A stretch of 64,000 nucleotides of DNA, taken from the IMG/VR virus record IMGVR_UViG_3300034060_000702, positions 1 through 64,000 of that record. One strand, written 5' to 3'. The notes under the pieces are model-generated. The model did no database searches. It was not told where the DNA came from and saw only the letters and a program-made list of their open reading frames with translations. Both the position numbers and the translations under genes were made by a program. This document shows positions 1-64,000 of the stretch, piece after piece. How positions within the stretch are numbered: position 1 is the stretch's first letter; every line of letters begins with the position of its first letter. The DNA comes from a virus.

Positions 1-3000
1 ATCATCTGCACTATATACACTCTTCTCATAGAAATTCTCTTCAACAAAAGTTTTAAACTCCGGACTAGCAGCAAAAGCATCATTAAGATTACCATTAACA
101 ATAAAATCTAAAATATCTTCCGATTCAATATCCCATGCAAAATCAAGAGTAACACCAGTATCTTCTAAATAAGAAAGTACAACATCCGTTAATGCAGGAC
201 TATCATTTACTAAATCACGAACTACACTTCTAAAAGAATCCGTAGGAATAGAAGAACTCATCTTAGCTAAATCAGCATCTATTGCATTTAACCTAGCAAT
301 AATTAAAGGATCCAATCCCAAAGCAGAACCACTTGTTAATTGCTTAGACAATAAATCTAATCTTTCAATATCTTCTTGTGAAGTAATAGTTCCAAGAATA
401 CTTAAATTTTGTAATGTTTTTAATCTATCTACCTCGGCTCTAGTAAGACCTAATCCTTTATAGTTATAAAGATTATTCTTCATGTCATCAATTTCTTGAT
501 GAGCATCTCTCACTTTCTTTCTAATTTCAGCATCAGCGGTAATTCCATCTGGTTGGTTTGAGTTGTCAGTAACAAGTTTAACCATATCTGAAATCAACTG
601 TCTTTGTTCAGAATCATCATCGATGTTCTTATTGGCCGCTATTAATGTTTCAAGCAATGAAGCTCTTTCAGTTAATAGTTTTTGTTTTTTATCAACTATA
701 GAATTTTTTAAAGAAACTACTGTGTTTTGTTCTAACCATAAATCCATTTGTTTTTTGTATTCATCACTACCTAAAGGATTTCCAGAGTCAGTCACACTTT
801 TAGAATGAGAGTTATAAGCTTCTTGAAAAACTTCAGGTATTTCATTAAATACAATAAACTTACTTTTTGCCTCGCTATATTCTTTTAATCTTTTTGAAAC
901 CTCTAAGTCAGAACCTGTCTTCATGGTTCCATCTAAGTTATGAAATGACTGAAGTAATTTATATTCATCCCACATATAATTTAATGCCGCGGTTCTATTA
1001 GACTCTTCTAAATTAACATTAGCATTAATGGCAGACATTATTTCAAAAATGGTTTCTCTTCTTTGTTTGGCATCTCTACCTATATCATCTTTAGTAAACA
1101 ATTTATCTGCTTCATAGTATTCAGCAGAATATTGTTGATGCATGTATTTATTTTTCCAGTCTGCATATTTTTGAATAGCATCCATTAATTTTATCTCATC
1201 CGCATCACTATTTGTTTCAGAAAAAGTTTCTTGGGCTTGATTAACTGCAAATTGTTTAGATACTTTATCAGATTGCCAACCAATAAATTCTTGTAAAAAT
1301 CCATGTTCTTCATGTTCAACAATTTCACCATCTACAATAGAAGCAACTTTGTTAACTTGACCTAACTCTCTTCCTACAGAACCTCTATTTTGAAAATTAA
1401 CTTGATCAAAATATGGTTGTACTGCATCTAAATAGTTTTCAAACTTAGTTTTTGCATACACTTCATACTTAGCAATTTCACTTTGTATGTGTTGTTGTAA
1501 ACCAAATACAGTTGCATCTGTGTTAAATGAAGCTGATTCTAGTAATCCATTAAAATAATTTGAATCAACTCCTTCATTAGATATAATATCTTTAAGCTTA
1601 TCCTTAGTCATTTCCAGACCTTTCATCCATAAAGATTTAAGCTCTTTATATTCTTTATTGTTTACAGCTCCAGCATTTTTCATAATCATAAACTTTTCAT
1701 ACTGATCTTTAGTCATATTATGAAACTCTAACCAATGAGCATCTTGGTCAGCAGTAATTTGGCCTTTAAACACTTTAGTTATGTCAATGATTTTACCTGA
1801 CTTTCTACTTGCTTCTTTATTAAACTTATCTTTAACTTTATTAGCAATAGGTTCAACCATTCCCCACAATTCATCAAGAACAGCTTCAGTTTTAACATCA
1901 AGCAAAGTTAATTGTGCTTTTTGCATTAATGTTGATAATGAATCTGTTAAATCAGTTAAATCATTTTTAGTACCAATACCCACATTATTAACTCTTACAA
2001 ATGATAATCCTTTAACTACTGGATTCCAATTGTCAATAAATGTAGTATAATAATGAAGTGTATCAATTTGCTCTCTAGTAGTTAAACTTTTGATCTTTGG
2101 TATTTCTTCATTCATTACTTTCAACATTTCTTGAATGTTGTATAAGTTATTAGTCAAAGTTGTCAATCTTTCTGCAATAACATCTGCATGATTTATCAAA
2201 GCACCAGCATCATCTTTTTTAGAAATGGCAATAATCATATCGCTTGAAGTAGCAAGAGGACCTAACTCTTTTTTAATCTTTGCTAAAATACCTTGGTCAT
2301 ATTCTTTAACTAATAAATCAGCTAAGTTTTCTAAACCAGGCATTGTATCTTTATTTTCTTCAAGAGATGTTAATTGCACTGTTGCAGCATATACAGCATT
2401 GTTAATTAATTCTTGAACATCAGTAGCTTTTTTGCTTTTTAATGCAGTATTAAATGTATGATCAAAAGATGTGTATTCACGCATGTAATCAAATATCTCT
2501 TCATCAGTATATATTGCTGCATCCATTGCAACTTTATCTCCCTTAGATAGAATATCTGCAAGTTCGCGCATTGTAGTCATTGGACTCAAGTTTTGAATCT
2601 CTATTGACTTCCCTATTAACTTTCTTAATGCTTGTTTCACATTAAATAGAAACTCTTTAATCCAAGATGAAAATTCTTCTTTAGGAGAAGTCATCATAGT
2701 CGATGCAGTTAATGCTCGAACAAACACTTCTTCTTTAAGAGAGTCTTCTGATCTATTTTTGTATTTCTTAGTTACCTCATCTAATATGATTTTACCATCT
2801 TCAGTAGCAAGTAATCGATCATACAATGAATTAAATAGTTCAGGATTATCCTTCATCAACATTTTTACAAATGGATGTGAGAACTCATGTACTACAGACT
2901 GTGGAGTTAATCTACCAGTAATGAAATAAGCTTTACCATTGTGGAAAAAAGCAGGCTCATTGCTATAAATCTTACCTTTTTCATTGTGCAATTCCATTGC

Positions 3001-3288
3001 CTCTTCTTCAGTGATTATTTCATAACTAACCCCTAAAGCTTTAGATAGTTTTGTCAACCAGCGATTAACAGTTTTTTCAGTGTAGCTATATTCTTTTTCA
3101 GCATTGTCTTCTTTTAAGATTGACTCCGGAATATAATCTGCATTAAGTTTATCCAGTTTGTATCGAATAAACTCTGGTGAACCTACATCACCTGTTTCTA
3201 AATAATGTGCATGTACATCAGCCAATGTAACACCTAATTTTTGAAAGTCTTCAAGATTGATTTGATCATTTATACTACATGCTCCCAT
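1..3288 (-). CDS. Giant ejected cargo protein with N-terminal zincin (HExxH) domain; 3'-truncated by the window edge (>1096 aa)
   Basis: Missing from the ORF track because it has no stop in the window. ATG at 3288-3286 overlaps the upstream stop (TAATG). Reads MGACSINDQINLEDFQK...QSVVHEFSHPFVK...KEEVFVRAL, with HEFSH at 2875-2889; the frame is open at both ends where I checked it. Confidence 0.8.
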   Translation of the reverse strand, partial: MGACSINDQINLEDFQKLGVTLADVHAHYLETGDVGSPEFIRYKLDKLNADYIPESILKEDNAEKEYSYTEKTVNRWLTKLSKALGVSYEIITEEEAMELHNEKGKIYSNEPAFFHNGKAYFITGRLTPQSVVHEFSHPFVKMLMKDNPELFNSLYDRLLATEDGKIILDEVTKKYKNRSEDSLKEEVFVRALTASTMMTSPKEEFSSWIKEFLFNVKQALRKLIGKSIEIQNLSPMTTMRELADILSKGDKVAMDAAIYTDEEIFDYMREYTSFDHTFNTALKSKKATDVQELINNAVYAATVQLTSLEENKDTMPGLENLADLLVKEYDQGILAKIKKELGPLATSSDMIIAISKKDDAGALINHADVIAERLTTLTNNLYNIQEMLKVMNEEIPKIKSLTTREQIDTLHYYTTFIDNWNPVVKGLSFVRVNNVGIGTKNDLTDLTDSLSTLMQKAQLTLLDVKTEAVLDELWGMVEPIANKVKDKFNKEASRKSGKIIDITKVFKGQITADQDAHWLEFHNMTKDQYEKFMIMKNAGAVNNKEYKELKSLWMKGLEMTKDKLKDIISNEGVDSNYFNGLLESASFNTDATVFGLQQHIQSEIAKYEVYAKTKFENYLDAVQPYFDQVNFQNRGSVGRELGQVNKVASIVDGEIVEHEEHGFLQEFIGWQSDKVSKQFAVNQAQETFSETNSDADEIKLMDAIQKYADWKNKYMHQQYSAEYYEADKLFTKDDIGRDAKQRRETIFEIMSAINANVNLEESNRTAALNYMWDEYKLLQSFHNLDGTMKTGSDLEVSKRLKEYSEAKSKFIVFNEIPEVFQEAYNSHSKSVTDSGNPLGSDEYKKQMDLWLEQNTVVSLKNSIVDKKQKLLTERASLLETLIAANKNIDDDSEQRQLISDMVKLVTDNSNQPDGITADAEIRKKVRDAHQEIDDMKNNLYNYKGLGLTRAEVDRLKTLQNLSILGTITSQEDIERLDLLSKQLTSGSALGLDPLIIARLNAIDADLAKMSSSIPTDSFRSVVRDLVNDSPALTDVVLSYLEDTGVTLDFAWDIESEDILDFIVNGNLNDAFAASPEFKTFVEENFYEKSVYSADD

Positions 3289-4181
3289 TATCTACAAATT
3301 CTATTAAAGTTATTTACTAAATCCTTACTAACAAAGTTATTGTTTTTCCATAGCATTTCATACAAAAGTTCATTAAATACTGCCATTGCTTCAGCAAGAT
3401 CCTTTGCCATGTAATCATCTATTTCTGTTTGCGAATACACAGATCTTATTGCATTCACTTCACCCGCGCTGTATGTTCCAATCTTTTCAAATGTATTTAA
3501 CACAGGCTCATTAACCTCTAGATTATCATTAAACAAAGATGTTTGAGGACTAGCAAAGTTATTTTCCAATTCCTTAACTGCTATGATGTCTTCACTATTC
3601 CTAAAGTCAAATGATACCACAGAGGAATTATCTTGAACTAAACCACTATAACCCTTTGAAGAAAGAAACTTATAGAAGTTTAGGTTATTTTCTTTTCCTG
3701 CTATACTTTGATCATTTGGATTATATGTTAAACCCAACTTATTAAAGAATAAGTTTTGTAATACAGTGTATCCTTCTTTGTTTTGTTCTGTATCTAAAAA
3801 ATTAGCAGTAGATAAACCACCACTATTCTTATTAGATTCTTCAACAACTTTATAATGTTTTACATTGGTAGTAGTATCATAGTTTTCTGCATTATCAAGA
3901 ACTACTTTTTTTACATTGTAATCATCTTTAACCTTTTGAACTTTTACAAACAAATCTCTATTAATATCAAAAGTCCAATTACCTTTTCGAGATTTGTTTC
4001 TTTCAAACAACATCTTTCCTTGAGCTTTTACTTGATATGTTCTTTCAGCAATTTTTGTTTTGGTTTCATTGTATTCATCAAAGTCTTTTAGATTCAATAC
4101 TAAAAACTCTTCTTTATCAATGATACCATCCCTAGCCATTTCAGCTAGAGAACTATCTAATACACTACATACTGCACCCAT
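3288..4181 (-). CDS. Hypothetical protein (297 aa) in the cargo gene cluster
   Basis: ORF track; co-oriented and tightly packed between two giant genes; no recognisable motif. Confidence 0.75.
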   Translation of the reverse strand: MGAVCSVLDSSLAEMARDGIIDKEEFLVLNLKDFDEYNETKTKIAERTYQVKAQGKMLFERNKSRKGNWTFDINRDLFVKVQKVKDDYNVKKVVLDNAENYDTTTNVKHYKVVEESNKNSGGLSTANFLDTEQNKEGYTVLQNLFFNKLGLTYNPNDQSIAGKENNLNFYKFLSSKGYSGLVQDNSSVVSFDFRNSEDIIAVKELENNFASPQTSLFNDNLEVNEPVLNTFEKIGTYSAGEVNAIRSVYSQTEIDDYMAKDLAEAMAVFNELLYEMLWKNNNFVSKDLVNNFNRICR

Positions 4182-4193
4182 AATACTTACTTA

Positions 4194-7100
4194 TTAACAA
4201 CCAATTTTATCATTATCATACTTACTTTTTTCAGCACCAACTGTAATACTTTTAGGATCAATCGGAGCAGTTTTTGTTACCATTACTAATTTAGTAGTTG
4301 GTCTTGAAACCGCAACATATAATGCTTGATTTTTTGCTTTTGGTGTACCTAAATTTGTATTACCTAAAATGTTGTCAAGCATTACATAAGTATTGGTATA
4401 TGTAGAACCCTGTGCTTTATGTGCAGTAATTGCATAACCATATTGTAAATTACCAAATTCTTTTAACAAACCATAAGCCATTTGACCATCTGTTTTAAAT
4501 AAAGCAGCTACATCTTGTCGAAATTTATTTATTGATGAATTTGCAATAACAGGTATGTCAAATAAATTAACACCTTCTTCATTTATTAAATCTAAATATT
4601 CAACATCATATTTAAAAGATTGAGTTCTATTACCTTTAGCTTCAGAATAAACAGTTATATTAAAATTAACATCAACTTTTTTAGTATTACTAACAACTAT
4701 TAAATCTTCACCATTAGTAAAAACTGGAGATTCATCACCAAATGTATCATACGCCATCAATCTTTCTCCAGGCATAAACTGATTTTTAACAGCATCAAGA
4801 CCATACAAAGCATTTCTAACTTTCATATTCAAATTTAAAACACTTTGTCCACTTGGATTTTTTTCATTGTTAAATGTTATAATTTTAGCAAAATTAGGAT
4901 CATTGCTGTTTTTAACATCATCTACAAATTGATTTATAGCATTTGCTTCATTCTGTTCCCAAAGTAATTCGGAACCAGATACAGAATCTTTTGCATTAAC
5001 CATCATATCAGAAGTAATAACATTTACTTGTGGATCTTTACTTTTTACATTATCTGAAACAACAGTTCCAATTCCAATAATTGGAGATGTAGCTGCTTGT
5101 CGCATCTTTTCAGTTAGTAGGTAATGATTTGAATAACCAAATACTTTACTATCGGAACTTTGTCCAACTGGAGGAAGCTGTGCTCTATCTCCCATGTAAA
5201 TAATTTTAGCTCCTTTTTTCTTCCATTGATTGATTTCAGCAATCATATCATCTTTAAGCATAGACGATTCATCAATTATAACAAAGTCTGCTTTAAGCAT
5301 TGGAACCCATCCTAGTTTTCTTTTTTTTATATTTGGTTTAAATTCACCAGTTGCCTCATCTAATTTAATTGCTAAAGCTGCATCTAATGTTATGGTATTG
5401 ATTTTGTCTTTACTAAATTTTCTATCTCTATTTAAAGAATTATCCAACACTTTTTTTGCTTTGTGAGTAGGTCCAATTGCTAACACAGTACCTTTACTTT
5501 CTAATTCAGCAACAAGATTTTTAATAAGAGTAGTCTTACCTGTTCCTCCAGCACCTTCCAATACAAATTCAGACTCATTAGAACTAATGAAATCATACAG
5601 CTTATCAATAGCTTCACTTTGTCCTTGGTTAGCAAACACACCTGGAAATAACTCATATCTATTTACTTGAGGTTTATTACCAGAAATTGGTTCTACATTA
5701 ACAGGGGTAGGTTCAGTTCTAAATGGTTTACCATTTTGTGGATCTACATTTGGATTCTCATTGTATTTAGCTAATAGTTTGTTTTTATCTGCAGGTTTAC
5801 CTTTGTATCCAACAACATCAACACCTACACCATCTTTGATTACAATAGCATAAGGTTTACCATAGTATTGATAACTATCAGTAGTTGTTTGAGAAGTAGT
5901 TGTTTCTGATTTACTAATAACTTTAGGTGTATCGCCTGTGTTATCAATACCAATTTCAGCAAGTTTTGTATTAAGATATTCCCATATTTTTGGAGCAGTA
6001 TCTTTCATGTTAGAAATTTCACCTTTACCAAAAGGTTTTTCAGCACTAAATTTAACTCCTTTAAAATAACCTTCTCCAATAAAAGATTTTATTCTACGAA
6101 TTTCACGATCAATTTCTTTTTTAAACTCATCAAATTTTTCATCAGTCCATTGAGTTCTTTTGTCATCAACCATTGTTGTTATTGGAAATGCATTAGCCAA
6201 CCCTCTAATTACAGCTTGAGTTTTACCAGGAAATTTTTTATCTGTTCCATAAGTACTAGCATACCAACCAGTAGGTCCTACTAAATTAGGACCAGAAGTT
6301 CTAGCTGCATTATCTGTAAATAAATAAGCATACTCATTATCTTTTGTAACAGACTCTCTAGTAAATCTTTGCGATTCAGTTAAAGCTATTGCTGTTACAG
6401 GTCTGCTTACTAATTCAAATTCAATAGCATAAGGATAATTGTCAACATGGTTATCAGTTACAGATTTCACCCAACCTTCTTTTTCCCATGTAGCATCTTG
6501 ATATTCTTGTGTAAAAGGAACAACTTTAGTAATTCTAGTATAAGCTCTACCAGTTTTTTTATCAGTCATTCTTATTACCTTACCTACAAGATCTTCAATT
6601 TTAGAAAGATTATAGTCTTTCATCATTCTTTCTATATCAGTTTTAGCTCTAGTAGTTCTAGTTCTATCACCTGAAAGAATAAGTTGCATAGTTGATCTAT
6701 CTTTAAATTTAGATTGCATTTGTCTACCTCCATCTCCATCTTTAAAGTTTTGTTGAATAGGTGTTAATTCATCAGCTGCATCAAATTCATTAACACTAGT
6801 AGATGATTGAGTAGGTTGTGCAAATGTTTCTTCATATACCTCTTTAATAGCTTGTTTAGCAGCTGCTTCTTTTGCAGCACCTAAATATTCTTTTCTAGGT
6901 TTCCATTCACCAGTTTTTTTATCTTTTGTGTTATAATTTTCAATATCTCTTGAACCAACACCAGCAAAATTCTTAGTCAAAGTTGGTGTTTCTGTAACTT
7001 CAAAAGTATCTCCATTATATTTATACCAACCTTCAGTAACAATATCCCAAACATAAGTTGGTTTATTCATTTCTATACCAAGTTGTACAGCAGTATTAGT

Positions 7101-10100
7101 ACCTCCAAGAACAGCTGTTTTATCTGAAAATAGTTTAGCAACAGCAAATACAGCATCTGCATTAGCTACTTGATAATAATTTCTAACTTGTAGATTACCT
7201 TCTAAGGTATCAGGATATTTTTCTCCAAGTAATCTTTCTACTTCAGTTCTTGCAGTATCCATTTGTTCTTTAGTAAGAACTGTAGCTGTTACTTTAGCAT
7301 TTTTAAGTTTTTGAGAAAGGTTTGCATTACCTGCATCTTTATAATGCATATGTTTAGTAACTCCAAACTCTCTACCTATCATATCCCAAAAGGTATCTCC
7401 ACCATAAGCACCACCAGAATGATTAGTATAATCAGATGGATTAACACTAGTAGATAGTTGAGTAGTGGAACCTGCAGGTTTCTCAACAGCTCTTCCTACA
7501 GGATTAACATCCGGAGTATGTCTTAAAGTAATACTATATCTAATACCTGCCTGACCACTATTTTTTTCAATTCCATGTTTATATTTAATTTGGGAATCTT
7601 TACCCATTACTAATACATGTCCTTGCTTAGTAGGTATACCAACTTTCTCATTAGCATAGGGAGTGTTTGACATTCCTTCTAATCTAAATATTCTTTCAGC
7701 ACCAAGCGATAATGTAAGCACAGTTGGATTAATATTTTCTTTACCAACCAAGTTAGGTTCTGCATCAGTATGCATTCCTAAACCTTGCTCAAGACCTGTA
7801 TATCGATTAATTAAAGCAGTGTCAAAGTATCCTGGAATAACTCCCATTCTTTTTTCTAATTCTCTAACAGTTTTATCTAACCAAGATGGTAATGGTGCTG
7901 CTGCTTTTGTTATTGTAGAATATTTATATTCAATAGGACCAAAGTAAATTGATTTTGTATTTGCAAAATTTGGAATACCTTGTGCTGGATCAGCTAATAC
8001 TTTAGGAAACTCTCTATCCATGATTTCGAACAACTTGTCTGATTCAACTTTATTGAATACTTCTCCATCAAAAATTTCAGCTCCTGTTATTTCTTGAACT
8101 CTTTTAAATCCAGATAATGTTCCTGCACTAAGAAAACCTGAAGATGTAGTAAGTACTGCATTTTTTTGTTGAGGACTTGTTGCAACAGCATTAATTTGTA
8201 CAAGACTTTTTCTTGCAGTCATCAATGCTCTAGCATACATGTTGTTTAATTTATTTGAAACAGTTCCTTGCAGTAATGCTGCATCCTGTGTATTTACTAA
8301 TAAATTTTTAAAATCTTTATCTTTTTCAATAACTTTTCCAACAACATATTTATAAGCAGACTCAATTGCAACATTGTCAATTACATTTGCTCTAATAAAG
8401 TCAGACCAAGTAGCATTCGGTAAAGATTTATGTGCTTGATATTTTTCTTCTAAACCATATTTATCTGAAAGTTGTTTTGATACTAACTGGTCAATAGAAA
8501 CTTTTACAACTTCATTTTTATTTGATGAAGAAAGTAATGAGTCATCTTTAATAGAAAAAGTACTTTGTGTATTATACAATCCAGATACAGCCATTGAATC
8601 AACTTTAGACATAGCATAATACAAACCATTACCACTTAACATTGGATGTTTTTTATAACCCAATGATTCCAAATGTTCAATGATAAGTTCATTAGCACCT
8701 GGTTTCATTTCAATATTAAATGTAAGATTGTTGTCATGATTTAATCCATCTAAATGTTGTTTGTACTTTTTAAAGTATTCTTTAACAAATTTTGGATCAG
8801 TTATTTCTGAAGAAGAATTAATGTAAGCAGTAGAATAAAGACCTAAATCAGCATTGATAGCAGTTTCACCAAGTCCAGTAAAATAGTCAAACTGTCTAGT
8901 AGTATCTTCTGTTTCACCAACAGCTGAATATGGCATAATTATAGCACTATTTGCATATCTAGCCATTGCAATCTCTATCTTTCTAACACCTTCTAAATAA
9001 GATAAATCAAATTTATTTGTATATTGAATAGTATTATCAAAATAAGAATCATTCTCATAAGAGCCTCCTCTTTTATTTTGCAATTGTCTTTTACTATAGT
9101 TTTCATGATAATTAAGAGCAGTGTATAAATTAAGAACAGAATAATTTACAGCTTCACCAGATCCTATTTTATTTAAACTTTCTAATATTGAATCATATTG
9201 ATTACCGATTACATTTGAAATGTGAGCAGGATCAATAATTTCAGTTACATTAAATTGACCAGCAGTTCTAATTCCAGATTGCAACACAGCAAAGTGATCA
9301 AACTGTTCGAACAATTCTTGAACCTCTGGAATTTCACCATAAGCTTTAAGAATTTCCAATTCCTGTCTGTATATTTTTGAATAACCTGTTTCTTTAATAT
9401 TTGCTAATGAGATATTATGAGAATACTTATTATAGTTATGTCTAATGTCTTCTAAGAAATTAAATTTTCCTATTAGTTCTCCATGCTCACTTGCAACTTC
9501 TAGCAATCTTTTAGCATAAGAAAATGGACCATGCATTAATGTTTCTCTATTTCCAGAAGCAAGTAATGCTTTAGATTCTAAAGCCGCTGTTAAAATTAAA
9601 TCTTCATACTCTTCAGCAGAAATTTCTTTACCTTCAATTGTTTCTTCATTAATACCTACATCACTCAAAGCTTTTTTAGCCAAAATGTAATGCATGCTAT
9701 CTTTAGGAAGATCCATAAAATCTATTTTTCCATATTCAGCTAAGAATTTTAATGCAGCATTTTTAGAACCAAATTTATGAGGCAATGCATTAAGAACATT
9801 AAATCCAAAAGCCAACTCATTTAAGAAAGTTGGATTGTATCTTAACTCACCATCTTTGTAATCATACTTATCTACAGACTCATCTTCAACTAAAGCAATA
9901 TCATTATAAGTATTATCAGTAATTCGATTGCTTTCATTTTGATATAAGTACCAAATAAAATCTTCTTGGAATTGGTTAATGTTATCTTCAGGAAAAATAC
10001 CAGCTTTAAAAGCAATATCTGATTTTTTATCAGCAATAGCAGATAAAGCTTTATTATTTTTTAATGCAGAGAAATTAGAAAATAATTTTAAAATCAATTT

Positions 10101-13100
10101 AGAAGAAGCAAACTTACCAACAATAGTAGAATCAACTCTTTTTAAAATGTCAACAGGCAATGCTGGATTTGACTTAACTAAAGAATCTAATTTTTTTTGT
10201 TTATCTCTAACTTCATTTAACTTGCTTGATGCTTTTGTATCAAATGTTGTAGCTGTTGTTAAACTTGTTATTTGATTTGCAATATTTTCATAAGCAATAA
10301 ATTTATTTAATAAATCAAATTGAACTTCATCTGATATTGGAATAGCTTTTCCAGGTTCAGCAAAAGAATTTTTAATAGCCGCAGTATTAATTGGAGAATT
10401 ATCATTGATTGATAACTTCATAACTTTACCTAAGTTTTGTACTAAATCAACATTAGTATAAAGTTCTTTTGTTTTTGAGTCTATATCCAAACCATTAACT
10501 ACAGATTTATAAGCATCAATATCTTCATACTTAATTAAAGCATCAAAAGTATTTCTATCAAAAGTTGCATTTTGATTTAATACATGTAATGCACCTTGTT
10601 GAACTCTTTTAGCTTCTAAGTAGTTTCGAATAGCAGGTACAGATACAAAATTAACCGCATCTTCTACAGGAACACCCGCCATAAATAAATACAACAATGT
10701 TGGAGTTGCTTCTTTGTTACCTTGGATATTAAAAATCCAACCACCTTTTGCAACATCCACCCAACCATTAATCATTTGTCCTAAAATATCAGGAATGTAT
10801 TCACCAGCTTTGTTTTTTAATGCAGCTAAGTCAATTACTTTTTTTCCATTAATAATTTTAGAATTAAAACTTGGAAAGTGTAAGTTGTAATTTTTATATG
10901 AAAATGCTAAATCTTTTTCTATTTTACCTACATTTTTAGCATCTTCTTTTAGAGCAGCAATAATCTCATTATAATCTTCTAATGTCAAGATGTTTGAATC
11001 TATGTTAGTGTACATACCCATTCGAGTAAACATAGAGAAATACTTGTTTATTACAGCACCAATTCCTAATGTATCTTTACCAACAGAGTTTTCAATTTGT
11101 TTGTTTCTATTGTAAGATGGATCAAAAATCATAGAAGATGAAATCTTAGTTCTAATAGTTTCTTTATCATGAACAGATTGATATTTATTAAATGGAGAAA
11201 CATGAGATTCTAATTCTTTTGCAATTCCATCTACCAAGTTTGTATCATTTGGTCTTACTAAATCGGCATAGTTATCTTCTCTTTCAAGTCTTTCAACTAT
11301 AACATCAATAAGATTATTCTCTAAACCTTTAATCGATTGACCATCTTTTTTAATTTGCAAGTCTGCTAATTCAGATTTCATTGCTTCAAGTTCTCCAAAC
11401 AAAGCAGACTTTTGTCCTAAAGCATCATACACAGAATCTATAATTGCATTTAAAGCTGCAACTTCTTTTTCATTTTCAGCAAGTGCCTTTTTTTCTTTGG
11501 TTGTTAATTTACCTGAAGTAGTTTTAATTGCTTCTTTAAGTAGTTTTCTATTTTCTTTTATTTCAGATAAGACTTGTTTTTGCTCTAATGTATCTTGATT
11601 TGCTTCGATGTAATCAAACACTTCTTTTCTTTTATTAGAAATGTTTTCTTTTAATGTAGAGATCTTAGAGTTTAACTCATTGATGTCTTCTTTAGGAAGA
11701 GCTTTGATCTTCTTAACTTCACCATTGTATAGTCCAAGATTGGCCATCATTGTGAATAATTTATCCACATCATAATCGGCTCCAGACTTAGCAACAATTT
11801 CAGAAGGTAGAATAATAACATTACCTGCAATTTTTGGTAAGAATGAATGTATCTCCATAAATTCAACAGAGTTCATCGCTTGACCAGGTATCCTACAGGT
11901 AGTCATGATAAATAAATCCATGTTTTCTTTTTTCCAAACAGGATCAACCATCAAAGCATTCAATTTATCTAAAGTTGAATCATAATCTAATGTTTTTACT
12001 TTAGTTCCATCTTTACTTGTTTTAGTAATGTATGTAGCAATAGACTTACCATCTTTACCTTTTATGTATAAAAGCTTTTCAAAGTCACCTTGCAATGCAA
12101 TTTTAACTTGCATCGCTTTGATCTTTCCATCTTTTCTATAGTAACTTCTTAAACCATTAGTACCATACTCTAATTGCTCTTCAGTAGTAGCTTTTTTCCA
12201 TTGTGAACCTTTTTTCTCACTCATAGTAGAAGCCATCTGAATAAGACCTTCACCATTAACTTTCATCTTAGTTAATCTTTTATCAATCAAAGACACAAGC
12301 ATTTTAGATACTTGTCCTTCAGTTAATGCAAGAGAGATGTCATTTTTAAGAGCACTGTTGTTAAATAAGAAATCAATTTGAGCATCATCAATTTCACTTC
12401 TTGTCAACTCACTTCTAATTAAATTAGCAAGTTTTTCAGAACTTCTTGAGATGTCAGCTTCTTCAGTAATACCAAGTTCATTAAACAACTCTTGTTTTTT
12501 AAACTCAACTATGTCTTCTATTGTTTTTTCATACTTAACTAACCACTGATAGTCATTAGACTTTAACTTTTCAGTTTCAGACATTTCCTCCCATTTACTT
12601 TGAAAATCTTTTTTATCAAACTCTTGCAATTCAAACATTGCAGAAACATCTTTAGGAACCCCATTATCCATTAATCCAGCATACAAGATTGCTCTCATTT
12701 GAGTAGGTAATGTAATCTTACCTTTATACTCATTATGTATCTTGATTTGGTTTTTCAAATACTTAACATGAATAATGTTTGGTGTAAATTTGAAAGTAGG
12801 ATCTGTAGTAGTTTCTCTAGTTTCTTTATTGTAGTAATCATCATTAGGTGATTCTGATTCAGAATTAGATACAGATGTAAGTTTAGAACCAGATGCAAAA
12901 GTCATATAGTCAATCCCCTGCTCCATCATTTTATCATGAAGATCTTCTAACTTAGTTCCTTTAATCATGTTAGGAATTAATGGAATAAGATTGAATTTAT
13001 GAAAAGCCATACCAGGTAAACCATCAGTTTTAACTGGACCAAAATGTTGTAACTTCATTGATTCAAAGAACTCATTTACTCTAGTCTGATCAAATGCAAC

Positions 13101-16100
13101 TCCATTAACAATGTTGTTATACATTGCTTCTTTAACTGGCGACCATAAACCTTGAGATATAGAAAGCATTCTGTAGAAGTCAAAAGAAATAAATCCTTGA
13201 CCATCTGCTTCATTCATATTATTGTAAGGACCTAATGAATTTTTGATGTCTTCTGCTAACTCATCTAAGTAAATAGAATTAACTTTATGGTCATTGATAA
13301 TTGCAGTTACAACTGTACCATCATATGACCTAAATTCTTTTTCAGGTTTTATATTTCCAGACTTAACTCTTGATTGAGCATAGTTTCTACTTTTATTATT
13401 TTCAACAACATCTCCACTTTTAAATGGAAGTGTATTTAATGTTTGTAACATTGATGTGTCATGTCTAAAACCTTCACCTGTTGAAATAATACCTGCAATC
13501 CTTTTATGGAAATCTTCTTTGCTAACATCATATAATGCTGGATCACCTAAAAACATTGTAGTAAAATTCAAATAGTTTAAGAATTGATTTCTTTCAAACA
13601 TTGAAATCAATATCTCTTTAGATTCATCAACAGAAAGTTTTGTTTTAGCATTACCGCTAATCTCTGTTCGAACTCCTTCTGCTAAATAAAAAGTATCTTT
13701 TTTATTCTTTAAAGTGTTATCAGTTTTTTCTTTAAAATACTGGTTAATCTCTTTTGTAATAACAGATTTAGATTTTTCAACTTCTTTTAAAACTTCATCA
13801 AAGTTAGTTGAATTGATTTCTTTTAGTTTACCCTTAGTTTCATTTGTAAGCAAAGCATCAAAGATAAAAAACTCTTGACCTCTTGCTTTGTAATTCTTAT
13901 CTATGTTACCTGTCGCGCTTTTTAAAGTATTAATCCTAACTATTTCTGCAGCAATATATTTCTTTAAAGCAGAATACATTTTATTATTTGTATCTGCCTG
14001 TGTCTTGATTGCTTTAGCATCAGTAACATCAAATATAGGTTTAGCATTATTTAAACCAAAGTGAAATGAAGATGACTTATCAGCCATCCTTGGAGCTTCT
14101 GCTTTACCATAGTAACTTAAATAAACATCAGTAATAAACTTTGAATTTTCATCCAAAGACATATTGCTTAAACCTCTTTCAACTAATGATTCATATTCAT
14201 TTTCACCAATAAGTTTTTGAAAGTATTTAGTACCAGAAAAGTTTTCATATTCTATTGCTACATTTCCTTGCTTGGTACTTTGTTTCTTACCATTTTCATC
14301 AAACAATTCATTCAACCATGTATTTGCTTTTTTAAATGGATCAAGATTACCATCTAAGTGTTCAAAAGCATTGTCCTTAGTTAACTCTTGTAATGTTTGC
14401 GCATTATTAATACCATTGATTTGATGAGTAATAGAACTATTTAAAACCAATTCCGAAGCTGTTTCACCTTCAGCATTAGTACCCATAAATGAATTATAGT
14501 TGTTAGAGTATTTGAACTCAACTTCCTGCAATGTCTTATAAAAACCACCAAGCCCTTTTACTTTTTCATAAGTTTCATTACCCTGCTCATCAGTATTTTT
14601 AACACTGTAATCTTTAATTAAATCAGTAATACTATTGATCCTTTTATCAAAGTCTGTTGTTTTTATAGAAGAATCATTTCTTAATCTATTAATAAAATCA
14701 TCAAGCAATCCACCAGGAATTCCAGAGTCTTTATCGCCTTTAAATAATACTTTATTTACTTCAGCAGTATCAGTAAGATTAACACCAATAGCATTAAACT
14801 TTTGTGCAATACTTGCTTTTGGATTTGCTTCTAACCACTCTAATGCTTTTTTAACATTAAGATATGGACCATGAATATCTACTTCAATATTTGGACTTAA
14901 TTCAAATGCAGTATTCCAGTTATTTCTAACTTGAGATGTCGAACTTGAAACAGAACCATATTTAAGATTAATTCCAATTTCTTTACCATCATTTACTCTT
15001 TCAAACAAAAGTTGTTTAAGAGGCATATTTGATTTACTGAAAGTCTGGAAAAATTTACTCCATAATATTTGAGAACCTAAATGTATTGGGAGTTCCCCAT
15101 TTACCAAAGGCATTCTTTTAAGAACTTCTTGAATGATTGGATCTTTAGAATCTCTCAATACAGCAAACATTGTATCTGGATTTGCAGATGACATTGTTTG
15201 TTTAGCAACTATCGATAATACTTTTACTTTATTGCTTAATAGATGTACACCCAAAGCATTTGTTACCTTCTCTCCTTTTTCATTAAAATCAGGAACAGTA
15301 CTTAACAACATTAATATTTCTTTGTCCGCATATTCCTCTAAAGAAATATCTTTTCTTTCTTTAAATGGATCTGTTTCATCTCTTTCAGTATCTTCTTCTG
15401 CAATACTCTTCAACCCTTGTTGAGTAATAAATAACCCAGAAGAAATATGAGCACCAATGACACCAGTATTAGCACCAGTTTCACTAACATTTTTTTCAAT
15501 ATCTTCTAAGTTACCAAACTCTGCAATAGAAAAAGTTAATGCTTCAACTTGTTTTGCAACTTGAGCAATCTTCATTTTTTGTGCAGCATCTGGATTACTA
15601 ACCTTAGATAAAGATTCTTGAATTTTTAATTGATTTTCTTTTATCTCAATCAGTTTAAGTTTAGCATGTTTGTACAATGGTGTGATGTCATCAAGTGTAG
15701 TAATTTTCATATTACCATTCTTGATTTTTTCAGAGTATGCTTCATTTACCAATGTATTAACTGTATCTACAATTAATTTACTTTGAGCTGCATCTAACTT
15801 ACCATTCTTAGGATCACTAAATGCAGTAATAGAAGCATTCATTCTACCCCAAAACATATTAGCTTCAGGATTGTATTTAGTAAAATCAACTTTGTTATCA
15901 ACTAAGTCTTTGAAGTATTTATCAGTAAGTGTTTTTCTCTTAAAGATTTTTGTAATAGCATCAAGTAAATTCTTAAAGAATTTTTGAAGCATGTTACCTT
16001 TAGGAGAAATCTTATTTGTTGCATAAGCTCTAAACTTTTCCGCTAAGAATTCCTCTACAGCTTTATCATTCTTGAAATTCTCATTTGGGTATGATTTTTT

Positions 16101-18218
16101 AACTTCAAAGTAAAGTTTATTCTTTTGTTCTTTAGTCAATATACCTTGTGTAAAAGCATGCCATGCTTCATGGTATATCAATGTATTATTAGAACCTTTG
16201 TATAATGTTATACCACTTGTAAACCATTGTGCTAATGCATGTGGATGTTTCTTATCACTAAAATCTAAATCCAATTCACTTTTCATGTCATGAGCTTTAA
16301 ACCAACTTAGTGCAGCAGCTTCTGCTTTTTCAGTAACAGTTTCTAATTCAATTGTATTTGATGCAAGTACATCATCATCAGCATAATCATCAAACTCTTC
16401 AAATGTTGGAGGAGTTGGTTTAATATCTTCCGCAGGTGCAACTTCATCAGCAGTTTCAACCTCAACTTCTTTTTCAGCAGTTACAGGAACAGCAGTGCTA
16501 ACTGAAAAACCAATTCGAGGATGATACAATCTTAATTCATTAGCGGTACTTGTTTCAGCAAGAGTGTAACTATTATTCATAATATGTGCATTATGAGTAA
16601 TAGGTGTAAGAACTAAAGCATTACCTTCCATTCTAAAAGTATTTCCAGCTTTAATCTTAAAAGAGAAATTAGGTTTTCCTACAGTATGAAGTTTACCACT
16701 AGCTGTTCTAAATAAATCATTTTTAGATTTAGCTTCAGCAATATCAGTAACAATATTTTTCTTTTCTGTTTTTCCTGTATATTCTTTTTTCTGTACTGAT
16801 AATTTTGTAAAATGATTAGTCAATGCTTCTGCTAAACCTTCATCAAATAACTTAAATGCTTTATCAACAATTATAATTTTACCATCTGGTTTAAATTTAA
16901 TTGGTGAATCTGAAGCAACATTTACATACTTTTTAAACAAATCCATTCTTTGTTCAGGAGTCTGCACAGCATCATCAACAGTAAGTTCAGGATTAGTAAG
17001 TAATTCAATTAAAGATTTTACAATATCTGGACTTGTATCTAATGAAGATGGATAAAGAGAAACAGGAGTTGTATGTAAAGTATGACTAGTTAATGCATAA
17101 AACTGAAACAATAGTTTTCCATTTTCATTATGTTCTTCCTTTGTTATAACTTCAAATTGATTGTAATCTTTTACACTAGTTATTTTAGTTTCTTTACCTG
17201 AATCTTGATTTATGTAACCAAAATTAGAATTTTCAAGATTGACATCCAATAAGAAACCTTCTGCTTTATTTTGGTTAGCTTTCTTATTAATGTCATTTAA
17301 AATCTGTAGTTCATTTGCTAATTGCTCAAAAGCCATTCGCATAGCTTTACCAGGTTCTAAATCTTTATTGTTAAATTCAATAGCTCTTGCTAATTTTTCT
17401 TGAACTTTTCTAATTCTTAAATTAGCATCTGTAGCCTTAAATCCTTTTTGTTCATTAAAAGGTTTTTTAAAATCATATCCTTCAAATAAAGCATCTGGAT
17501 TATTTGTATATGTAGAAAATATAAAAACCTTACCTTCTTTAGATATGATTTTTCCATCTTTATCAGTCATTAAAAAAACTAATGCTTCAGGACTAGTAAC
17601 AGAATCTCCAACAAGATTTCTTTCTAATTCTAAGCCAGCACTTTCAATTAATTTTCTTGCAGCACCAAGTTTAATAGCTAATACTTTATGTTCAGCATTT
17701 GCCATAATATCAGTTAACACTTCTCTAACAAAAGCAAATGCTTCTGCTTTACTTGGATCTACTGTTCTTACCTCTCCTGTAAACTCTGGAGTTTGGTTTG
17801 TTAAAACTTCGACATGTGATGGATTGAACTTAGAAAAATCTACAAAATTTTCTTCTTCAGTTTCAATTGGATTTTCTTCAACATCAATTGTATCTACAAT
17901 TAATTTTTGATAACCTTTTATTAAATCACTAACAGCTTTTGTGCTGTTCATAGCAGTCATAGTTTTTGCTAAGTCTGCCTCAATGTTAAGACCTGGAAAA
18001 CTTCCATTTAAAGCAATAGGAAGAAACAACATATGCTGTACTACCAAATCAATATTTGATTGATTGTTAGCATCACCAGACTTCATTAAAGCAGCATTGT
18101 ACATTCTCTTGTACAACTGATCTTTTGATTGAATGGTTTTAGTGTTTATTAATTTTGCTTGAGATTTAAAAAGTTTTACAAAATCTTTTATTGACTGTTC
18201 ATTAATACATACATTCAT
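4194..18218 (-). CDS. Virion-packaged single-chain DNA-dependent RNA polymerase polyprotein (phi14:2 gp66-like), fused to zincin, AlkB, SLOG, ASCH, macro-like and SF1B helicase domains
   Basis: RNAP motifs: EADGQG, TCRIPGQ, catalytic GADYDVDK (~11760-11783), GKDTLGIGA, NGWVDVAK. Zincin HEAWH at 16158-16172. AlkB HTD...H...RYSITLR. Helicase GAGGTGKT, IIDESSM, GDRAQLPPV, TAHKAQGSTY, YVAVSR. Confidence 0.9.
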   Translation of the reverse strand: MNVCINEQSIKDFVKLFKSQAKLINTKTIQSKDQLYKRMYNAALMKSGDANNQSNIDLVVQHMLFLPIALNGSFPGLNIEADLAKTMTAMNSTKAVSDLIKGYQKLIVDTIDVEENPIETEEENFVDFSKFNPSHVEVLTNQTPEFTGEVRTVDPSKAEAFAFVREVLTDIMANAEHKVLAIKLGAARKLIESAGLELERNLVGDSVTSPEALVFLMTDKDGKIISKEGKVFIFSTYTNNPDALFEGYDFKKPFNEQKGFKATDANLRIRKVQEKLARAIEFNNKDLEPGKAMRMAFEQLANELQILNDINKKANQNKAEGFLLDVNLENSNFGYINQDSGKETKITSVKDYNQFEVITKEEHNENGKLLFQFYALTSHTLHTTPVSLYPSSLDTSPDIVKSLIELLTNPELTVDDAVQTPEQRMDLFKKYVNVASDSPIKFKPDGKIIIVDKAFKLFDEGLAEALTNHFTKLSVQKKEYTGKTEKKNIVTDIAEAKSKNDLFRTASGKLHTVGKPNFSFKIKAGNTFRMEGNALVLTPITHNAHIMNNSYTLAETSTANELRLYHPRIGFSVSTAVPVTAEKEVEVETADEVAPAEDIKPTPPTFEEFDDYADDDVLASNTIELETVTEKAEAAALSWFKAHDMKSELDLDFSDKKHPHALAQWFTSGITLYKGSNNTLIYHEAWHAFTQGILTKEQKNKLYFEVKKSYPNENFKNDKAVEEFLAEKFRAYATNKISPKGNMLQKFFKNLLDAITKIFKRKTLTDKYFKDLVDNKVDFTKYNPEANMFWGRMNASITAFSDPKNGKLDAAQSKLIVDTVNTLVNEAYSEKIKNGNMKITTLDDITPLYKHAKLKLIEIKENQLKIQESLSKVSNPDAAQKMKIAQVAKQVEALTFSIAEFGNLEDIEKNVSETGANTGVIGAHISSGLFITQQGLKSIAEEDTERDETDPFKERKDISLEEYADKEILMLLSTVPDFNEKGEKVTNALGVHLLSNKVKVLSIVAKQTMSSANPDTMFAVLRDSKDPIIQEVLKRMPLVNGELPIHLGSQILWSKFFQTFSKSNMPLKQLLFERVNDGKEIGINLKYGSVSSSTSQVRNNWNTAFELSPNIEVDIHGPYLNVKKALEWLEANPKASIAQKFNAIGVNLTDTAEVNKVLFKGDKDSGIPGGLLDDFINRLRNDSSIKTTDFDKRINSITDLIKDYSVKNTDEQGNETYEKVKGLGGFYKTLQEVEFKYSNNYNSFMGTNAEGETASELVLNSSITHQINGINNAQTLQELTKDNAFEHLDGNLDPFKKANTWLNELFDENGKKQSTKQGNVAIEYENFSGTKYFQKLIGENEYESLVERGLSNMSLDENSKFITDVYLSYYGKAEAPRMADKSSSFHFGLNNAKPIFDVTDAKAIKTQADTNNKMYSALKKYIAAEIVRINTLKSATGNIDKNYKARGQEFFIFDALLTNETKGKLKEINSTNFDEVLKEVEKSKSVITKEINQYFKEKTDNTLKNKKDTFYLAEGVRTEISGNAKTKLSVDESKEILISMFERNQFLNYLNFTTMFLGDPALYDVSKEDFHKRIAGIISTGEGFRHDTSMLQTLNTLPFKSGDVVENNKSRNYAQSRVKSGNIKPEKEFRSYDGTVVTAIINDHKVNSIYLDELAEDIKNSLGPYNNMNEADGQGFISFDFYRMLSISQGLWSPVKEAMYNNIVNGVAFDQTRVNEFFESMKLQHFGPVKTDGLPGMAFHKFNLIPLIPNMIKGTKLEDLHDKMMEQGIDYMTFASGSKLTSVSNSESESPNDDYYNKETRETTTDPTFKFTPNIIHVKYLKNQIKIHNEYKGKITLPTQMRAILYAGLMDNGVPKDVSAMFELQEFDKKDFQSKWEEMSETEKLKSNDYQWLVKYEKTIEDIVEFKKQELFNELGITEEADISRSSEKLANLIRSELTRSEIDDAQIDFLFNNSALKNDISLALTEGQVSKMLVSLIDKRLTKMKVNGEGLIQMASTMSEKKGSQWKKATTEEQLEYGTNGLRSYYRKDGKIKAMQVKIALQGDFEKLLYIKGKDGKSIATYITKTSKDGTKVKTLDYDSTLDKLNALMVDPVWKKENMDLFIMTTCRIPGQAMNSVEFMEIHSFLPKIAGNVIILPSEIVAKSGADYDVDKLFTMMANLGLYNGEVKKIKALPKEDINELNSKISTLKENISNKRKEVFDYIEANQDTLEQKQVLSEIKENRKLLKEAIKTTSGKLTTKEKKALAENEKEVAALNAIIDSVYDALGQKSALFGELEAMKSELADLQIKKDGQSIKGLENNLIDVIVERLEREDNYADLVRPNDTNLVDGIAKELESHVSPFNKYQSVHDKETIRTKISSSMIFDPSYNRNKQIENSVGKDTLGIGAVINKYFSMFTRMGMYTNIDSNILTLEDYNEIIAALKEDAKNVGKIEKDLAFSYKNYNLHFPSFNSKIINGKKVIDLAALKNKAGEYIPDILGQMINGWVDVAKGGWIFNIQGNKEATPTLLYLFMAGVPVEDAVNFVSVPAIRNYLEAKRVQQGALHVLNQNATFDRNTFDALIKYEDIDAYKSVVNGLDIDSKTKELYTNVDLVQNLGKVMKLSINDNSPINTAAIKNSFAEPGKAIPISDEVQFDLLNKFIAYENIANQITSLTTATTFDTKASSKLNEVRDKQKKLDSLVKSNPALPVDILKRVDSTIVGKFASSKLILKLFSNFSALKNNKALSAIADKKSDIAFKAGIFPEDNINQFQEDFIWYLYQNESNRITDNTYNDIALVEDESVDKYDYKDGELRYNPTFLNELAFGFNVLNALPHKFGSKNAALKFLAEYGKIDFMDLPKDSMHYILAKKALSDVGINEETIEGKEISAEEYEDLILTAALESKALLASGNRETLMHGPFSYAKRLLEVASEHGELIGKFNFLEDIRHNYNKYSHNISLANIKETGYSKIYRQELEILKAYGEIPEVQELFEQFDHFAVLQSGIRTAGQFNVTEIIDPAHISNVIGNQYDSILESLNKIGSGEAVNYSVLNLYTALNYHENYSKRQLQNKRGGSYENDSYFDNTIQYTNKFDLSYLEGVRKIEIAMARYANSAIIMPYSAVGETEDTTRQFDYFTGLGETAINADLGLYSTAYINSSSEITDPKFVKEYFKKYKQHLDGLNHDNNLTFNIEMKPGANELIIEHLESLGYKKHPMLSGNGLYYAMSKVDSMAVSGLYNTQSTFSIKDDSLLSSSNKNEVVKVSIDQLVSKQLSDKYGLEEKYQAHKSLPNATWSDFIRANVIDNVAIESAYKYVVGKVIEKDKDFKNLLVNTQDAALLQGTVSNKLNNMYARALMTARKSLVQINAVATSPQQKNAVLTTSSGFLSAGTLSGFKRVQEITGAEIFDGEVFNKVESDKLFEIMDREFPKVLADPAQGIPNFANTKSIYFGPIEYKYSTITKAAAPLPSWLDKTVRELEKRMGVIPGYFDTALINRYTGLEQGLGMHTDAEPNLVGKENINPTVLTLSLGAERIFRLEGMSNTPYANEKVGIPTKQGHVLVMGKDSQIKYKHGIEKNSGQAGIRYSITLRHTPDVNPVGRAVEKPAGSTTQLSTSVNPSDYTNHSGGAYGGDTFWDMIGREFGVTKHMHYKDAGNANLSQKLKNAKVTATVLTKEQMDTARTEVERLLGEKYPDTLEGNLQVRNYYQVANADAVFAVAKLFSDKTAVLGGTNTAVQLGIEMNKPTYVWDIVTEGWYKYNGDTFEVTETPTLTKNFAGVGSRDIENYNTKDKKTGEWKPRKEYLGAAKEAAAKQAIKEVYEETFAQPTQSSTSVNEFDAADELTPIQQNFKDGDGGRQMQSKFKDRSTMQLILSGDRTRTTRAKTDIERMMKDYNLSKIEDLVGKVIRMTDKKTGRAYTRITKVVPFTQEYQDATWEKEGWVKSVTDNHVDNYPYAIEFELVSRPVTAIALTESQRFTRESVTKDNEYAYLFTDNAARTSGPNLVGPTGWYASTYGTDKKFPGKTQAVIRGLANAFPITTMVDDKRTQWTDEKFDEFKKEIDREIRRIKSFIGEGYFKGVKFSAEKPFGKGEISNMKDTAPKIWEYLNTKLAEIGIDNTGDTPKVISKSETTTSQTTTDSYQYYGKPYAIVIKDGVGVDVVGYKGKPADKNKLLAKYNENPNVDPQNGKPFRTEPTPVNVEPISGNKPQVNRYELFPGVFANQGQSEAIDKLYDFISSNESEFVLEGAGGTGKTTLIKNLVAELESKGTVLAIGPTHKAKKVLDNSLNRDRKFSKDKINTITLDAALAIKLDEATGEFKPNIKKRKLGWVPMLKADFVIIDESSMLKDDMIAEINQWKKKGAKIIYMGDRAQLPPVGQSSDSKVFGYSNHYLLTEKMRQAATSPIIGIGTVVSDNVKSKDPQVNVITSDMMVNAKDSVSGSELLWEQNEANAINQFVDDVKNSNDPNFAKIITFNNEKNPSGQSVLNLNMKVRNALYGLDAVKNQFMPGERLMAYDTFGDESPVFTNGEDLIVVSNTKKVDVNFNITVYSEAKGNRTQSFKYDVEYLDLINEEGVNLFDIPVIANSSINKFRQDVAALFKTDGQMAYGLLKEFGNLQYGYAITAHKAQGSTYTNTYVMLDNILGNTNLGTPKAKNQALYVAVSRPTTKLVMVTKTAPIDPKSITVGAEKSKYDNDKIGC
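6789..6814. repeat. 26-bp direct repeat, copy 1 (encodes linker TQSSTSVN)
   Basis: attaacactagtagatgattgagtag; 24/26 identical to 7440-7465. Confidence 0.85.
7440..7465. repeat. 26-bp direct repeat, copy 2 (encodes linker TQLSTSVN)
   Basis: attaacactagtagatagttgagtag; 24/26 identical to 6789-6814. Confidence 0.85.
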
Positions 18219-21200
18219 TATTTACAAGCTTTAAAGTGTTCTAAAATATCTTCATCGGTTACTTCCTCATCTGCAATTGCAAATGATTGAGTTGTAAATT
18301 TAGACAAAATACTTGACAAGTCATCAAGATTATTTTGATCTAAAGCACTAACAATTTCATCTTGTTTCAAGTTGAAATCATTGATAACTTTTTTTACATC
18401 GGTATTGAATTGTTTAGAATTCAGCTCAACTTTATTTTCAATTATGCTGTTAAAATCAACAACTTCAATCGAACCTATTTTTGAGCTTGGTGAAATTGTA
18501 TTCACTTTTGAAACTTTTACAATTCTACCATCAGTAAGTAAAAGTTTATCCCCTACAGATAATGTACTAAAATCTTTTTGATTAGCCAAATCTATCTTAG
18601 CTTGATTGAATATATTTTGTATGAATGGTAAATGAATATCATTAATCTCATTCAATGTAACACCTAACTTAGTAGTAGCATACTTAACTAATTCTTCATA
18701 CACATCTACTAAACCTGATTCAGTTTTTATTCCAGTAAATCTATTTTTTAAAAAATCAGTTATTCCAGATTGTACTTGATTTTCAACTTTAAGTTTATTC
18801 AAAGCTTTTTGTTCTGCTACATATTGTGCTTTAGTAATTTCATTCTTTACTATATGCATCTTAACTGCTTTAGATAATCGCTTGATGTCAGTAGGAGTAT
18901 ATCCTAATTCTTTCAGTTTAGAATCTTGTGTAGCAAAAATTGGTTCATTGTTATCTACTACATCTGCAGCTGCATTTAGGATTTCTTCTTCAGTTGGTTC
19001 TTTAGGAAGAGTGGATTTAGCTGTAGTATCATAATCAGTTATAGCTACATTGCCTAAAAATCTATCACCTGAATACACTTGAATTACATTATCTAGATCT
19101 TTTTTACCTGGTCTTTTTAACACAGGAACCAATTTTAATGTAACAGGTTTACCAAAGTCTTCTGCTTTAATCGCTGTATTATGATCAAAAATAATAACTT
19201 TTTCACCATCTACTTCTATTACAAAACCAGTAGAACTACTTGGAGTTTTACCAGTCAACTTTGCTTTTATTGATTTACCACTAGTAAGTTTATCAACTAT
19301 CTTTTCATGCATAGATTGATTTCTTCCTACAGGTTGTTCAGCAGGTTTAATATCTTCTAAAGCAATACTTAAAACACCATCTGTAAAGTATCCAATATTT
19401 AAACTAGATGGTAGTTGTCTTTTTGCAACATCATCTATAAAGTTTTCTTCTAAGTAGTTTTCTAGTTTATCTTGTAAACTTTTACCTGGAGCACTTTCAA
19501 GAGTAGCTCTATCAATACTTCCTATAAATAAATCTAAATATCCTCTATGAGGAGACTTACCTTCAGCTAAATCAAATAATAGTTGCTTTAATTGTTCTTT
19601 ATTAACAATTCCTGTAGTAGAACTTACTCCAGCAGGCATTTTCAAACTATCATTAAAAATGTTTTTAGCATTTCCTTCTGAAGTTACATGAGTTATAAAT
19701 AATAAATTATCAGGTAAATTATTTATTATTCTTTCTATATCAGCTTTAGTATCTGTAGTAGTAGGGTTATCTCCTACACCACTATCTACTTTTTTTTCAG
19801 TTTCAGTTTTTTCTTGAACAACTGGAGTATTTTTTTTAATAATACTTTCAGCAATAGGAATTAAAGCATCAACCATTTCCTTAGTTGTTGTAGGATTCTT
19901 ATAAGAAGTTCTATTTTCAGAAAGTTGTTTTGCTTTTTTAATCAAAGGTTCAGCAACTTCAGAAGCAGACATTCCATCTGGTAATGCAATTACAATAGCT
20001 GTATATACAGATGGTCTATTAGAACCAGTTGAATCTGATTTTTGAATTGGTATTTTAACATCTACATATCTAACACCATTGCTATTAAAAGTTTCATCAT
20101 AAGTATAGTTGTGTAATTTTTTTTGATTTCTTATATCCACAGTGGACATATCATTTGTTTTATTATCAGAACTATATTTAATACCAAATCCACCTTGTCC
20201 ATCATAAGCTCTCCATTCAAAAACAGAGTTATCTTGTTTTGTATTTTTAACTCTATCCAAAAACATTTCAAAAGCTCTTTTAGATATTTCTTCTTTAGTT
20301 GGAGCTTTTGCTTTTCTAAATAATTTTTTATTTGCTGTTGCTTCTTTTTCTAATTCTTCTTTTGCAAGTTTTTCTAAAAAAGCTTTTGGAGAATGTATTC
20401 CAGTTCTAAAACTATCTTGGAAATATAATTTTTTTAATGCTTCCTCATCAGTTCTTAAAAACTCTTCTGCTTGAGATGTAGTTTCTTGTGATTGATTAAC
20501 AGGTTCAACTGTTTCTACAGGTTTAGTTTGTGCACCAGAGAACAATGAGTCTTCTGCAGTTTTAAGATATGCATCAATGTTTTTAAATGTAGTACTTTCA
20601 TACTTATTGAATTTAGGATTCTCACCTTTCCAATTTGTTTTAACAAACCAACCATCTTTTGCAAAACTAAATAATGGTGTCCATTCTCCTTTTGAAGCAG
20701 CACCTGTACCAAGTCCAGTAGATTTATATACTAAAAATCTTTTACCATCAGCAAATACATCTACAATTAATCTTCCAGCAACTTGAGTTCGAAAACTACC
20801 TATTGTCCATTCTGAATTATTTGCATCTAAACTTTGACCAAACTCATAAAGATCTTGAATTTCTTTTGAAATAGCCAGTTTATTACCATCATATCCAGAA
20901 ATTTCTTGATTAACCCATTCATCAAATATATCAGGTCTATCAGATTGATCATCAACTACTACAACATCAGTATTAGCACCTATTGATTTTGGTTGCTTTG
21001 GATTTTCTTTTTGATTTGTTTCACTACTAACTGTATCGCTTGTTCCCTCTCCTGTGGTGTCAATAGGGATTGTTTCTTCACTAGTTTCTTCATCGGATTC
21101 AATTATTATATTTTCATCTATTAATTCATCTATTACTTTTTCTTCAAGAGTTACTTCAGGACTTGTTAAAACTTCATCTGTAAGAGCTTGTTCAACTTGT

Positions 21201-24200
21201 CCTGGAGTCATAGCATCAACTTCATCAGAAGTGTAACCTTTGCCCGCTAAATTAGCTTTAGTTTCATCATCTAATACTTCACTATTAGTTTGCATTGGTT
21301 CATTTACTAATGCATCATAAGCATTAATAATTTCAGTACCATAATCATCAACCCAACTTTTAAATTTAGGTGTAATATTTGTATCTGACAACTCATTAAT
21401 TTTTGCATCAGCTATTACATCACCATCTTTAATAGCTTGTTTATATCCATCAATAAGTTGATTTAATAAAGCTTTAGGATAACTGGCAATCTCTGCATTC
21501 GGATCAAAACTTTCTAAATCTTCTGCAGGTAAAGGTTCAACAGCAATTTCTTCAGGAGTAGTTTCTGGAGTTACTTCTGGAGTATCTTCTTCTTCAACCA
21601 AACTGTCATCTTGTTGTGGAGTATTTAATTGACTAGGATCAATCTTAGCTTGAACTACAGATACAATACTATTGTAAACAGAATTTGATACATCTACTGT
21701 TCTACCTAATAAGTTTGATAAAGCATCAATCAAGTCTGTCCAAATTGTACTTTCTTTTTTAGGAGCTTTTACTCTAGCAAGCAATGTTTGAAAAGTTTGA
21801 TTGCCAAAAGATTCTTTAATAAAATCTAATTCTGAATCAAATGCTTTCCAGTTATCTTTGATTTGTTCAGAAGGCTTATCTTTATTTTTTTCATTTTCAG
21901 ACTTAATATAAGCCATAGTTGCTTCTTTCAAAGATTTTACTTCGGCATTAAAAACTGGATCATTCTTTAAAGCATCTGTAGTCAATCTTTCTAATTCATT
22001 TTTAAGAATCAATTCTTCAATTGAGAAAACACTATTTGTAAAGTTACTTGCAGCATATCTACCATCAATGATACTTACACCACCTTTAAATTTATTTGGT
22101 CTAGAAGAGTTATCTACAAATGAAACTTTAGCATTCTCATCAACTAATCTCTTTAAAATTTTAGCTAAATCTTTTTCAGCTTTAGTAGAACTTTTGCTTG
22201 CAATAATAGTATCTAAAACATCAGAAACTTTTTGCTCATTAGCAACATCAAATCCATATTCTTTTGCTATCTCATTGTATGTTCTTTTATCACCTTCATT
22301 AATTCGAATACCTCTACCAACTTCTCTATAAATATCATTTTCTTTTTCAAGAATAGGTTGTTCAATTAAATTATCAACTAATTCATTTAGTTTTTTCAGA
22401 GCCATCTTGTATTTTGGATCTGATTGTTTTAAAACTTCTTCTGTTGTAATATCATAAAGTTCTTTAGGCATTATACCTTTTTGAATGAGTTCATCCATTT
22501 CAGATAAATCAAATGATACACCTGCATCTAAAAGTTCTTTGACAACTTTGTTTACTTCTTCTTGATCTCTAAATTTTGCAATAGAATTTTTTACATAGTC
22601 TTTATGCTGTTCAATAATTTGATCAGACATTTTAGACATTCTATCTACATGTGCATTAAAATAATTTTCATCACTTAAAATGTCAATATTTTCTTCTAGT
22701 CTAGCATTTCTATTTTCTAATTTATAATAGTCATATAATTTAGAAAATGAGTTTTTACTAAATCTATTTATTTTTGAATTTCGAGAACCTTCATTTACTG
22801 TAGTATTATTTGGATCATATTCTTTAGAATGAACAATTTCTAAATATTTTCCATGTCGAAGTTCCATTGTATCAGCAGCTCGCTTAACTCTTTTGTTAAG
22901 TTTTTTTAATAATACTTTTTCAGCCTTACTTGTATTTGGTTTAGATTGTAATTCATCAATCTTAGCAATTACTCTATCATGATCTCCTAAAGATTCTTGG
23001 TATTGAATAAGAGCTTTAAGTTTCTGATTCTTTTGAATTAAATCTTTTTTAGCTTCAGGTGTTAAATTTTCATATCCATTTAGAACTGCTAACTCTTGAG
23101 TAAGCATTCCTATTTCCTTATTCATTTCTTTATTAGAAGTTAAAGCATTGTAATCATTAAATGAAACACCATATGCTTGAGCATCTGTTTGAATTACATT
23201 AAGCAAATCTTTTTTTCTATCTAAGTTTTGTTCAAACTCTGCAGTATCAAAAATTAAATCATCTACTGCTTTGTTCCAACTATGATGATAATTCATCATT
23301 GCATTATAGTTAGGATCATCTTTTTTTAGCTTAGATATATTTACAGGACTTTGATAATCATTTTTAAAAGTAGTATACTTAGTTTTAAACTTCTTTGCTT
23401 CTTGAACTTTTTTGTTAATTAATTTATTAATTACATCTTGAGAAGAATTTTCATTAATACCAAAAGCAGCAGCTGCTTGTTTAGTATCCATAGATTTAAA
23501 ACCTTCAGTATGCTTAATAAATTCATCAAGCATATCATGTTTCATCATAGTTTGCAAATGAGCTCTGTAAGACTCATCTTTTTTATCTTGAAAAGTATGT
23601 CTATCTCCTTCAGCAGCTGCTTGAACCATTTCATTTTCAAGTCTTGATTGAGTTGCTAAGTTGTTACCCATACTGTTGTACACAGCACCTACATTTTTAT
23701 AACCTTCATTGATTAAATCAGAATCTTTTTGAAGCTCATCTAATCTACTTTCTCTTTCAGTATTAAATGCTTTTTTATTTGTAAATTGTTTATAAGAACC
23801 ACTTTGTATAGAAGCAAGAGGTGCAGTCATAGTAGAAGTTACAGGACTCACTAAACCTCCCATTAAAAATCCTGAAAGAAATGTTTCAAACCCTTGTCCT
23901 GATTTTTGTTCTTTTAAACCATGAAGTAATGAATCAAAATATCCTCCAGAAGCTTTACTTCCAAATTGATATTTATTTTTTGCTTGAATAGTTTCCTGAA
24001 TTGTTTCTTGTAAACCTTCACCTAAATTTGAAATACCATAAGTTCCAGTTTTAGCTATTGCAGTTTTACCTAATTTACCTAAACCAGTACCAATACCTTT
24101 TTCAAAAAGAAGTTTCCCTTGATCTTTAATACCTTGGTAAAAACCTTTTTGAAATATGTTACCAGTTCTAATAACTCTAGTTGTACCATCTGCAGCAGTA

Positions 24201-25327
24201 GCAAGATTACCAAATCTTCCAGTTGATACAAATTTACCTACACCTTTAAGATCATCAAACCTTTTATACATGTTATTAAACACAAGTTTATTGGTAGCAA
24301 ATATTGCTCCTGTGTTTTCCATTAATGTATAAGCTTTTGCATTTTTAATTCTTTTAGTCAAATCATCAGATTCTTCTGCAGTCATGTTAGGATGTTTATT
24401 TATGTATTCATCATACATATCTTTTTCTAACATGTTTGCTTCTAATCTAGCTTCTGATACCGCCATTTGACCTGCTTTAACATCTCTAAATATAGCTGCG
24501 CCACCTTGTCCAATTTTACCTAATACTGTAAGATCTTTTACAGAGTTAATCTCTTTTAAAGACTTAATATATTTAGTTGTATTTTCTATAGGATTTAAAA
24601 CATTAAGAGCTTTTTTTCCAAAAGTTGCAGCTTTAGATATATCTTTAGCTTTATCAGCAGCATTAATTGCTCTTTTAATATCATTCATTTTGTCAAAAGC
24701 TTTACCTATTTGACCAAATGCTTTGACTCCTTTACCAACCATTGCTGCACCACCTACAGCTAAAGAACCACCACCAGAAGGAAGTGCTGTAAGTGCAGAA
24801 ATACCCATTATAGCAAGTTCTTCTGCAACCATGTCCATAGTTATTCCTAAAGTATAACCAGCATTTAATGTAAGATTTTGTGCAAAGCCCGTAACACCTC
24901 CTCTTTGTGTACCATACATATCAGCAACTTTACCAAATTCATTTGCATTCTTTTTTGAATTAGCAAATGCTCCAAATAAAGCACTGTCATTAAATCCAAT
25001 TGCAGCTAATTTACCAGCACCTTTTATACTTCTAGCCCATTGTTCAGAATCAGTAGTTATTTTATCATAAAAAGCTTCATTGTCTGTGTTTGCTTGATAA
25101 CCATAATCATTCCATTTAGAACCATAAGATTGAAGCTTTTCAATCTTTTTATCATACATAGAAGTATTAATAACTTTAGATGCTGCGGCTTGTTTAAGTT
25201 TTACATTATCTCTTCTTTGTGTCGAAGCAGCAGTTACCTCATTTGCAATTTTTTGAATTGTAGACTCTACAGCTTTAGGGCGATTAACCAATAAGGGATT
25301 TTGACCTGGTTTAATTTTATCTGGCAT
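18218..25327 (-). CDS. Giant ejected cargo protein (2369 aa): Gly-rich hydrophobic segments, coiled coils, a degenerate zincin and a variable C-terminal domain array including an ART-like domain
   Basis: Lies immediately upstream of the vRNAP gene with a TAATG overlap. Hydrophobic stretches LAIMGISALTALPSGGGSLAVGGAAMVG and FLSGFLMGGLV; acidic P/T/E linkers separate compact domains. Confidence 0.75.
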   Translation of the reverse strand: MPDKIKPGQNPLLVNRPKAVESTIQKIANEVTAASTQRRDNVKLKQAAASKVINTSMYDKKIEKLQSYGSKWNDYGYQANTDNEAFYDKITTDSEQWARSIKGAGKLAAIGFNDSALFGAFANSKKNANEFGKVADMYGTQRGGVTGFAQNLTLNAGYTLGITMDMVAEELAIMGISALTALPSGGGSLAVGGAAMVGKGVKAFGQIGKAFDKMNDIKRAINAADKAKDISKAATFGKKALNVLNPIENTTKYIKSLKEINSVKDLTVLGKIGQGGAAIFRDVKAGQMAVSEARLEANMLEKDMYDEYINKHPNMTAEESDDLTKRIKNAKAYTLMENTGAIFATNKLVFNNMYKRFDDLKGVGKFVSTGRFGNLATAADGTTRVIRTGNIFQKGFYQGIKDQGKLLFEKGIGTGLGKLGKTAIAKTGTYGISNLGEGLQETIQETIQAKNKYQFGSKASGGYFDSLLHGLKEQKSGQGFETFLSGFLMGGLVSPVTSTMTAPLASIQSGSYKQFTNKKAFNTERESRLDELQKDSDLINEGYKNVGAVYNSMGNNLATQSRLENEMVQAAAEGDRHTFQDKKDESYRAHLQTMMKHDMLDEFIKHTEGFKSMDTKQAAAAFGINENSSQDVINKLINKKVQEAKKFKTKYTTFKNDYQSPVNISKLKKDDPNYNAMMNYHHSWNKAVDDLIFDTAEFEQNLDRKKDLLNVIQTDAQAYGVSFNDYNALTSNKEMNKEIGMLTQELAVLNGYENLTPEAKKDLIQKNQKLKALIQYQESLGDHDRVIAKIDELQSKPNTSKAEKVLLKKLNKRVKRAADTMELRHGKYLEIVHSKEYDPNNTTVNEGSRNSKINRFSKNSFSKLYDYYKLENRNARLEENIDILSDENYFNAHVDRMSKMSDQIIEQHKDYVKNSIAKFRDQEEVNKVVKELLDAGVSFDLSEMDELIQKGIMPKELYDITTEEVLKQSDPKYKMALKKLNELVDNLIEQPILEKENDIYREVGRGIRINEGDKRTYNEIAKEYGFDVANEQKVSDVLDTIIASKSSTKAEKDLAKILKRLVDENAKVSFVDNSSRPNKFKGGVSIIDGRYAASNFTNSVFSIEELILKNELERLTTDALKNDPVFNAEVKSLKEATMAYIKSENEKNKDKPSEQIKDNWKAFDSELDFIKESFGNQTFQTLLARVKAPKKESTIWTDLIDALSNLLGRTVDVSNSVYNSIVSVVQAKIDPSQLNTPQQDDSLVEEEDTPEVTPETTPEEIAVEPLPAEDLESFDPNAEIASYPKALLNQLIDGYKQAIKDGDVIADAKINELSDTNITPKFKSWVDDYGTEIINAYDALVNEPMQTNSEVLDDETKANLAGKGYTSDEVDAMTPGQVEQALTDEVLTSPEVTLEEKVIDELIDENIIIESDEETSEETIPIDTTGEGTSDTVSSETNQKENPKQPKSIGANTDVVVVDDQSDRPDIFDEWVNQEISGYDGNKLAISKEIQDLYEFGQSLDANNSEWTIGSFRTQVAGRLIVDVFADGKRFLVYKSTGLGTGAASKGEWTPLFSFAKDGWFVKTNWKGENPKFNKYESTTFKNIDAYLKTAEDSLFSGAQTKPVETVEPVNQSQETTSQAEEFLRTDEEALKKLYFQDSFRTGIHSPKAFLEKLAKEELEKEATANKKLFRKAKAPTKEEISKRAFEMFLDRVKNTKQDNSVFEWRAYDGQGGFGIKYSSDNKTNDMSTVDIRNQKKLHNYTYDETFNSNGVRYVDVKIPIQKSDSTGSNRPSVYTAIVIALPDGMSASEVAEPLIKKAKQLSENRTSYKNPTTTKEMVDALIPIAESIIKKNTPVVQEKTETEKKVDSGVGDNPTTTDTKADIERIINNLPDNLLFITHVTSEGNAKNIFNDSLKMPAGVSSTTGIVNKEQLKQLLFDLAEGKSPHRGYLDLFIGSIDRATLESAPGKSLQDKLENYLEENFIDDVAKRQLPSSLNIGYFTDGVLSIALEDIKPAEQPVGRNQSMHEKIVDKLTSGKSIKAKLTGKTPSSSTGFVIEVDGEKVIIFDHNTAIKAEDFGKPVTLKLVPVLKRPGKKDLDNVIQVYSGDRFLGNVAITDYDTTAKSTLPKEPTEEEILNAAADVVDNNEPIFATQDSKLKELGYTPTDIKRLSKAVKMHIVKNEITKAQYVAEQKALNKLKVENQVQSGITDFLKNRFTGIKTESGLVDVYEELVKYATTKLGVTLNEINDIHLPFIQNIFNQAKIDLANQKDFSTLSVGDKLLLTDGRIVKVSKVNTISPSSKIGSIEVVDFNSIIENKVELNSKQFNTDVKKVINDFNLKQDEIVSALDQNNLDDLSSILSKFTTQSFAIADEEVTDEDILEHFKACK

Positions 25328-25346
25328 AATAATTTTTTTTAAAATA

Positions 25347-28300
25347 TTATTTTATTTTTTTTTGTGTTTCAAACACATCATTTAAAAAACCTAATGCATC
25401 TTCATAACTTTCAAGACTTTCATAATAATCTTTATCTGAATTATATAAAAAAGTATTTAAGTCTTCAAGTTTTCCATCAACATGTATTACTCCATCAAAT
25501 TTTAATTCTCCACTATTAGTTTTTTCAACATACACCGCTTTTTTATTAGTTAAATCATTGCCTCTAAATAATATAGTTCTACCTGTTTGCTGTAAAGATT
25601 TATCTTTAGTAGATTGATCTCTGTCATCATACATTTTAGACATTCTAGCATTTGGATTGGTAGCAAGTGTTATTTTCTGACTTGTTTTTGTATTATAAAA
25701 AGATAAACCTTCCCAATCATCTTTAACACCATCTTGCAATCCAGTTAATCCTGATAACTGATAACTTAAATTATAAAAATCTTTTGACCTTTGAAGCTCA
25801 CCGATATACTTTTGAATTTCAGTTTTATCAGTTATTTTATTACCATTAACAAATAAAGCTCTATCTCCAGTTGCAGATGCTTTAAAAGTTTCATTAATAT
25901 AGTTCATAGCATCATTTCTAGCAGGAGATAGATCTGCATACATATGAACATTATTTGATTCATAAATATTATAAGTTGCTGGACCAACTCCTGATTTATT
26001 TTTAGTTTGTTTAAGACCTATACTTAAACCTTCATGATATTTTTCAGTATATGTTTGATATTCTTCATTTAAATCATCAATATCTCTTCTACCAAGTGCT
26101 ATATTTTTTTTAATAAATTCTCTTTTAGAAATTAAAAAACCATCTTTAACAACATCTTTTTGAAAAGGATATTGATAGTCATCAAGACCATCTTTCATTT
26201 TAGTTACTATATCATCATGCCCTTCTTTTTTAAGGTTAAAATGATTTGTCATATCTTCTTGAATATCCGCAATTCTATCTTGTGCCTTTTGAACTTTAGG
26301 AGATTCTAACATTTTAAGTAATTTTGGATTATCTCCAGGACTATCAGTTTTCTTTTGCACATTATACTTATATAAAGTTTGAGAAAAACTAGAATTATTT
26401 TCAATTAAATTCATCAAACCCCAATCCGAAATTTCATTTTCTTTATACTTAGTATTTGCAACAAAATATTCTTTTACTGGTTTTTTACCTTGTTCTCTTG
26501 TAGAAGATTCTTCTCTAAGTTTATTTATATTATTATTTTCAACTCCTCTTTGTTTAATAAAATTTAAAGCTTGTCTTTTAATAAGTTTATATTCAGCAGA
26601 ATTTTTATCAAGTGTTTCAATATAAGCCCTGTTTACAACTTTTGTTTTTGCACCTAATGTATTATTTAAGTAACTTGATTGTTTATTATAAGCACTTGCT
26701 ACAGACTCACTAGAAACTGTTTGTGCACCAGTCATATCAAATGATTGATCTTTATTTAACTTTTCATACTTAGCTGCAATATTTTTCTTTTCAGTAGCTG
26801 ATAACTTTTCAATAGGTTTTTTACTAAGTTCTTTATATGCTTTTTGAACAGAAGGATTAGCATGACTATCTGCAACAAACTGTATCATTTCTTTTGTTAC
26901 AGGTTTTGTTGCAACTAATTTTTTCTTTTCTGCATTAACAACCTTGTTTGTATGTATGGCAATTGTTTTTGAATCGCCTGCATTAATTTTTTCAGTTGTA
27001 GCTTTAGGAAGCGGGATATAAGACTCTTGAATTATCTGCACAGCCTGTTTCTTAGCTACAGGATTAACATTAAGATCTGCAGCTTTTGTACTTCGCTTAC
27101 CATTGTTTTTATTTATTTCAGCATTTACTTCTGGTTCACTATATAATTGTTGACCAGTACCTGTTAAAATACCATTTATTGTTCCTAAAGTTTTACTAAC
27201 TCCAGTAACAGCGGATGATTTTTTATTTTTATAATCTTCTTGAGTTCTACCACTAGCTTTTTTATCTTCATTATATAAATTGCTGAAAGATCCTCCTGTT
27301 ACAGGTTTTGTACCAGACTTATCAAGCCACTGTGCTTGCTGTCTTTTAATATTTTCTTCATTTAAAGGTCTTAGTTTATCAAGTTTGGTTTTAGCTTCTT
27401 TATATTTTTCACCAGTAACAGCAGATGAATTATTTGTTAATACCGTTTCAAGTGTTTTAATTTCATCAGCCCAATGACCTTTAAGTTTAGGACCTTTATA
27501 GTTTTCAGAAAGATAAGCAGATACTGTTGTATTAGCTAATTTATTACCTTTACCTTCTTTACCATCAGTGCTAGTACCAAATGGATTTGATTCATCAGTT
27601 TTTAAAGAAGCTTTATGACTCTCTAAAGCTACTCTATTAGATTGTTTAATACCTTCCATCATAACATCATACTGATGCTTTACACTTAACTTAGCAAACT
27701 CATCAGCTTCTTTCTTTTGAGTCATAGTATTATCAGCAATACTTTTTGCAGCACCAGTAATATCCTCATGCATAAATATTGCAGCATCTCTTGAATCTAA
27801 TTGAGAAGCCATATTTCTTATGTAAGTATTGTCATTTGCTTTCTCTGCAGTCATCTTAGCCAACTTAATATACTGACTTGCTTGTTGAGCACCAGGAAGA
27901 AGTTGTTGTAAAGCATTATACTCTTTTGCAAGATTTGAATCTTTAGCAACTTTACCAGCTTTTATTTTTTCTTCAAGAGCTGATATTCTACCAGAAATGT
28001 ATTCTTCATCTGCATTAGATTGTTCTAATATAGAATTAATTTTTTCTTGCTGAACTGTTCCTTGTCTTCTATAATATTCAGAAGTTGCAGCATTCTCATC
28101 AAGTCCAGTTTCAGACATAATTGAACCTACATTGTTTTTTCTAGTTACATAAGCTTGTGCCTCATATTGCTTTAACAATTTTGGATCATTAGCATATAAG
28201 TTTGTAAACAATTCTGCCAAAGGACCATAAGCTTGAGGACCATTTTTAGTAGTCACCATATAGTTTCCTATAAGTTGATCACTTGAGATTTCAAGTTTAT

Positions 28301-28856
28301 TATCTTTAGCATACTTCATTGCTTTGTCCATCATGTTAGTATATGGGATATACTCTACATTCTCAAAGCCCAAAGATTCATCATTAGAAGCATCCTTAAA
28401 CTCTTTTAGTTTGTATTCCATATACTGATCACCTTGATCCCAAGCTTGACCACCACACTTATCAGGATCCACACAATTTCTTAAAGCTTCTCCTCTAGAC
28501 TTTTCATTTTGAAAATTCTTAGTCCACACCATATCTTTTACAATATGGTTGTTATTATAAATAGCTTGAAAAACATTTGCTGCAGCATCAACATTTTCAT
28601 CAAGTGAAAAATCCATACCAGCCATTTTTACAATATCGGTATTGATGTTTTTTACAAACTGATCTCTAGCCGCAATATTCTCATTCCTACTCATAGAAGA
28701 ATTTAATATTGAACCATAAAGCTCACTTATCTTTTGATGATTTGCATCAAACTTAGTTTGTTTGGTTTGCAAAATTTGTGCATCAAATGCTAAATTCGGT
28801 TCAGTAGGTTGAATTTGTGATATGTAATCTGTAACTCCTGGTTGATATGTTGCCAT
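25347..28856 (-). CDS. Putative ejected/internal virion protein (1169 aa)
   Basis: Long helical ORF between the muzzle gene and the giant cargo genes, the usual crAss-like position for cargo proteins. Confidence 0.65.
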   Translation of the reverse strand: MATYQPGVTDYISQIQPTEPNLAFDAQILQTKQTKFDANHQKISELYGSILNSSMSRNENIAARDQFVKNINTDIVKMAGMDFSLDENVDAAANVFQAIYNNNHIVKDMVWTKNFQNEKSRGEALRNCVDPDKCGGQAWDQGDQYMEYKLKEFKDASNDESLGFENVEYIPYTNMMDKAMKYAKDNKLEISSDQLIGNYMVTTKNGPQAYGPLAELFTNLYANDPKLLKQYEAQAYVTRKNNVGSIMSETGLDENAATSEYYRRQGTVQQEKINSILEQSNADEEYISGRISALEEKIKAGKVAKDSNLAKEYNALQQLLPGAQQASQYIKLAKMTAEKANDNTYIRNMASQLDSRDAAIFMHEDITGAAKSIADNTMTQKKEADEFAKLSVKHQYDVMMEGIKQSNRVALESHKASLKTDESNPFGTSTDGKEGKGNKLANTTVSAYLSENYKGPKLKGHWADEIKTLETVLTNNSSAVTGEKYKEAKTKLDKLRPLNEENIKRQQAQWLDKSGTKPVTGGSFSNLYNEDKKASGRTQEDYKNKKSSAVTGVSKTLGTINGILTGTGQQLYSEPEVNAEINKNNGKRSTKAADLNVNPVAKKQAVQIIQESYIPLPKATTEKINAGDSKTIAIHTNKVVNAEKKKLVATKPVTKEMIQFVADSHANPSVQKAYKELSKKPIEKLSATEKKNIAAKYEKLNKDQSFDMTGAQTVSSESVASAYNKQSSYLNNTLGAKTKVVNRAYIETLDKNSAEYKLIKRQALNFIKQRGVENNNINKLREESSTREQGKKPVKEYFVANTKYKENEISDWGLMNLIENNSSFSQTLYKYNVQKKTDSPGDNPKLLKMLESPKVQKAQDRIADIQEDMTNHFNLKKEGHDDIVTKMKDGLDDYQYPFQKDVVKDGFLISKREFIKKNIALGRRDIDDLNEEYQTYTEKYHEGLSIGLKQTKNKSGVGPATYNIYESNNVHMYADLSPARNDAMNYINETFKASATGDRALFVNGNKITDKTEIQKYIGELQRSKDFYNLSYQLSGLTGLQDGVKDDWEGLSFYNTKTSQKITLATNPNARMSKMYDDRDQSTKDKSLQQTGRTILFRGNDLTNKKAVYVEKTNSGELKFDGVIHVDGKLEDLNTFLYNSDKDYYESLESYEDALGFLNDVFETQKKIK

Positions 28857-28913
28857 AGTTTTTAATGTAAATATATTAATTATTTAATAACCAAAAATTA
28901 GTTATCCTTATGA

Positions 28914-31757
28914 TTAAGTTGTTGAATTTTGCTGAAGTCTAATCAACTCTTCAGGTGTTTGAACTTGATTTTCTGCATCGCTTGCATCACCAAGTTTGTA
29001 ATCTCCTTTTGCAACACCCATAACCATAGCAGCAATTTTATCAGGACTAACTCCTGGCATTTGTTTAACATACTCTGCATACATTCCAGGTATATCCATT
29101 TTGCTGTTTGTTTTCGGAGTAACAGGTTTTCCAGAACTATTGTAAATTACACCAGTAGCAATATCTTTTTTGAAATTGTTTGTGGTTTGATTTAAGTTAA
29201 ATATGTTCGAAGCATTAGTCCAAGCAGCATTTGATAACTCAACAATCTTATCTTTAGCAGCACTTATAGAATTGTCAAACTGTTGTTTTAAAGTTTGTCT
29301 TTTATCATGCATACTTGTTGCATTTGCAGCATCTTGAGCATTTGCAATATTTGCAAGTTGAGTATTTCTATCTTCAGCACTATTAAACAAACCTACATTC
29401 TTATCAGCATAATTGCTAATTTGATCTGCTACTTGTTCATATGCTTTACCTTGCATTTGAGAAACACCGGCAGCTAATTGACCGGGAGTTGCAAATGCTT
29501 GTAATCCAGCAATACCTTGACCAAGTTGAGAATTAACAGCAGCAATAGCTCTTTCCGGAGAATAGAACATTGTATCTGATTGTTGTGTTGCTCCAACTTT
29601 TGACCAAGGATCATATTTCTTAATATCATTTTTAGCATCAATTGCTCTATTTAAAGAAGCAATATCTTGTTTTCTAAAATCCCATTTACCAGGTACTGGA
29701 GGTTTAGCATTTAAAGGATTAGTTTTTACATCAACAGTTGAATCAATTTTTGCAGCTTCAGGTTCAATTTCATAATCAGGTTTCATTGAAAAACCAAAAG
29801 CATCAAAATGTTCAAAACCAGATTTTGCATCATCTTTATGAACAGGTCTATAGTCACCAGATGTTTTTAATTTATCTTCAATACCTCTTGTTACACCAGC
29901 AAAATTCTTTTTGTAAAAATCTTCTGACATTAATTCAGCATCATCTTTAGCTTTTACACCTAAGAAGCTAGTAAACTCTTTTTTGTTTACTAATCTTTTT
30001 GCAGGATCAGCAAAAGTTTCTTCAATTAATTTAAAACCTTCTTCTTCAGAAAGACCTTGACCTTTTGCTTTTTCAAGCAAGTATCTTTTTTCATAATCAT
30101 CTGGTGAAAATCCACCAACAAATGAACCGGTCTTATCTAACTTACCTTGAGCATTAGCAATTGAATAAGCACCAGTAGCTCCTTGATTAACAATTTTAAA
30201 CTTATCAGTACCAAAGTCTTTTCCTGATTTATTTATAGCTTTACTAATTGCAATCTTAGTTCTAAAGTCTGGATTAAATGTTCCAAGAACTTTAATACCA
30301 TTACCAACACATTTTCCATTCTTATCTTTTTTATTACATACAATAGTACCTGCTGCTAAACCATCTTCTATAGCTTTATTTGCTATTTTTAATGTTTCAG
30401 CATTAGTTACATCTTTACTCCATTCAGCTAACTCATTTGCAGCAGAAGTTTTAGTATTATTTGCTTTTACCTCACTACTCAAGTATCCTACTTTTCTGTA
30501 AGTACCATCTGGTTGTTCAACAAAGTCACCAACTTTAAATGAAGTATCTGTTGTTTTTTTAAATACAGCACCTTTAGGTACTTGATCTTTAGTATATGTT
30601 TTATATTTTTTAGTATCTGCTCCTCCATCTGCTTTAGGAAGACCAACAATAGTATACCTACCAGCTTGACCACCTTCTGCAAAATTATATGTAAGACCTG
30701 CTTTAACTTCAGGATTCCATAAGTCTTGAGGAAGCATAGTATTTTTAATACCTATGTTTGCATTTAATCCAGTTGGATTATTAGTTTCATATGAAAGACT
30801 AGCTTGCCCGCTTGGATTAAGTAAAGCACCAGGAACTGAAGAATTTTCTAAAGTTACATCTCCTTGTAAATTACCAACTTTTTTAGTAAAACCAATTGAT
30901 TGATTAGAAATTCTATTTTTAAAATCATCTATTAATGATTCAGTAGAGTAACCTGCATGTAATCCAGATTTATCAAAAACATTTACACCAGCACCAGCTA
31001 TTTGATCTGTTCTAACAACATTACCTTGCTCATCCTGTTGATCTTGATTATAACCATAAACAAAAGGATTTGCAGACAATCTATCTTTAAGTTTTGATAG
31101 TTTAGATTTACCACCTCCATCATCTTTCTTTTCTAAGAAACCTCCAAAGGCAGCTTGCATCTGTTGTCCTACAGCTTCTTGCTGTGCCTCATCTACTTTA
31201 AAAATATCATCTGGAGTAGTTTTAGTCTTATCAAAGAATGGAGCAAACTGTTCGCTAAATCCATCTTTCATTCCTTTTTTAGATTCTTGCCATAATGCTA
31301 ATGCAGATAATGCAAACCTAGAGTTATCTAAATTCTTAACAGCAGAAGCTTTTTGAATTTTATCAGCATACATATCTTTGATGATTGCTTTAGATTTAGC
31401 AACAGCATCAATATGCTTTTTAGAAATTTCAGCAGGTGTCATTCCTTTTTTAGATTCCACACCAAAAAACTCCAACTCTTCTTTATCCTTTATCAATAAT
31501 TTTTTGTTATCGGAATAAATAAAAGATGCACTTTTTCCATTATCATCACCAGTAGGCAAATCTAATGGAGTTCCACCAGCACTGTGTTTTTTACCACCTA
31601 TAGCTTTTAACTCAAAGATGTTATCATTTTCACTTAAATTAGTTAAAACTGTTTCACCTTTTTCAGCTTCTAAAACTGCTTTCTTTCTATCGACAGGTCC
31701 TACAGTTGTTTTTAACTTTTTCTTGGAACCATCAAATACATTTTTTTGAACAGCCAT
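28914..31757 (-). CDS. Putative internal virion/cargo protein (947 aa) with an N-terminal EAEKGE...GKKHSAGG module and an embedded beta-barrel-like segment
   Basis: ORF track; position; GG motifs; amphipathic strands ending in KAGLTYNF. Confidence 0.65.
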   Translation of the reverse strand: MAVQKNVFDGSKKKLKTTVGPVDRKKAVLEAEKGETVLTNLSENDNIFELKAIGGKKHSAGGTPLDLPTGDDNGKSASFIYSDNKKLLIKDKEELEFFGVESKKGMTPAEISKKHIDAVAKSKAIIKDMYADKIQKASAVKNLDNSRFALSALALWQESKKGMKDGFSEQFAPFFDKTKTTPDDIFKVDEAQQEAVGQQMQAAFGGFLEKKDDGGGKSKLSKLKDRLSANPFVYGYNQDQQDEQGNVVRTDQIAGAGVNVFDKSGLHAGYSTESLIDDFKNRISNQSIGFTKKVGNLQGDVTLENSSVPGALLNPSGQASLSYETNNPTGLNANIGIKNTMLPQDLWNPEVKAGLTYNFAEGGQAGRYTIVGLPKADGGADTKKYKTYTKDQVPKGAVFKKTTDTSFKVGDFVEQPDGTYRKVGYLSSEVKANNTKTSAANELAEWSKDVTNAETLKIANKAIEDGLAAGTIVCNKKDKNGKCVGNGIKVLGTFNPDFRTKIAISKAINKSGKDFGTDKFKIVNQGATGAYSIANAQGKLDKTGSFVGGFSPDDYEKRYLLEKAKGQGLSEEEGFKLIEETFADPAKRLVNKKEFTSFLGVKAKDDAELMSEDFYKKNFAGVTRGIEDKLKTSGDYRPVHKDDAKSGFEHFDAFGFSMKPDYEIEPEAAKIDSTVDVKTNPLNAKPPVPGKWDFRKQDIASLNRAIDAKNDIKKYDPWSKVGATQQSDTMFYSPERAIAAVNSQLGQGIAGLQAFATPGQLAAGVSQMQGKAYEQVADQISNYADKNVGLFNSAEDRNTQLANIANAQDAANATSMHDKRQTLKQQFDNSISAAKDKIVELSNAAWTNASNIFNLNQTTNNFKKDIATGVIYNSSGKPVTPKTNSKMDIPGMYAEYVKQMPGVSPDKIAAMVMGVAKGDYKLGDASDAENQVQTPEELIRLQQNSTT

Positions 31758-31760
31758 ATT

Positions 31761-34106
31761 TTAAGATTTTTGAATGTTAATACCATGAGCTTTAAATAAG
31801 GCAACATCATCATCACTTAAATCATATTGTCCACCTAATGCATATGTCTTACCACCAAGAGAATATACTTGCTGATTCATTGATTGACTAGTGTTAGTTA
31901 AGTTTTGAATTTCAGCACCTGTATCAGTACCACCCATAAAGTTACCAAATTGATCCCAACCTTGATTCTCTAATTGATTTCTTGGTCCATTTACAGCAGA
32001 TAACTTACCTTCATTTTCTTTATCAAGTCTTCTTTGTTCTGCTTCATTTGCAAATTTAGTAACCCAATCCATTCCTTGTTTACCAACATCAGCTGCAGCA
32101 TTCCAATCAACTTTAAGTTTACCTTTTTTATTCATAACCTCAACTTCTGTTTCAGCATTAAAAGGATTATCTTCAGGTAAACTGTAACCTCTTTCCATGA
32201 TTAATTCTTCTGAAGTTTTACCACCTGGACCAAATTTATTTAATCCTCCACCAAATGCCATCATAATAGTTTGAGCAGCTTTATGTAAATCAGATGAAGT
32301 TACACCACCAAAAGATTTCATTCCATGTGATTCTTGCATATACTTTAGTTTCTCATCTAAATCAGGTTCTACTACTTCTTCTTGACGTGGAGAATCAACT
32401 ATAGATTTATTTTCAGGAAAATGTAACATTGAAAAAGTAAGATTACGTGGGTTATCTTTAGTTTCAACAACAGGTTCAACAACAGGTTTAGAAGCTACAG
32501 GTATAGTTTCACCTGGTTTAAGAGGTATAGTAGTAGTAGGCGCAGTAGTAGGATTATTAAATGAAGACAAGCGATTAATAAAATTATGTGCTTCAGGACT
32601 TAAATCAGTAGCAGAATCATAAGTTTTTTGTTTAGGAAGTACTGGAAGTCGTCTGTAACCAAAAGTTTTATCATAAGCTTCTTGATTTCTTTTAAGTGAT
32701 GCTTGATTTTCTGCAATTTCTTCTGGTGTAGGGGTATAATCTTCTTCTTCTGAAGTTACAGGTGTAGTTGTTTTTTTAGGCATAACTTTTGAATTAGCTT
32801 TCATACCTGGTATATTCTCATCAACATATACATCATCTGGTATTTCGCTTGTTAAAGTAGAAGTTGCCGCAGTTGTTGGTGCAACTACCGCAGGAACTAC
32901 TGGTGGAACTACAGCAGTTACAGGAGGTATAGCACCAGGAGTTGTAGCAGTTGGTACAACTCCAGTTGGAGTAGCACCTTGCGCTGGATCCCAATTAATC
33001 TTATATTTCTTACCTACTACTTTTCTATTAAAAAGACCACCTCTAATATCTTCAGCTTCTGTTGTCTTCCATGTTCTTCCATCAGCAGTACCAGTACCTT
33101 TTCCAGGATCAAATAAATCTGAATAGTTAAAACCAGCAGGAACATTTTTTCCATTGATTTGCATTTGTCCAGGTTCTCTTCCAGAGTTACCAAACAATCT
33201 TGCTAATGATGATGTTCCAAATGTATTAGTTGGAGGCGCATAATTATAAACTATGTTATATCTTGGTTGACCATAAGGATTAATATTTGGATTACTAAAT
33301 TGAGGATTTTGTCCTGTATTAATAGCTGTTGCTACTGGAGCTTTATATTTACCTACTTCAGTTTTATAATCAAGCTTGGTTGTATTCTTGTCATCTGCAT
33401 TATAGTCATATAAAGCTTCAAGATATTCTCCTCTAGTTTTATACTTAGACATATCTAGACCACCATCAGCTTTAGGAAGATCTCCACCAAACTTCATGGA
33501 ATCTGGACTGTTTTGAAAAACTTGCTTACTAGCTTGATTCATTAATGCATTTTGTTTTATAGCATTAATAAAATTTGCTTGTCTATCTTGTACATAAGAA
33601 GCAGAGTTAACATTAAGATCAGCTTTACCACCAAATGCTTTTTCAATTAAATTAAATGCAGGACCTCCAAAAGCCATTTGCAATTCTTCATCTGTTGGTT
33701 GAGAAGCACCTTGTTGCTCTTGCATCATAGCCATTTCTTCAGGAGATGGTTGACCACCTTCTTGAGGCATACCTTGCGGAGCACCTTCCATCATTTCCTC
33801 TTGTGGATTAGATGCTTGACCTTCTATCTGCTCTTCACCAGGACCTTGTTGTTGTTGACCACCCTGCATAGCTTCTTGAATAGTAGCTTGTGCTTCTTCT
33901 GGAGCCATACCCATTTGAGTAAATACTTCCATGATCACTTCTGGTGGAACTTGACTACCTAATAATTGAGCAGCAACTTCTGCAGGTTGCGCACCTTGCT
34001 CCAACATTTGTTGAGCCATTTGCATTACTTGTTGCATTTGATCACCCCCTCCTTGTTGAGGAGCTTGTTGTGCTGGTGCACCTGGCATGTTTTGAGAATC
34101 TTCCAT
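31761..34106 (-). CDS. Putative internal virion protein (781 aa), low complexity, rich in GG motifs
   Basis: Q/E/M/P-rich N-terminus; MAFGG, KAFGG, MKFGG, KADGG, KSFGG, YSLGG and YALGG motifs; P/T-rich middle. Confidence 0.65.
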   Translation of the reverse strand: MEDSQNMPGAPAQQAPQQGGGDQMQQVMQMAQQMLEQGAQPAEVAAQLLGSQVPPEVIMEVFTQMGMAPEEAQATIQEAMQGGQQQQGPGEEQIEGQASNPQEEMMEGAPQGMPQEGGQPSPEEMAMMQEQQGASQPTDEELQMAFGGPAFNLIEKAFGGKADLNVNSASYVQDRQANFINAIKQNALMNQASKQVFQNSPDSMKFGGDLPKADGGLDMSKYKTRGEYLEALYDYNADDKNTTKLDYKTEVGKYKAPVATAINTGQNPQFSNPNINPYGQPRYNIVYNYAPPTNTFGTSSLARLFGNSGREPGQMQINGKNVPAGFNYSDLFDPGKGTGTADGRTWKTTEAEDIRGGLFNRKVVGKKYKINWDPAQGATPTGVVPTATTPGAIPPVTAVVPPVVPAVVAPTTAATSTLTSEIPDDVYVDENIPGMKANSKVMPKKTTTPVTSEEEDYTPTPEEIAENQASLKRNQEAYDKTFGYRRLPVLPKQKTYDSATDLSPEAHNFINRLSSFNNPTTAPTTTIPLKPGETIPVASKPVVEPVVETKDNPRNLTFSMLHFPENKSIVDSPRQEEVVEPDLDEKLKYMQESHGMKSFGGVTSSDLHKAAQTIMMAFGGGLNKFGPGGKTSEELIMERGYSLPEDNPFNAETEVEVMNKKGKLKVDWNAAADVGKQGMDWVTKFANEAEQRRLDKENEGKLSAVNGPRNQLENQGWDQFGNFMGGTDTGAEIQNLTNTSQSMNQQVYSLGGKTYALGGQYDLSDDDVALFKAHGINIQKS

Positions 34107-34168
34107 AACTTAATACTTGTTAAAATTAATATAGTAAAAATAATTTAGAATGTATAACTAATAAATGT

Positions 34169-37100
34169 TTATCTTAATGACTGTAGCATATCTGCATATG
34201 CAATATTGACAAGCATTTCCACATTATCATTTTCCATTCTTCTTAATATCACGCGATGCTTATTGTTTCTAAACTTCTTTCTTTCAAATTCTGATTTTTG
34301 ATAATTAATTGAATCAGGGTTTATACTGCGAATGTAACCATTATCTTCTGTTTTCCATATGGTTTCCTTTACATTACTATACTCACCTCTGTCTTTAACT
34401 ATATCCCAAAATTGATTGAATCTATATTTTTGTTCTTCTTTAGAATACAATATATCGATTGAATTAAAGTTTACTTTTGGATAAGAAATCATATCACTTA
34501 AATCATTTTTAGGATTCAAGTTCAATTTTAACTTTCCAGAAATCTGTTCTGTATTATAAATTACAGCCTCATCAAAGTTTCGATCTAATAATAAAAATTT
34601 ATCATAGGTGTTCTTATCATAGATAGAAGCTTCAATGTAGTATTCGATGCTTCTTAAAGTAGTAACTTCTAAGTTTGTATCTAATTCAAATTCTACTTCA
34701 AAAGGATAAGAGTCACCATAATAATTACAATAGTTTGTAACACTTTTATTATGTCGCCAGAACCCATTTACTTTAGTTGTAATGAATGTATTCTTACCAG
34801 ACATAGCTAAGTCTGGATGCCAGTCATGGAATGAAACAAAATGATTAATCATTGGATCATAAGAAATAGTCCAAGAAGCATTGTTAAAATACATTGGATT
34901 CCCAACATGTGTTTCAAACATCCCACCAATTAAGAAAATACCATCTCCTTTATATTCGACAGTCATCAAAGGATTAGGTCCTTTGAATTCATCTTTTAAA
35001 GAGTAATCTTTTTTACAGAAATAAACAATACCATACTCATTATCATAAATAGTTTGGCAGCCAATTCCAGCAACTGGATTGTCATCAATATCGAAGTTTG
35101 GAAAATCTTCTTTTAACTTATATGGTAAATAAAGATTCAACCAAAATTCATTATGATTTAAAGACAATTCTTTTATTCCACCTGCATATTGAAATAGTTT
35201 ACCTTGATTCAAACACATCCAATATAAACCTGTAGGTGTATTTATTACAGATAATCTACTTTGACAAGAACCATACTCATAAGATCTTTCTGAATTAGAA
35301 AGTCTTTGTAAATCTCTTGCAAATAAACTACCATCTCCAATTTGAAGTTGAGTACCGCTACCAGTTTGTAATGTATCTACACCAGGAAGTAAACCAGGAG
35401 CAGTATTCTTAAACAGTATTAATGCTGCAGTTTTATCAATTGGTTTTATAGCTGTAACTTCACTGTCAAAGTCTTTATAATTATAAGGTAAGAATACTGA
35501 CCAATTATCTTTTTTTGTTTCAGTTTGTTGAGGTAATGAATACAACACTCTTCTAATTCTTTTTGTATAACAAGAAGCATATAACAAAGGATCATATTTT
35601 AATTCTTGTATAGTTGACCATGGAATTTTTGCAAATGGTAAAAAAGATACAGCAACACTTCGATCAAGTTTATAATAATTATCATTCTTAATAATATTAT
35701 TATGGAACATTGCATCTAAGTTACTTGTTATAGGATAGTGTCTTTTTTCAATTACTTCTCCATAATCACGACAGTCAATATTTAATTCAGACTCAACAAA
35801 GAATTCTCGAACTCCAGAATTAAACAAATACATGTATGCTTTTTTCAATGTAAACAAACCTTCACCCTTTCCATTCTTATCAAATACATGTAATGAAGAA
35901 GGTACACCTAAAGCTTGAAAAAAAGCATCTGCGGCATTTGGATTATCTTTAAACATTCTATCAGCTGCATTTTTAAAAGCATCTGATATAGATGATGTAA
36001 AGTCACTAAAATCATAATTTTCAGTATTCATCCAATAAGATGTATACTCAAACATTTGATGCAATCTATAATTAAGTTCAGCTCCATCAGGTTCACCATG
36101 TAACCATTGTTGAAAATAGTATAATGTATTTTTTTCAGAATACTTTCCAATATATGTATCACCACCAAAAACTATATCAGATTTAGATTGATTTACATTA
36201 TAGATAAATGATTGTGTTGGAATAATTTTAATATTTGTTAATTGACCATATTGATTTCGCAATCTATTTTTTATTGCAACATAATGAGAAGAAGCTCTAT
36301 AAAAATTATCCGCAAATTGTGCAGAATCCTCAAGAGCATTAATTTTTGGAGGTCTAGATATATCTTGTATAGTTGGATCTGATACATTTGATGTTGTTGT
36401 AAGTACAACAGTTTCTTGTCTATGAGTATGATTAATTACATAGTTTTGTGAAGGTGTATATAAATCATATAATCCAGGATTTAAGTATTTAGCATTATGT
36501 AACTTCTTTCTAATATTTGCAGGATTTGGAATACCAAAGTTTTCATATTGACAAACAGAAACATGTTGATAAGCAAATTGAGAATATTTAGAAATAGATT
36601 TTATCAACTCTAAAAAAGAGTTTGCTCCTTCTCCTAAATAATTTGTAAACACAGGAATTGCTGTAATAGCTCTTAATAAACCAGGACTTCTATCTACATT
36701 ATCATAACTTATTTCCGTATGCCCAGATACTAATTGAGAACCAGGAATTAAACTTGCAACAAATCCAGCATCTTGAGCAAAAGCTTTGGCAACATAGTTT
36801 GTAGAAGCAACTCCATAGTTTTGACCAGTAAATACATCAGCTACAGTTGTAGTACCTTCTAATGCTATAGAACCTATATCCGATGCTAAACCTACAACAC
36901 CTGCTGCAGATAAACCAGGAACAATACCTCCAAGACCATTTGCAAGACCTGCATAAGCTTCAAGCCATGGTAACGAACTACCATCTCCTTTAGAAGAAAC
37001 ATATTTTGTATTTCTTGTACCAGATACTTTACCAATAGCATATCCAATACCTATTACAACACTAACAGTAAATGCAAAGTTTGTTACAAATTTATGTCTT

Positions 37101-39163
37101 GGATGTTCATCAACAGGTTTGTAATGTCCTTTAGACATACCATACATTTCCCCATAAATTTTTAATTCATCATCTACAAGAAATGGTTTAACAAACATTG
37201 TATCTGGTGAATGGAATGTAAAGTTTTTTCTATTCACAGCATCATTAGGAACTAAGTGAATTACTTTTCCAGTAACTTCAGTTATACCAGGAGCTTTAGA
37301 AATAAATGGATCTGGTCGCAAATCATTGAATGGATAGTTTGCATACATTCCTTTTTGCTTACCTGCGTTAACAACAGATGGTAAATCATACTCAAACATG
37401 TTATTGATTAATCCTTTGTATAAAACAGTTTTATTACCATTTCTACTTCCTCTAAGGATTTCATAACCAACAATCGATTTAATCTTTACACCATTATTGT
37501 CAACAGGTGGTTTGATATTCTCAAACTGAACACCCATAATTCTAATCTTATCTCCACCATCACTATAGTGATTAGAGTTAGTATTCTTAGTACCACCAGA
37601 AGAAATAACATTTTCAGGAAACTTATGATGTCTAATTGGTTTACCACATAAATCATGATCTGGAATTTGAGAAGCAGACCAAGTGTGTGCACTTGCATTC
37701 CATACAGTAGGATTCTTATCCGGATAAAATTCAGAAGATTCATGGTAAGCCATTCTTCCCCTTTGAATAACTACACCACCATCAGGTAGTTCAGGATTAG
37801 GAACAGGTAAACTTGAGTTATCTACCCAAGCAGTATTATAAACTTCAAATACTTTAGGAGCATAACCTTGTTCGATAATATTAGCAGAGCCTGGCGCAGT
37901 TGCATTTTCTATTAATGTAGCAGCAACACCACCAGCATCTGAAGGTACTTTGTAATCAACAGGACCTCTTCCTGGAATATGATATGCTTTTGTTTTATCT
38001 CCAGTATTATGAATCCATCTAATGAAAAAAGGATATACTTCATCACGCATATAACCAACATTAACCCCAGCATTCTTGTAGTACTCTTTTGTGTATTCAA
38101 CACAAGTCCACCAAGATTGAATTTGATTTGCTAATGGTTGGTAATTAAACTCAAACTTTTCAGTTGGAGCAACTCTTAATGCATACATACCATTTTCATA
38201 TATCCCTTCCGATTTGTCTGGAACTGGGGTAAGAATAGGCAGGCTTTCTAAAGATACTATAGGGAGAGTAAGATCAACAAAATCTATTATGACAGCACTT
38301 TGACTAGTACTATAAGAACCAATCTTTCTTGCAACTGTCTTCTCCGATATAGTAGATACCAATACCAAATCAAAATCATCAAAGTCTGTATCAAGATTGT
38401 CAAACTGAATCTCAATAGCATTGTTTACATTCTCATGACTCCATAGAGCAACCACATTAGACATAGTAGAGTAATCAGATACCTGTTGTCCATTTACAGT
38501 ATAGCAAATATGTACATGGTAAGAACCATTTAACATACTACCACCAGAAACTCCCTTAGCTATTTTTATATTAGGATAGGTAAGATAACTCTCCAATCGG
38601 ATTTTATCGCAGTCAAGGATCTTATTTCCATCTACATCAGTCTTATCTACACAAGTAATACATCCACCGGGCAAGGAACCGTTACTATCACTACATGTTT
38701 GCACCCAAGGAATCTTTTCAGTATCAACTACCCTATCCGGATTTATACCATCTGCAAAGTATACTTTGTAAGAACAATCAAATGTTGCTCTAGAAACTCC
38801 TTTAATTAAATGTGAGGTTTTAAAATTCAAACAAGCATCTCTAACAAGTTTCACATAAGTGCAAGCACCCTCATCGAACATGCCAATTTCAGACTCATAA
38901 TTATTTGTGCTGAATACTATCCATTCTGTTCCAACAATGTGTATTGCACCTATAACAGTAAATGGAGCAATAGTACAAAGTATATTTCCAAACTCATTAC
39001 CTAGTTTACCTAAATCACCTTTTCTAGAATTATTAGATGCATTCCTTGCATAAGTCCAACTACCTTGAGGAGCTCCTCCTCCTGCTGGTTCATTAATTTG
39101 CATCCCAGTTGAGAATGAAGCACCTGTTTGTGTTGAACTTTGTCCTGAAGATTTCTTAGCCAT
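34169..39163 (-). CDS. Tail muzzle / tail stabilisation protein (crAss-like)
   Basis: 1664 aa, beta-rich. Motifs GYMRDEVY, GYEILRG, FGGDTYI and WTISYD...SFHDW resemble crAss-like muzzle proteins; follows the ring-protein genes. Confidence 0.75.
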   Translation of the reverse strand: MAKKSSGQSSTQTGASFSTGMQINEPAGGGAPQGSWTYARNASNNSRKGDLGKLGNEFGNILCTIAPFTVIGAIHIVGTEWIVFSTNNYESEIGMFDEGACTYVKLVRDACLNFKTSHLIKGVSRATFDCSYKVYFADGINPDRVVDTEKIPWVQTCSDSNGSLPGGCITCVDKTDVDGNKILDCDKIRLESYLTYPNIKIAKGVSGGSMLNGSYHVHICYTVNGQQVSDYSTMSNVVALWSHENVNNAIEIQFDNLDTDFDDFDLVLVSTISEKTVARKIGSYSTSQSAVIIDFVDLTLPIVSLESLPILTPVPDKSEGIYENGMYALRVAPTEKFEFNYQPLANQIQSWWTCVEYTKEYYKNAGVNVGYMRDEVYPFFIRWIHNTGDKTKAYHIPGRGPVDYKVPSDAGGVAATLIENATAPGSANIIEQGYAPKVFEVYNTAWVDNSSLPVPNPELPDGGVVIQRGRMAYHESSEFYPDKNPTVWNASAHTWSASQIPDHDLCGKPIRHHKFPENVISSGGTKNTNSNHYSDGGDKIRIMGVQFENIKPPVDNNGVKIKSIVGYEILRGSRNGNKTVLYKGLINNMFEYDLPSVVNAGKQKGMYANYPFNDLRPDPFISKAPGITEVTGKVIHLVPNDAVNRKNFTFHSPDTMFVKPFLVDDELKIYGEMYGMSKGHYKPVDEHPRHKFVTNFAFTVSVVIGIGYAIGKVSGTRNTKYVSSKGDGSSLPWLEAYAGLANGLGGIVPGLSAAGVVGLASDIGSIALEGTTTVADVFTGQNYGVASTNYVAKAFAQDAGFVASLIPGSQLVSGHTEISYDNVDRSPGLLRAITAIPVFTNYLGEGANSFLELIKSISKYSQFAYQHVSVCQYENFGIPNPANIRKKLHNAKYLNPGLYDLYTPSQNYVINHTHRQETVVLTTTSNVSDPTIQDISRPPKINALEDSAQFADNFYRASSHYVAIKNRLRNQYGQLTNIKIIPTQSFIYNVNQSKSDIVFGGDTYIGKYSEKNTLYYFQQWLHGEPDGAELNYRLHQMFEYTSYWMNTENYDFSDFTSSISDAFKNAADRMFKDNPNAADAFFQALGVPSSLHVFDKNGKGEGLFTLKKAYMYLFNSGVREFFVESELNIDCRDYGEVIEKRHYPITSNLDAMFHNNIIKNDNYYKLDRSVAVSFLPFAKIPWSTIQELKYDPLLYASCYTKRIRRVLYSLPQQTETKKDNWSVFLPYNYKDFDSEVTAIKPIDKTAALILFKNTAPGLLPGVDTLQTGSGTQLQIGDGSLFARDLQRLSNSERSYEYGSCQSRLSVINTPTGLYWMCLNQGKLFQYAGGIKELSLNHNEFWLNLYLPYKLKEDFPNFDIDDNPVAGIGCQTIYDNEYGIVYFCKKDYSLKDEFKGPNPLMTVEYKGDGIFLIGGMFETHVGNPMYFNNASWTISYDPMINHFVSFHDWHPDLAMSGKNTFITTKVNGFWRHNKSVTNYCNYYGDSYPFEVEFELDTNLEVTTLRSIEYYIEASIYDKNTYDKFLLLDRNFDEAVIYNTEQISGKLKLNLNPKNDLSDMISYPKVNFNSIDILYSKEEQKYRFNQFWDIVKDRGEYSNVKETIWKTEDNGYIRSINPDSINYQKSEFERKKFRNNKHRVILRRMENDNVEMLVNIAYADMLQSLR

Positions 39164-39165
39164 TA

Positions 39166-40101
39166 TTAATGAGATTTAAACATGTTGTAATAATTATGGT
39201 ATTGAGCTTTTCTATTAGTTTCCCATATAGCTCTCAACTCTCTAAAGTCTGGTGTATTAACCAAACTCATTGCATTATTTCTAGCAGCTCTATATCTTTG
39301 TTCAATCAATTGAATTTGCCCTTGATTAACAGCTTCTCCATTCATAATTAAGTTTTCCAATAGTCTTTGCTTAACAGCATACTCATAGAACTCATTTAAC
39401 AAATCATGATCAGGAACAAGTAAGTTACCTTCTTCATCCTCCAACATACCTTGATAGTTTATATACAACTTCCCAGTCTGGAATGAAGTATAGATAAAAC
39501 CATTTTTAATGTATGCAGAATTTGCAGTCTGTACTTTCTTATTAGGACAATTCATGCTAACTACATTCCCATCATCTTTAATTCGAATAGGATAAAAATT
39601 CTTATAAGTTCTAGTTTCATACTTTAACTTTTGAACTAAAACAGTTTCTTCACCCTTGCAGTTTACTTGAGTTACACATGCAGTAGCACATGTACACTTT
39701 GGTTTTTGTACCAAACACTTTCCACAAATAGTAGGAGGAGTAGAAACAACTGGAGTTACACAAATATTAATTTCATTTGGTCCTGGATTATACATCTGGC
39801 TAACAGGTACAGACTCTATGTGAGTTCCTTGAGGTATAACTTCATTTACAGTATATTCAGATATAATGTAAGCAAAGTTTAAAGCATTGAAATCATTAGG
39901 TAATTTTGTTTTACCTTTTTCAATATCCAATACATCATCTTTTGTTTTAAAGATTTTGAATCCAAGTTCATAATTACATCGCTTTGCAATTTTAATAAAC
40001 TCTTGTGGATTAATCAGATCTTCTAAAGCGAAGTTTCTAAACTCATATATGACTTCAGAAAGTAACTGATCATATGTTCTATAATTTACTTTACTTGCCA
40101 T
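39166..40101 (-). CDS. Tail ring / tubular protein
   Basis: GKTKLPNDF and YIKNGFIYTSFQTGKLYINY...DEEGNLLVPD motifs; directly upstream of the muzzle gene. Confidence 0.7.
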   Translation of the reverse strand: MASKVNYRTYDQLLSEVIYEFRNFALEDLINPQEFIKIAKRCNYELGFKIFKTKDDVLDIEKGKTKLPNDFNALNFAYIISEYTVNEVIPQGTHIESVPVSQMYNPGPNEINICVTPVVSTPPTICGKCLVQKPKCTCATACVTQVNCKGEETVLVQKLKYETRTYKNFYPIRIKDDGNVVSMNCPNKKVQTANSAYIKNGFIYTSFQTGKLYINYQGMLEDEEGNLLVPDHDLLNEFYEYAVKQRLLENLIMNGEAVNQGQIQLIEQRYRAARNNAMSLVNTPDFRELRAIWETNRKAQYHNYYNMFKSH

Positions 40102-40102
40102 C

Positions 40103-40780
40103 TTATCTTAAAATATGTTGTGAATCATCATTTACATCACTTGGTATTTTACCAAGAGTCATCATTTCTTGTTGAACCATTTGTTCTATTTCAGCAAACA
40201 AATGAACAGGAACATTGAATGTTGTGTTTTGTTTAATCTCACAACTAGTGTCTTCTCCATCTTCTTTACAGTAACCTTCAGTTGAATCTTCAAACATTCC
40301 TTCTATAGATACAGACTCCCATCTTATATCTGGAAAGTATAAGTATCCATTTTTATACCAATAGTATTTGTTTTTATTATATTTGAAATGTGTAGAGTTA
40401 GTCATTGCTTGATAAAGAGTTGCTTTAGTTTGAGTAAAAGCTTGTCTACCATCAATAGATGTAATGTTTCGAAAGATAGGACCAATAGATCCACTGAATA
40501 CTTTAGGAAGCTTCTTGTAAGTTCTCATGATTTTACAACCCGTTTTTATACCAGCACAATCAGCTTCGATTCTATCAACCTCAACCAACTCAACATAAGG
40601 CAAGACTTCAAACAAACTGTCATAGTTCATGAGTTTGTTTTCATTATCTTGTCTTCTCATTATAGCATAAGCATACTTATTTATAATGGAATAGATAGTT
40701 CTATCAGTTAGAAAAGCATCTTCAGAAACTGCTTTTAAAATATTTCTTATTCTTGAAATCGATTCTCCAATTGTCATCAT
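40103..40780 (-). CDS. Tail ring protein
   Basis: 225 aa; RTYKKLPK, YYWYKNGYLY, GMFED and a C-terminal DVNDD; sits between the IHF-like and tubular genes. Confidence 0.6.
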   Translation of the reverse strand: MMTIGESISRIRNILKAVSEDAFLTDRTIYSIINKYAYAIMRRQDNENKLMNYDSLFEVLPYVELVEVDRIEADCAGIKTGCKIMRTYKKLPKVFSGSIGPIFRNITSIDGRQAFTQTKATLYQAMTNSTHFKYNKNKYYWYKNGYLYFPDIRWESVSIEGMFEDSTEGYCKEDGEDTSCEIKQNTTFNVPVHLFAEIEQMVQQEMMTLGKIPSDVNDDSQHILR

Positions 40781-41268
40781 ACTTCTTCAATTTGTTGTTT
40801 ATAATTTAACTGCACACATCTAGCCCAGTGTTTTTTAAAGTAAGAACTTGCTGTCTTCCTAAAGCTTCCTGTTGCCGAAAATGAAAACAGTCTTGAATAC
40901 TTTACAAAGTTCTTAATGTTGTTATAGTAAACTATGCGCATCAAGTTGTTATCAGTATCCCAATTTTTAAAGTAAACAGTTCTACCTTCTTTTATTGAAG
41001 AGTTAAAATCTACACTTTTCTTATTTGATTTACCTGCATTATTAATAACTATCTGTCCAATGTTTTCTGGTAATACTACACCATAGATATTCTTTGTAGT
41101 TTCTTCGCAAATATTATCATTAAACTTTTTTATAATCTTTATGAAATCGCTTTGTAAAATAACACCATGTTCAGAGTACTTTCGATTGAATAAGCTAATA
41201 TCTTTTCTTGTTACTACTTTTCCTTTGAATTCTCTTACTCTTGGCTTAGTTAAATTTGGCTCTTGCAT
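40777..41268 (-). CDS. IHF/HU-like small basic protein (crAss-type)
   Basis: 163 aa, basic; VVLPENIGQIVI...SVDF...VYFKN pattern; conserved position upstream of the ring genes in crAss-like phages. Confidence 0.55.
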   Translation of the reverse strand: MQEPNLTKPRVREFKGKVVTRKDISLFNRKYSEHGVILQSDFIKIIKKFNDNICEETTKNIYGVVLPENIGQIVINNAGKSNKKSVDFNSSIKEGRTVYFKNWDTDNNLMRIVYYNNIKNFVKYSRLFSFSATGSFRKTASSYFKKHWARCVQLNYKQQIEEV

Positions 41269-41270
41269 AA

Positions 41271-41282
41271 ATATATAATATA
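41271..41282 (-). promoter_or_regulatory. Putative late promoter element TATATTATATAT
   Basis: The exact 12-mer also occurs at 51323-51334 and 60313-60324; here it ends 2 nt before the ATG and lies downstream of a terminator. Confidence 0.5.
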
Positions 41283-41315
41283 GTAATTTATTATCAAAAA
41301 TACAAATTATATATT

Positions 41316-41344
41316 AAAAACAAACCCCGGATCTCTCCAGGGTT
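41316..41344 (-). terminator. Rho-independent terminator
   Basis: AACCCTGGA-GAGA-TCCGGGGTT-TGTTTTT, after the tail-collar gene. Confidence 0.75.
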
Positions 41345-41387
41345 CATTCTAGTCAGCCACATTAAACCAACCTCTCTGTGACATACT
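41316..41387 (-). ncRNA. Candidate 3'-UTR-derived small RNA antisense to two head-gene leaders
   Basis: The transcript contains GTTGGTTTAA-TGTGG-CTGACTAG, complementary to the leaders at 57009-57034 and 60293-60313, and ends in a terminator. Confidence 0.4.
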
Positions 41388-42554
41388 TTAGAATTTTATT
41401 AAGTATCTCATTGACACACCTTTTTGTCTATTATCAGTAGATACAGTAGCTGTACCTGCTGCAGTTACAACAGTAATTTGTGGTTGTCCAACAACTACAG
41501 GACTAATATTATTATTACCTACAAGAAGACCGGTATTAGTAGTATCGCAACCATAGGGTATTGCATCAATTAAATTTGGAACTGCAAAAGCTAAAACATT
41601 TACTGCTGTATCATATATGTTACCTATTACTGCAAATAGTTTTGGATAAGAAGCTTTTAATTTATAAGAACCATCACATAACAACCAACCTTCTGGAAGT
41701 ACACCATTAGGGAAACCAGCCCAAGAAATAACTGTACCAACAGGTACTAATCCTACACCTGCGCCAACTTCTTCACCAGGAGTCGGAATGTTTGCAGGTA
41801 ATGCATCTAAACCAGCAAGAACATAAGACACTACCACTTCATCAGTTGCAGTTACTTGAGAACCATTACCAGCTAAAGGAGAAACTGTAAATATAAAATA
41901 AGTTGGAAACTCAACATAATATGTAACCAATGCTGCTACAAACTTACTAGGATCATTGCTATTTGAAATTTGCAATATAGTTCTAAGTTTAATAGCGGCT
42001 AACCATCCACCAGCTGTTCCTGAAGGAGCAGTAACATTTGTTCCATAACCAAGCAAACAAGTCTTACTTATGATTATTGTACTAGTTAATAAAAATGTAG
42101 CATCAAGACTTACTGTACCTTGTACAGTACCAGCACCTCTTTTGTATATTAAACTGTTTGCTCCAGGATTTCCTTGTAAACCATTAGTACCTGGAATACC
42201 AGAAGGTCCTGCCATACCTTGTGGTCCTGCAGGTAATCCAATATTCATATTGTAATTTGGGGATGTTCCTGTTATTGTAACAGTACCTGAAGAACCAGGA
42301 GCAAGTGTTGTTACACCACCAATAGCAAGATTAGGTGCAGGTCCAGTAGCTCCCATAGGACCTGTTAATCCTGGATTACCTTTTGGTCCAGCAATACCTG
42401 TAGGACCAACTGCTCCTGTAGGTCCAGGTAATCCGCTTGCACTTCCTGATGGTCCAGCGGGTCCAGCTGGTCCTTGAAATCCACGTGGTCCTCTTGCAAC
42501 AGCTGGAGCTGCGCAAGAACCACCACATGAACTTTGATTACATTTTACACACAT
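41388..42554 (-). CDS. Collagen-repeat tail fibre protein with a phage tail-collar domain
   Basis: GXY repeats; C-terminal VPVGTVISWAG...PEGWLLCDGS...YPKLFAVIG...FAVPNL collar motif; Cys-rich N-terminus. Confidence 0.85.
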   Translation of the reverse strand: MCVKCNQSSCGGSCAAPAVARGPRGFQGPAGPAGPSGSASGLPGPTGAVGPTGIAGPKGNPGLTGPMGATGPAPNLAIGGVTTLAPGSSGTVTITGTSPNYNMNIGLPAGPQGMAGPSGIPGTNGLQGNPGANSLIYKRGAGTVQGTVSLDATFLLTSTIIISKTCLLGYGTNVTAPSGTAGGWLAAIKLRTILQISNSNDPSKFVAALVTYYVEFPTYFIFTVSPLAGNGSQVTATDEVVVSYVLAGLDALPANIPTPGEEVGAGVGLVPVGTVISWAGFPNGVLPEGWLLCDGSYKLKASYPKLFAVIGNIYDTAVNVLAFAVPNLIDAIPYGCDTTNTGLLVGNNNISPVVVGQPQITVVTAAGTATVSTDNRQKGVSMRYLIKF

Positions 42555-42564
42555 AATAAATTAT

Positions 42565-45500
42565 TTAAGGACAAGTTAAATTTATACTCAAAGCATTCAA
42601 TGCTTGAACAACTTTATTTTTATAAAAAATTGCAGTTTGTGCGGCAGGTACTTCTGTATCTAAATTAAAAATACCTTGAGAATTTTCTAAAGATAAATTT
42701 GAATTTGCTGTATAAACACCAGTACTTCCAAATGTTGCTAAAGCTAAATCTCTAAAGTCATCAAAAGGAAAACCTAAAACTGTAGTTTTTATTTGAAATA
42801 AAGTTCCTTTAATTTGATAATCTTGAGCAGAAGCAGTAATTAAATTATTTTTAGTTTGAACAATATCTGCAGAATAATCTGGTGCTATTGCATTATTATT
42901 AAAAGGAGGTGCTTGAACTGCAGGTGAACCTGTAGCACCAGGTGCATTATATGGAGTTGACTCATCTTGGAAAACTAAATTTATAACTAAACCTGGTTCT
43001 AAATCTGGGTTTCTTCCATAGTTTCTAAGAGTTCCTAAACACTTAATAAATCTTTCATAATAAGGTTCACCTGTTAAACCACCCATGTCAAAGAATTTTA
43101 CTTTTTCATCATATAACACAGGATCATTATCATAAATTTGAAGCAAACAAAGTTTTAAAGTACTGGTTCTCATTTCATTTAACGCTGTTTCAGAACTACT
43201 CATAGAACCAGAGTTATCAAACCAAATATTTATTTCAGTAGACCTATTTATTTGCGGAGCCTCTACAGTATTGCAATCAGCACATGGTTCTTTAAGAACA
43301 CACACTGGAGAACCATCACAAAAACTTACTTGAGAACCATCTGGACAAGTTAATTGATTTACACCATCCTGAATTGGAATTGCTTTTCCTTTCATACTTT
43401 CAGTACTAAAAATTATGAAAGGTGCTAACTTAGCTGCATCATCAGTAGTATGATCAGGAGCAGATGGTATTGTAGTTCCAGGTGCATAAATAAATTCTTC
43501 TAAAAATTTAGTTTCTGCATCTATTGTAGGATCATTTGCTATGTTCATATCATATATTTCAAAACCTAATGAAACAGCAGCTCCAGTATTAAGACCTATC
43601 ATTTTTATTATATGATCTCCAGCCGGTAATACAAAAGGTATTATACTCCAAACATTAAAATTAAATGTATAATTTGCTTCAAATAATGCATGAAATGGAC
43701 CAGTTCCATCAAGTTGTATATAAGCTCTTGAATTATTATCTCCTGAAAAACCAATATGATAAACTTTTTGAATACCAATAGTTAAACATTTTGTAAATTC
43801 CATATTAAAATCAGAATTTTCAAGGTCGCCTATTTGATTTGGATTACCTACAGTAGGCAGAATTAATGCAGTTGGACCACTCCATTTTGTAGGTTCTAAA
43901 TCAGGTCTTATATTATAAGGAGCATTTGTAGCTGCAGGAATACTTTGAGTAGCTGTATATTTAATATAAGAGTCTGTTATAATATCATAAACTAAAACTT
44001 TTGTTCCATTGGAATAATTTTTTTTCTTATTCCAAACTTTATAAGCCCATCTAGCAATACCTACTGTATTTAATCTATTATACCATACATTACCGGGAGT
44101 TGCAAAATTAACAGTAGATGTTGTTTGCCATGCTGTAATATATGTATTCCAAGTATTAAGTAAAAGATTTAGATTTGTTCCAACAGTTGTAGCAGGTGTA
44201 CCTGTTACAACTCTAAATTGATAATTATTATCAAGAGGCTGCTGATAAAAAAATGTATTTATAGCAAAACTTTGAGTTGGATATAAACGCATTCCAGTAC
44301 CTCCATATGTACCAGGTAAATTACAACCTGGAGATACCACAGTCATTTGTCCATCAAATTCAGGAGCTACACTGCGAAAACATTTTTGTAAAGGAATGTT
44401 CGGAGTATATCCTGGAGAACAACAACAACTAGGTTCTTCAATTATTAAATCTGAACATTCCACTACAGTAATTTTTTCACAAGTTGGAAAGCCATTAATA
44501 CTTGTAAATGTGTAACCTGCTGGACAATCAAATGAAGCTGACACAGTTTCATTTGGTTCATAAACTGGATACTGTAATGGAGGAGTTGCAATAAACCTTT
44601 TAGTTGACCAAATTATATAATTATTTAAACCTGGCACACCTTCTTTGGTTAATAAGGAACCCGTATCAGCTTTACCAAATTTTTGTTTAAAACTTTCAAT
44701 AGATATATCATAAATTTCTGCACCAAACATATCATCGGTTGCACCACCTGCATATCCCCAAAACCAAAGTTGATGATTTCCTGCAGGTAATGCAATAGAA
44801 AAAGTATGCCAATAATCACACTGACCAGTGTTGTTTTGATTTATTTCAAACATAGTGGTAGCCTGTTGTTGTATTTGATCATAATAATCTAACCTGCATC
44901 CATGTTTTCCAGCCATTCCAATAATAAATGTTTTAGCTGTAGTGCAAAGCAAAGTAGTTTTAAATAATGTATCCATTGTTCTACCTTGAGGCCAAAGACC
45001 TACAGAATTAAGCCTGTTATAAAAAGCAAATGTAGGATTCCCACCCCAAACTTTATTTTTTATTCCTTTGTATCCAGCATAATACATTAAACTATTATTA
45101 GGAGAATTTCCATAATCTGTAATATTGCTTTCAAGATTAGCAGTATTTACACTTAACCCTTGACCTGGAATAAGCATTGAAGTATAAAAAGATTCTGTAT
45201 CCCAAAAGATTAATCCTTTTTGTCCTAAATCAATATTTATAGGAGCTTGTGCTAAATCTTCATTTTGACATTCACCTTCACAAATAGTATTTTGATAACT
45301 TCTTTTAGTACATCTTTGTAAAGTTAAATCATAAAAATAACCAGCAGCTTCATCACAATAGCAAACACATTTAATTGGTTTCCATGTTGGAAAGTTTGGA
45401 CTATTTGAAGGTACACCGTTATAAGTTCCATCATGATAATACAAATCTCTATTGTAAGGATCTAATAAGATCCATTTATTTGCTGGTTTTCCAGAAAGGT

Positions 45501-45582
45501 CTATTGCATTATCTCTATAATAGATGTGATGCCAACAAGGATCAATCCAATTATGTCCATCATAAACTTTGTAATCACTCAT
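42565..45582 (-). CDS. Cys-rich adhesin / receptor-binding-like virion protein with a duplicated beta-sandwich and a C-terminal vWA-like domain
   Basis: Two copies of NRLN.VG...LPAG.H...EIYD...IIxST; CPAGY/CSPGY linkers; MIDAS-like FDNSGS at 43204-43218. Confidence 0.6.
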   Translation of the reverse strand: MSDYKVYDGHNWIDPCWHHIYYRDNAIDLSGKPANKWILLDPYNRDLYYHDGTYNGVPSNSPNFPTWKPIKCVCYCDEAAGYFYDLTLQRCTKRSYQNTICEGECQNEDLAQAPINIDLGQKGLIFWDTESFYTSMLIPGQGLSVNTANLESNITDYGNSPNNSLMYYAGYKGIKNKVWGGNPTFAFYNRLNSVGLWPQGRTMDTLFKTTLLCTTAKTFIIGMAGKHGCRLDYYDQIQQQATTMFEINQNNTGQCDYWHTFSIALPAGNHQLWFWGYAGGATDDMFGAEIYDISIESFKQKFGKADTGSLLTKEGVPGLNNYIIWSTKRFIATPPLQYPVYEPNETVSASFDCPAGYTFTSINGFPTCEKITVVECSDLIIEEPSCCCSPGYTPNIPLQKCFRSVAPEFDGQMTVVSPGCNLPGTYGGTGMRLYPTQSFAINTFFYQQPLDNNYQFRVVTGTPATTVGTNLNLLLNTWNTYITAWQTTSTVNFATPGNVWYNRLNTVGIARWAYKVWNKKKNYSNGTKVLVYDIITDSYIKYTATQSIPAATNAPYNIRPDLEPTKWSGPTALILPTVGNPNQIGDLENSDFNMEFTKCLTIGIQKVYHIGFSGDNNSRAYIQLDGTGPFHALFEANYTFNFNVWSIIPFVLPAGDHIIKMIGLNTGAAVSLGFEIYDMNIANDPTIDAETKFLEEFIYAPGTTIPSAPDHTTDDAAKLAPFIIFSTESMKGKAIPIQDGVNQLTCPDGSQVSFCDGSPVCVLKEPCADCNTVEAPQINRSTEINIWFDNSGSMSSSETALNEMRTSTLKLCLLQIYDNDPVLYDEKVKFFDMGGLTGEPYYERFIKCLGTLRNYGRNPDLEPGLVINLVFQDESTPYNAPGATGSPAVQAPPFNNNAIAPDYSADIVQTKNNLITASAQDYQIKGTLFQIKTTVLGFPFDDFRDLALATFGSTGVYTANSNLSLENSQGIFNLDTEVPAAQTAIFYKNKVVQALNALSINLTCP

Positions 45583-45587
45583 AAAAA

Positions 45588-46253
45588 TTAATCTTTAATC
45601 CAAATATCACCAGCTCTTAATCTATTTGCATTATATGAACCCGGAGGATTTAGAATAGTTGTGTCTACAAAGTTAACAGTAAATCCTGGAACACCAGCAT
45701 AAGTAGCTTGATAAACTGGCTCGGTTGGTTCACCATTTGCACCACCAGCAACAAATTGACTTGTTACTCCACCTACAAATACTGCAACCCCTCTACCATC
45801 TAAACCATTACAACCATTGCTAATATTAGCAGATGATATTTTACCATCAGTAAGTCCATTACGATGGGTAACAATTATACCACCACATTTAAAACTAAGA
45901 TCATTTGGAGTTGGTAATGTAACATCAACATAATCACCAGGATTACCCGCATCACCTGCAGGACCTTTTTCACCAGGTTCTCCTTTTGGTCCATTTAAAC
46001 CATCAACACCATTGATACCATTTGCTCCATCAGCACCGGCTGGACCTTGTACTCCAGGAGGTCCTAATGGTCCAGTTATAGCAAGTCCTTGTGGTCCAGG
46101 TGAACCAGTTAATCCAGAGTTACCAGGAGGTCCTTGAGGGCCTGTTTCACCCATATCTCCTTTATCTCCTTGAATACCTTTCTCTCCTTGATAACCTCTT
46201 GGACCTCTTATTCCTTTAGGAAGCTCTTCGCATGAATCTTTGCAATCACTCAT
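45588..46253 (-). CDS. Collagen triple-helix repeat protein (fibre component)
   Basis: About 30 GXY triplets after an N-terminal CxxxC; C-terminal GDIWI. Confidence 0.8.
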   Translation of the reverse strand: MSDCKDSCEELPKGIRGPRGYQGEKGIQGDKGDMGETGPQGPPGNSGLTGSPGPQGLAITGPLGPPGVQGPAGADGANGINGVDGLNGPKGEPGEKGPAGDAGNPGDYVDVTLPTPNDLSFKCGGIIVTHRNGLTDGKISSANISNGCNGLDGRGVAVFVGGVTSQFVAGGANGEPTEPVYQATYAGVPGFTVNFVDTTILNPPGSYNANRLRAGDIWIKD

Positions 46254-46273
46254 AGCATTAGTTTTTTATAAAG

Positions 46274-46867
46274 TTAATAACCAATTTTAATATTTGGTCT
46301 ACGGGTATGTATATCTGCAACTGTATTTGGTAACAATGGATCATCCATATCTCCAGAATAAATTCCTTTATTTGGTTGAGTTGATCCATCTGAACCACCC
46401 GCTGTTGAACTCCAATCATTAGCATTGTTTTCCCAAATCAATATTAAATTTGAAGTTCCATTGTAAACAAAGTTTATATCAAAATTAATTATCCACCATA
46501 GATTATTTGCATATGTACTATATGCAAAATTACTTTTAACATTAGTTAAATCAGTTATAGTCAAGTCTTGTAAACCAATTAAAGGAGTGCTGCCAAAAGA
46601 AGATTGTGCAACATGTCCAATTTTTAATGTTTGATTTGGTAAACTTGTAATTGAACCATAACTTCTATTATAAAATGCAACAAAATTAATAGTTTTAGCA
46701 GCACCCATTTCTGCAGCAGTCCATATAAAAGCAGTTCTTGAGTATCTGTAATTATAATTATTTGGAGCATAATATATTAGCGAAGTACCTGTACCAATTT
46801 GTAAAATTTGTCCTGTAACTGGAGGATCTGTACTTCTATGTCTTAATATTCCTAATTGTGTAATCAT
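46274..46867 (-). CDS. Beta-sandwich protein resembling Bacteroidota surface-protein domains (possible fibre tip or accessory)
   Basis: YSRTAFIWTAAEMG...FVYNGTSNLILIWEN...RPNIKI pattern. Confidence 0.55.
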   Translation of the reverse strand: MITQLGILRHRSTDPPVTGQILQIGTGTSLIYYAPNNYNYRYSRTAFIWTAAEMGAAKTINFVAFYNRSYGSITSLPNQTLKIGHVAQSSFGSTPLIGLQDLTITDLTNVKSNFAYSTYANNLWWIINFDINFVYNGTSNLILIWENNANDWSSTAGGSDGSTQPNKGIYSGDMDDPLLPNTVADIHTRRPNIKIGY

Positions 46868-46869
46868 AA

Positions 46870-48519
46870 CTATACTTTTAAATCACCACCTACCATAAAG
46901 GCATTTGTACCAAGTCTTACTACAGTGCAAAATGAATATTGAGCTCTTAATCTTCTTTCATTATTAGTAGATAAAATACTAAATTGTGTTCCAAGTACTG
47001 AAGGATTTCCAGTAATTGTTACTTCTCCTATACCTTGTCTTACAACAATCAATGACTGACCTTCTTTAAGTATTTGAGCATCAGCATAAGCTGCAGCTAA
47101 ATTGAGTGTAACATCTGAAGATGAATTTACATAAATTATTCTATTTCTATAACTCGAATTTATAAATGTAGATGTATTAACAGTAATACTTTCTGTAATA
47201 CCAATTGGTTGCCAACTATAACTATATGCATCTGCAAAATAGTTATAATAATTTGCTGCCCAAAAATATACAGCATCTTTATCGGTATCATAAACTTGAT
47301 AACCTACATCAGTATAAGCTAAAGTTAATGCATTTCTTTGTAGAGTAGTTAATCTTGGCATTTCCCAAGGATTACTTAATTGTGCTCCTGGTAAAGGCCA
47401 TACCCCAGAAGCTTTAGGACCATATAAAATATATGTAGCTGTATCTAAGTAAAAATCTCCATTAGCTCCAAAAACATCATTTGGAGTTTCTCCAACAGGT
47501 AAAGCAGCACTTAGTATAGTTTTACCATTAGTACCATTTGTACCAGCAGTACCTGGTGCTCCATTTGCACCATCCATACCATTAAATCCTGGGAATCCTT
47601 GAGATCCAGTTGCTCCAGTTATACCTTGGATTCCTTGAGGACCAGTAGCACCAGTTGGACCAGCAGGTCCAGTCAATCCAATAGGACCTTGAATACCAGT
47701 TGCACCAGTTGCTCCTGTAGCACCAGTGTTTCCTGTTAATCCTGTTGGACCAGTAGCACCTTGAGATCCCGCAGGACCAGTAGCACCTTGAGCACCTGGT
47801 AAACCTTGTGCACCAGTAGCTCCTGTTGCTCCACCTGTACTTAATAAAGCCCATTGTGTACCATTGTTTGTTGGAACAACTCCAGTTACAGGACCATTGT
47901 AAACCCAATAAGAAGCTCCGTTATATAAAGCAGTATCATTAGTTACATATGTTGTACCAGCATTATAGACACCTTTCCATGTTAAACCTCCAGGAGAAAC
48001 TCCAGGATTACCTTGAATACCTGTAGCACCAGTTGACCCTATTGGTCCTTGTAAACCTGTAGCACCTGTTAATCCAATTGGTCCAGTAAGTCCAGTATTT
48101 CCAGTAGGACCTGTTGGTCCAGTAGGTCCGGCAGGACCAACAGGTCCAGTTGCTCCAGCAGGCCCAGTAAGTCCAGTTGGTCCAGCAGAACCTGCGGTTC
48201 CAGTTGCACCTTTTATTGAAGTTCCGGATCCCCAAGCAGTTCCAACTTTTGGTCCATAAATAATATTTGCAGCAGTATCAATATAAAAGTCACCAGCAAC
48301 ACCAATAAAACCAGCTGGAGCTATAGTTCCGTTTAATATTGTATTACCATCTGCTCCTGCAGAACCTACTGTAAATATTTCTTCATATCCAGTAGTTAAA
48401 TACACATAGTATTTACTTTCGAAATAATAAATTACTTCCGGGGATCCTACAGCAGGAACTCCATCGGTATAAGATAATAGTTGTAAACTTTTAGTTTCAG
48501 TTAAAGTTGGTGTAGACAT
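46870..48519 (-). CDS. Collagen-repeat tail fibre with a CBM5/12-like insert
   Basis: Two long GXY tracts; duplicated TIL...GDFY.DT...YGPK module; [15 protein letters not shown]...YNGASY insert; [12 protein letters not shown] motif. Confidence 0.8.
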
Positions 48520-48529
48520 AATTATATTT

Positions 48530-50122
48530 TTAAGTAGTTACTGGAAATGATACTTCTGCATCGCTTGCATTATAATAGGATATTTTATACGCGCCAAGTG
48601 AATTTTTATATATTTTACATGTATAACTAGCATAAACAAGAGTAGCAGCTGATAAATCAATTGGTACAGCTAAAGTACCTGTGTATATGCAATCAAAGTT
48701 ATTAAATCTAAATATTTTAACAGTACTAGGTGAAGTATTTACCCAAGCCATGGATAAACCTCTATTACTATCTGCAGCATAATTAAAAATACAATTAGAA
48801 ATAGATAGTGAAAATACATTATTTGTAAATGCATTCAATATAGTGTTTGCACTAAAAGTTTGCATTTCATTATTTGTAAAATTTTGATTTGTAGTAATAG
48901 TATTTCCTGTAAAAGTATCAATTACATTATTAGCAAATAAGTTAGCTGTAATAGTGCTAGAACCTACACTATACATTGTATTATTTGTAAATGTTGCATC
49001 TATAGTACAATCTACAAATGTATATTTAATAGTATTAAATTGAAATGTTTTTTTAAAAACATTTCTATTCATTGTAGCAACAGTATTTCCAGTAACTTGT
49101 AAGCTATGTGTATTACCATAAGCACTATTAATTTTATTATTAATACAAGAAGATAAATAAGTATTATTACCAAATGTAAAACCAAAAGTATTATCATAGG
49201 TAGTACTTCTAAATACTACATTTGGTAAATCAAATGCAAAATATAATTTACTTTTTGCAATAAAATTATTATAAACTTCAACTGTACCCAATTGATTAAA
49301 TGTTTTGAATTCAAGAGAACCAAAACCTAAATCAAATACAGAACTATATACACCAGTCGAATCTTTATATCTTTTAAACAATACTGTTCTATGATCATAG
49401 AATGTAGTATTTCCATACTCATCTTGTCTAAATGTAATTCTACCAGTAGTTGCTGTAGCTGTAATAGGTGTTGTATAATTTAACTCATACTTAATTATAT
49501 CTTTTGTATATTCATTTTGAAAAGCAAATGGATTTAATTTAGTTGGTGTTATTGCTTGAACATGTATTGGTTCAATAAGTGAAGTTACAACAACAGGTAC
49601 AACTACAGCTTGTATATTAAGAATTGTAGTACCAGTATAATCAGGTTGTTCATATATTGTAGAAAAGTCTGTAATCTTATACCATTGTCCTGGAACAAAT
49701 GTACCAGCACCCTGCATTGCAACCATTTCAGCATGTGTCTTATTAAGAAGACCGCCAGCTCCACCGGAACCACCGCCTCCTTGAGAAAGAGCATTACTAA
49801 AATAATCTATAACACTAATGAGTGATTCAGTCATTCCATCACCAACAGATAAAATCTCTACACCTCCTGCACTTTTAGCTTCTTCAATGTGTGTATGTTC
49901 ACAAAAATAATCTATGACTTTTTTTAAGCCTACAGATAAGTTATCGCCAGTTTCTAATAATGGTTCATTTAAATGACAACCAGCCTCTAGTCCTGTATAT
50001 ATAACACAATCAGTTGATGTAACATCAACACATGGATTTGGATTAGGACAGTTAACTGTAGGAGCAGAGCATTCTACACATGATACAGTTGATTCGGTTT
50101 GACCGCAGCTTGGACAACTCAT
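48530..50122 (-). CDS. Putative tail spike / parallel beta-helix protein
   Basis: Cys-rich N-terminus, [12 protein letters not shown] motif, then N/T/F-rich repeats (FTNNT, FANNV, FTGNT). Confidence 0.6.
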
Positions 50123-50127
50123 AATTT

Positions 50128-50793
50128 TTAAATATTTGGGTTTTCAATAAATTCAATAATTAAATCACAACCTGTACAATCAACAGTAAAGCCATTGTTA
50201 AAAATAAAACCAAACATTGTAGTTAATGTAGCTTTAGGTATTGCTGGACTTAATGATTTTAAATAATCTAACATAATTTTAATTCCGCTTTTTCCATTGA
50301 AGGCAGATGCTTCTATTGCTCCACCTGATAAATTAATAGCAGGATCTATTCCTGTTTCATTTAAAAGATATGTAACTTCATTACCAAAAGTTTTTGGACA
50401 ACAAGTTGGAGTTTTATCTAATGTAGGAGTTTTAAATAATGGACTGTATATTAATGTTTCTACTTGTACTGAAATTGATTTATTAACACAACAAGGATAA
50501 AGAGTGTTTGGATTAGCACCAACATCAACTCCCATTTGTTTATCATTAATAACTTTCTTAAAAGAAGATATACCTCCTAAAAAATAAAAACCTGATTCTG
50601 TAACACAATCTGGACAACAAAAGTTTTGTTTACCTGAAACAACAATTCCAGAATATAAAACTTGTTCAAAAGCAGTAGACAAAGATACTCCATCAGTTGC
50701 TCTAGCAAGAGCTCTTTGTAACAGATATACAAGAGGATTAATACATCCTGGTGTAATCTGACATGGATCCGGACAACATTTTAAAGTACTCAT
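50128..50793 (-). CDS. Cys-rich hypothetical virion protein
   Basis: CCPDPC, CCPDC, PCC, TCCP and CTGC motifs; lies in the tail cluster. Confidence 0.6.
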   Translation of the reverse strand: MSTLKCCPDPCQITPGCINPLVYLLQRALARATDGVSLSTAFEQVLYSGIVVSGKQNFCCPDCVTESGFYFLGGISSFKKVINDKQMGVDVGANPNTLYPCCVNKSISVQVETLIYSPLFKTPTLDKTPTCCPKTFGNEVTYLLNETGIDPAINLSGGAIEASAFNGKSGIKIMLDYLKSLSPAIPKATLTTMFGFIFNNGFTVDCTGCDLIIEFIENPNI

Positions 50794-50796
50794 ATC

Positions 50797-51321
50797 TTAT
50801 CCTTGTAATAATTGATCTATATTCGCTTTCATTTCAGCCATATCTTGTTGCATTTTAACAAGACTTAATGCTTGAGTTTGTATTTGCACTTGTTGTGCAC
50901 AAACTTTAACACCAATTGCTGCAATGTATTCTTTTAATTGCATTGTAGTATTTCCATTAAGTTGGAAACAAGCTGCAATAGCCATTTCACAATCAGGACA
51001 ACCCGCAGTGCTTCCTACAGTAGTTGAAGTAGTACCTGGAGCAGGGTGTGCTAATCCACACACTGTATCCAAAGTTAATTGAAATAATTCAATAAAACTT
51101 TTTGGACTACAACCTTCAGTATCAATACATGCAAAATCATATGATCCAACACTTGTGATTGTAATTAAATTACATACTTTATCAGCAATACCAGCAACAA
51201 CAGTTGATATAGTATCACCAGTACATAAATTTAAAAATGGAATATCTGGACCATTCCAAATAACACACTCACTAGAAGATGTTACACATCCATTTGGTTT
51301 ACCATTTACATTCTTTCCCAT
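50797..51321 (-). CDS. Cys-rich fibre-associated protein with a C-terminal coiled coil
   Basis: The CVTSSSECVIWNG...TGD module is shared with the N-terminus of 48530..50122. Confidence 0.6.
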   Translation of the reverse strand: MGKNVNGKPNGCVTSSSECVIWNGPDIPFLNLCTGDTISTVVAGIADKVCNLITITSVGSYDFACIDTEGCSPKSFIELFQLTLDTVCGLAHPAPGTTSTTVGSTAGCPDCEMAIAACFQLNGNTTMQLKEYIAAIGVKVCAQQVQIQTQALSLVKMQQDMAEMKANIDQLLQG

Positions 51322-51322
51322 A

Positions 51323-51334
51323 ATATATAATATA
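51323..51334 (-). promoter_or_regulatory. Putative late promoter element TATATTATATAT
   Basis: Exact 12-mer ending 1 nt before the ATG of 50797..51321. Confidence 0.5.
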
Positions 51335-51349
51335 ATAAATTTTTGTCAA

Positions 51350-51979
51350 TTAAGGACAACAAATTTCTGAATTATTTACTAAATCCATTTTAAGCAATTG
51401 ATGATTAATAATGGTTTCCATTAAATCATCCATGCAACAAAATTTAATTCCCATTTTCTTTTCCATTGCTGATTTAAAAGTTAAGTCAGCAAATCTACAC
51501 ATAGTAGTTTCAACTTTAGTTTCATCTAATCCATTGTAATAAGAATCTAAAAATAACTTTTTAGAATCGATTTCATTTGTTGCAGGAACTGGAATATCTG
51601 GCATACATTCCTTACAAGTTTTTACACAAGTATATTCAAAGAAAAAATTTTCAAATGGAATGTCATAAGTTTCCTCATTACAAATTTCCGCAGCTTCAAC
51701 AAACTTAAAACAACCTGTAAGTTTACTTAGATTAATATCTGTAACAGATGAAACAACTACCATTGCTAGATCATCAGGATGAATGTTATTACTCATCTTT
51801 CCTGTGAATACTAATCGCAATGGTAAATTGTTTATTTTACATGGAGTTGAATCGCAACATTGCACTAGTGTATAGTATTCAATATTTGGTCCAGGACTTA
51901 CACTATAAGAAGTAGCATAGTCTTCTAAATCAAAGTGTAAAAATCTTGGTCTAAACCCTAGTATAATGTCAAAGTTCAT
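51350..51979 (-). CDS. Cys-rich hypothetical tail-region protein
   Basis: ORF track; 209 aa with multiple CC and CxxC motifs. Confidence 0.6.
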   Translation of the reverse strand: MNFDIILGFRPRFLHFDLEDYATSYSVSPGPNIEYYTLVQCCDSTPCKINNLPLRLVFTGKMSNNIHPDDLAMVVVSSVTDINLSKLTGCFKFVEAAEICNEETYDIPFENFFFEYTCVKTCKECMPDIPVPATNEIDSKKLFLDSYYNGLDETKVETTMCRFADLTFKSAMEKKMGIKFCCMDDLMETIINHQLLKMDLVNNSEICCP

Positions 51980-51981
51980 CT

Positions 51982-52110
51982 TTATTTTGGATTTTGTGAG
52001 TTATAAATATAAACACATTTAGAACACACTTGTGTTCCATTTAATGATACAACTGGATAAGAACCAGTACAGCTGCATGTTCCGCAGTTAGGACAAATTG
52101 TAGTAGCCAT
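51982..52110 (-). CDS. Small Cys-rich protein (42 aa), missed by the ORF track
   Basis: MATTICPNCGTCSCTGSYPVVSLNGTQVCSKCVYIYNSQNPK; fills the gap between its neighbours with 1-2 nt spacing. Confidence 0.7.
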   Translation of the reverse strand: MATTICPNCGTCSCTGSYPVVSLNGTQVCSKCVYIYNSQNPK

Positions 52111-52111
52111 C

Positions 52112-52678
52112 TTAATATAATTTACATGTAAAGTTATCTAATAATTTTTTAGCATAGTTATACAAAAGCATACCTTCTTCAACATTTAAACAATACTCTA
52201 CTTTTGCTTTAGCAGCATCAATGTATCCAGTGATTGTCATCAATGCATTGAATTTATCTTTTGTTTCTGGAATTGGTTCGCAAGCACTCAATTTAAGATC
52301 ACACCAAGCAGACTGTAATTGTTTTTTAAGAGCAGTAACTCTTAAATGGTAATACTCAACAAACAATCTATCATTTGGTGAGTTAGAATACTTAATTGTA
52401 TAAACACCATCATTCAAAGTATCAAATTCAACATCACATGAGTCCATTTGTAATTGTAAGTCACATGCTGTTAAATTTAAGATAAATCCTTTTTGAATTG
52501 TAAGGGGAGCTGGTGATAAATCATTATAGGTAATCCAGTTACCAAATCCTGGAGCCATTACTTGTACTGTAGGACAAGAGTAAGGCATTATATCACTATA
52601 GACACTTGTATCTTCTATTCGAAGAATACAGTCAGTCATAATATCTGGGATATTTAATCTTAAATTATTTATTGCCAT
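52112..52678 (-). CDS. Putative tail hub / collar structural protein
   Basis: 188 aa; LNDGVYTIKYS motif and a helical C-terminus; first gene after the auxiliary-capsid terminator. Confidence 0.5.
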   Translation of the reverse strand: MAINNLRLNIPDIMTDCILRIEDTSVYSDIMPYSCPTVQVMAPGFGNWITYNDLSPAPLTIQKGFILNLTACDLQLQMDSCDVEFDTLNDGVYTIKYSNSPNDRLFVEYYHLRVTALKKQLQSAWCDLKLSACEPIPETKDKFNALMTITGYIDAAKAKVEYCLNVEEGMLLYNYAKKLLDNFTCKLY

Positions 52679-52692
52679 TTTTTCTTTAATTT

Positions 52693-52728
52693 AAAAAAGG
52701 GGAATAGAGAAAAACTCCATTCCCCTTT
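52693..52728 (-). terminator. Rho-independent terminator
   Basis: AAAGGGGAATGGAG-TTTTT-CTCTATTCCCC-TTTTTT. Confidence 0.8.
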
Positions 52729-52751
52729 GAAGAGTAAATATACTACTTTTT

Positions 52752-54386
52752 TTAGATAGCTTTCGCTACAAATGCAGTGTGACCATAAGTTTCTAAAGAA
52801 ACAGCTTGTCTAGCATTTGTCAACCAAGTATTCATGAATGTTTCAAATGCAGTTGCTGTAGCAGCAGGAACATAAATGTTCAATGCATATTGATCATTAT
52901 CATAAACACCAGAAGGGTTGTTTGTTCTTGGAGTAGTATGCAAGATTACGTATCTTGTGAAAGATGCTTGTCTAATTGGTTTAAGAACACCACCATTAAG
53001 TGCAGTGATTGCCAAATACTGATCTCCTTGATTGATTTCTCTTAATCGGCTATCAGAATGGAATTGGTTTTGTAAGTATGATTCATCAAAGATAATATCA
53101 CGCAATACACTTTCTCCAAAACCTTGACCTTGAAAACCTTTTGTTTCATCAGTAATACATAATTTGCTGAACTCACATGGATTTCCAGTTAAGTCAGTCA
53201 ATGATACATTAAGATTAACAATTTCTTTTTCAAAACCATCTTCAAGTTGGAATGAACAATTACCAAATGAAGTTTCAACATAAGCACCAACTAAGCGGAT
53301 ACCAGCAACTTTACCAGCAACATAACCTGGAGATAAAGTAGCAGCAGTAGCACCTGCAACACCATAGTTTGACCATACATAAGCAGAACCAGCTTCAGCA
53401 CCTACAGTTGTAAGAGGAGTGATGTAACCAGCAGCAACAGCTTCAGCAGCAGTAGCAAACAATGGTTGTTGATATTGATTGTAAACGATAGGTCTAACAA
53501 AGTCTTTTACAATTGGATCATTGATGATTTGGTTAGCCCAATCAATCATTACCAAAGTTGAATCAACATTAACAACACCAGCAGTTGTACAACATCCTGT
53601 GTTAGCAGCATATGTTTTGTATGCTTTGTGGTTCAATAATTTCAAAATTGGAGCACCAGACAATTCAACCGCTAAGTTGTATGTTTCGCCACACATGAAA
53701 TCAAAAGAACAAACCGCAGGTTCAGTAATTGTAAGTGTTGGAGCAGTACCAACTGTAAATCCAGCACCAACATTTGCAGGAACCGTTAAAACATTACCTG
53801 TAACATAATTTGCACCATTGTTGTTAATTTTTGCAGAAGTAACAACACCACCAGCAACAACTAAGTCAACTGTTATTCCAGTACCAGCACCACCAGTAGT
53901 AGGTAAGTTAAGGAAAGTACCATTAGAAAGACCAACACCAGCAGTTGTAATTACAGCAGTAATTTCATTCAAATTTGTGTTACCAACATGAACAATTGCT
54001 TGTTCTGGAGCAGCAGCAGTCATTTTTACAAACTTGCTGATGTATCTTGGGTTAATCACTTTTGATTTGTTAGACTCATTGTAACCACCATGAAATGGTC
54101 CAATTTTATCTTTTGGTAAAATAGCTGAAGAAGCTAATACTAATGGAGCAGCAGCTACAACTTCAGCACCACCTACAACAACTGATAAATAAGTATCCTT
54201 GTTAAAGAATCCAAATGTACCAACACCTAATGCATAAGGTGCAGCTGTTGAACTTAGGTAGCGAGAGTGAACTCCGGCTTCAGTTAAAAATCCTTCATTA
54301 ACTGATTTTCTTACACCCGCAGATGTAGTTTGTGTTGCTTTTGTTCCTAAAAAGGACTTTCTAAAAGCACTGTTGAAATGACTCAT
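52752..54386 (-). CDS. Abundant structural protein, probably an auxiliary capsid (decoration) protein
   Basis: 544 aa, A/G/T/V-rich, with codon usage similar to the MCP; has its own promoter-like element and terminator; position matches crAss-like auxiliary capsid genes. Confidence 0.55.
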   Translation of the reverse strand: MSHFNSAFRKSFLGTKATQTTSAGVRKSVNEGFLTEAGVHSRYLSSTAAPYALGVGTFGFFNKDTYLSVVVGGAEVVAAAPLVLASSAILPKDKIGPFHGGYNESNKSKVINPRYISKFVKMTAAAPEQAIVHVGNTNLNEITAVITTAGVGLSNGTFLNLPTTGGAGTGITVDLVVAGGVVTSAKINNNGANYVTGNVLTVPANVGAGFTVGTAPTLTITEPAVCSFDFMCGETYNLAVELSGAPILKLLNHKAYKTYAANTGCCTTAGVVNVDSTLVMIDWANQIINDPIVKDFVRPIVYNQYQQPLFATAAEAVAAGYITPLTTVGAEAGSAYVWSNYGVAGATAATLSPGYVAGKVAGIRLVGAYVETSFGNCSFQLEDGFEKEIVNLNVSLTDLTGNPCEFSKLCITDETKGFQGQGFGESVLRDIIFDESYLQNQFHSDSRLREINQGDQYLAITALNGGVLKPIRQASFTRYVILHTTPRTNNPSGVYDNDQYALNIYVPAATATAFETFMNTWLTNARQAVSLETYGHTAFVAKAI

Positions 54387-54471
54387 TTTTCTTTTTTTTT
54401 AATTAAACACTAAAACACTAAGTATATATTATAAGGATAATTTTTTTAAATTCCTAATTTATATAAACTTT

Positions 54472-54609
54472 TTAACATTTTTTCTTTGCAGAACCGCCCA
54501 TAGCTTTTTTTGGAGCTGCTTTTGCTCCTTTAGCTGGAGCAGCTTTCTTCGCCCATGGTGGAACCCATGCTCCTTTTGCAGGTGCGGCTTTTTTCTTTGC
54601 TGTTGCCAT
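54472..54609 (-). CDS. Histone H1-like basic peptide (45 aa), missed by the ORF track
   Basis: MATAKKKAAPAKGAWVPPWAKKAAPAKGAKAAPKKAMGGSAKKKC. Confidence 0.75.
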   Translation of the reverse strand: MATAKKKAAPAKGAWVPPWAKKAAPAKGAKAAPKKAMGGSAKKKC

Positions 54610-54635
54610 TATATTTGATTTTTAAAGGTTACTAT

Positions 54636-55340
54636 TTAAGTATTTGATTCTACACTATTAGAAGCAATTTGTTGAATGTTAATACTTTCAATATCACCTG
54701 CTAATATTTTAACAGCTTCATCAATAAATATTTCAACAATATCATCTTTAAATTCACACTCAACTTCAACTAATGAAATCAATCCGGTATATGGATTAGA
54801 TACACCTTTTATTTCAATTCTTCTTGGTTGTTTATAATAAGTTAGTTTAGGTTCTACAACATCAAATTTAGAATCTGTATAGATCTTAATCTTATTTGCA
54901 GAAACAGTACAAAAAGTTTCAGCCCATTCAAAACTTGGTTTTTTATTGAAGTCAGATAATAGTGTATCTACATCTGCTTCTTTTGCCAATACAACAACAA
55001 GCTTTCTAGGATCTTTGCAACAACCACTTGTAGCTTTTGCTGATATTCTTTTCCACTCGAAATAATCTTTAGGAAGAGCTTGTGAGATATAGTATTCCTC
55101 TTCTTTGCTCATTTTTACTAGAACTGTATCCAATAAGATTTGCAAGTCATCGATTCTTCTTTTGGAAGCCTCATCTCCTGTTTTAGAAATATTGAGGCCT
55201 TCTAAAGTTCTTCTACACCAAGCAACTGTTGCTTTGTTGAAAGCCTCAACAATTTGCCAGTCAGTAATGTTATCATAATCCTTACTGTCTAACTTGTTAA
55301 TTCTTTGCTTAACTTTTATTTTGATAGTGCTATTATTCAT
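54636..55340 (-). CDS. Head-tail adaptor / ring protein
   Basis: 234 aa; KRRIDDLQIL, FNKKPSFEW and LTYYKQP motifs; downstream of the MCP as in crAss-like genomes. Confidence 0.6.
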   Translation of the reverse strand: MNNSTIKIKVKQRINKLDSKDYDNITDWQIVEAFNKATVAWCRRTLEGLNISKTGDEASKRRIDDLQILLDTVLVKMSKEEEYYISQALPKDYFEWKRISAKATSGCCKDPRKLVVVLAKEADVDTLLSDFNKKPSFEWAETFCTVSANKIKIYTDSKFDVVEPKLTYYKQPRRIEIKGVSNPYTGLISLVEVECEFKDDIVEIFIDEAVKILAGDIESINIQQIASNSVESNT

Positions 55341-55468
55341 TATTTTTTATTTTTAGAAGCAGGTTTTTTCATATTGCGACCAATCATCATTCCTGCCTGA
55401 AAAGATTTTTTAACCTTTTCTGCACAGTCTGATTTTTTTGAACTTGTAGTAGTTTTTGTCTTTGCCAT
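55340..55468 (-). CDS. Small basic peptide (42 aa), missed by the ORF track
   Basis: MAKTKTTTSSKKSDCAEKVKKSFQAGMMIGRNMKKPASKIKK; TAATG overlaps at both ends. Confidence 0.7.
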   Translation of the reverse strand: MAKTKTTTSSKKSDCAEKVKKSFQAGMMIGRNMKKPASKNKK

Positions 55469-55755
55469 TACTTTTTCTTTTTATGTGTATTTGCAAAATT
55501 TCTTGCTGCTTCTTTACTACCAAATCCCCATGCTTTTAATGCAAGTTTCAATCTTGTAGGCTCACCATTTGATTTCTTTTCTGGACCAGCCATACCACCA
55601 AATCTAGCAGCAAAACTAACCCTTCTTGGATTAGTTCCTGATTTTACTGGAGCTTTAAGGTTAGAACCTTCTGCTTTCGCAGAGGCTCTACCTTTAGCAT
55701 TTAATCCTCCATTGGGATTTTTTCCTTCTTTTCTTGTCCAAGCTGGAGTAGCCAT
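55468..55755 (-). CDS. Conserved small basic phage protein (DUF6321-like)
   Basis: PAWTRKEGKNPNGGLNAKGRAS...NLKAP...RRVSFAAR...ALKAW signature. Confidence 0.7.
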   Translation of the reverse strand: MATPAWTRKEGKNPNGGLNAKGRASAKAEGSNLKAPVKSGTNPRRVSFAARFGGMAGPEKKSNGEPTRLKLALKAWGFGSKEAARNFANTHKKKK

Positions 55756-55756
55756 C

Positions 55757-55975
55757 TTAACAACCTTTTTTCATTTTACCACCCATTGACATTTTAGGTT
55801 TTGCTTTACCACCCATTTTCATTTTAGGTGTTACTTTACCTCCAGCTTTATAAGCTTTTACTTTACCACCATTACGCAATATTGTAGCAGGATTATTATC
55901 AAAATCATCTGCAGCAATTGTTTTAGTAGGTGTTGGTGCTGGTGCTTTTTTAACTGGTTTTTTAACTGTTGCCAT
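55757..55975 (-). CDS. Small basic GG-motif peptide (72 aa)
   Basis: K-rich; LRNGG, YKAGG, MKMGG and MSMGG repeats; terminal Cys. Confidence 0.7.
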   Translation of the reverse strand: MATVKKPVKKAPAPTPTKTIAADDFDNNPATILRNGGKVKAYKAGGKVTPKMKMGGKAKPKMSMGGKMKKGC

Positions 55976-56002
55976 GATATTTATTTTTAAAAGTTACATT
56001 GT

Positions 56003-57001
56003 TTATTTACTCCACAACCCATCAACATTTGCCATCAATCGATCTAATACTTCTTCATTAGAAGGATTCAACAAGTATTCAATCATATCGGAAACATTTC
56101 TTCCTAACATAATATTTGTACTTGCTTCATACATCATGCTATCTCCTTTAGGAATAATGTATTTAAAGAAGCATGCATCCTTAACAACCGCTTTGATTTT
56201 CAAATAATCATTTGCTAATTCACTTGTTTCAATGAATAAGCGAGCAGTTCTTTTCTTATCTTGATCAACACCAAGACCATTGATATACTTATCTAAACCA
56301 TCATAAATAATATCAGGTAATGTTCTGTTACTAAATTGAACCGAACTACCTTCAAGACATTTGATCATGTAGAATAATTTTCTTGGGTTTTCAGTAGAAA
56401 TGTTTTCTAAGATAGCCAATGCTTTATTTCTAAGTTTAACAGTTGACATTTGAGTAGAGATTGTATCAATCTGTCTATCTAAATACCATTTCTTTTTGTT
56501 TCTTTTACACTCTTCTAAACTAGAAGCTACTAAAGAGAATCCACCAGCTTCTACAGCTTTGATAATAATCAAGTGATCAAGATTATTAATTGGATCTAAA
56601 ACAATTTCATCATTGCTTAATCGAATATTTATCTTACTCCAGATTTCAGAATTATCTGGTTTAAACATTTCAACTTTAGTCCAAAAATCTTTATCTTCAA
56701 CTTTTAAAGACATGTTAAAAGCTCTATCTCTTTCAAGTAAAACAATAGTTTCTCTGATTTCTTTAATAACAGCTTTCTGTTTTTCAGGATCACTAATTTT
56801 TTTGATGTCTGGAGCAAACTCATTTAATCCAGTAACATACCTTGTTTTACCATTTTGTTCGATTGCTGCAAGTGGTTCTACTTGCTGTGTTCCAGGAAAT
56901 ACAACATAACTGTATTTTTCTAATCCCATATTTTCAACTGTGTTATCACAGAATGGTTTAATAGAAATTTTACCTGAATACTTAATTGGTTCTTTACTCA
57001 T
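56003..57001 (-). CDS. Conserved crAss-like head-module protein (332 aa), function uncertain
   Basis: RYVTGLNEFAP and DFW motifs; lies between the MCP and the adaptor gene. Confidence 0.55.
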   Translation of the reverse strand: MSKEPIKYSGKISIKPFCDNTVENMGLEKYSYVVFPGTQQVEPLAAIEQNGKTRYVTGLNEFAPDIKKISDPEKQKAVIKEIRETIVLLERDRAFNMSLKVEDKDFWTKVEMFKPDNSEIWSKINIRLSNDEIVLDPINNLDHLIIIKAVEAGGFSLVASSLEECKRNKKKWYLDRQIDTISTQMSTVKLRNKALAILENISTENPRKLFYMIKCLEGSSVQFSNRTLPDIIYDGLDKYINGLGVDQDKKRTARLFIETSELANDYLKIKAVVKDACFFKYIIPKGDSMMYEASTNIMLGRNVSDMIEYLLNPSNEEVLDRLMANVDGLWSK

Positions 57002-57051
57002 TTTATTTGTTGGTTTAAATTAATAACTGACTAGGTTATAAAGATAATAAT

Positions 57052-57077
57052 AAAAATAACCTCCGAAGAGGTTATTT
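57052..57077 (-). terminator. Rho-independent terminator with a cUUCGg tetraloop
   Basis: AAATAACCTC-TTCG-GAGGTTATTTTT. Confidence 0.8.
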
Positions 57078-57082
57078 ATTTT

Positions 57083-57304
57083 TTAAGAAAGTGCAGTTAA
57101 CAATGCATTGAAGCGAGCTTCAAGTGCTATTATTCTGTCTGTAGTTGTTCCAGTTCCAGTTAATGCTGGAATAGCTTTTGCTAAAGTTGAGAATTGATCA
57201 ACAATTTCATTTACATGAGCAACTCTTGCAAGCTGTGCTTCATTGTAATCAGCTCCTTTTAATACTTTATCAGGACTTTCTGTTTTGATTTTTGTAAGTG
57301 CCAT
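57083..57304 (-). CDS. Small head-fibre/decoration-like protein (73 aa)
   Basis: Directly after the MCP; C-terminal heptad IIALEARFNALLTAL typical of trimeric head-fibre stems. Confidence 0.5.
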   Translation of the reverse strand: MALTKIKTESPDKVLKGADYNEAQLARVAHVNEIVDQFSTLAKAIPALTGTGTTTDRIIALEARFNALLTALS

Positions 57305-57316
57305 TTTATAAGATTT

Positions 57317-57350
57317 AAAAAAAGGAACCGGGGGTTGCCGGCTCCTTTTT
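57317..57350 (-). terminator. Rho-independent terminator after the MCP
   Basis: AAAAAGGAGCCGG-CAACCC-CCGGTTCC-TTTTTTT. Confidence 0.85.
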
Positions 57351-57363
57351 GATTAATAAAAGA

Positions 57364-58980
57364 TTATAAAGAATAACCAGTGATTGGGTTTCTCATAACG
57401 ATTTTCAACACTTTAGTTGGATCTTCTACTTTGATCGCAGGCATTGCTTGTGTCATGTAGATTTGGTATCCATTGAAGTTACCTGAAGATTGGAACCCTT
57501 GAGTTCTTCCCATGTAATCCATAGAACCATTAACATATCTCCAAACAAGGTCTTTGTTCCAAGCACATTTCAACAATTTGATGTTATCATTACCATTTTC
57601 AGTAATATCAAATACGATGAATGAGTAAGAAGACAATCTATGACCATCAATGATTGGGTTCTCAATATCATTGTTTTGTAAGTTATCGAATGCTGGATTC
57701 AATACAAACTTGATATTAGCTAAGAAAGGAATCATGTACTCTGTGAAAGAGAATCCGAATCCTAAATCCATTCCTTGACCTTTGATAGCATCAAGTTCTT
57801 TAGCGTTCATAACCAATCCAGAAGAGAAAGCTTCGCGCTTAATCGCTTCATTGATCATTCTCATACCACCCATACCTGTTTGAACAATCAATGATCTTTT
57901 AGAATCTGGTCCTTGGAAATCAACTTTACCATTGTAGAAGTTGAATAATTCAGAACGGAAGATGTCTAATTTGAAATCAGATTTGTTGTATACATGTTTG
58001 AAAGACAAATCTAATTGTTTCCAAAGTCCAACTGATAATCTTAAATCATCTGGCCCATCTTGTTTGATTCGACCACCTTTACCCCACATTAAGTAAGTTT
58101 CGATGTCATAAGCAATTTTGGACAAGTGAGCTGCTTCCAACTTAGTGATAAAAGTTCTAACTAAGTTACCATTAGCTTGCGCTTTTTTGATATAGTCAGC
58201 ACCTTTAGCTTTCACCATTCCTTCTAAAGAAGTAATTGATGGATCTAAACTTGTGTCAAAAGATTTCCATAACTCTGTTACAGGTACTTTTCCATCTGCA
58301 TTCATACCACCTTTTTCCATCAACTTCACTTTAGAAGAGATTGAATAATGAACGTGTGCATCTGCATTACCAACATAGTTGTAGAACTCTCTTGTTGTAG
58401 CAGTAGTTGTAAGATCAGAATATCTTTCACCATATTCACCTCTTGCAGAACCTACTCTGAAATAGAATGATTGTGATGTCAAGAATGCATTATCAAATAC
58501 TGCATCTGAATCATTGTTTACTAACTGTACTGTATAGATAACTCCATCAGTTAAATCAAGAATTTCCTCATCAGTGATGAATAATTCTTTACCATTGAAC
58601 TTATCATAAGTGATGATGTCACCATGACCAAAAGTTCTTTTGTTCAATTTGATTTTAAATGGAGTTCCATCTAAACCTTTCATTGAGTTGTTAGAATCTA
58701 AATCCTCAACAATGAATGGAAGCTCTTCAGAAACTGGTGTGCTCCATTTGTATTCACCTCTTGGGTGTTGAACGTCAATAACATTCTTACCACCAAAAGA
58801 AGACATTTGATAAAGAGGCATCTCAACTTTTTTAACTTGAGCCCATAATTCTACTGGACCTAAATCATCTGGTTGTGCATCTTTCATCAAATTCATCATG
58901 TGATAAGAATCTACATGCGAACTTGCTGTGTAATGGTTATCCCGAAGGAACATTCCATTATTTAAAACTGGTGTACTCAT
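57364..58980 (-). CDS. Major capsid protein (crAss-like, HK97 fold)
   Basis: 538 aa; portal-scaffold-MCP order; motifs YLMWGKG, GLWKQL, VQTGMGG and FVLNPAFD; biased codon usage; strong terminator. Confidence 0.85.
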   Translation of the reverse strand: MSTPVLNNGMFLRDNHYTASSHVDSYHMMNLMKDAQPDDLGPVELWAQVKKVEMPLYQMSSFGGKNVIDVQHPRGEYKWSTPVSEELPFIVEDLDSNNSMKGLDGTPFKIKLNKRTFGHGDIITYDKFNGKELFITDEEILDLTDGVIYTVQLVNNDSDAVFDNAFLTSQSFYFRVGSARGEYGERYSDLTTTATTREFYNYVGNADAHVHYSISSKVKLMEKGGMNADGKVPVTELWKSFDTSLDPSITSLEGMVKAKGADYIKKAQANGNLVRTFITKLEAAHLSKIAYDIETYLMWGKGGRIKQDGPDDLRLSVGLWKQLDLSFKHVYNKSDFKLDIFRSELFNFYNGKVDFQGPDSKRSLIVQTGMGGMRMINEAIKREAFSSGLVMNAKELDAIKGQGMDLGFGFSFTEYMIPFLANIKFVLNPAFDNLQNNDIENPIIDGHRLSSYSFIVFDITENGNDNIKLLKCAWNKDLVWRYVNGSMDYMGRTQGFQSSGNFNGYQIYMTQAMPAIKVEDPTKVLKIVMRNPITGYSL

Positions 58981-59011
58981 TTTTATTTATTTATTTATTG
59001 TTACTTGTTAA

Positions 59012-60286
59012 TTACCTACCAAAGATACTTTTTTGTGATCTTGTGATAGGTGGTTTTCTTGCACCTGCTGCTCCTCTATTATCAGTTTGTGAACCTGCAC
59101 CGGATGAAGCTGTTCTTGAAGCTTCTTCTGTTTTCAACATTCTAACTGTTTTTGCATTTGCTTCTTTGTTACCAATTTGCTTTACAGAACTTCTGTAACC
59201 ATCTGGATCACTCAATAACCATAATGCTTCTGCAACTAAACCTGGATTAGTTTTTTCTCCAAATTGGTGTTGTTCTAAATAGTATCCTAAAGCATTTGTC
59301 GGTCTTCCTTTTGAATCCTGATACTTTGATCTATCAATCAATCCATAATATAATGCATTTTGTACTTTCGGATTTAATGGAATACCATTTAATTCAGTTG
59401 TATTTAATGCATTGAAAACAGTTGTTTGATAAACTTTAGTTTGCTCTTGTTTTCTATGTTCTGCCTTTTTTTGATCATCCAACCTATGTTGAATTATCTC
59501 TGCTTGTTTAGCATCTAATTTCGGTTTGTATCTTAATGCATATTTCTCAAGATCACCTCTGTCTTTCAACATGTTTATTTCATCTTCAATTTCTTCCGCA
59601 GAATCAACATCTAATGAGTTTAACCATTGGCGAACAATAACCTCTTGATCATTTGGATTGTCAACATCCAAATCAAAAGTTTCTTGAGCTTTAGCTAACT
59701 GTCCAAAAACAGTTTTAAGGTCACTACCTCCATTTAAAGCATAACTTACTACAGCTTGAACTTCTTCCGGCAATGTTTGAAACAATTCAACTGGTGCATT
59801 TTGTGCAGTTGTTGAAACTTGGTTTTCAATATTTGCAGTAATTAATTCTTTAAAATCATTTACTGTATAATCTGATAAAGGTTTGTCATCATCAAATGCC
59901 TGTAGGATGCCCTCTTCAATCAAACTTGTTGCTGCTTCAATCAAAGCATCTTTAGATAAAGAAGGGCGACCTCCTTTATTTTGAGATTTCTTTGCATCTG
60001 CATCATCATCTTCATTGTCAAGTTCATCATCTACTAATTTACTGATGTCATCATTTGTAATAACAACATCTTTCAATGCATCTGGATTGTTCTTGTCAAT
60101 AGTATCATCATCTAAAAATGATGTATCAACTTTACCTCCATCAAACATACTAGGTTTAACTGGTTCATCTGTACCAATTATTGATTCTGTAACTCCTAGT
60201 AATTCATCTAAATTGTCAAAGTCTACTTCTTCTACATTTGCAGAAGCCGATGTTGCAGCCGCTGCTGCAGTTCCATTGTTTGTCAT
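59012..60286 (-). CDS. Putative scaffolding / head assembly protein
   Basis: Acidic, helical 424-aa protein between the portal and MCP genes, with a basic C-terminal tail. Confidence 0.6.
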   Translation of the reverse strand: MTNNGTAAAAATSASANVEEVDFDNLDELLGVTESIIGTDEPVKPSMFDGGKVDTSFLDDDTIDKNNPDALKDVVITNDDISKLVDDELDNEDDDADAKKSQNKGGRPSLSKDALIEAATSLIEEGILQAFDDDKPLSDYTVNDFKELITANIENQVSTTAQNAPVELFQTLPEEVQAVVSYALNGGSDLKTVFGQLAKAQETFDLDVDNPNDQEVIVRQWLNSLDVDSAEEIEDEINMLKDRGDLEKYALRYKPKLDAKQAEIIQHRLDDQKKAEHRKQEQTKVYQTTVFNALNTTELNGIPLNPKVQNALYYGLIDRSKYQDSKGRPTNALGYYLEQHQFGEKTNPGLVAEALWLLSDPDGYRSSVKQIGNKEANAKTVRMLKTEEASRTASSGAGSQTDNRGAAGARKPPITRSQKSIFGR

Positions 60287-60312
60287 AACTGTGTTGGTTT
60301 TAATTACTGACT

Positions 60313-60324
60313 ATATATAATATA
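60313..60324 (-). promoter_or_regulatory. Putative late promoter element TATATTATATAT
   Basis: Exact 12-mer directly upstream of the TAGTCAG...AAACCAAC leader of the scaffold-like gene. Confidence 0.5.
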
Positions 60325-60417
60325 AGCAAAAATATTCAATTTTAAATAATATATGTTTAACTATTTTAAATGAACTAAATATTAAGCGGTAGTATATGGT
60401 TAAAACCTAACAAATTG

Positions 60418-63156
60418 TTATTTGCTAGGTTTTTTATCATACTGATTTTTGTTTTCTCTTGCAACTTGTAGATCTATTTGTTTATCCATTGCAGCTTGGT
60501 TAAGTTTCTGTTTTTCAATCTCTAACTTTTGTTGTGCAAGATTTGTTCTAGTTGCTTCTTTTTCTTGATTGAATCCCATAGTTTCTTGATACTGATCATT
60601 TTTACGCATTGCATCTAATGTATCAGTAAAATCAGATTGTTGATTTTGATTGATGTCTTGTTGAGCACCATATCCTGCAGCTTTAATTTCTGCTTCAAGT
60701 AATCTGTTTCTTCTATCTTTTTCTTTCTCTCTAGACTCATGATCAAACACCATTTGTTTCTCTTTTTGTCTTGCTTGAATTTCTGCTTGTTGAGCTTCTT
60801 GTGCTTGTTGTTGTTGTGCTTGTTGTTGAGCTTGAGCTTTAGCCTCAATAGATTTAAGAGCATTGTTAAGAGAACCAATTGAATCTGCCTGCATAACACC
60901 TCCCAATTCATAAATAGATGCACCAGTAGTGTTGTTTTGTACAAACATTTGTTTTAACTGTTCAAGAATAGTTCTATGATTTACATTTGTAGTACCATAG
61001 CAATTCAAATCTGCTAATAACAAATCTGTACCATTGATTTCGAAATTAGTTCTTTCATCTGGAGAAATCATTCCTTGTAACTTCACTGAAGGTTTTGTAG
61101 AATGATAAAACTGTGCAAGATCAGTTCTCATCTGGTGAACTCTAGGCATTAAGTGATCTGAATGCTGAATGAAGTAAACTTCAGTCTGTGCAAAAGAACC
61201 AGTCATTGCTTGTTCTACTCCGGTAGCAGTATTTATTTGACCAAGTTGTTGGCCCATTCTTTGAGGATTTAATCCTACAACTTCCATTGCTTGTTGCTTA
61301 AAATAATTTGCAAGTTGAATTCTTGATTGCAACCTTGCAGTTTGTTCTAAGTTTAAAGTTTGGTAGTGTTGAAAATTAGATGTTGTTTCTGTATTTTGAA
61401 TAGAAGGATCTAAGGGCAACATTGAAAAATCTTTCATCGCTACATAAGCTTTAGCAAGATTCCCTTTACCCCAGTCTTCTCCCATTGAATGTCTTGGTAA
61501 TGCATTTTGGTCTAACACCACAACAGTACCAATTTCATCTATAAGAATATCTGCTATCTGATTGTTACATAAATTGTATCCAATCTGTGCAGGCTTCATC
61601 TGGTCAACCAATGATGTAGATTTAGTATTTCTATCCGAGAATACTCTTCCTTCAATTGGTAACTTACAACCATACATTGAAGAATCTCCTTTAAATTGAA
61701 ATCTTAATGGTCCAGGTGTAGGTCTTCCAACTCCTATGTACATAGAATCAAAATCACCATCATCATTTAAGTAATTAAATACAGATCTATTGTTTCCAAT
61801 TTTTACACCAGCATTAGTTTGGTTAATCCAAATCCAATCAATATGATCTCCAAATACAAGATTATCTGCACTTCTTACATCAGTAAATGACATGTTGTAA
61901 ATTGGATTTGTTCTAACTACATAATTCTCATCAATGATTTCAGTCACAACTTGACCATCTTCATCAATTTTAGTTAAGTTACCAATTCTTCTTTGTGTTT
62001 TCCAATATACATGAGTAACTCTTAACATTTCAGAGTTATTGATATATCCTGTGTGCTCACTTTCTCCAAGTACCCAAGATACAATATCGCTTGATTCAAT
62101 GTTTGAATCGATATGAGCTAAGTGTCTTTTCATATCAACACCCATAACTCTATTCTCATCATAGGTTTCATCGGAATTGTATAATGAACCATCATTTGGA
62201 ATACCATCAACAAGATATTTTGCTGAACTGGAAGGATTCAATCTTTCTAGTTTTTCCAATTGTTCATCAGTCATCAAGTAACCATGTATATCAATTACAT
62301 CTGCAATAGACATCATATCAATAAAACCAGAATAGTTTCCTTGAGAAACATATTTAGTTGAAGGTGATTTATGGTAAAAAGTCAAAGCAGGATTCAATAC
62401 TTCAACATCATAGTCATCTTCAAGCATCCTAAAGTGCCAGAATTCCGAATCTGTAATTAAGGAATCTCTAAAAGCAACTTCTTCCAGTTCATCCATGTGA
62501 AATCTATTAACATCAATAGCATGTTGCTTAACAGCCCATTGCTCACTTAATGTTTGATATGATTTAGAATAGAACTTTTCAATTTGTGGTAATTTCTTTA
62601 ATGCTTCTGGATCGATTTGCTGTTTAGCTTCTTCTGATTCAGGATCCATTCCCATCTCAATCATTTTAGATATAAGTTTCTGGGAAGCATCTTGAATTAA
62701 AGCACTACCAATTTCATCAGCTTTCTTATTCATTATCTCATTGTATGAATACTCATCCAATGCGCGATAATCTATTTTAGTATTTCTTTTAGCAAACTCA
62801 CTAACAAGTGTATTTACAATGTTTGGAATTATTGGATAGAATTTTAATTCCATTGCAGAATCTGTATCTTCTACAAGTACATCCAATATGTCAACCATAT
62901 CATTGTCTACTTCTGGAATATAATCAGTCTTATCAATTACACCTTTTGCAAGTTTGTAATTCTTCATCAATCTTCTTGACTTCTCTCTGATTTGTTTTAT
63001 CCCTTGCCATTCAATCCAATCAATGTTATGTCTATACCATTCTTCATCCTTTTCCTCTATAGGTAAGAACTGAATTGGTTGTGTGAATACATTATATCTA
63101 TTTTTATTTTTAGATTTTTTTCCACCTTTAAGGTCCATTGCATTTAATACTTCCAT
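60418..63156 (-). CDS. Portal protein
   Basis: 912 aa directly after the terminase; FYPIIPNIVNTLVSE, RVTHVYWK, SLVDQMKPAQ and PQRMGQ motifs; Q-rich coiled-coil C-terminal barrel. Confidence 0.85.
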   Translation of the reverse strand: MEVLNAMDLKGGKKSKNKNRYNVFTQPIQFLPIEEKDEEWYRHNIDWIEWQGIKQIREKSRRLMKNYKLAKGVIDKTDYIPEVDNDMVDILDVLVEDTDSAMELKFYPIIPNIVNTLVSEFAKRNTKIDYRALDEYSYNEIMNKKADEIGSALIQDASQKLISKMIEMGMDPESEEAKQQIDPEALKKLPQIEKFYSKSYQTLSEQWAVKQHAIDVNRFHMDELEEVAFRDSLITDSEFWHFRMLEDDYDVEVLNPALTFYHKSPSTKYVSQGNYSGFIDMMSIADVIDIHGYLMTDEQLEKLERLNPSSSAKYLVDGIPNDGSLYNSDETYDENRVMGVDMKRHLAHIDSNIESSDIVSWVLGESEHTGYINNSEMLRVTHVYWKTQRRIGNLTKIDEDGQVVTEIIDENYVVRTNPIYNMSFTDVRSADNLVFGDHIDWIWINQTNAGVKIGNNRSVFNYLNDDGDFDSMYIGVGRPTPGPLRFQFKGDSSMYGCKLPIEGRVFSDRNTKSTSLVDQMKPAQIGYNLCNNQIADILIDEIGTVVVLDQNALPRHSMGEDWGKGNLAKAYVAMKDFSMLPLDPSIQNTETTSNFQHYQTLNLEQTARLQSRIQLANYFKQQAMEVVGLNPQRMGQQLGQINTATGVEQAMTGSFAQTEVYFIQHSDHLMPRVHQMRTDLAQFYHSTKPSVKLQGMISPDERTNFEINGTDLLLADLNCYGTTNVNHRTILEQLKQMFVQNNTTGASIYELGGVMQADSIGSLNNALKSIEAKAQAQQQAQQQQAQEAQQAEIQARQKEKQMVFDHESREKEKDRRNRLLEAEIKAAGYGAQQDINQNQQSDFTDTLDAMRKNDQYQETMGFNQEKEATRTNLAQQKLEIEKQKLNQAAMDKQIDLQVARENKNQYDKKPSK

Positions 63157-63157
63157 A

Positions 63158-64000
63158 CTATCTTAAATTTTTGAATGCACTTCTTTGTTTTTTAAAACCA
63201 CTATTGGAATTATTCATACCAATATTTTTAAAAGGGCTTCTGTTTAATTTATACAAATTTTCTGAATTATCCAAATATTCTGTGTCTTCATGTTCAATTC
63301 TTACAGTTGTTCCTCTATTTGATTCCTGAATTTTAACAAATGTAATTAATGCGCCTAAAGAAATCAATCTATCGACATTTAATCCTGGTTGGTATGCTTC
63401 CATTTCAACCATTGCCATTATATCCGGAATTCTAGATACTCCAAATTGAATTATATTTACATTTCCATCTTCGCTATACTCAACATCTAATTCCTCTTTT
63501 AAGAATTCAATCAGATAACTCAACATAACTGTTTTAAATATGGTTGAAACATTTCGCCATCCATATTGTTGAAATTGGGTTTTTGATGCTTGTATTTCTT
63601 TAGAAAAGACCATTTGAGATGAAGGCACTAAATACTTCTGTTTTCTTTTAAATTGCATGTGTTGAATAAACAAGGGTACATTGTTCTCAACAACTGTCCA
63701 AGCTTGATACCATTCAATCATTAATTCTAATCTCTCATGTGTTTTATTAATGTCATCAAATCGACCACACCATGAAGCAACTATCTTATCACCTTCAATA
63801 AAGTTTTCTACTTCACCATTCTGTTGTATTCTTTGTACCTGTACAGGATTTTTGTAAATGTAAATTGAACATAGAGATTCGGAAGTTGTAGTTTTTCCTT
63901 CTCCAACTGGATCGACAGATGCAAAGTATGTTGTACAAAATTTAATTTCATCATCCGGTTCTTCCCATACTTGAATTACTCCAGTTTTATCTTCAGCATT
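63158..64000 (-). CDS. terL: Terminase large subunit, C-terminal RNase H-like nuclease domain (5'-truncated)
   Basis: The frame stays open from 63721 to the window end: ...QVWEEP...YFASVDPVGEGKTTTSESLCS...WCGR...VVENN...NVDRLIS; immediately upstream of the portal. Confidence 0.85.
   Translation of the reverse strand, partial: NAEDKTGVIQVWEEPDDEIKFCTTYFASVDPVGEGKTTTSESLCSIYIYKNPVQVQRIQQNGEVENFIEGDKIVASWCGRFDDINKTHERLELMIEWYQAWTVVENNVPLFIQHMQFKRKQKYLVPSSQMVFSKEIQASKTQFQQYGWRNVSTIFKTVMLSYLIEFLKEELDVEYSEDGNVNIIQFGVSRIPDIMAMVEMEAYQPGLNVDRLISLGALITFVKIQESNRGTTVRIEHEDTEYLDNSENLYKLNRSPFKNIGMNNSNSGFKKQRSAFKNLR

Follow-up and report, generated by a model that had tools for sequence, protein, structure and literature searches.

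The RNAP module and its genomic setting

The window analyzed here is the whole 64,000-nt stretch from the start of the IMG/VR virus record IMGVR_UViG_3300034060_000702. Four genes on its minus strand, here called the chain genes, encode in order a 2369-aa protein, a 4674-aa virion RNA polymerase (RNAP) giant, a 297-aa linker protein and a last giant protein that runs off the contig start (Table 1). The RNAP giant is of the two-barrel type: by tblastn it gave matches to the RNAP of the IAS virus and to phi14:2 gp66, and its catalytic DFDxD residues (D2148, D2150 and D2152) are invariant in a 23-sequence alignment. The module closes the structural block, following the genes for the portal, major capsid, tail and Cys-free cargo proteins; upstream of it, on the same strand, are the PHROG matches to the portal and the major head protein. 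The gene order around the module agrees with that of phi14:2 and the gut crassviruses. To judge from homology and gene order, the chain proteins are the RNAP-module cargo of a freshwater crAss-like phage.

The chain corresponds to phi14:2 gp67-gp66-gp65 and crAss001 gp47-gp50-gp49, with homologous proteins, the DFDxD core and the same module position. It differs from both in having four links rather than three, owing to the 297-aa linker, and in the AlkB, DprA-like, DUF7831 and helicase toolkit carried by its RNAP. Mass spectrometry has shown the module proteins in virions only for crAss001 (PMC10172136) and phi14:2 (record notes), whose proteins are presumed to leave the virion in a partly unfolded state (PMC10172136). 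Beyond one weak match, no PHROGs or Pfam family was found for the 2369-aa, 297-aa and last-giant proteins, and AlphaFold2 modeling of the 297-aa linker from its single sequence reached a pLDDT of 36.

Table 1. Chain proteins, junctions and neighboring cargo-like genes in the window. Coordinates are window positions in nt unless given as residues.
Feature	Coordinates	Strand	Description
Three upstream cargo-like proteins (1169, 947 and 781 aa)	25347..34106	-	Cys-poor; outside the chain
First chain protein, 2369 aa	18218..25327	-	Starts MPDKIK, ends FKACK-stop; sole Cys 2368 (codon 18226..18224)
Junction 1	18207..18226	-	A-C-K-stop / M-N-V-C, TAATG overlap
Virion RNAP giant, 4674 aa	4194..18218	-	Starts MNVC, ends KIGC-stop; Cys4 (18209..18207), Cys2108 (11897..11895), Cys4674, the last residue (4199..4197)
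RNAP zincin HExxH	residues 683-687
RNAP DFDxD	residues 2148-2152
RNAP AlkB-like domain	residues 3429-3566
RNAP DprA/SLOG-like domain	residues 3592-3736
RNAP DUF7831	residues 3950-4083
RNAP Dda-like helicase	residues 4196-4662
Junction 2	4167..4199	-	I-G-C-stop, 12-nt spacer, M-G-A-V-C
Linker protein, 297 aa	3288..4181	-	Starts MGAVC, ends RICR-stop; only Cys 5 (4169..4167) and 296 (3296..3294)
Junction 3	3277..3296	-	I-C-R-stop / M-G-A-C, TAATG overlap
Last giant, 1096 aa visible	1..3288	-	Starts MGAC; runs off contig start; sole visible Cys 4 (3279..3277)

Cysteine positions in the window

The four chain proteins contain only 7 Cys in 8,436 residues, against about 130 expected from the Cys content (1.54%) of those ORFs that reach 150 aa and are not part of the cargo block (binomial P ~2e-46). 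Six of the seven are found no more than 5 residues from a facing terminus, and the probability of at least six of seven Cys falling by chance in these 30 facing-terminus positions is ~1.4e-14. A preliminary description of this DNA had read the proteins as almost Cys-free, with a Cys at each named end, one internal Cys in the RNAP giant, a Cys on both sides of every junction and TAATG coupling at two junctions of three. All of these are found in the sequence (Table 1), together with the terminal enrichment for which it proposed a test. The single internal Cys of the RNAP giant, Cys2108 in TCRIPGQ, adjoins an invariant RIP, and Cys4674 is invariant in the 23-sequence RNAP alignment.

The 2369-aa protein has no N-terminal Cys and would act as the chain initiator; its equivalents in relatives have the same Cys pattern. 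By homology, the last giant would be the chain terminator, without a C-terminal Cys, its own C-terminus lying beyond the window. Intramolecular cyclization of the chain proteins was ruled out, as the first and last proteins have one Cys each. The 297-aa linker adds one more link to the chain. A related locus (L011) has a homologous 323-aa linker, and because the N-terminal ~100 residues of this homolog match an N-terminal segment in the last giants of other phages, the 297-aa protein looks like a fission product.

Two features might point to chance, to a composition effect or to a DNA or RNA translational-coupling signal in which the Cys codons are incidental: the genome has a GC content of 30%, and TAATG overlaps are found at two of the three window junctions. 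However, probabilities of the order of 1e-14 and 2e-46 do not fit a random origin, TGT and TGC are not disfavored by AT richness, and neighboring tail proteins contain 2-6% Cys. This explanation is scarcely credible, and the comparative data below bear on it further.

Conservation of terminal cysteine pairs in Crassvirales

An alignment-based scan of IMG/VR found 80 related loci, in which junctions were dereplicated before counting; locus searches with single proteins (the RNAP C-terminal 500 aa or the 297-aa protein) found none. A Cys at the C-terminus of one protein and a Cys at the N-terminus of the next were both present at 135 junctions and both absent at 67, with 4 + 3 mismatches (Fisher P 9.5e-46, a value that overstates independence, the loci being phylogenetically related). 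The terminal Cys are thus conserved and paired in relatives. In all, 139 unique junctions in relatives have a C-terminal Cys upstream and an N-terminal Cys downstream. Six of the seven mismatches are accounted for. In two, a Cys is present but lies 9-10 residues from the end; the other four (in L042, L075 and L082) adjoin small ORFs that contain Cys and are located next to chain genes or between them. The sole unexplained mismatch is in L023, which has an unpaired C-terminal Cys and whose RNAP giant lacks a Cys at its N-terminus.

Chains in these loci consist of two, three, four or five proteins, of which the first has no N-terminal Cys and the last no C-terminal Cys. Full-length homologs of the last giant have an N-terminal Cys in 28 of 29 cases and a C-terminal Cys in 0 of 29. 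Among homologs of the RNAP giant (20-85% identity), a Cys lies within 8 residues of the C-terminus in 54/59 and within 6 residues of the N-terminus in 40/59, and 35/59 have exactly two Cys. The 220 unique chain proteins together have 534,119 aa and 311 Cys; of these Cys, 289 are within 10 residues of an end and 22 are internal. These counts show, at the level of sequence, a purging of internal Cys from the chain proteins, as in other tail-injected phage proteins.

The same junction rule is found in the cultured and gut crassviruses phi14:2, crAss001, IAS, cr1_1, cr4_1, cr108_1, cr128_1 and Rudgehvirus. In phi14:2, gp67 ends in its sole Cys (C1797), C3 and C2179 are the only Cys of gp66, and gp65 contains C3 alone. 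In crAss001, the one Cys of gp47 is residue 2339 of 2341, gp50 has C5, C2404 and an internal C1334, and gp49 has C5 alone. As far as the available genomes indicate, the facing-terminus rule is kept across the whole order Crassvirales. The crAss001 gp47 and IAS gp058 genes are on the opposite strand and still obey it, and selfish ORFs inserted between chain genes are skipped by the Cys pairing, with gaps of up to 524 nt. The head-to-tail pairing put forward in the preliminary description is strongly backed by the comparative data, and its disulfide chemistry has a cryo-EM precedent in the unrelated cyanopodophage A4, discussed below. Gene adjacency and TAATG coupling drop out as requirements. 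A coupling signal is likewise contradicted by the opposite strands, by the gaps and by the variable distance of the Cys codons from stop and start codons; on these sequence comparisons the chance or coupling explanation is already refuted.

The terminal Cys are not mentioned in the text of the crAss001 paper (PMC10172136) or in the phi14:2 preprint, and no paper reporting paired terminal Cys in crassvirus cargo proteins was found in the literature.

Fusions and fissions of chain proteins

The first protein and the RNAP are fused in L068 and L074, and no Cys is present at the fusion point. BLAST of split termini against the fused proteins of L068, L074 and L023 makes the fusion visible only as N-terminal offsets of ~1,100-1,200 aa. 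The converse is seen in two loci: the 583-aa and 1852-aa proteins of L029 are colinear with the unsplit 2352-aa protein of L016, and the 396-aa and 2186-aa proteins of L075 with the 2131-aa protein of L046, each with a new Cys pair exactly at the break.

Each terminal Cys could instead act alone, for instance by being acylated, by forming homodimers or by attaching its protein to a virion component other than its neighbor, whether the portal or further cargo. Such a role would suit the L023 case and two other ORFs of this genome whose only Cys is terminal and lacks an evident partner, one of 72 aa (55757-55975) and one of 514 aa (genome position 71122-72666). It leaves unexplained, however, the Cys-free outer ends of the first and last proteins, the joint loss of Cys at fusions, their joint gain at fissions and the skipping of inserted ORFs, and we regard it as quite improbable.

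Precedents in other phages

Both the A4 disulfide and the suppression of Cys in N4-like phages were already known, and A4 is the closest precedent for the crassvirus junction pairing. In cyanopodophage A4 (Anabaena phage A-4L), cryo-EM of the virion pre-ejectosome revealed a disulfide between gp27 Cys1715 and gp26 Cys5 (PNAS 2025, PMC12002296). In the A4 genome (NC_024358) the two genes are adjacent, the sole Cys of gp27 is residue 1715 of 1717, and that of gp26 is residue 5. Every junction of the window has the same arrangement, a C-terminal Cys upstream and a Cys in the first ~5 residues downstream; the bond itself has been physically seen, by cryo-EM, in A4 only. A4 differs in having a single link between two proteins in a T7-like fivefold pre-ejectosome, with no RNAP and no multi-link chain, and its disulfide was presented as a local stabilizer and not as a general rule (PMC12002296). 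A4 gp26-29 gave no phmmer match at E<=1 to any of the collected chain proteins, and the resemblance is, by analogy, one of mechanism and not of family.

Suppression of Cys in the ejection operon is known for the N4-like Schitoviridae (N4 gp50-52 and DEV gp71-73), where passage through the tail and periplasm was proposed as the reason (PMC11445570). No Cys occurs in the 4,294 aa of N4 gp50/51/52. In both groups a giant virion RNAP and its co-ejected proteins are nearly Cys-free, with Cys frequencies far below the proteome average. In the Schitoviridae, however, Cys are suppressed completely and a single chain makes up the RNAP, whereas the crassviruses retain conserved paired Cys at inter-protein junctions; the RNAP folds of the two are unrelated (PMC13434306).

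The preliminary description had allowed either a disulfide or a shared metal ion at each junction. The A4 structure favors the disulfide. The pairing statistics would fit any two-thiol contact, including a bridged metal ion or a non-covalent docking site, but a shared metal ion is less likely because there is one thiol per terminus and position profiles have no conserved His, Asp or second Cys nearby. The Cys also lie at variable distances, 1-10 residues from the chain-protein ends. A metal or docking site is accordingly a very improbable reading of the facing pairs.

It is also conceivable, but unlikely, that the same junctions form disulfides only transiently, during assembly or through host Dsb enzymes in the periplasm at ejection, and that these are absent from the stored virion. 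The junction rule is silent on timing, and the DEV paper refers to a view in which Cys are avoided in ejected proteins because these cross a periplasm that catalyzes disulfide formation (PMC11445570). On the other hand, the equivalent A4 bond is present in the intact virion (PMC12002296), and a periplasmic link would require the termini to meet in transit.

A proposed disulfide-linked thread

We consider it probable that the RNAP-module proteins are joined by disulfides specific to each junction, so that they are packaged and ejected as one N-to-C thread, and that this thread is then reduced in the host cytoplasm. Structural disulfides do occur in crAss001 virions (PMC10172136). The C-terminal Cys of each protein would bond with the N-terminal Cys of the next, and in the window phage the four proteins would form one unbranched thread of uniform N-to-C polarity and ~9,300 residues, a post-translational equivalent of the single fused polyprotein encoded by some relatives. 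The stubs beyond the linked Cys total 4-5 residues on average and 12 at most, and their lengths on the two sides of a junction are not correlated (Spearman -0.14, P 0.10). Because links at the extreme termini leave only such short stubs, the thread could traverse the narrow tail channel unfolded. The links would hold the parts in fixed order and 1:1 ratio through packaging and ejection, and the reducing host cytoplasm would then split the RNAP from its partners.

The reducing state of the host cytoplasm counts against disulfide formation there. Searches for thioredoxin, glutaredoxin and Erv1-like genes found none in the 69% of the phage genome covered; the Erv1 control matched no control genome, so that the Erv1 result carries no weight. 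A comparable release is known from two-chain AB toxins, in which a single interchain disulfide holds the translocated cargo and reduction in the target cytosol frees the active chain; with unrelated proteins and a different translocation system, this is an analogy only.

A broader proposal, to which we give about even chances, is that throughout Crassvirales disulfides stitch the virion RNAP and the giants that accompany it into a single injected megaprotein, 5,000 to >9,000 residues long, splittable by fission or homing-endonuclease insertion and weldable by fusion, and that cytoplasmic reduction releases and perhaps activates the RNAP. Such a chain could be split or fused at will, since the terminal Cys pair would replace the missing peptide bond.

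Crassviruses are the most abundant gut phages, and it has yet to be settled how they pack ~700 kDa to 1 MDa of RNAP-module proteins and inject it through a narrow tail (PMC10172136; PMC13434306). If true, a covalent head-to-tail chain would explain the fixed protein order and stoichiometry, the interchangeable splitting and fusion of the module among lineages and the purging of internal Cys, and would offer a possible redox trigger for the start of early transcription. The terminal-Cys rule could also serve as a simple sequence guide to the members of the ejected chain and their order in uncultured phage genomes. The three cargo-like proteins upstream of the chain in the window (1169, 947 and 781 aa) have 2, 2 and 0 Cys, none of them terminal, and these form close pairs (CX5C at 128/134 and CX8C at 474/483).

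Cysteine placement in the chain proteins

Lone cysteines had been described at the ends of consecutive cargo proteins from sequence reading alone, and translation together with the junction DNA confirms every such statement. The 2369-aa protein ends FKACK, with residue 2368 as its sole Cys. The 4674-aa protein begins MNVC and ends KIGC, with Cys at positions 4, 2108 (in TCRIPGQ) and 4674; the 297-aa protein begins MGAVC and ends RICR, with Cys at 5 and 296. The last giant begins MGAC, and Cys4 is the only Cys among the 1096 residues visible before the contig end. The TAATG coupling reported for two of the three junctions is present in the junction DNA as an overlap, and the remaining junction has a 12-nt spacer.

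The interiors are as nearly Cys-free as had been judged by eye, C2108 being the sole non-terminal Cys. At the Cys frequency in other ORFs of the genome (1.54%), about 130 Cys are predicted in the 8,436 chain residues, and 7 are observed (P about 2e-46). Of these, six occupy facing-terminus positions, which number 30 (P about 1.4e-14), the enrichment that the preliminary description had proposed counting.

Sequence similarity identifies the 4674-aa protein as a virion RNAP of the crAss type: in tblastn, residues 1537–2196 hit phi14:2 gp66 and the RNAP of IAS virus, and the DFDxD motif (D2148/2150/2152) does not vary among 23 aligned homologues. In the same alignment a zincin-like HEAxH motif (Y682, H683, E684, A685, H687) is conserved in at least 90% of the sequences, and the C-terminal third of the protein carries AlkB-like, DprA-like, DUF7831 and Dda-helicase domains. 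Given this identity, the block corresponds to the Crassvirales RNAP module, the counterparts of which are gp67-gp66-gp65 in phi14:2 and gp47-gp50-gp49 in crAss001. These counterparts are packaged in the virion and are believed to leave it in a partly unfolded state, through constrictions of less than 50 Å (PMC10172136).

Conservation in homologues and in cultured and gut crassviruses

The terminal Cys residues, whose conservation in related phages had been raised as a point on which the proposal could fail, are kept across homologues and 80 loci. Among 59 homologues of the RNAP giant (20–85% identity, from a large protein collection), exactly two Cys per about 4,000 residues are found in 35 and one to three in most others. 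A Cys lies within 8 residues of the C-terminus in 54/59 and within 6 residues of the N-terminus in 40/59; where the N-terminal Cys is missing, the protein is in many cases truncated or its start is called differently. In the 23-homologue alignment the C4674 column is invariant and the consensus N-terminus is MxC. Because the last giant in the window is truncated, full-length homologues were sought; an N-terminal Cys is present in 28 of the 29 found and a C-terminal Cys in none, and in 22 the whole protein contains exactly one Cys.

In phi14:2, gp67 ends in its sole Cys (residue 1797), the Cys of gp66 (2180 residues) are C3 and C2179 only, and gp65 has a single one, C3. In crAss001, gp47 has its sole Cys at 2339 of 2341 and is encoded on the strand opposite to gp50 (C5, C1334 and C2404 of 2412) and gp49 (sole C5). 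The rule that a C-terminal Cys accompanies an N-terminal Cys on the following protein also holds in cr128_1, IAS virus, cr108_1, cr1_1, cr4_1 and the intestivirid Rudgehvirus; chain proteins of some gut phages have somewhat more internal Cys. Since these phages keep the rule, even with crAss001 gp47 on the opposite strand, adjacency and translational coupling are dispensable, and the sequences place the constraint at the level of the protein rather than of gene arrangement.

In two of these records the RNAP gene appears interrupted. IAS virus gp055 and gp056 may belong to a single protein that gaps in the sequence have split, and in cr108_1 the break in the RNAP resembles an intron-like insertion within the DFDxD site.

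Junction pairing across related loci

Pairing was scored in 80 IMG/VR loci from an alignment-based scan (adjacent same-strand ORFs of at least 150 aa, dereplicated) as a Cys in the last 8 residues of one protein versus the first 8 of the next. Both Cys are present at 135 junctions and neither at 67, with 4 and 3 mismatches (Fisher P 9.5e-46, a value that overstates independence because the loci are related). The mismatches are mostly resolved on inspection. In L049 and L073 the sole Cys lies 10 and 9 residues from the end, respectively; in L075 and L082 the pair skips over a small Cys-containing ORF; and the L042 mismatch concerns the junction of two small ORFs with Cys that lie downstream of the chain. 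Only L023 is still odd, an exception to the junction rule; its 4102-aa RNAP giant is also without an N-terminal Cys.

Chains have 2, 3, 4 or 5 members. In all complete chains an N-terminal Cys is missing from the first member and a C-terminal Cys from the last, and middle members have both. The 220 unique chain proteins (534,119 residues) contain 311 Cys, of which 289 are no more than 10 residues from an end and 22 are internal. The N-terminal Cys occupies position 3–6; the C-terminal Cys is usually 1–4 residues from the end and often Lys-flanked.

Fusion and fission of chain genes

L068 (4065 aa) and L074 (4665 aa) encode the first protein and the RNAP as one fusion, with N-terminal offsets of about 1,100–1,200 aa; internal Cys are absent from the fused proteins, and their chains have two members. 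Conversely, the 583-aa and 1852-aa proteins of L029 are colinear with the unsplit 2352-aa protein of L016 (residues 1–563 and 594–2348), and the break carries a new ...SCKL / MSKC... pair where L016 has no Cys. The 396-aa and 2186-aa proteins of L075 are likewise colinear with the 2131-aa protein of L046. A GIY-YIG-like ORF sits exactly at this fission point of the last giant, which suggests that homing-endonuclease insertion can split giant genes.

By sequence, the small linker proteins are pieces of adjacent giants. A homologue of the window's 297-aa protein is the 323-aa linker of L011; the first ~100 residues of this linker match the N-terminal segment of last giants in other phages, and the 297-aa protein looks like a fission product. 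Absent at fusions and new at fissions, the Cys pair is thus present exactly where the polypeptide is discontinuous. The parity, the fusions and fissions, and the opposite-strand arrangement together contradict an independent role for each terminal Cys; they equally contradict chance or a DNA-level signal as the source of the pattern.

Proposed linkage and its precedent

The most economical reading is end-to-end bonding, in which the C-terminal Cys of each chain protein would bond the N-terminal Cys of the next; the product would be a single unbranched thread of N-to-C polarity, the equivalent of the polyprotein that other lineages encode as a fusion. An unfolded chain passing through the tail tolerates links only at the extreme termini, which would account for the purging of internal Cys as well as for the positions of the survivors. 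Reduction in the host cytoplasm is a plausible means by which the members would be released. Rival readings of the same facing pairs are a metal bridge, or Cys pairing in the periplasm only.

A physically verified case of the same terminal-Cys signature exists in cyanopodophage A4, where cryo-EM resolved a gp27 Cys1715–gp26 Cys5 disulfide in the pre-ejectosome (PMC12002296). In the A-4L genome the two genes are adjacent, and each product has a sole Cys (gp27, 1717 aa, Cys 1715; gp26, 1114 aa, Cys 5). No homology is detectable between the A4 and crass chain proteins. Suppression of Cys in ejected proteins is documented in the Schitoviridae (PMC11445570). N4 (L089) gp50/51/52 have 0 Cys in 4,294 aa and T7 (L091) gp14/15/16 have 1 (gp14 residue 2) in 2,261 aa; from such counts, ejected podophage proteins seem generally to avoid Cys.

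Literature searches gave no description of the crassvirus terminal-Cys rule. The crAss001 atlas describes structural disulfides in the tail and portal vertex and leaves cargo cysteines unmentioned (PMC10172136); the phi14:2 preprint, which notes that the three RNAP-module proteins are fused in some phages, likewise does not mention cysteines. Added here are the four-link chain of the window phage with its fission-like linker, the homing-endonuclease and fission examples, and the survey of last-giant homologues. Mass spectrometry of reduced and non-reduced crAss001 virions has already been run (PMC10172136), and those data could be re-searched.

Genome setting and additional features

The source IMG/VR virus record is linear, 82,460 bp and 69% complete (CheckV), the window being its first 64 kb; no thioredoxin-like gene was found in this part of the genome. 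Small thioredoxin-like genes occur in the replication block of several gut crassviruses, among them cr108_1 (L084, gp046), cr128_1 (L087, gp059) and Rudgehvirus (L088, 'TRX'). The window has a GC content of 30%, with almost all genes on the minus strand. PHROG matches place the portal, major head protein and tail fibres upstream of the block of very large ORFs. The Cys-rich tail region differs sharply from the cargo block and brings to mind the disulfide-stabilised crAss001 tail.

Coordinates of additional features in the window, its source record (G000:C1) and related loci
Location	Strand	Feature
Window 25347-28856	-	Cargo-like protein; two Cys only, residues 128-134
L011:1691		Mini-loop homologue of the 25347-28856 protein
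L044:2933		Mini-loop homologue of the 25347-28856 protein
Window 41388-52690	-	Tail-fibre and other tail-region proteins, Cys-rich (2-6%); several begin with paired Cys
Window 55757-55975	-	Basic 72-aa ORF near capsid genes; sole Cys is last residue (...KMKKGC), without obvious partner; no PHROG match
G000:C1 71122-72666	-	514-aa ORF beyond window; sole Cys is last residue (...SNNC)
L023:1-2858		Truncated upstream ORF ends ...KKMNC; next protein, 679 aa, without Cys
L075:19168-19761		Small inserted Cys-containing ORF between two chain genes
L082:8017-8520		Small inserted Cys-containing ORF between two chain genes
L083:14135-23117		IAS virus; gp055 (Cys 5, 31, 834 of 837) overlaps start of RNAP gp056, which lacks N-terminal Cys; Ns in record at overlap
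L084:21383-21674		cr108_1 (NC_055878); annotated RNAP ORF ends within catalytic motif (...AKAGSD), resumes ~290 nt on (LYDIDKM...)

Internal Cys of the cargo block occur as short-range pairs only. A conserved mini-loop, C-x-D-P-[DE]-K-C-G-G, contains the only two Cys of the ~1100–1200-aa upstream cargo-like protein. The upstream 947-aa protein of the window has a CX8C at 474/483, and phi14:2 gp69 likewise has one at 369/378.

Follow-up and report, generated by a model that had tools for sequence, protein, structure and literature searches.

A giant polymerase fusion protein of a crAss-like phage as a probable carrier of accessory domains exchanged at in-frame linkers

Results

A giant ORF combines a crAss-type polymerase backbone with a C-terminal cassette array

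We found that an uncultured lake crAss-like phage encodes a single giant protein (P0001) in which a train of accessory domains follows a crAss-type RNA polymerase (RNAP). P0001 is probably a cargo protein of the phage, whose accessory array would be delivered together with the polymerase and be swapped by recombination at in-frame linkers. The gene was identified in a 64,000-nucleotide stretch (the window), and its features are collected in Table 1, where residue r of P0001 corresponds to window position 18218-3(r-1). The frame runs through 4,674 codons (translation table 11) without any stop, at a uniform GC content of 0.29-0.32, and the predicted chain of ~520 kDa ends with Cys4674. A preliminary description, made from the sequence alone, had read the region as one fused protein, and the uninterrupted frame bears this out. 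The record comprises one metagenomic contig (69% complete), so the C-terminal domains might have come from other genes or genomes through an assembly chimera or a read-through artefact. We regard this as extremely improbable: the frame is open and even in composition over its whole length, P0001 is matched without a difference over the 3,610 residues of a protein cluster from a 14.5-kb contig, the tail that begins with AlkB and ends with the small domain and helicase is common to the close relatives P0003 and P0004, and fusions of the same kind occur in deposited complete crAss genomes.

Table 1. Features of the giant ORF, with positions in the window and approximate residues of P0001
Feature	Window position	Strand	Residues	Assignment and remarks
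Giant ORF P0001	4194..18218	-	1-4674	zincin-like region, predicted two-barrel virion RNAP backbone and C-terminal cassette array
Zincin-like region	15639..16421	-	~600-860	HEAWH (HExxH type) at 683-687; putative counterpart of phi14:2 gp65-type peptidase
crAss-type RNA polymerase region	10119..13610	-	~1537-2700	tblastn and DYDVD motif
AlkB-type Fe(II)/2-oxoglutarate dioxygenase	7503..8081	-	3380-3572	closest to ALKBH3; Pfam, phrog_21963, ligands
Joint copy 1	7443..7463	-		ACTCAACTATCTACTAGTGTT (T-Q-L-S-T-S-V); AlkB/SLOG border
SLOG domain	6819..7436	-	3595-3800	YpsA/MoCo-carrier-like type
Joint copy 2	6792..6812	-		ACTCAATCATCTACTAGTGTT (T-Q-S-S-T-S-V); SLOG/ASCH border
ASCH / PUA-like domain	6399..6785	-	~3812-3940	assigned by fold
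DUF7831 domain	5949..6371	-	~3950-4090	weakly macro-like; Pfam PF25176
Small beta-hairpin and helix unit	5721..5882	-	~4113-4166	accompanies the helicase
SF1B Dda/RecD-type helicase	4233..5633	-	4196-4662	phrog_325, Pfam, motifs

When residues 1500-2700 were used in tblastn, the catalytic RNAP subunit g066 of phi14:2 was matched at 4e-14 over residues 1537-2161 and the crAss001 RNAP at 2e-8, and all 81 matches (81/81) came from crAss-like phages. The catalytic motif DYDVD (residues 2148-2152, window 11763-11777) is of the DxDxD type and aligns with DFDID of the cr130_1 giant protein. A phmmer search of PDB sequences with the whole of P0001 did not return 6VR4. Judged by homology and motif, the N-terminal RNAP core proposed in the preliminary description is real and a member of the crAss-type (phi14:2 gp66) family. 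Tblastn matches of the zincin-like region were confined to crAss-like phages, and the region is colinear with the cr130_1 giant protein; gp65 of phi14:2 has been assigned as a zincin (bioRxiv 10.1101/2020.03.07.982082). Because the region of P0001 gave no match against Pfam, we infer its peptidase assignment.

Profile, fold and motif matches identify the accessory modules

Behind the RNAP follow, in order, AlkB, SLOG, ASCH, DUF7831, a small domain and a Dda/RecD-type helicase. Profile, fold and motif matches agreed with the earlier calls of AlkB, SLOG, ASCH, small domain and SF1B helicase in identity, order and position. Among the accessory modules, catalytic residues were compared for AlkB and the helicase. 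Residues 3429-3566 match Pfam PF13532 (2OG-FeII_Oxy_2) at E 3.5e-17 and 63.7 bits (cut-off 31.2), and the iron and 2-oxoglutarate ligands of AlkB are complete, with H-T-D, H and R-YSITL-R (RxxxxxR) aligning with human ALKBH3.

The SLOG domain matched phrog_768 (DprA-like) at 3.5e-8 and carries the motifs HSGGAYGGD and GGTNTAVQ. Its model (pLDDT 96-98) was closest in fold to PDB 3imk (Z 12.7, rmsd 3.9, 150/158 residues), with further matches to DprA, LOG and YpsA structures at Z 5-7 and to MCP structures; the modelled fold, Rossmann-like and with a glycine-rich loop behind its first strand, confirms it as a member of the SLOG superfamily (SMF/DprA-LOG), although it may be a sensor instead of an enzyme. 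No sequence model recognised the ASCH domain, and Pfam ASCH gave no match even at E 10. The predicted beta-barrel fold confirms the assignment, matching E. coli YqfB (9kyf; Z 8.6, rmsd 2.6, 93/102 residues), PH0355 (2z0t; Z 7.5) and the ASCH entries 3iuw, 3s9x, 5guq and 1t62, with a Foldseek probability of 0.99.

A macro-like domain had also been proposed; its location was retained and corresponds to DUF7831, while its macro identity turned out to be weak. Residues 3950-4083, taken as an isolated domain, matched PF25176 at 36.4 bits against a cut-off of 27, and the domain was modelled at pLDDT 90-96 inside the large model. About 15 of the best 41 VIA-align rows were macro domains, at Z 3.2-4.6 and rmsd ~4.3, and DarG was matched at Z 4.7 inside the large model. 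Foldseek against the PDB returned nothing at E<=0.001. The domain-wise structure comparison suggested in the preliminary description identified SLOG and ASCH by fold and gave weak macro matches for DUF7831. There was no match to Pfam macro; in BFVD every match was a DUF7831 protein, from crAss phages, giant viruses or two further phages, and the ESM Atlas returned DUF7831 clusters. A macro-like fold is weakly suggested by these models.

The small domain, modelled at low confidence (pLDDT ~60-74), is present as described earlier, but it does not stand as a separate unit: it lies immediately upstream of the helicase in at least 15 relatives, and always so among the relatives, and is therefore better read as the leader of the helicase module. 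The helicase matched phrog_325 (Dda-like) at 7e-73 over both RecA-like halves, the Pfam families AAA_30, AAA_19, PIF1 and UvrD_C_2, and RecD, RecD2 and Dda in the PDB. All motifs were found (Walker A GGTGKTT, DESS, GDRAQLPPV, HKAQGST and VAVSRP), indicating a complete SF1B helicase of the Dda/RecD/Pif1 type.

Relatives carry shuffled subsets of the same modules

A survey of C-terminal architectures, likewise suggested earlier, found at least 253 metagenomic giant proteins that share parts of this region as shuffled domain subsets, and the SLOG-ASCH-DUF7831 stretch was matched by 1,433 cluster representatives. Relatives differ in module order and carry the modules either upstream of the zincin region or behind the RNAP. 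In backbone, AlkB and helicase the near relative P0003 shares 82-98% identity with P0001, but in SLOG just 67%, a value equal to that in very distant proteins; a different cassette replaces ASCH and DUF7831. P0004 has none of the three cassettes (SLOG, ASCH, DUF7831).

Published crAss genomes hold such fusions as well. The giant CDS of cr118_1 (4,946 aa) joins zincin, RNAP and a C-terminal SF1 helicase, cr50_1 likewise has an RNAP with a C-terminal helicase, and the giant CDS of cr130_1 (5,801 aa) combines an RNAP with SLOG (54% identical) and DUF7831 (38% identical). By these comparisons the kind of fusion is not unique, whereas the exact module order of P0001 was seen only in its own record among the relatives compared; the earlier impression of an unrecognised architecture holds for the order and not for the fusion.

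Two linkers are copies of a DNA-conserved 21-nt joint

The linkers had been described as T/S/P-rich spacers. They are spacers, but two of them are more than that: they are copies of a 21-nt in-frame joint conserved at the DNA level, with the consensus ACTCAAyyATCTACTAGTGTT read as ACT CAA yyA TCT ACT AGT GTT (peptide T-Q-x-S-T-S-V). The two copies flank the SLOG domain, and the pattern matched the window twice against 0.10 matches expected. Seventy IMG/VR contigs hold the joint at domain borders, in frame inside long ORFs in 68/70, and 17 of them have 2-5 copies at domain-sized spacing. Between copies the 21-nt core is 95% identical and the flanks are 34-35% identical. In joint-bearing ORFs, 99/99 peptide motifs are encoded by TCT ACT AGT (background usage 0.41, 0.53 and 0.30, respectively), and 48 joint pairs show >=90% identity over 150 nt on one side and <=50% on the other, with breakpoints no further than ~12 nt from the joint; the loci for both counts were picked by the joint DNA pattern itself, and the copies free of this bias are 15 non-pattern copies in those loci and four in a protein-chosen sample. 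At the two joints of P0001 the contrast between the sides is of this kind but weaker (79-81% vs 31-37%).

Most linkers of the P0001 lineage are degenerate, the exact joint being present in two of five, and it is absent from the corresponding borders of P0003 and P0004. Among loci chosen by protein similarity, most SLOG borders have degenerate TQP-type linkers only. Taken together, these sequence comparisons show that cassettes have been gained, lost and exchanged between phages at the linkers, and the two P0001 linkers are, on sequence grounds, copies of a DNA-conserved joint where cassettes recombine. Homology-driven exchange is just as possible as the action of a recombinase at the joint.

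The joint might instead be a protein-level signal in a polyprotein: the zincin-like peptidase, or some other protease, would cut the giant chain at T-Q-P/S-S-T-S-V into separate proteins, inside the capsid or once in the host, a reading compatible with delivery. The chain does contain a zincin-type HExxH, and in relatives chosen by protein similarity T-Q-P/S-S-T-S-V lies within nine residues of a domain border in ~38/45 cases; moreover, Drobysheva et al. have proposed cleavage of fused gp65-gp66-gp67 polyproteins. A peptide signal, however, leaves unexplained both the fixed synonymous codons and the identity breaks exactly at the joint, and the motif is absent from most domain borders. We consider cleavage unlikely, though it deserves to be weighed, and prefer exchange of cassettes at the joint.

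Discussion

Proposed delivery and action of the array

In the model that we favour, the backbone of zincin-like region and two-barrel RNAP would be packaged in the capsid and reach the host before the DNA or together with it, to transcribe early genes there. The accessory modules, fused in frame to its C-terminus, would be co-delivered: most likely they accompany the polymerase into the cell and are at work ahead of any phage gene expression. This is modelled on backbone homologues that are packaged and ejected (PMC10172136; bioRxiv 10.1101/2020.03.07.982082): gp47, gp49 and gp50 of crAss001 were found in virions by mass spectrometry (PMC10172136), and gp66 of phi14:2 transcribes early genes under rifampicin (bioRxiv 10.1101/2020.03.07.982082). 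The P0001 gene closes the structural module, where it follows those for the portal, the major capsid protein and the tail fibres. Ejection of crAss virion RNAPs, invoked in the preliminary description, is thus upheld for homologues (phi14:2 gp66 and crAss001), whereas for P0001 we infer delivery into the host from its relatives.

The helicase with its small leader would unwind incoming duplex in the 5'-3' direction and, by opening it, could supply the ssDNA template needed by this class of polymerase; phi14:2 gp66 transcribes ssDNA and hardly dsDNA, and its relative QDE-1 needs a helicase (PMC10172136; bioRxiv 10.1101/2020.03.07.982082). The ALKBH3-like AlkB may remove 1-methyladenine/3-methylcytosine-type lesions from ssDNA or nascent RNA, ASCH may bind nucleic acid or remove N4-acetyl groups from cytidine, and SLOG and DUF7831 may bind or degrade defence signals or adducts derived from NAD/ADP-ribose. 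The array of P0001 is one state of a fast-changing cassette system: phages acquire, lose and swap modules through recombination at short in-frame linkers, of which the 21-nt joint is the active form.

Dda-type helicases and AlkB have ordinary roles in replication and repair. The gene, moreover, lies in the late structural operon. The modules could accordingly serve the producing cell, in DNA repair and unwinding before packaging or in replication, being fused for co-expression only and removed before packaging or never ejected. Such late action seems improbable to us, since hundreds of lineages have them fused in frame to one end or the other of a packaged cargo protein, and for SLOG, macro and NADAR modules of other phages delivery by the virion has been predicted (PMC9503650). 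Further, 206/242 relatives keep a Cys within the last six residues whatever module is terminal, which suggests that the true C-terminus persists in the mature protein.

Comparison with known systems

[quoted passage not shown] They are recognised by 2 to 15 unrelated conflict/repair-type domains in one phage polypeptide among virion genes (Iyer, Burroughs, Anand, de Souza and Aravind 2017, PMC5512222). P0001 has this content and context, as had been supposed earlier: at least eight recognisable units are joined in a single, very large polypeptide downstream of the portal, capsid and tail genes; its delivery with DNA would follow from the backbone homologues. Unlike the proteins described there, P0001 uses a crAss-type, probably two-barrel virion RNAP as carrier and belongs to a system with exchange at a DNA-conserved in-frame joint, which PMC5512222 does not describe; the words crAss, AlkB, SLOG and ASCH do not occur in that text. 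We regard P0001 as a new variant of polyvalent virion proteins, distinguished by its crAss RNAP carrier and its DNA-conserved joint.

The giants of the crAss "transcription block", including phi14:2 gp66, share with P0001 the homologous RNAP, the DxDxD motif and the position at the end of the structural module, and fusion with the zincin-bearing neighbour is noted for "some phages" (bioRxiv 10.1101/2020.03.07.982082; Yutin 2021, PMC7886860; both in the portions available). In contrast to P0001, phi14:2 gp66 is 2,180 residues long and, as far as those portions describe it, has no enzyme train. The same portions speak of "multidomain" giants, but AlkB, SLOG, ASCH, DUF7831 and helicase modules are neither listed nor discussed there.

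Integron attC cassettes and shufflons are exchangeable units bordered by short conserved DNA sites. The joint system resembles them, and domain mosaicism of phage proteins (PMC10684548), in its short conserved border sequences and sharp similarity breaks; it differs in that its units are protein domains in one reading frame and the site itself is translated. We found no description of a cassette-and-joint system in the published literature. More tentatively, and with somewhat less than even confidence, we suggest that the 21-nt joint is a dedicated recombination site and the injected polymerase a carrier on which ready-made modules are assembled and exchanged in frame, that most of the moved modules, which would belong to no described family, are unexplored counter-defence or early-takeover enzymes, and that in this phage helicase, AlkB and ASCH form a template-preparing unit for a polymerase dependent on single-stranded DNA. 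If so, the joint system would be a domain-level counterpart of integron cassettes.

In humans, the ssDNA/RNA dealkylase ALKBH3 works with the strand-separating helicase ASCC3, and the ASCH domain of TRIP4 binds nucleic acid leaving the helicase (PMC10076317). The likeness to the modules of P0001, known here from sequence, is an analogy only: the P0001 helicase is SF1B and that of the human pair Ski2-like, and in humans ASCC3 binds either TRIP4 or ALKBH3, not both at once (PMC10076317).

The published giant CDSs have each been named for a single domain, cr118_1 and cr50_1 as "exonuclease V"/"DNA helicase" and cr130_1 as "DprA-like"; none is discussed as a fusion, and none has the six-module order of P0001. 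In cr130_1, TAG is a sense codon, with 74 in-frame TAGs, whereas the phage of P0001 uses the standard code.

The giant ORF of a distant crAss-like phage

The source record, from IMG/VR, is 82,460 bp long and 69% complete according to CheckV; the window covers its first 64 kb. All long ORFs of the window lie on the minus strand, in the order portal, major capsid protein, tail fibres and virion structural proteins, and then the giant-ORF block. The nearest deposited relatives of the portal were a Leptolyngbya phage, an epsilon crAss-like phage and Cellulophaga phages at 22-32% identity, indicating that this is an environmental, distant crAss-like phage. No match was obtained by megablast of the giant-ORF region against deposited phages. 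In PHROGs the RNAP backbone had no match, and of the six neighbouring giant ORFs five had none.

With the standard code, the giant ORF runs uninterrupted for 4,674 codons, of which the module array forms the C-terminal 28%. Its frame is open and its base composition even, and a metagenomic protein cluster agrees with it, as do its closest relatives, P0003 and P0004; the assembly artefact that the preliminary description had named as a possible refutation was therefore dismissed. The genetic code differs from that of the deposited crAss genome cr130_1 (NC_055901.1), whose giant CDS of 5,801 codons has TAG in frame 74 times and stops at TAA, indicating that TAG is a sense codon there. We also observed that the giant ORF starts at 18218, on the final base of the neighbouring 2,369-aa ORF's range, and that the range of a 297-aa ORF ends at 3288, the first base of the next ORF's range. 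This one-base sharing at 3288 and 18218 suggests that translation is coupled from gene to gene within the cargo block.

Features of the window, of the giant protein (residues) and of related loci (L-numbers, retrieved DNA loci)
Feature	Location	Evidence	Assignment
Portal	60418-63156 (-)
Major capsid protein	57364-58980 (-)
Giant ORF	4194-18218 (-)
HEAWH	residues 683-687
RNAP match	residues 1537-2161
DYDVD	residues 2148-2152
AlkB	residues 3429-3566	Pfam 3.5e-17; HxD, H, Rx5R ligands aligned to ALKBH3	secure
SLOG	residues ~3588-3800	pLDDT 96-98; PDB 3imk Z 12.7, then DprA, LOG, YpsA	confirmed by fold
ASCH	residues ~3817-3937	YqfB (ac4C amidohydrolase) Z 8.6 and five other ASCH/PUA-like entries	confirmed by fold
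DUF7831	residues 3950-4083	Pfam 36 bits, cut-off 27	family secure
Small unit	residues ~4113-4166	low-confidence model: beta-hairpin and helix	helicase leader
Helicase	residues 4196-4662	phrog_325 7e-73; full motif set	secure
Joint, AlkB/SLOG border	7443-7463
Joint, SLOG/ASCH border	6792-6812
Cassette X	P0003 residues ~1880-2015; P0004 residues ~3575-3715; L017:1468-1926
NADAR cassette	L050:8026-8451	Pfam
Further module representatives	L013:7470-7901; L017:541-1926; L009:8994-9485; L054:5434-5883; L051:552-1076; L059:114-581; L064:604-1095
cr130_1 giant CDS	L002:6778-24183

The RNAP backbone and its zincin-like region

In tblastn, the RNAP region matched g066, the gene of the characterised virion RNAP gp66 of Cellulophaga phage phi14:2, at 4e-14 and the crAss001 RNAP at 2e-8, and all of its matches (81 of 81) fell in crAss-like phages. 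The catalytic motif DYDVD aligned with DFDID of the cr130_1 giant protein. A phmmer search of PDB sequences with the whole giant protein failed to retrieve the gp66 structure. Upstream of the RNAP, the region surrounding HEAWH is conserved only among crAss-like phages, and we infer from its sequence that it is the counterpart of the zincin-bearing gp65. According to Drobysheva et al., some phages have gp65 joined to the RNAP, which it may process (bioRxiv 10.1101/2020.03.07.982082).

Only three cysteines are present in the 4,674-aa protein, at residue 4 (18207-18209), at residue 2108 and at the last residue, 4674 (4194-4199). Among the retrieved relatives, 206 of 242 carry a cysteine within the last six residues, whichever domain is terminal, at an overall cysteine frequency of 0.12%. 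This C-terminal cysteine may act as a tag or cross-link conserved at the terminus. The neighbouring cargo ORFs at 3288-4181 and 18218-25327 end in ...RICR and ...KACK.

Six C-terminal units follow the backbone

The preliminary description had divided the C-terminal region into six units, and all six were found at the positions it proposed. SLOG, ASCH and DUF7831 were folded jointly from a colinear alignment (A2; mean pLDDT 82.9). Catalytic residues were compared for AlkB and the helicase. Pfam, searched down to E 10, gave no match for ASCH, SLOG or the small unit. In at least 15 relatives the small unit directly precedes the helicase, and we therefore regard it as the leader of that module.

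The unit now assigned to DUF7831 had been called macro-like. The isolated model does attract many macro domains (DarG, TARG1, MACROD1, MACROD2 and viral ones), but only at Z 3.2-4.6, and a Foldseek search of the PDB found nothing significant, so that the macro relationship is unproven. The ESM Atlas matches were DUF7831 clusters only; given this and the empty PDB search, we did not place DUF7831 among the macro domains. In BFVD, too, model m4d2a83259d08 matched DUF7831 proteins alone, encoded by crAss phages, by giant viruses and by two other phages. Small stand-alone DUF7831 proteins are found in the giant viruses Hyperionvirus, Yasminevirus and Tupanvirus and in Caulobacter and Rhizobium phages, and metagenomic fragments join the domain to NADAR or to a GGQTGxD-type SLOG.

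A helicase in cis may supply template to a probably injected polymerase

In guts and waters, few viruses are as abundant as crAss-like phages. In crAss001, gp47, gp49 and gp50 are held in the capsid at an estimated six or so copies each (PMC10172136). The phi14:2 polymerase transcribes early genes despite rifampicin (bioRxiv 10.1101/2020.03.07.982082) and must therefore enter with the DNA. By extension from these packaged homologues, the modules studied here would be packaged and enter together with the backbone. Given that transcription by gp66 is efficient on single-stranded or denatured DNA and poor on duplex, and that its eukaryotic relative QDE-1 requires a helicase and RPA (bioRxiv 10.1101/2020.03.07.982082), a Dda/RecD-type helicase on the RNAP chain is a plausible supplier of template to the polymerase. 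This offers a direct, testable hypothesis for how an injected crAss polymerase could start transcription on duplex DNA.

The other units have suggestive parallels. AlkB enzymes of the ALKBH3 type have single-stranded DNA and RNA as substrates and, in human cells, use the ASCC3 helicase; at the exit of that helicase, nucleic acid is bound by the ASCH domain of TRIP4 (PMC10076317). The likeness of ALKBH3-ASCC3-TRIP4 to AlkB, helicase and ASCH here is an analogy and does not mean that the complexes are homologous. Viral SLOG, macro and NADAR domains are predicted to be virion-delivered and to process ADP-ribose-derived defence signals (PMC9503650), and NADAR is found among the joint-bounded cassettes of relatives. 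Such an accessory train would add to the ready-made proteins that phages are credited with bringing in prior to gene expression, the stage decisive for evading host defences based on ADP-ribose/NAD signals, nucleic-acid modification and alkylation.

Modules are exchanged around a constant backbone

After the RNAP backbone, P0004 carries AlkB, X, the small unit and the helicase; P0003 carries AlkB, SLOG, X, the small unit and the helicase; and the giant protein carries AlkB, SLOG, ASCH, DUF7831, the small unit and the helicase. Cassette X, an unrelated domain of ~140 residues with the motif FVFGSNPEGxHGxGAA...SYALPT and no match in Pfam, thus occupies the place of ASCH and DUF7831 in the closest relatives. 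Backbone, AlkB and helicase are 82-98% identical between P0003 and the giant protein; SLOG is 67% identical, the value also seen for proteins whose backbones are 26-59% identical, indicating that modules have their own histories.

A search with residues 3380-4674 retrieved 253 proteins of 2,570-8,180 residues that share parts of this stretch, and their Pfam sets also hold NADAR, ArdC-N and DUF1848. The SLOG-ASCH-DUF7831 stretch had matches in 1,433 cluster representatives. When the segments of the giant protein were mapped onto all retrieved proteins, the zincin-RNAP backbone was constant, while the order of SLOG, ASCH, DUF7831, AlkB and helicase varied widely, with accessory modules either upstream of the zincin region or downstream of the RNAP. 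Among deposited genomes, a single 4,946-aa CDS of cr118_1 named 'exonuclease V' contains zincin, RNAP and a C-terminal helicase, and a single 5,801-aa CDS of cr130_1 named 'DprA-like' contains RNAP, SLOG and DUF7831. The architecture had initially not been recognised as described; its exact six-module order was indeed seen only in the window's own record among retrieved proteins and deposited genomes, but the kind of fusion is not unique. No description of crAss fusions with AlkB, NADAR, ASCH, DprA or DUF7831 was found in the article texts searched; the figures of Yutin 2021 may show such domains.

A fixed 21-nt joint recurs at module borders

SLOG is flanked on both sides by ACT CAA (CTA or TCA) TCT ACT AGT GTT, a joint which encodes T-Q-L/S-S-T-S-V and contains the palindrome ACTAGT; two matches were observed in the window against 0.10 expected. 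In homologues selected by protein similarity, the peptide motif lay at most 9 residues from a domain border in ~38 of 45 occurrences. Homologue DNA was collected from IMG/VR in two scans, one by pattern and one guided by protein. The 18 specified bases were matched exactly in 70 contigs, loci L005-L074, where the joint again lies at domain borders; in 68 of them the match is in frame within long ORFs, and 17 contigs carry 2-5 copies spaced 396-975 nt apart.

The codons TCT ACT AGT were used in 99 of 99 peptide motifs of joint-bearing ORFs (background 0.41, 0.53 and 0.30), including 15 copies not selected by the search pattern. Across 91 distinct sites the 21-nt core was 95% identical, while the flanks of 33-45 nt on each side were at 34-35%, that is, random. 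In 48 joint pairs, one flank reached 90% identity or more over 150 nt and the other stayed at 50% or less, with the break within ~12 nt of the joint; similarity on both sides was seen in only 10 pairs. The window's two joints showed the same one-sided similarity, less sharply.

Fixed synonymous codons and breakpoints at the joint oppose a purely peptide-level signal as sole explanation. The joint peptide may be a cleavage site, but this role cannot account for the fixed codons. We read the exact joint as an active crossover point, acting by homology or by an enzyme. In 14 loci selected by SLOG protein alone, most borders had degenerate TQP-type linkers, and the QPSTSV copies (4 of 4) kept the exact codons; the degenerate linkers are read as fossils of the exact joint.

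The joint is a natural design for exchanging domains in frame, and a simple sequence handle for finding joint-bounded modules in metagenomic data. Representatives of ten module kinds with a joint on both sides were scanned, and NADAR alone matched Pfam credibly; the commonest joint-bounded kind (13 copies) and a P-loop-like kind (GHPGLGKT) are both undescribed. Beyond those ten, SLOG, DUF7831 and cassette X are further joint-bounded kinds.

Follow-up and report, generated by a model that had tools for sequence, protein, structure and literature searches.

The window analysed here is a 64,000-nucleotide stretch (positions 1 to 64,000) of the IMG/VR virus record IMGVR_UViG_3300034060_000702. A giant ORF on its minus strand combines a crAss-like virion RNA polymerase backbone with an array of cargo domains at the C-terminus (Table 1). 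The two-barrel catalytic DxDxD motif was found as DYDVD at aa 2148–2152, and an HExxH motif, HEAWH, at aa 683–687. A tblastn search with aa 1950–2350 retrieved crAss-like proteins annotated as 'putative RNAP catalytic subunit' or 'RNA polymerase', with a weak and local similarity of 27–46% identity (E 1e-6 to 5e-8). The HExxH region (aa 560–900) had no peptidase match in Pfam or PHROGs. All genes of the window are structural, and the giant protein probably travels in the virion and enters the host, because its gene sits among the structural genes and is homologous to crAss-like virion RNA polymerases.

Table 1. Position of the giant ORF, its cargo modules and the two junction element copies in the window.
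Feature	Position	Strand	Remarks
Giant ORF, 4674 aa, crAss-like virion RNA polymerase backbone with C-terminal cargo-domain array	4194..18218	-	DYDVD and HEAWH motifs
AlkB-type 2OG-Fe(II) oxygenase, aa 3429-3566	7521..7934	-	Pfam PF13532 (2OG-FeII_Oxy_2), 59.3 bits vs cut-off 31.2; phrog_21963
Junction element copy 1, ACTCAA-CTA-TCTACTAGTGTT = TQLSTSV, aa 3586-3592	7443..7463	-	AlkB/SLOG boundary; within 7440-7465
SLOG (MoCo-carrier/DprA/YpsA-like) cassette, aa 3594-3801	6816..7439	-	PHROG 768 DprA-like, E 3.5e-8
Junction element copy 2, ACTCAA-TCA-TCTACTAGTGTT = TQSSTSV, aa 3803-3809	6792..6812	-	Boundary SLOG/next module; within 6789-6814
128-aa module, putative ASCH, aa 3811-3938	6405..6788	-	Weak Atlas match; follows element in L009, L023
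DUF7831 module, aa 3950-4083	5970..6371	-	Pfam PF25176, 36.5 bits (scanned alone)
Block SLOG + ASCH-like + DUF7831, aa 3594-4103	5910..7439	-	Replaced in relative P0007
C-terminal Dda/PIF1-like SF1B helicase, aa 4196-4662	4233..5633	-	phrog_325, E 7e-73; Pfam AAA_30, AAA_19

Behind the RNAP-like backbone, the ORF carries AlkB, SLOG, DUF7831 and SF1B helicase domains, as is typical of a polyvalent protein. Structural alignment of the AF2 model placed a Rossmann-like SLOG fold at aa 3588–3803 (pLDDT >90), with 3imk as the best VIA-align match (Z 12.6, 150 of 158 residues aligned, rmsd 3.7), followed by DprA (Z 7.1, 6.7, and 6.5), YpsA (6.5), MCP (6.1), and LOG (5.0). This module was 53% identical to that of the gut crAss-like phage cr130_1, and the alignment covered exactly aa 3595–3801. 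The next module (aa 3811–3938) had no match in Pfam, PHROGs or PDB sequence searches, and the AF2 model was poor over it (pLDDT 40–60); the ASCH label given to it earlier is putative, and its only lead is a weak Atlas match (score 0.87), PF04266 (ASCH) being present in 33% of the matched cluster's members.

The repeat pair and the spread of its core

A 26-bp direct repeat within this gene, 24 of 26 positions identical and in the same frame, had been reported with a spacing of 651 bp (217 codons), and the pair was confirmed at 6789–6814 (ATTAACACTAGTAGATGATTGAGTAG) and 7440–7465. These were the only copies in the window when up to three mismatches were allowed, and the only ones in an exact search of the full 82,460-bp record; in 100 shuffles, not even one match was obtained. 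Similarity between the copies reached 35 nt at 86% (repeat family D10). On the minus (coding) strand, copy 1 reads ACT CAA CTA TCT ACT AGT GTT AAT (TQLSTSVN, aa 3586–3593) and copy 2 reads ACT CAA TCA TCT ACT AGT GTT AAT (TQSSTSVN, aa 3803–3810). The two mismatches exchange CTA (Leu) for TCA (Ser), while all seven shared codons are identical, for which the probability in two independent peptide copies is ∼0.006 given the codon usage of this gene. The palindrome ACTAGT, which is present in the repeat, was counted 12 times against an expectation of 19 ± 4.5, and is otherwise neither avoided nor enriched.

Both copies lie in disordered linkers (pLDDT <50) on either side of the SLOG domain. They had been assigned to the AlkB/SLOG and SLOG/ASCH boundaries; the first assignment agrees with an AlkB domain ending at aa 3566 and a SLOG fold at aa 3588–3803, and in the second the ASCH label is only putative. 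Both copies were also spanned, with 0 differences, by a contig of another, independent lake sample (X2, record 6, 6479–7874), so faulty assembly of this record does not account for the two-copy arrangement.

The core of the repeat, ACTCAA-NNN-TCTACTAGTGTT (TQ[P/S/L]STSV), was found in ∼90 copies on 70 IMG/VR viral contigs with the exact 18-base pattern, a count inflated by the fact that most loci were found via the element itself; extra copies in the same loci and relaxed scans gave less biased estimates. The same pattern matched only twice in 596 Gb of prokaryote genomes, both times in unrelated proteins, by our reading the E2 linker of a 2-oxoacid dehydrogenase (Cloacibacterium) and a repeat protein (Gracilibacillus), and these two matches look like chance. 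None of the GenBank phages searched carries the element, and our literature search found no paper describing it. The SLOG-flanking repeats are not a one-off duplication, and numerous uncultured crAss-like phages, this one from lake water, have the element in common, nucleotide for nucleotide.

The core usually has nCT before it and rAA after it, which extends it to 21–27 bp in total, and its variable codon is CCA, TCA or CTA. With one exception, the copies encode TQxSTSV in the frame of a long ORF, mostly in its last 100–1500 aa, and all 22 spacings between copies were multiples of 3 (396 to 975 nt). In relatives, as the original prediction had anticipated, the motif recurred in frame at module boundaries; homology breakpoints lay no more than 3 nt away. 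Two or three copies occurred in 14 contigs, against two in the window, and the largest array (L052) had six copies and one single-mismatch copy, i.e., seven junctions, with TCA in six copies. The backbones of the giant ORFs that carry the element were only 21–55% identical in protein sequence (median 32%), and 23–33% to the window, while cassettes in common with the window were 56–76% identical. For example, L009 and L023 carry the putative ASCH module behind the element (72–76% identity), and a DUF7831 module (68% identical) begins directly after it in L007, L027, L033, L037, L042, and L066, whereas DUF7831 in the window is joined to the preceding module without the element.

The junction between DUF7831 and the helicase region of the window also has no copy. 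In a sample chosen for its SLOG domain, not for the element, an intact or nearly intact copy was present at only about 3 of 28 junctions; the others had decayed copies or unrelated linkers, and most junctions therefore manage without it. The element is not obligatory, because many junctions of relatives have either no copy or decayed ones.

Conservation as DNA and homology breakpoints

Across these loci, 88 of 91 TQxSTSV peptides were encoded by identical codons, compared with ∼1.7% expected from codon usage, in agreement with the earlier claim, made on the repeat pair, that the similarity is at the DNA level. Freeing the third positions of Thr and Gln over the whole collection added only ∼6 copies, and with those of Ser, Thr, Ser, and Val freed, the part of the collection scanned yielded 24 exact copies and no convincing variant within the family. 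By comparison, synonymous codon identity in the homologous flanking modules was only 0.72–0.80, a statistic that rests on non-independent pairs. Single-mismatch copies had 13 non-synonymous and three synonymous changes; synonymous changes made up 19%, compatible with the 26% expected under neutrality (p = 0.78) but not with the 56% of the flanking modules (Fisher p = 0.004). The extra copies in the same loci were exact in 18 of 21 cases, with a Poisson-like decay of about one change per 18 nt, and element copies were several-fold less diverged than the neutral sites of the modules they join. The variable codon was concordant within contigs in 28 of 33 pairs (shuffle mean 16, p = 0.001), and the residues it encodes, P, S or L, are single C-to-T neighbors and not chemically similar. 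The edges of the element are sharp, with information content falling within 3 nt on both sides. What is conserved is the DNA, and the encoded TQxSTSV amounts to a disordered linker of Thr, Gln, Pro and Ser.

The 91 instances joined 71 upstream and 49 downstream module clusters in 83 combinations, and homology between contigs began or ended within 3 nt of the element. For 95 pairs with the same downstream module and unrelated upstream modules, nucleotide identity was ∼0.3 up to position -3, 0.84 at -2, 0.97 at -1, and 0.86–0.95 directly past the element; 15 reverse pairs, with the upstream module in common, gave the mirror pattern. Several junction combinations were found in independent metagenomes (L019/L036, L033/L037, L049/L059, L010/L062, L045/L068, and L041/L069).

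Replacement of modules at the two copies, expected if they mark exchange points, was observed in the two closest relatives of the window. P0007 was 84.5% identical over aa 1–3593 and lost similarity at copy 1 (aa 3593), one unrelated 131-aa module replacing aa 3594–4103 of the window. P0003 was 83.5% identical over aa 1938–3806 and lost similarity at copy 2 (aa 3806), with the same replacement from aa 3807 on. Both have a different module of 131–140 aa, after which similarity resumes at aa 4104. At the same joints, the closest relatives have decayed copies, TQPSVN and GQTSVV, with in-frame deletions inside the motif.

Probable exchange of domain cassettes and alternative readings

The element is confined to viral contigs, keeps a constant frame, is conserved as DNA, lies in linkers and has homology breakpoints at its edges; we consider it probable that it is a DNA-level short-homology junction for the in-frame exchange of effector-domain cassettes. 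All copies are in the same codon phase, so a crossover inside the element would keep the reading frame. Between co-infecting genomes, a crossover would swap or insert everything downstream, or everything between two copies, while a crossover between two copies in the same genome would remove a cassette or double it. Since such crossovers would keep the frame while swapping, inserting or deleting units, AlkB, SLOG, DUF7831, NADAR-like and helicase domains, together with dozens of unknowns, could be reshuffled as whole-domain cassettes. The SLOG cassette of the window lies between two intact copies, and the neighboring junctions (ASCH-like/DUF7831 and DUF7831/helicase region) have lost the element. 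The exchange presumably needs no dedicated enzyme and proceeds through recombination at short homologies or through annealing (strand annealing, template switching), and appears to be still ongoing, with repeated crossover or gene conversion probably keeping the copies identical. A length of 21–27 bp is about the lower limit for homology-dependent recombination, which counts against this explanation. Selection for 'shufflability' would be a second-order effect and does not alone explain the uniformity of the intact copies. The contigs assembled from four lake runs contained neither a precise 651-bp deletion nor an excised circle, the two signs that had been suggested for a check, and no recombinant caught in the act.

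It is extremely improbable that assemblers produced the mosaicism by joining unrelated contigs at a short common repeat. The element is indeed a repeat common to co-occurring phages, and Logan contigs begin at 6813–6814 in runs X6 and X8, with loose ends at 6792, 6814, and 7465 in X2, X5, and X8. However, these joints and loose ends rest on only ∼23 nt and may be those of other phages, the X2 contig crosses both junctions of the window unchanged, and six pairs of contigs repeat the same combinations in independent metagenomes. Moreover, common assemblers finish with k-mers longer than 21–27 nt, and assembly cannot create the element itself. A site-specific system, in which a phage nuclease or recombinase recognizes the 21–27-bp element, perhaps through its ACTAGT core, and directs the exchange, is quite unlikely. 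The sharp-edged block, the palindromic core, the arrays of up to seven sites and the near-invariance of intact copies on backbones only ∼30% identical speak for such a system, and the rest of the genome has one exonuclease and a homing-endonuclease-like match (phrog_7363, E 2e-4), the latter secondary to a match to an 'NAD synthetase' family. Yet the ten largest ORFs of the 18 kb outside the window, in a genome 69% complete, included no integrase, serine recombinase or transposase. There were also no inverted-repeat arms beyond the 6-bp palindrome and no attC-like hairpin, since folding each copy as DNA, 20-nt flanks included, gave z = -0.05 and -0.78; the count of ACTAGT sites and the lack of an excised or deleted form in assembled contigs are further points against it.

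The element is unlikely to be a passive scar, i.e., a piece of linker copied with successful cassettes by past illegitimate recombination, which marks joints and promotes nothing. The unrelated modules beside one DNA-identical 21-mer number at least 71 upstream and at least 49 downstream, and since homology stops at both of its edges, many independent crossovers ending at or inside it are required; its low divergence relative to the neutral sites of the joined modules and the concordance of the variable codon within genomes also argue against a scar. The Poisson-like decay with a neutral ratio of synonymous to non-synonymous changes, the decayed motifs at the same joints in the closest relatives, and the absence of an intact copy from most SLOG junctions speak for it. 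Alternatively, TQ/xSTSV could be a cleavage site at which a protease, encoded by the host or residing in the HExxH region of the giant protein itself, frees the cargo after packaging or ejection, with DNA identity as a by-product; this is highly unlikely. Iyer et al. (2017; PMC5512222) predict that zincin-like MPTase domains free polyvalent-protein domains autoproteolytically, the giant protein has HEAWH, and the motif lies in exposed interdomain linkers. But the neutral ratio of changes indicates no purifying selection on the peptide, the variable residue takes chemically dissimilar values, synonymous sites are frozen though unneeded for peptide function, in-frame deletions interrupt the motif in close relatives, the HExxH region has no peptidase profile match, and the crAss001 virion study reported no processing of cargo proteins (PMC10172136). 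The protease-site reading is disfavored.

Comparison with known modular systems

The original prediction, that the repeats are recombination sites for domain swapping and form an integron-like cassette array, was partly supported as a whole: arrays of up to seven junctions do exist, but the integron-like part found no support, with no recombinase among the ORFs scanned and no attC-like hairpin. Integrons use the tyrosine recombinase IntI, attC hairpin sites of 57–141 bp and whole-gene cassettes. The element arrays resemble them in having exchangeable units bounded by a repeated site, but the units here are in-frame domains, without a hairpin and, among the ORFs scanned of a genome 69% complete, without a recombinase. 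Ordinary short-homology recombination fits the data at least as well as an integron-like system.

In Botstein's modular theory, 'boundary/linker sequences' lie between the gene modules of lambdoid phages. Like the element, they are short, conserved, located at module borders and thought to guide homologous exchange on co-infection; unlike them, the element is inside one reading frame, keeps the codon phase and delimits domains rather than genes. In polymorphic toxins, CdiA-CT follows VENN and Rhs-CT follows PxxxxDPxGL, with orphan CT/immunity modules; each protein has a single junction, the conserved upstream sequence provides hundreds of bp of homology, and the motifs, which act in processing or delivery, are conserved at the peptide level. 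There too a conserved sequence marks the exact point of in-frame effector exchange, in an arms race and by homologous recombination, whereas the element has up to seven junctions per protein, 21–27 bp of identity only and no selection at the peptide level.

Polyvalent proteins (PMC5512222) resemble the protein of the window in having many unrelated effector domains (AlkB, SLOG/DprA-like, helicase) in a giant phage protein, in being fused to N4/crAss-type virion RNA polymerase and in their highly mosaic architectures. Unlike here, the passages of their description that were consulted mention no conserved junction sequence or DNA-level mechanism of mosaicism, and the word 'linker' is absent from the text. 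The commonest hub domain there, at about 36% of the set of Iyer et al. (2017), is the zincin MPTase, which is not obligatory; the window has an HExxH motif and no profile match to such a hub. Giant proteins beside structural genes with the RNAP DxDxD motif are also found in PhicrAss001 (gp47/49/50; PMC10172136) and in the gut Suoliviridae cr130_1 and cr113_1, and the gut relatives cr130_1, cr113_1, and cr272_1 have a SLOG module near the C-terminus as in the window. Unlike the window, translated cr130_1 and cr113_1 are without the element; they also read TAG as sense, with 74 and 73 in-frame TAGs, respectively, whereas the gene of the window has none.

The repeat and modules of the giant protein

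A 26-nt repeat at 6789–6814 and 7440–7465, identical at 24 of 26 positions, lies within a giant open reading frame (ORF). The original prediction that both copies share one frame with identical synonymous positions was borne out, all seven shared codons being identical (under the codon usage of the gene, P ∼0.006 for two copies of the peptide encoded independently). Similarity around the repeat reaches 35 nt at 86%. No third copy was found in the window at ≤3 mismatches, and 0 of 100 shuffles contained any match; these two analyses ruled out a chance repeat. An exact search of the full 82,460-bp record returned the same two copies only. No hairpin was detected at either copy when attC-like folding was tested, and ACTAGT was neither significantly under- nor over-represented in the window. 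An independent lake sample yielded a contig that covers both junctions with zero differences.

An AlphaFold2 model of aa 3567–3945, built on a 21-row alignment, had pLDDT >90 at aa 3594–3800 and <50 at both repeat copies. The modeled domain aligned best with the MoCo-carrier-like structure 3imk (Z 12.6), followed by DprA, YpsA, MCP and LOG. Model confidence and structural alignment therefore confirm both the SLOG label and the claim that the repeats bracket this domain. The "ASCH" label of the following module was not confirmed, with no family given by Pfam or PHROGs. Sequence searches of the PDB with the SLOG and ASCH-like modules yielded nothing useful, and Foldseek alone was weak (E 0.03).

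The backbone of the giant protein contains DYDVD at aa 2148–2152 and shows weak similarity to crAss-like proteins annotated as RNA polymerase catalytic subunits. The N-terminal part carries HEAWH (HExxH) at 16158–16172 (aa 683–687), a region that could, from its sequence, be a zincin-like MPTase of the kind that polyvalent proteins typically carry. Peptidase profiles of Pfam and PHROGs gave no match over aa 560–900.

Features of the giant gene and its product in the window
Feature	Position	Strand	Remarks
Giant ORF	4194..18218	minus	4674 aa; both repeat copies on coding strand
AlkB	aa 3429–3566	minus	Pfam
Repeat copy 1 peptide	aa 3586–3593	minus	TQLSTSVN
DprA-like/SLOG module	6816–7439	minus	between the two repeat copies
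Repeat copy 2 peptide	aa 3803–3810	minus	TQSSTSVN; 217 codons from copy 1
128-aa ASCH-like module	after SLOG, before DUF7831	minus	no family assigned
ASCH-like/DUF7831 joint	within 5910–6404	minus	…ELVSRP/VTAIALTESQRF…; element absent
DUF7831	aa 3950–4083	minus	
DUF7831/helicase-region joint	within 5910–6404	minus	…GDTPKVISKSETTTSQTTTDS…; element absent
Dda/PIF1-like helicase	aa 4196–4662	minus	

Breakpoints at the element

Alignment with the two closest relatives placed breakpoints at the repeat copies, hereafter the element. P0007 was 84.5% identical to the window's protein over aa 1–3593, similarity stopping precisely where copy 1 ends, and a single unrelated 131-aa module (RKTYSG...NFDKLI) followed before similarity returned at aa 4104. 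P0003 kept 83.5% identity as far as aa 3806, a position within copy 2, continued with the foreign module of P0007, and was again similar from aa 4104 (94% identity). This module is flanked by intact elements in four viral contigs (L063, L019, L036, and L052); at these joints in P0003 and P0007, only decayed elements (TQPSVN, GQTSVV) or none remain. Equivalents of the window's two element-less joints are intact in relatives (e.g., contigs L040 and L033, proteins P0027 and P0035), and by sequence comparison these joints look like decayed or deleted junctions.

Polymerase backbones of the motif-bearing ORFs had a median amino acid identity of 32% (23–33% to the window), and the cassettes they have in common with the window were 56–76% identical. 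Clustering of the modules around the 91 usable instances gave 71 upstream and 49 downstream clusters in 83 combinations, with nine different upstream modules preceding one single downstream module. In 95 pairs with the same downstream and unrelated upstream modules, which are not independent of one another, nucleotide identity stayed at background (∼0.3) through position -3, rose to 0.84 at -2 and 0.97 at -1, and was 0.86–0.95 directly past the element; 15 reverse pairs, likewise non-independent, gave the mirror pattern. The identical 21-mer between unrelated flanks in dozens of combinations, with homology ending at its edges, therefore indicates an end-point or site of many independent recombinations, and the constant codon phase implies that every exchange event was in frame.

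Spread and DNA-level conservation

The DNA pattern ACTCAA-NNN-TCTACTAGTGTT was present in ∼90 copies on 70 IMG/VR contigs, most of these loci having been found through the element itself. With one exception, the copies kept the reading frame of a long ORF, most of them in its final 100–1500 aa. Copies in the same gene were spaced 396–975 nt apart, always by a multiple of three, delimiting cassettes of 130–325 aa, many of no known family. The proposed motif search in relatives recovered TQxSTSV-type peptides at recurring module edges: TQ[PSLAT]S[TS] occurred 42 times in 119 homologous giant proteins (3.6 expected by shuffling), preceding "NHSGG" (SLOG start) and following "DVYxNTF" (SLOG end), "AIEFEVV" and "LLMEVRDEL".

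The same six fixed codons were used in 88 of 91 TQxSTSV peptides from 70 loci, where codon usage predicts ∼1.7%, which ruled out peptide convergence through codon bias; 18 of 21 were still exact when the copy that had ascertained each locus was set aside. Freeing the third positions of Thr and Gln across the whole collection added only ∼6 copies, and freeing those of the other four codons, in the part scanned, gave 24 exact copies and otherwise noise. Conservation runs slightly beyond the block, to a preceding nCT (95% of copies have T at -1) and a following rAA, and the middle codons CCA, TCA, and CTA are single C-to-T neighbors encoding dissimilar residues. Unique copies numbered about 78 exact, 16 with one, 10 with two, and 4 with three mismatches. 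The one-mismatch copies (13 non-synonymous, 3 synonymous) fit the 26% synonymous share of neutrality (p = 0.78) and differ from the 56% of homologous flanking modules (Fisher p = 0.004), so the TQxSTSV peptide is under no detectable selection. From these comparisons, the shared object is the DNA, and copies no longer refreshed decay neutrally. The variable codon agreed in 28 of 33 within-contig pairs, again non-independent (shuffle mean 16, p = 0.001), which suggests that the copies in one genome evolve in concert.

In contig L052 (6132–9540), one giant ORF contains six copies of the relaxed pattern (five exact, one with ACC for ACT), all of the TCA variant, and one one-mismatch copy (TQSSTIV). 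Its C-terminal part is divided into cassettes of 144–325 aa, which seem, on reading the peptide by eye, to include AlkB-like, "VFVFGSN...HGLGAAK" and NADAR-like modules. On the minus strand of contig L057 (offset 12440 of the reverse complement), the element lies at residue 40 of a 246-aa ORF and is followed by a common "KEGVxELFESNPELA" module; in contig L026, it lies at residue 78 of a 1900-aa ORF. Both may represent free-standing or "orphan" cassettes, which could serve as donors.

Bacterial and archaeal genomes (596 Gb) gave two matches, both in unrelated proteins, which look like chance matches. Among GenBank phages, blastn with the element returned chance-level partial matches only (E ∼4), including 17 nt in Chryseobacterium phage MA9V-1; a megablast search of these phages gave no match. 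Two gut crAss-like phages, cr130_1 and cr113_1, carry the SLOG module but no copy of the element. A DNA scan anchored on SLOG recovered 17 loci only, and no relatives emerged from a related-locus search based on 601 aa of AlkB-SLOG-ASCH-like sequence. A habitat is known for the window alone, the runs with its phage being lake-water metagenomes. Full-text literature searches for the peptide and DNA motifs returned nothing relevant.

Proposed cassette exchange and alternative readings

The element is probably a short-homology junction for the exchange of effector-domain cassettes. By the mechanism that we infer, recombination at the element would exchange cassettes in frame, and recurrent crossover or gene conversion would keep live copies uniform. 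A merely passive scar seems rather unlikely to us. The original prediction of recombination sites in an integron-like array held for the in-frame breakpoints at the element edges, and its integron part gained no support: the copies form no hairpin, and no recombinase was found among the ORFs scanned in the 82,460-bp record, 69% of the genome. Recognition of the element by a dedicated, putative phage nuclease or recombinase, driving in-frame cassette exchange between co-infecting phages, would constitute a protein-domain analog of an integron inside a single ORF; we regard it as unlikely. The sole nuclease-like genes seen in the record are an exonuclease (phrog_298, L180:1885–2724, in the remainder of the window's record) and a 142-aa ORF (L180:10748–11176) whose match to a PHROG labeled "NAD synthetase" (E 2e-19) is accompanied by a weak one to a homing-endonuclease PHROG (E 2e-4).

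That the peptide serves as a cleavage site is quite improbable, given the neutral substitution pattern of variant copies and the lack of a peptidase profile at HEAWH. Assembly chimeras are scarcely credible, since identical junction combinations recur in independent metagenomes. Among the contigs of four lake runs covering the region, which cannot show rare variants, neither a cassette swap nor the anticipated precise 651-bp deletion was seen. The joints in runs X2 ("skips 626/627") and X5 (a 409-nt skip) and loose ends at 6792, 6814, and 7465 are supported on one side by only ∼23 nt, which is the element itself, and so probably come from other element-bearing phages.

Combinatorial domain architectures are a known trait of polyvalent and virion-injected giant proteins, and the origin of these architectures has to our knowledge been without explanation. 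For one large phage group, the element offers a concrete, testable answer: a junction that keeps codon phase would let anti-defense and host-takeover domains trade among phages with ∼30% identical polymerase backbones. It also supplies a simple sequence tag to delimit cargo domains of no known family, and a natural design rule for in-frame domain swaps. In function, the element comes closest to the junctions conserved in polymorphic toxins and, in Botstein's modular theory, to the "linker sequences"; unlike these, it is multi-copy, intragenic, 21–27 bp long and without peptide-level selection. Polyvalent proteins and their mosaicism have already been described (PMC5512222), in a paper that nowhere uses the word "linker" and whose retrieved passages give no junction sequence. 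The crAss001 virion study reported no processing of cargo proteins (PMC10172136).

In-frame TAG codons number 74 in the giant gene of cr130_1 (L004:778–18183) and 73 in that of cr113_1 (L005:2848–15834); both genes end in TAA, so these phages appear from sequence to read TAG as sense there; the window's giant gene has no in-frame stops. Within the protein annotated as virion RNA polymerase in the N4-like Klebsiella phage Pylas, a segment shares 44% identity with the SLOG module, which also matches jumbo-phage proteins (Atu_ph07, Cr30), indicating that the same cargo domain travels on unrelated virion polymerases. The homologous giant proteins P0004 and P0006 carry SLOG, ASCH-like and AlkB modules (54–57% identity to those of the window) close to the N-terminus (aa 700–1330), ahead of the polymerase backbone; cassette arrays can therefore occupy either end.

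Follow-up and report, generated by a model that had tools for sequence, protein, structure and literature searches.

A predicted outer-membrane-type beta-meander in an optional cassette of a putative crAss-like phage cargo protein

In the 947-aa protein P0001 of an uncultured lake crAss-like phage, residues ~224–359 are a self-contained optional cassette in the Gly-rich linker between the N-terminal and central domains. Based on the structural model, the cassette is predicted to be an eight-strand amphipathic beta-meander of the outer-membrane type. It is tentatively proposed, with a probability somewhat short of even, that this outer-membrane-protein (OMP)-type module of an ejected cargo protein folds into the host outer membrane and anchors the ejection conduit. 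No published description of such a cargo-protein module was found.

Gene context and domain layout

The window analysed here is a stretch of 64,000 nucleotides of the phage record. Its Pfam matches are crAss_MUZ, CrAss_Ring_1, CrAss_Ring_2 and Crass_capsid. Downstream of P0001, ORFs of 1169, 2369 and 4674 aa correspond to the giant virion-polymerase genes. The P0001 gene is placed between the muzzle gene and the virion RNA-polymerase genes, as are the genes of Crassvirales cargo proteins. P0001 is probably packed in the virion and ejected into the host. The features are as follows.

34169–39163, minus strand: crassvirus muzzle protein gene (PF25731 crAss_MUZ, E 7.5e-31)
31761–34106, minus strand: ORF of a 781-aa putative cargo protein, the neighbour of P0001, with many [F/L]GG motifs
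28914–31757, minus strand: ORF of P0001, 947-aa putative cargo (ejection) protein hosting the module; second gene after crAss_MUZ
31149–31721, minus strand: conserved N-terminal domain, residues 13–203, ending in the nearly invariant AAFGG (pLDDT mostly 82–94)
31080–31151, minus strand: Gly-rich linker 1, residues 203–226, with AAFGG, KDDGGG and a short helix (pLDDT <50 at 205–223; motif also in cassette-less relatives)
30684–31088, minus strand: the indel itself, residues 224–358, from pairwise alignments with P0007 as the reference for absence
30681–31079, minus strand: predicted OMP-like beta module, residues 227–359 (eight antiparallel strands in AlphaFold2, fold matches by VIA, dyad enrichment, composition)
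30681–30704, minus strand: last strand KAGLTYNF, residues 352–359, fitting the BAM beta-signal consensus
30615–30680, minus strand: Gly-rich linker 2, residues 360–381, AEGG ... LPKADGG (pLDDT <50 at residues 345–381)
29754–30614, minus strand: central compact alpha/beta domain, residues 382–668 (pLDDT mostly 81–97; conserved family-wide)
28917–29690, minus strand: C-terminal helical domain, residues 690–947, with a ~100-residue helix at 758–858 (AlphaFold2 model)

The P0001 family includes at least 1405 clusters at 50% identity and is not named in Pfam, PHROG or NCBIfam. The best BFVD fold match of P0001 is the "Structural protein" of Cellulophaga phage phi4:1 (E 5.5e-5), and its matches to crAss "Cargo protein 1 compact domain" proteins are weak (E 0.016–0.09). 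A tblastn search of P0001 against 50,697 phage records gave no match to crAss001 gp45 or gp46. Some relatives contain Peptidase_M23 or glucosaminidase domains, which is consistent with an envelope-crossing family. With the whole protein, nothing was found in the IMG/VR scan; the JGI metagenomes yielded two near-identical end fragments and one distant relative (34%), none of them covering the segment.

In the N-terminal domain, E30, E32, E35, H58, G62, S82, E158 and K161 are invariant in 148 sequences. For the C-terminal domain, TcdA1 and T7 tail/ejection chains are matched weakly through helices, at Z 7.3–7.5, a level that is not significant for helical structures. The LPKADGG..KYKT stretch of linker 2 has a counterpart in the 781-aa neighbour that shares 20 of its 22 bases. 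P0001 contains no hydrophobic helix, as the maximum of the 19-residue Kyte-Doolittle mean is 0.87. Its N-terminus is polar and the segment is internal, in agreement with the preliminary description, which had claimed the absence of a signal peptide.

Distribution and sequence pattern of the cassette

Eight sequences, from two clades that are far apart, carry the cassette. It is missing from near-identical relatives, in which three different endpoints of the deletion are seen; P0007, without the cassette, is 97.9% identical to P0003, which has it. In the second clade (P0025–27), a homologous cassette is seen at ~38% identity with the hydrophobic alternation preserved. Inside the cassette (residues 230–359), 31 positions are invariant. 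The putative long loops (PGAxxNPS and KNTMLPQDLWNP) are among the best-conserved parts of the module, whereas the surface loops of typical OMPs are not. In P0262, a strand 1 position that would face the lipid is occupied by Glu. Since the cassette is dispensable in near-identical phages, it is not an essential part of a channel.

Other beta-rich modules, unrelated in sequence, are also present in the P0001 family. Homology among four module types was considered and rejected, as the alignment is limited to the last strand and GG (E 0.002–0.2). The repeated loss of the cassette and the presence of unrelated beta modules in the linkers of the family indicate that the value of the module probably depends on the host envelope. 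A mini-intein was also considered, given the beta content, the size of the cassette and the sharp borders of the indel. Mini-inteins are characterized by N-terminal Cys/Ser, C-terminal His-Asn and Cys/Ser/Thr at +1, while the cassette starts with Lys-Asp-Arg, ends with Tyr-Asn followed by Phe, and has no TxxH block; this candidate was discarded. The 16-nt core of the junction repeat of the giant virion protein does not flank the cassette.

The preliminary description had located eight alternating amphipathic strands at positions 30681–31070. On the minus strand these positions encode residues 230–359 of P0001. The coordinates are exact, with N230 beginning at 31070 and F359 ending at 30681 in the 947-aa ORF, and all eight quoted strand peptides are found in the protein. 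The alternation is above chance: the 132-aa segment contains five strict alternating-hydrophobic 7-mers, where shuffled versions average about 1 and 7 of 5000 reach five (p = 0.0014), and the maximum over the whole of P0001 falls in the segment. Charged residues make up 15.8% of the module and 28.6% of the rest of P0001, and G/N/Q/S/T/Y make up 47% and 34%, respectively. The hydrophobic face comprises just 3–5 residues per strand. Within the segment there is also a repeat matching at 13 of 14 nt, with the copies 195 nt apart.

Searches of Pfam and NCBIfam gave no match at E ≤ 10, and at this threshold PF13505 (OMP_b-brl), PF13568 (OMP_b-brl_2) and PF24653 (Phage_OMP) are absent from the genome. 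Searches of PDB sequences and PHROGs with the segment or the protein were empty, the segment found nothing in the IMG/VR and JGI metagenome scans, and it has no paralogue elsewhere in the genome. The nearest named clusters in the ESM Atlas (Attacin_C, Gloverin and Phage_OMP; 0.76–0.81) are at chance level.

The last strand, earlier likened to the BAM beta-signal, fits the pattern polar-x-G-x-x-aromatic-x-aromatic, which occurs once in the 947 residues, at 352–359. F359 is invariant in all seven cassette bearers aligned (7/7). The motif is followed by 588 further residues and overlaps the generic F-x-x-GG junction of the family. Across the P0001 family, [FYW]x[FYW]x(1-3)GG is not enriched (50 observed vs 39 expected). 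The GG motifs reported on both sides of the segment are all present (AAFGG at 202–206, KDDGG at 211–215, FAEGG at 359–363 and KADGG at 375–379), but they are not specific to it. Among 148 relatives AAFGG hardly varies, cassette-less relatives keep F-x-x-GG and LPK..GG, and the two neighbouring cargo proteins together have 21 GG sites.

Predicted fold and alternative readings

The AlphaFold2 model of P0001 was built on a 148-row alignment, in which the segment is covered by 7 rows only. The module is all-beta in this model, which independently yields eight strands, at residues 227–241, 247–262, 266–275, 278–294, 297–307, 314–323, 332–342 and 350–356. The pLDDT is 75–83 for the first five strands (residues 230–300) and 47–57 for the last three. 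The single-sequence model of the segment is useless (pLDDT 36.6).

The best Foldseek matches of the 947-aa model are OmpU, OmpC, CdiB, FimD, designed TM barrels and OmpX. In the VIA second look, residues 220–363 of the model were matched with BrkA (Z 9.2, rmsd 3.6, 139 aa), the designed TMB10_163 (Z 9.1, rmsd 3.4, 114/142 aa), OmpG (Z 8.6), NalP (8.1) and LpxR (8.0). The leading matches are all outer-membrane barrels, and soluble barrels are lower (VtrC with Z 6.7 and nitrobindin with Z 6.6). In a wide, Foldseek-independent PDB search of 48,161 chains, all of the top 50 matches covering residues 222–370 are outer-membrane barrels, with Z of 9.1 for BrkA, 8.7 for KdgM and 8.1 for VhGalP. The background Z stated for the aligner is 7–8, and the Z of 8–9 for the module is only slightly higher. 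The matches favour 10–14-strand barrels (rmsd 3.4–3.8) over 8-strand ones (OmpX, TMt 0.30; TMB2.3, Z 6.3, rmsd 5.1). An internal duplication of two 4-strand halves was rejected, as the hhalign E value of 0.044 is not significant.

Several facts count against insertion into a membrane. In the cytoplasm, where the protein is made, aggregation of an OMP-type domain would be expected. The module belongs to no OMP sequence family, its Z scores are near the background, the last strands are weak and the 8-strand match is poorer. The conserved loops, the Glu of P0262, the thin hydrophobic face and the near-identical phages without the module point in the same direction. Instead, the module could be a beta domain that is soluble or stays inside the virion, perhaps a small barrel or sheet of meander type whose hydrophobic face is hidden within the barrel or between the subunits of an oligomer. 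It would then have no membrane role, and would serve for spacing, for binding, or for packing or docking within the lumen of the capsid or tail. Soluble meander barrels, too, typically have alternating strands, and VtrC and nitrobindin also align with the module. One of the highly conserved putative loops looks helical in the single-sequence model, the protein has to remain soluble in the cytoplasm, and the module is dispensable. However, no soluble fold is found in the top 50 of the unbiased search for the region. Gly, Asn and Ser abound on the polar face and charges are few, whereas 28.6% of the rest of the protein is charged, and the last strand fits the beta-signal consensus exactly. A soluble domain is rated as somewhat unlikely.

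Another reading is that the segment is a functionless, semi-disordered expansion of a low-complexity linker, and that the barrel-like model is an artefact of the dyad pattern. The failure of the single-sequence model and the few alignment rows are in line with this reading, as are the repeated loss and the site itself, a hypervariable linker with a median of 8 residues in relatives. It is rendered quite improbable by the invariant positions, by the alternation kept between the ~38%-identical clades, and by the pLDDT across the first five strands. Besides, the segment diverges at a rate like that of the folded central domain (63% vs 69.5% identity).

A further reading, which takes up the earlier suggestion of excision, is that cleavage at the GG motifs, in maturation or at ejection, releases the module as a free outer-membrane barrel that forms a channel, engages BAM or serves in exclusion. 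The motifs lie in low-confidence linkers on either side, cleavage behind FAEGG would create a C-terminus four residues beyond the strand that resembles the beta-signal, and the lambda 8-strand barrel Lom blocks superinfection according to a study cited in 10.64898/2026.10.24.761521. Excision is nevertheless unsupported and highly improbable: the GG motifs are generic family linkers found also without the cassette, an exclusion factor would be expected from an infected or lysogenic cell with a signal peptide rather than embedded in a virion protein, and no protease family was found in the head module, which makes excision pure conjecture.

A possible anchor in the host outer membrane

If the membrane anchor is the right reading, the cargo protein would be made in the cytoplasm without an export signal, and would enter the virion with its module either not folded or restrained by the charged flanks. 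At infection, it would be extruded through the tail and the muzzle. The module might then fold into the host outer membrane, either alone or with other copies; the curvature of the model would suit 10–12-strand barrels more than 8-strand ones. The folded module would anchor the trans-envelope ejection conduit as an accessory.

The best fold matches of the module are small outer-membrane barrels: OmpX/Ail/Lom, the OmpA N-domain, the 12-strand KdgM/NanC, the BrkA/NalP beta-domains and designed TM barrels. Like these, the predicted module has all-next-neighbour antiparallel amphipathic strands with alternating short and long connections, and its termini are on one side. It is also rich in Gly, Asn and Tyr, poor in charge, and has a terminal aromatic-x-Phe strand. 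Unlike these, it lacks a signal peptide, lies in the middle of a 947-aa, cytoplasmically made putative virion protein, matches no OMP sequence family and has conserved loops. To our knowledge, the module (~133 aa) is shorter than any natural OMP.

P0001 resembles the crAss001 cargo proteins C1 (gp45) and C2 (gp46) in the position of its gene, in its similar size and in its weak fold matches to the "Cargo protein 1 compact domain" proteins, although sequence similarity to them is undetectable. The two crAss001 proteins are expected to form a trans-envelope channel after ejection (Bayfield et al. 2023, PMC10172136). A transmembrane helix is predicted in gp45 (PMC10172136), whereas P0001 has none and contains the beta module instead.

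Known phage ejection pores are helical. Three outer-membrane parts of podophage ejectosomes, T7 gp14, N4 gp52 and DEV gp73, are all of this kind; they are delivered by the virion without an export signal and enter the host outer membrane from the phage side (PMC13434306, PMC11445570). A functional analogy between them and the module may be proposed. They are small, separate, alpha-helical proteins with demonstrated bilayer activity, while the module is predicted to be beta and lies inside a large multidomain protein.

Stand-alone phage OMPs (lambda Lom, OMPs of huge phages and the cyanophage family IPR056410) are phage-encoded OMP-type barrels, as is proposed for the module. Unlike the module, they bear signal peptides and are produced by the infected cell; the Phage_OMP family is unmatched in this genome. 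The members of IPR056410 are 6-strand and OMP-like, and are predicted to pair into a 12-strand barrel (bioRxiv 10.64898/2026.10.24.761521). An incomplete barrel of this kind, for which a single copy may not suffice, provides a precedent for the curvature of the model.

It can be speculated further, though this wider view is doubtful, that crAss-like phages deliver their own outer-membrane-type barrel from the virion. An exchangeable cassette of an ejected cargo protein would fold into the host outer membrane without Sec export, alone, in multiple copies or with BAM. Its role would be to hold the DNA-ejection conduit in place or to open it. With changes of host, cassettes would be acquired, deleted and exchanged at the GG junctions.

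Crass-like phages, which have to cross the Bacteroidota envelope, are among the most abundant phages known. If the membrane reading is true, a virion-delivered beta-barrel would be a new principle of entry and a new way of gripping the host envelope. Nature would also provide here an example of an OMP-type domain that folds into a membrane without taking the usual Sec/BAM route. As the module is present in some and absent from other near-identical phages, these offer a natural experiment that could reveal its role in host range or infection efficiency.

Carrier protein and its gene position

The beta-rich segment lies in P0001, a 947-aa protein whose residue numbers are used below. All genes in the window are on the minus strand. 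The source record is an 82-kb IMG/VR virus sequence with an estimated completeness of 69%.

Genes of the window and domains of P0001
60418–63156, minus strand: portal (PHROGs)
57364–58980, minus strand: crassvirus major capsid (Pfam)
40103–40780, minus strand: tail ring protein 2 (Pfam)
39166–40101, minus strand: tail ring protein 1 (Pfam)
34169–39163, minus strand: muzzle protein (Pfam)
28914–31757, minus strand: P0001, 947-aa ORF
Residues ~13–203 (window 31149–31721), minus strand: conserved N-terminal domain (AF2 model)
Between N-terminal domain and beta segment, minus strand: disordered linker 1 (AF2 model)
Between beta segment and central domain, minus strand: disordered linker 2 (AF2 model)
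Residues ~382–668, minus strand: compact central domain (AF2 model)
C-terminal, minus strand: helical domain with a ~100-residue helix (AF2 model)

The muzzle gene is followed by ORFs of 781, 947, 1169, 2369, and 4674 aa. At the equivalent position, crAss001 has the cargo proteins gp45 and gp46, and then virion RNA polymerase proteins (PMC10172136). "Cargo protein" is therefore a fair name by position, and P0001 can reasonably be regarded as a putative cargo protein.

P0001 has no match in Pfam, PHROG, or NCBIfam, or by tblastn against 50,697 phage records. It represents a large, unnamed family, with 145 matches in a word-indexed search and at least 1405 clusters at 50% identity in an exhaustive search. 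In the N-terminal domain, E30, E32, E35, H58, G62, S82, E158, and K161 are unchanged in 148 diverse sequences (EAEKGET ... GGKKHS.GGTPL ... SDN), and may form a catalytic or metal site in this family of virion proteins. A few relatives contain Peptidase_M23 or glucosaminidase domains, as expected if the family acts in the cell envelope. In BFVD, the top match is a protein of Cellulophaga phage phi4:1 annotated "Structural protein" (E 5.5e-5), and crAss proteins named "Cargo protein 1 compact domain" are also matched (E 0.016–0.09). A helical hairpin at residues 712–811 (window 29325–29624) gives alignments to the TcdA1 channel region (Z 7.5) and, among T7 tail and early-infection structures, to the chains 8e4g_a (Z 7.4) and 7ey7_A (rmsd 2.6, Z 7.4), all below the level the tool considers meaningful for helices.

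Sequence pattern and predicted fold of the segment

The preliminary description placed an eight-stranded, outer-membrane-like beta-barrel at 30681–31070. These coordinates are exact: base 31070 opens N230, base 30681 closes F359, and the peptides agree. The amphipathic alternation is real, with five strict 7-residue runs of alternating hydrophobicity, a count reached in 7 of 5000 shuffles, and the segment is the top-scoring stretch of P0001 for such runs. The spacers between the eight proposed strands are long and short by turns (12, 3, 11, 3, 10, 5, and 11 residues). Charged residues are at 15.8% (28.6% in the rest of P0001), and G, N, Q, S, T, and Y together at 47% (34% in the rest). The beta-signal consensus occurs once in P0001, in the last strand (KAGLTYNF, 352–359), and there is no signal peptide.

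A 13/14 nt repeat is seen at window 30759–30772 and 30954–30967, 195 nt (65 codons) apart, coding for TGLNA and SGLHA where strands 7 and 3 begin. This repeat is a hint that a four-strand half may have been doubled to give the module. Profile comparison of the two halves was in register and not significant (E 0.044).

A single-sequence structure model of the segment failed. The AF2 model from 148 alignment rows (mean pLDDT 78.5 for P0001) has eight strands here, with pLDDT 75–83 at residues 230–300 and 47–57 at 310–350, only 7 of the 148 rows covering the segment. With the whole 947-residue model as the Foldseek query, the best PDB matches are outer-membrane barrels (OmpU, OmpC, CdiB, FimD, a designed 8-strand barrel with TMt 0.46, and OmpX with TMt 0.30), at weak E-values of 0.017–0.4. 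In VIA-align, soluble barrels score below the outer-membrane ones (VtrC 6.7, nitrobindin 6.6), and by the aligner's own statement a best Z of 7–8 is common background.

VIA-align matches of model residues 220–363
BrkA beta domain: Z 9.2, rmsd 3.6, 139 aa
Designed TMB10_163: Z 9.1, rmsd 3.4, 114/142 aa
OmpG: Z 8.6
NalP: Z 8.1
LpxR: Z 8.0

In a Foldseek-independent search of 48,161 chains, those of the top 50 that cover residues 222–370 are all outer-membrane barrels, led by BrkA (9.1), KdgM (8.7), VhGalP (8.1), the COG4313 channel (8.0), and OmpG (7.9). The fit is better to 10–14-strand barrels than to 8-strand ones, which suggests that the predicted sheet is open or wide and may require more than one copy. 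A 6-strand phage OMP family is predicted to form a 12-strand barrel by pairing (bioRxiv 10.64898/2026.10.24.761521).

Probable loss and possible exchange of the cassette

Among the aligned close relatives of P0001, only P0002 (overall identity 92%) and P0003 (74%) share residues ~210–358. A segment-only search of 5.8 billion proteins matched only P0002, P0003, and a fragment, P0262. A homologous cassette occupies the same site in a distant clade, P0025–27 and the IMG/VR locus L009 (~39% identical overall; HMM E 1e-56 to 1e-59), with the hydrophobic alternation retained. Thirty-one positions are invariant inside the cassette (residues 230–359). It is borne by 1 of 80 IMG/VR relatives.

P0007 lacks the cassette though it is 97.9% identical to P0003, and P0004 lacks it though 90.5% identical to P0002. 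Gap endpoints differ: P0007 fuses L223 to F359, P0004 and P0006 retain a remnant of the last strand (NP-x-AKT-NF-x-KGG), and P0005 has remnants of both ends (..LKD, LWN..). A quick tree was built from 47 of the 148 rows, with the linker cut out beforehand and SH-aLRT support only; in it, bearers and non-bearers are intermixed in a single well-supported clade, and P0025–27 sit in the opposite half. Between P0001 and P0003, the cassette (63% identity) and the central domain (69.5%) diverged at a similar rate. The simplest reading of these sequences would be that the module is old and that the P0001 clade has recently lost it at least three times independently; transfer by recombination could also have occurred.

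An 11/13 nt direct repeat surrounds the cassette (window 31104–31116 and 30663–30675; AGGTGGTNAANCT on the coding strand). The copies code for GGGKS and EGGQA, 441 nt apart and in frame. No observed deletion uses exactly these points, and the repeat may be a mere by-product of GG codons.

Several family members have beta-rich, Gly- and aromatic-rich stretches in the same linker or elsewhere.

Other beta-rich modules
P0029, P0043, and P0047, residues ~220–320: 107 aa, ending AGARFQFATGG
L083 and L068, 1501–3700 of each locus, ORF residues ~355–525: ~170 aa
P0227, residues ~680–790: ending TTFGASYSFKNGG

By eye and dyad count these look OMP-like. Several finish in aromatic-x-Phe and then GG; homology to the cassette or to one another is undetectable except in the last strand and GG.

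It had been proposed that the segment is excised at its flanking GG motifs. This is unsupported, because the motifs are generic and the head module yielded no hit to a protease family. AAFGG is almost invariant in 148 relatives, the GG motifs after the cassette are retained by relatives without it, and a total of 21 GG sites, mostly (F/L)GG, occur across the 947-aa and 781-aa proteins. In a pair 94% identical, P0029 has SAFGG, the module, and FQFATGG, while P0028, without the module, has one hybrid junction, AIQFAFGG, as expected from recombination between two F-x-x-GG junctions (cassette loss or gain). This pair suggests that GG linkers are where cassettes may be lost or swapped, rather than demonstrated cleavage sites. 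The stretch LPKADGG..KYKT is common to the 947-aa and 781-aa proteins (window 30621–30641 and 33459–33479), with 20 of 22 core bases identical.

Possible role in the virion

The sequence observation of the preliminary description is confirmed, and there is moderately good support for its structural reading as an OMP-like module of eight strands. Several points stand against a classical OMP. The segment matches no OMP sequence family. Its best-conserved stretches include two putative long loops (PGAxxNPS; KNTMLPQ(D/N)LWNP). The hydrophobic face of each strand has only 3–5 residues, in P0262 a putative lipid-facing position of strand 1 is occupied by Glu, and the F-x-x-GG ending is a generic junction motif of the family. 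The main rival to the virion-delivered anchor proposed below is a beta domain that is soluble or internal to the virion, which is somewhat less likely.

The outer-membrane parts of the ejectosomes of T7 (gp14), N4 (gp52), and DEV (gp73) are helical (PMC13434306, PMC11445570). A transmembrane helix is predicted for crAss001 gp45 (PMC10172136), whereas no hydrophobic helix was found in P0001. Stand-alone phage OMPs with signal peptides exist (bioRxiv 10.64898/2026.10.24.761521), and full-text literature searches found no account of an OMP-type module within a virion or ejection protein. In the favoured though uncertain functional reading, the OMP-like module would be delivered with the virion and insert into the outer membrane of the host, serving there as an accessory anchor.
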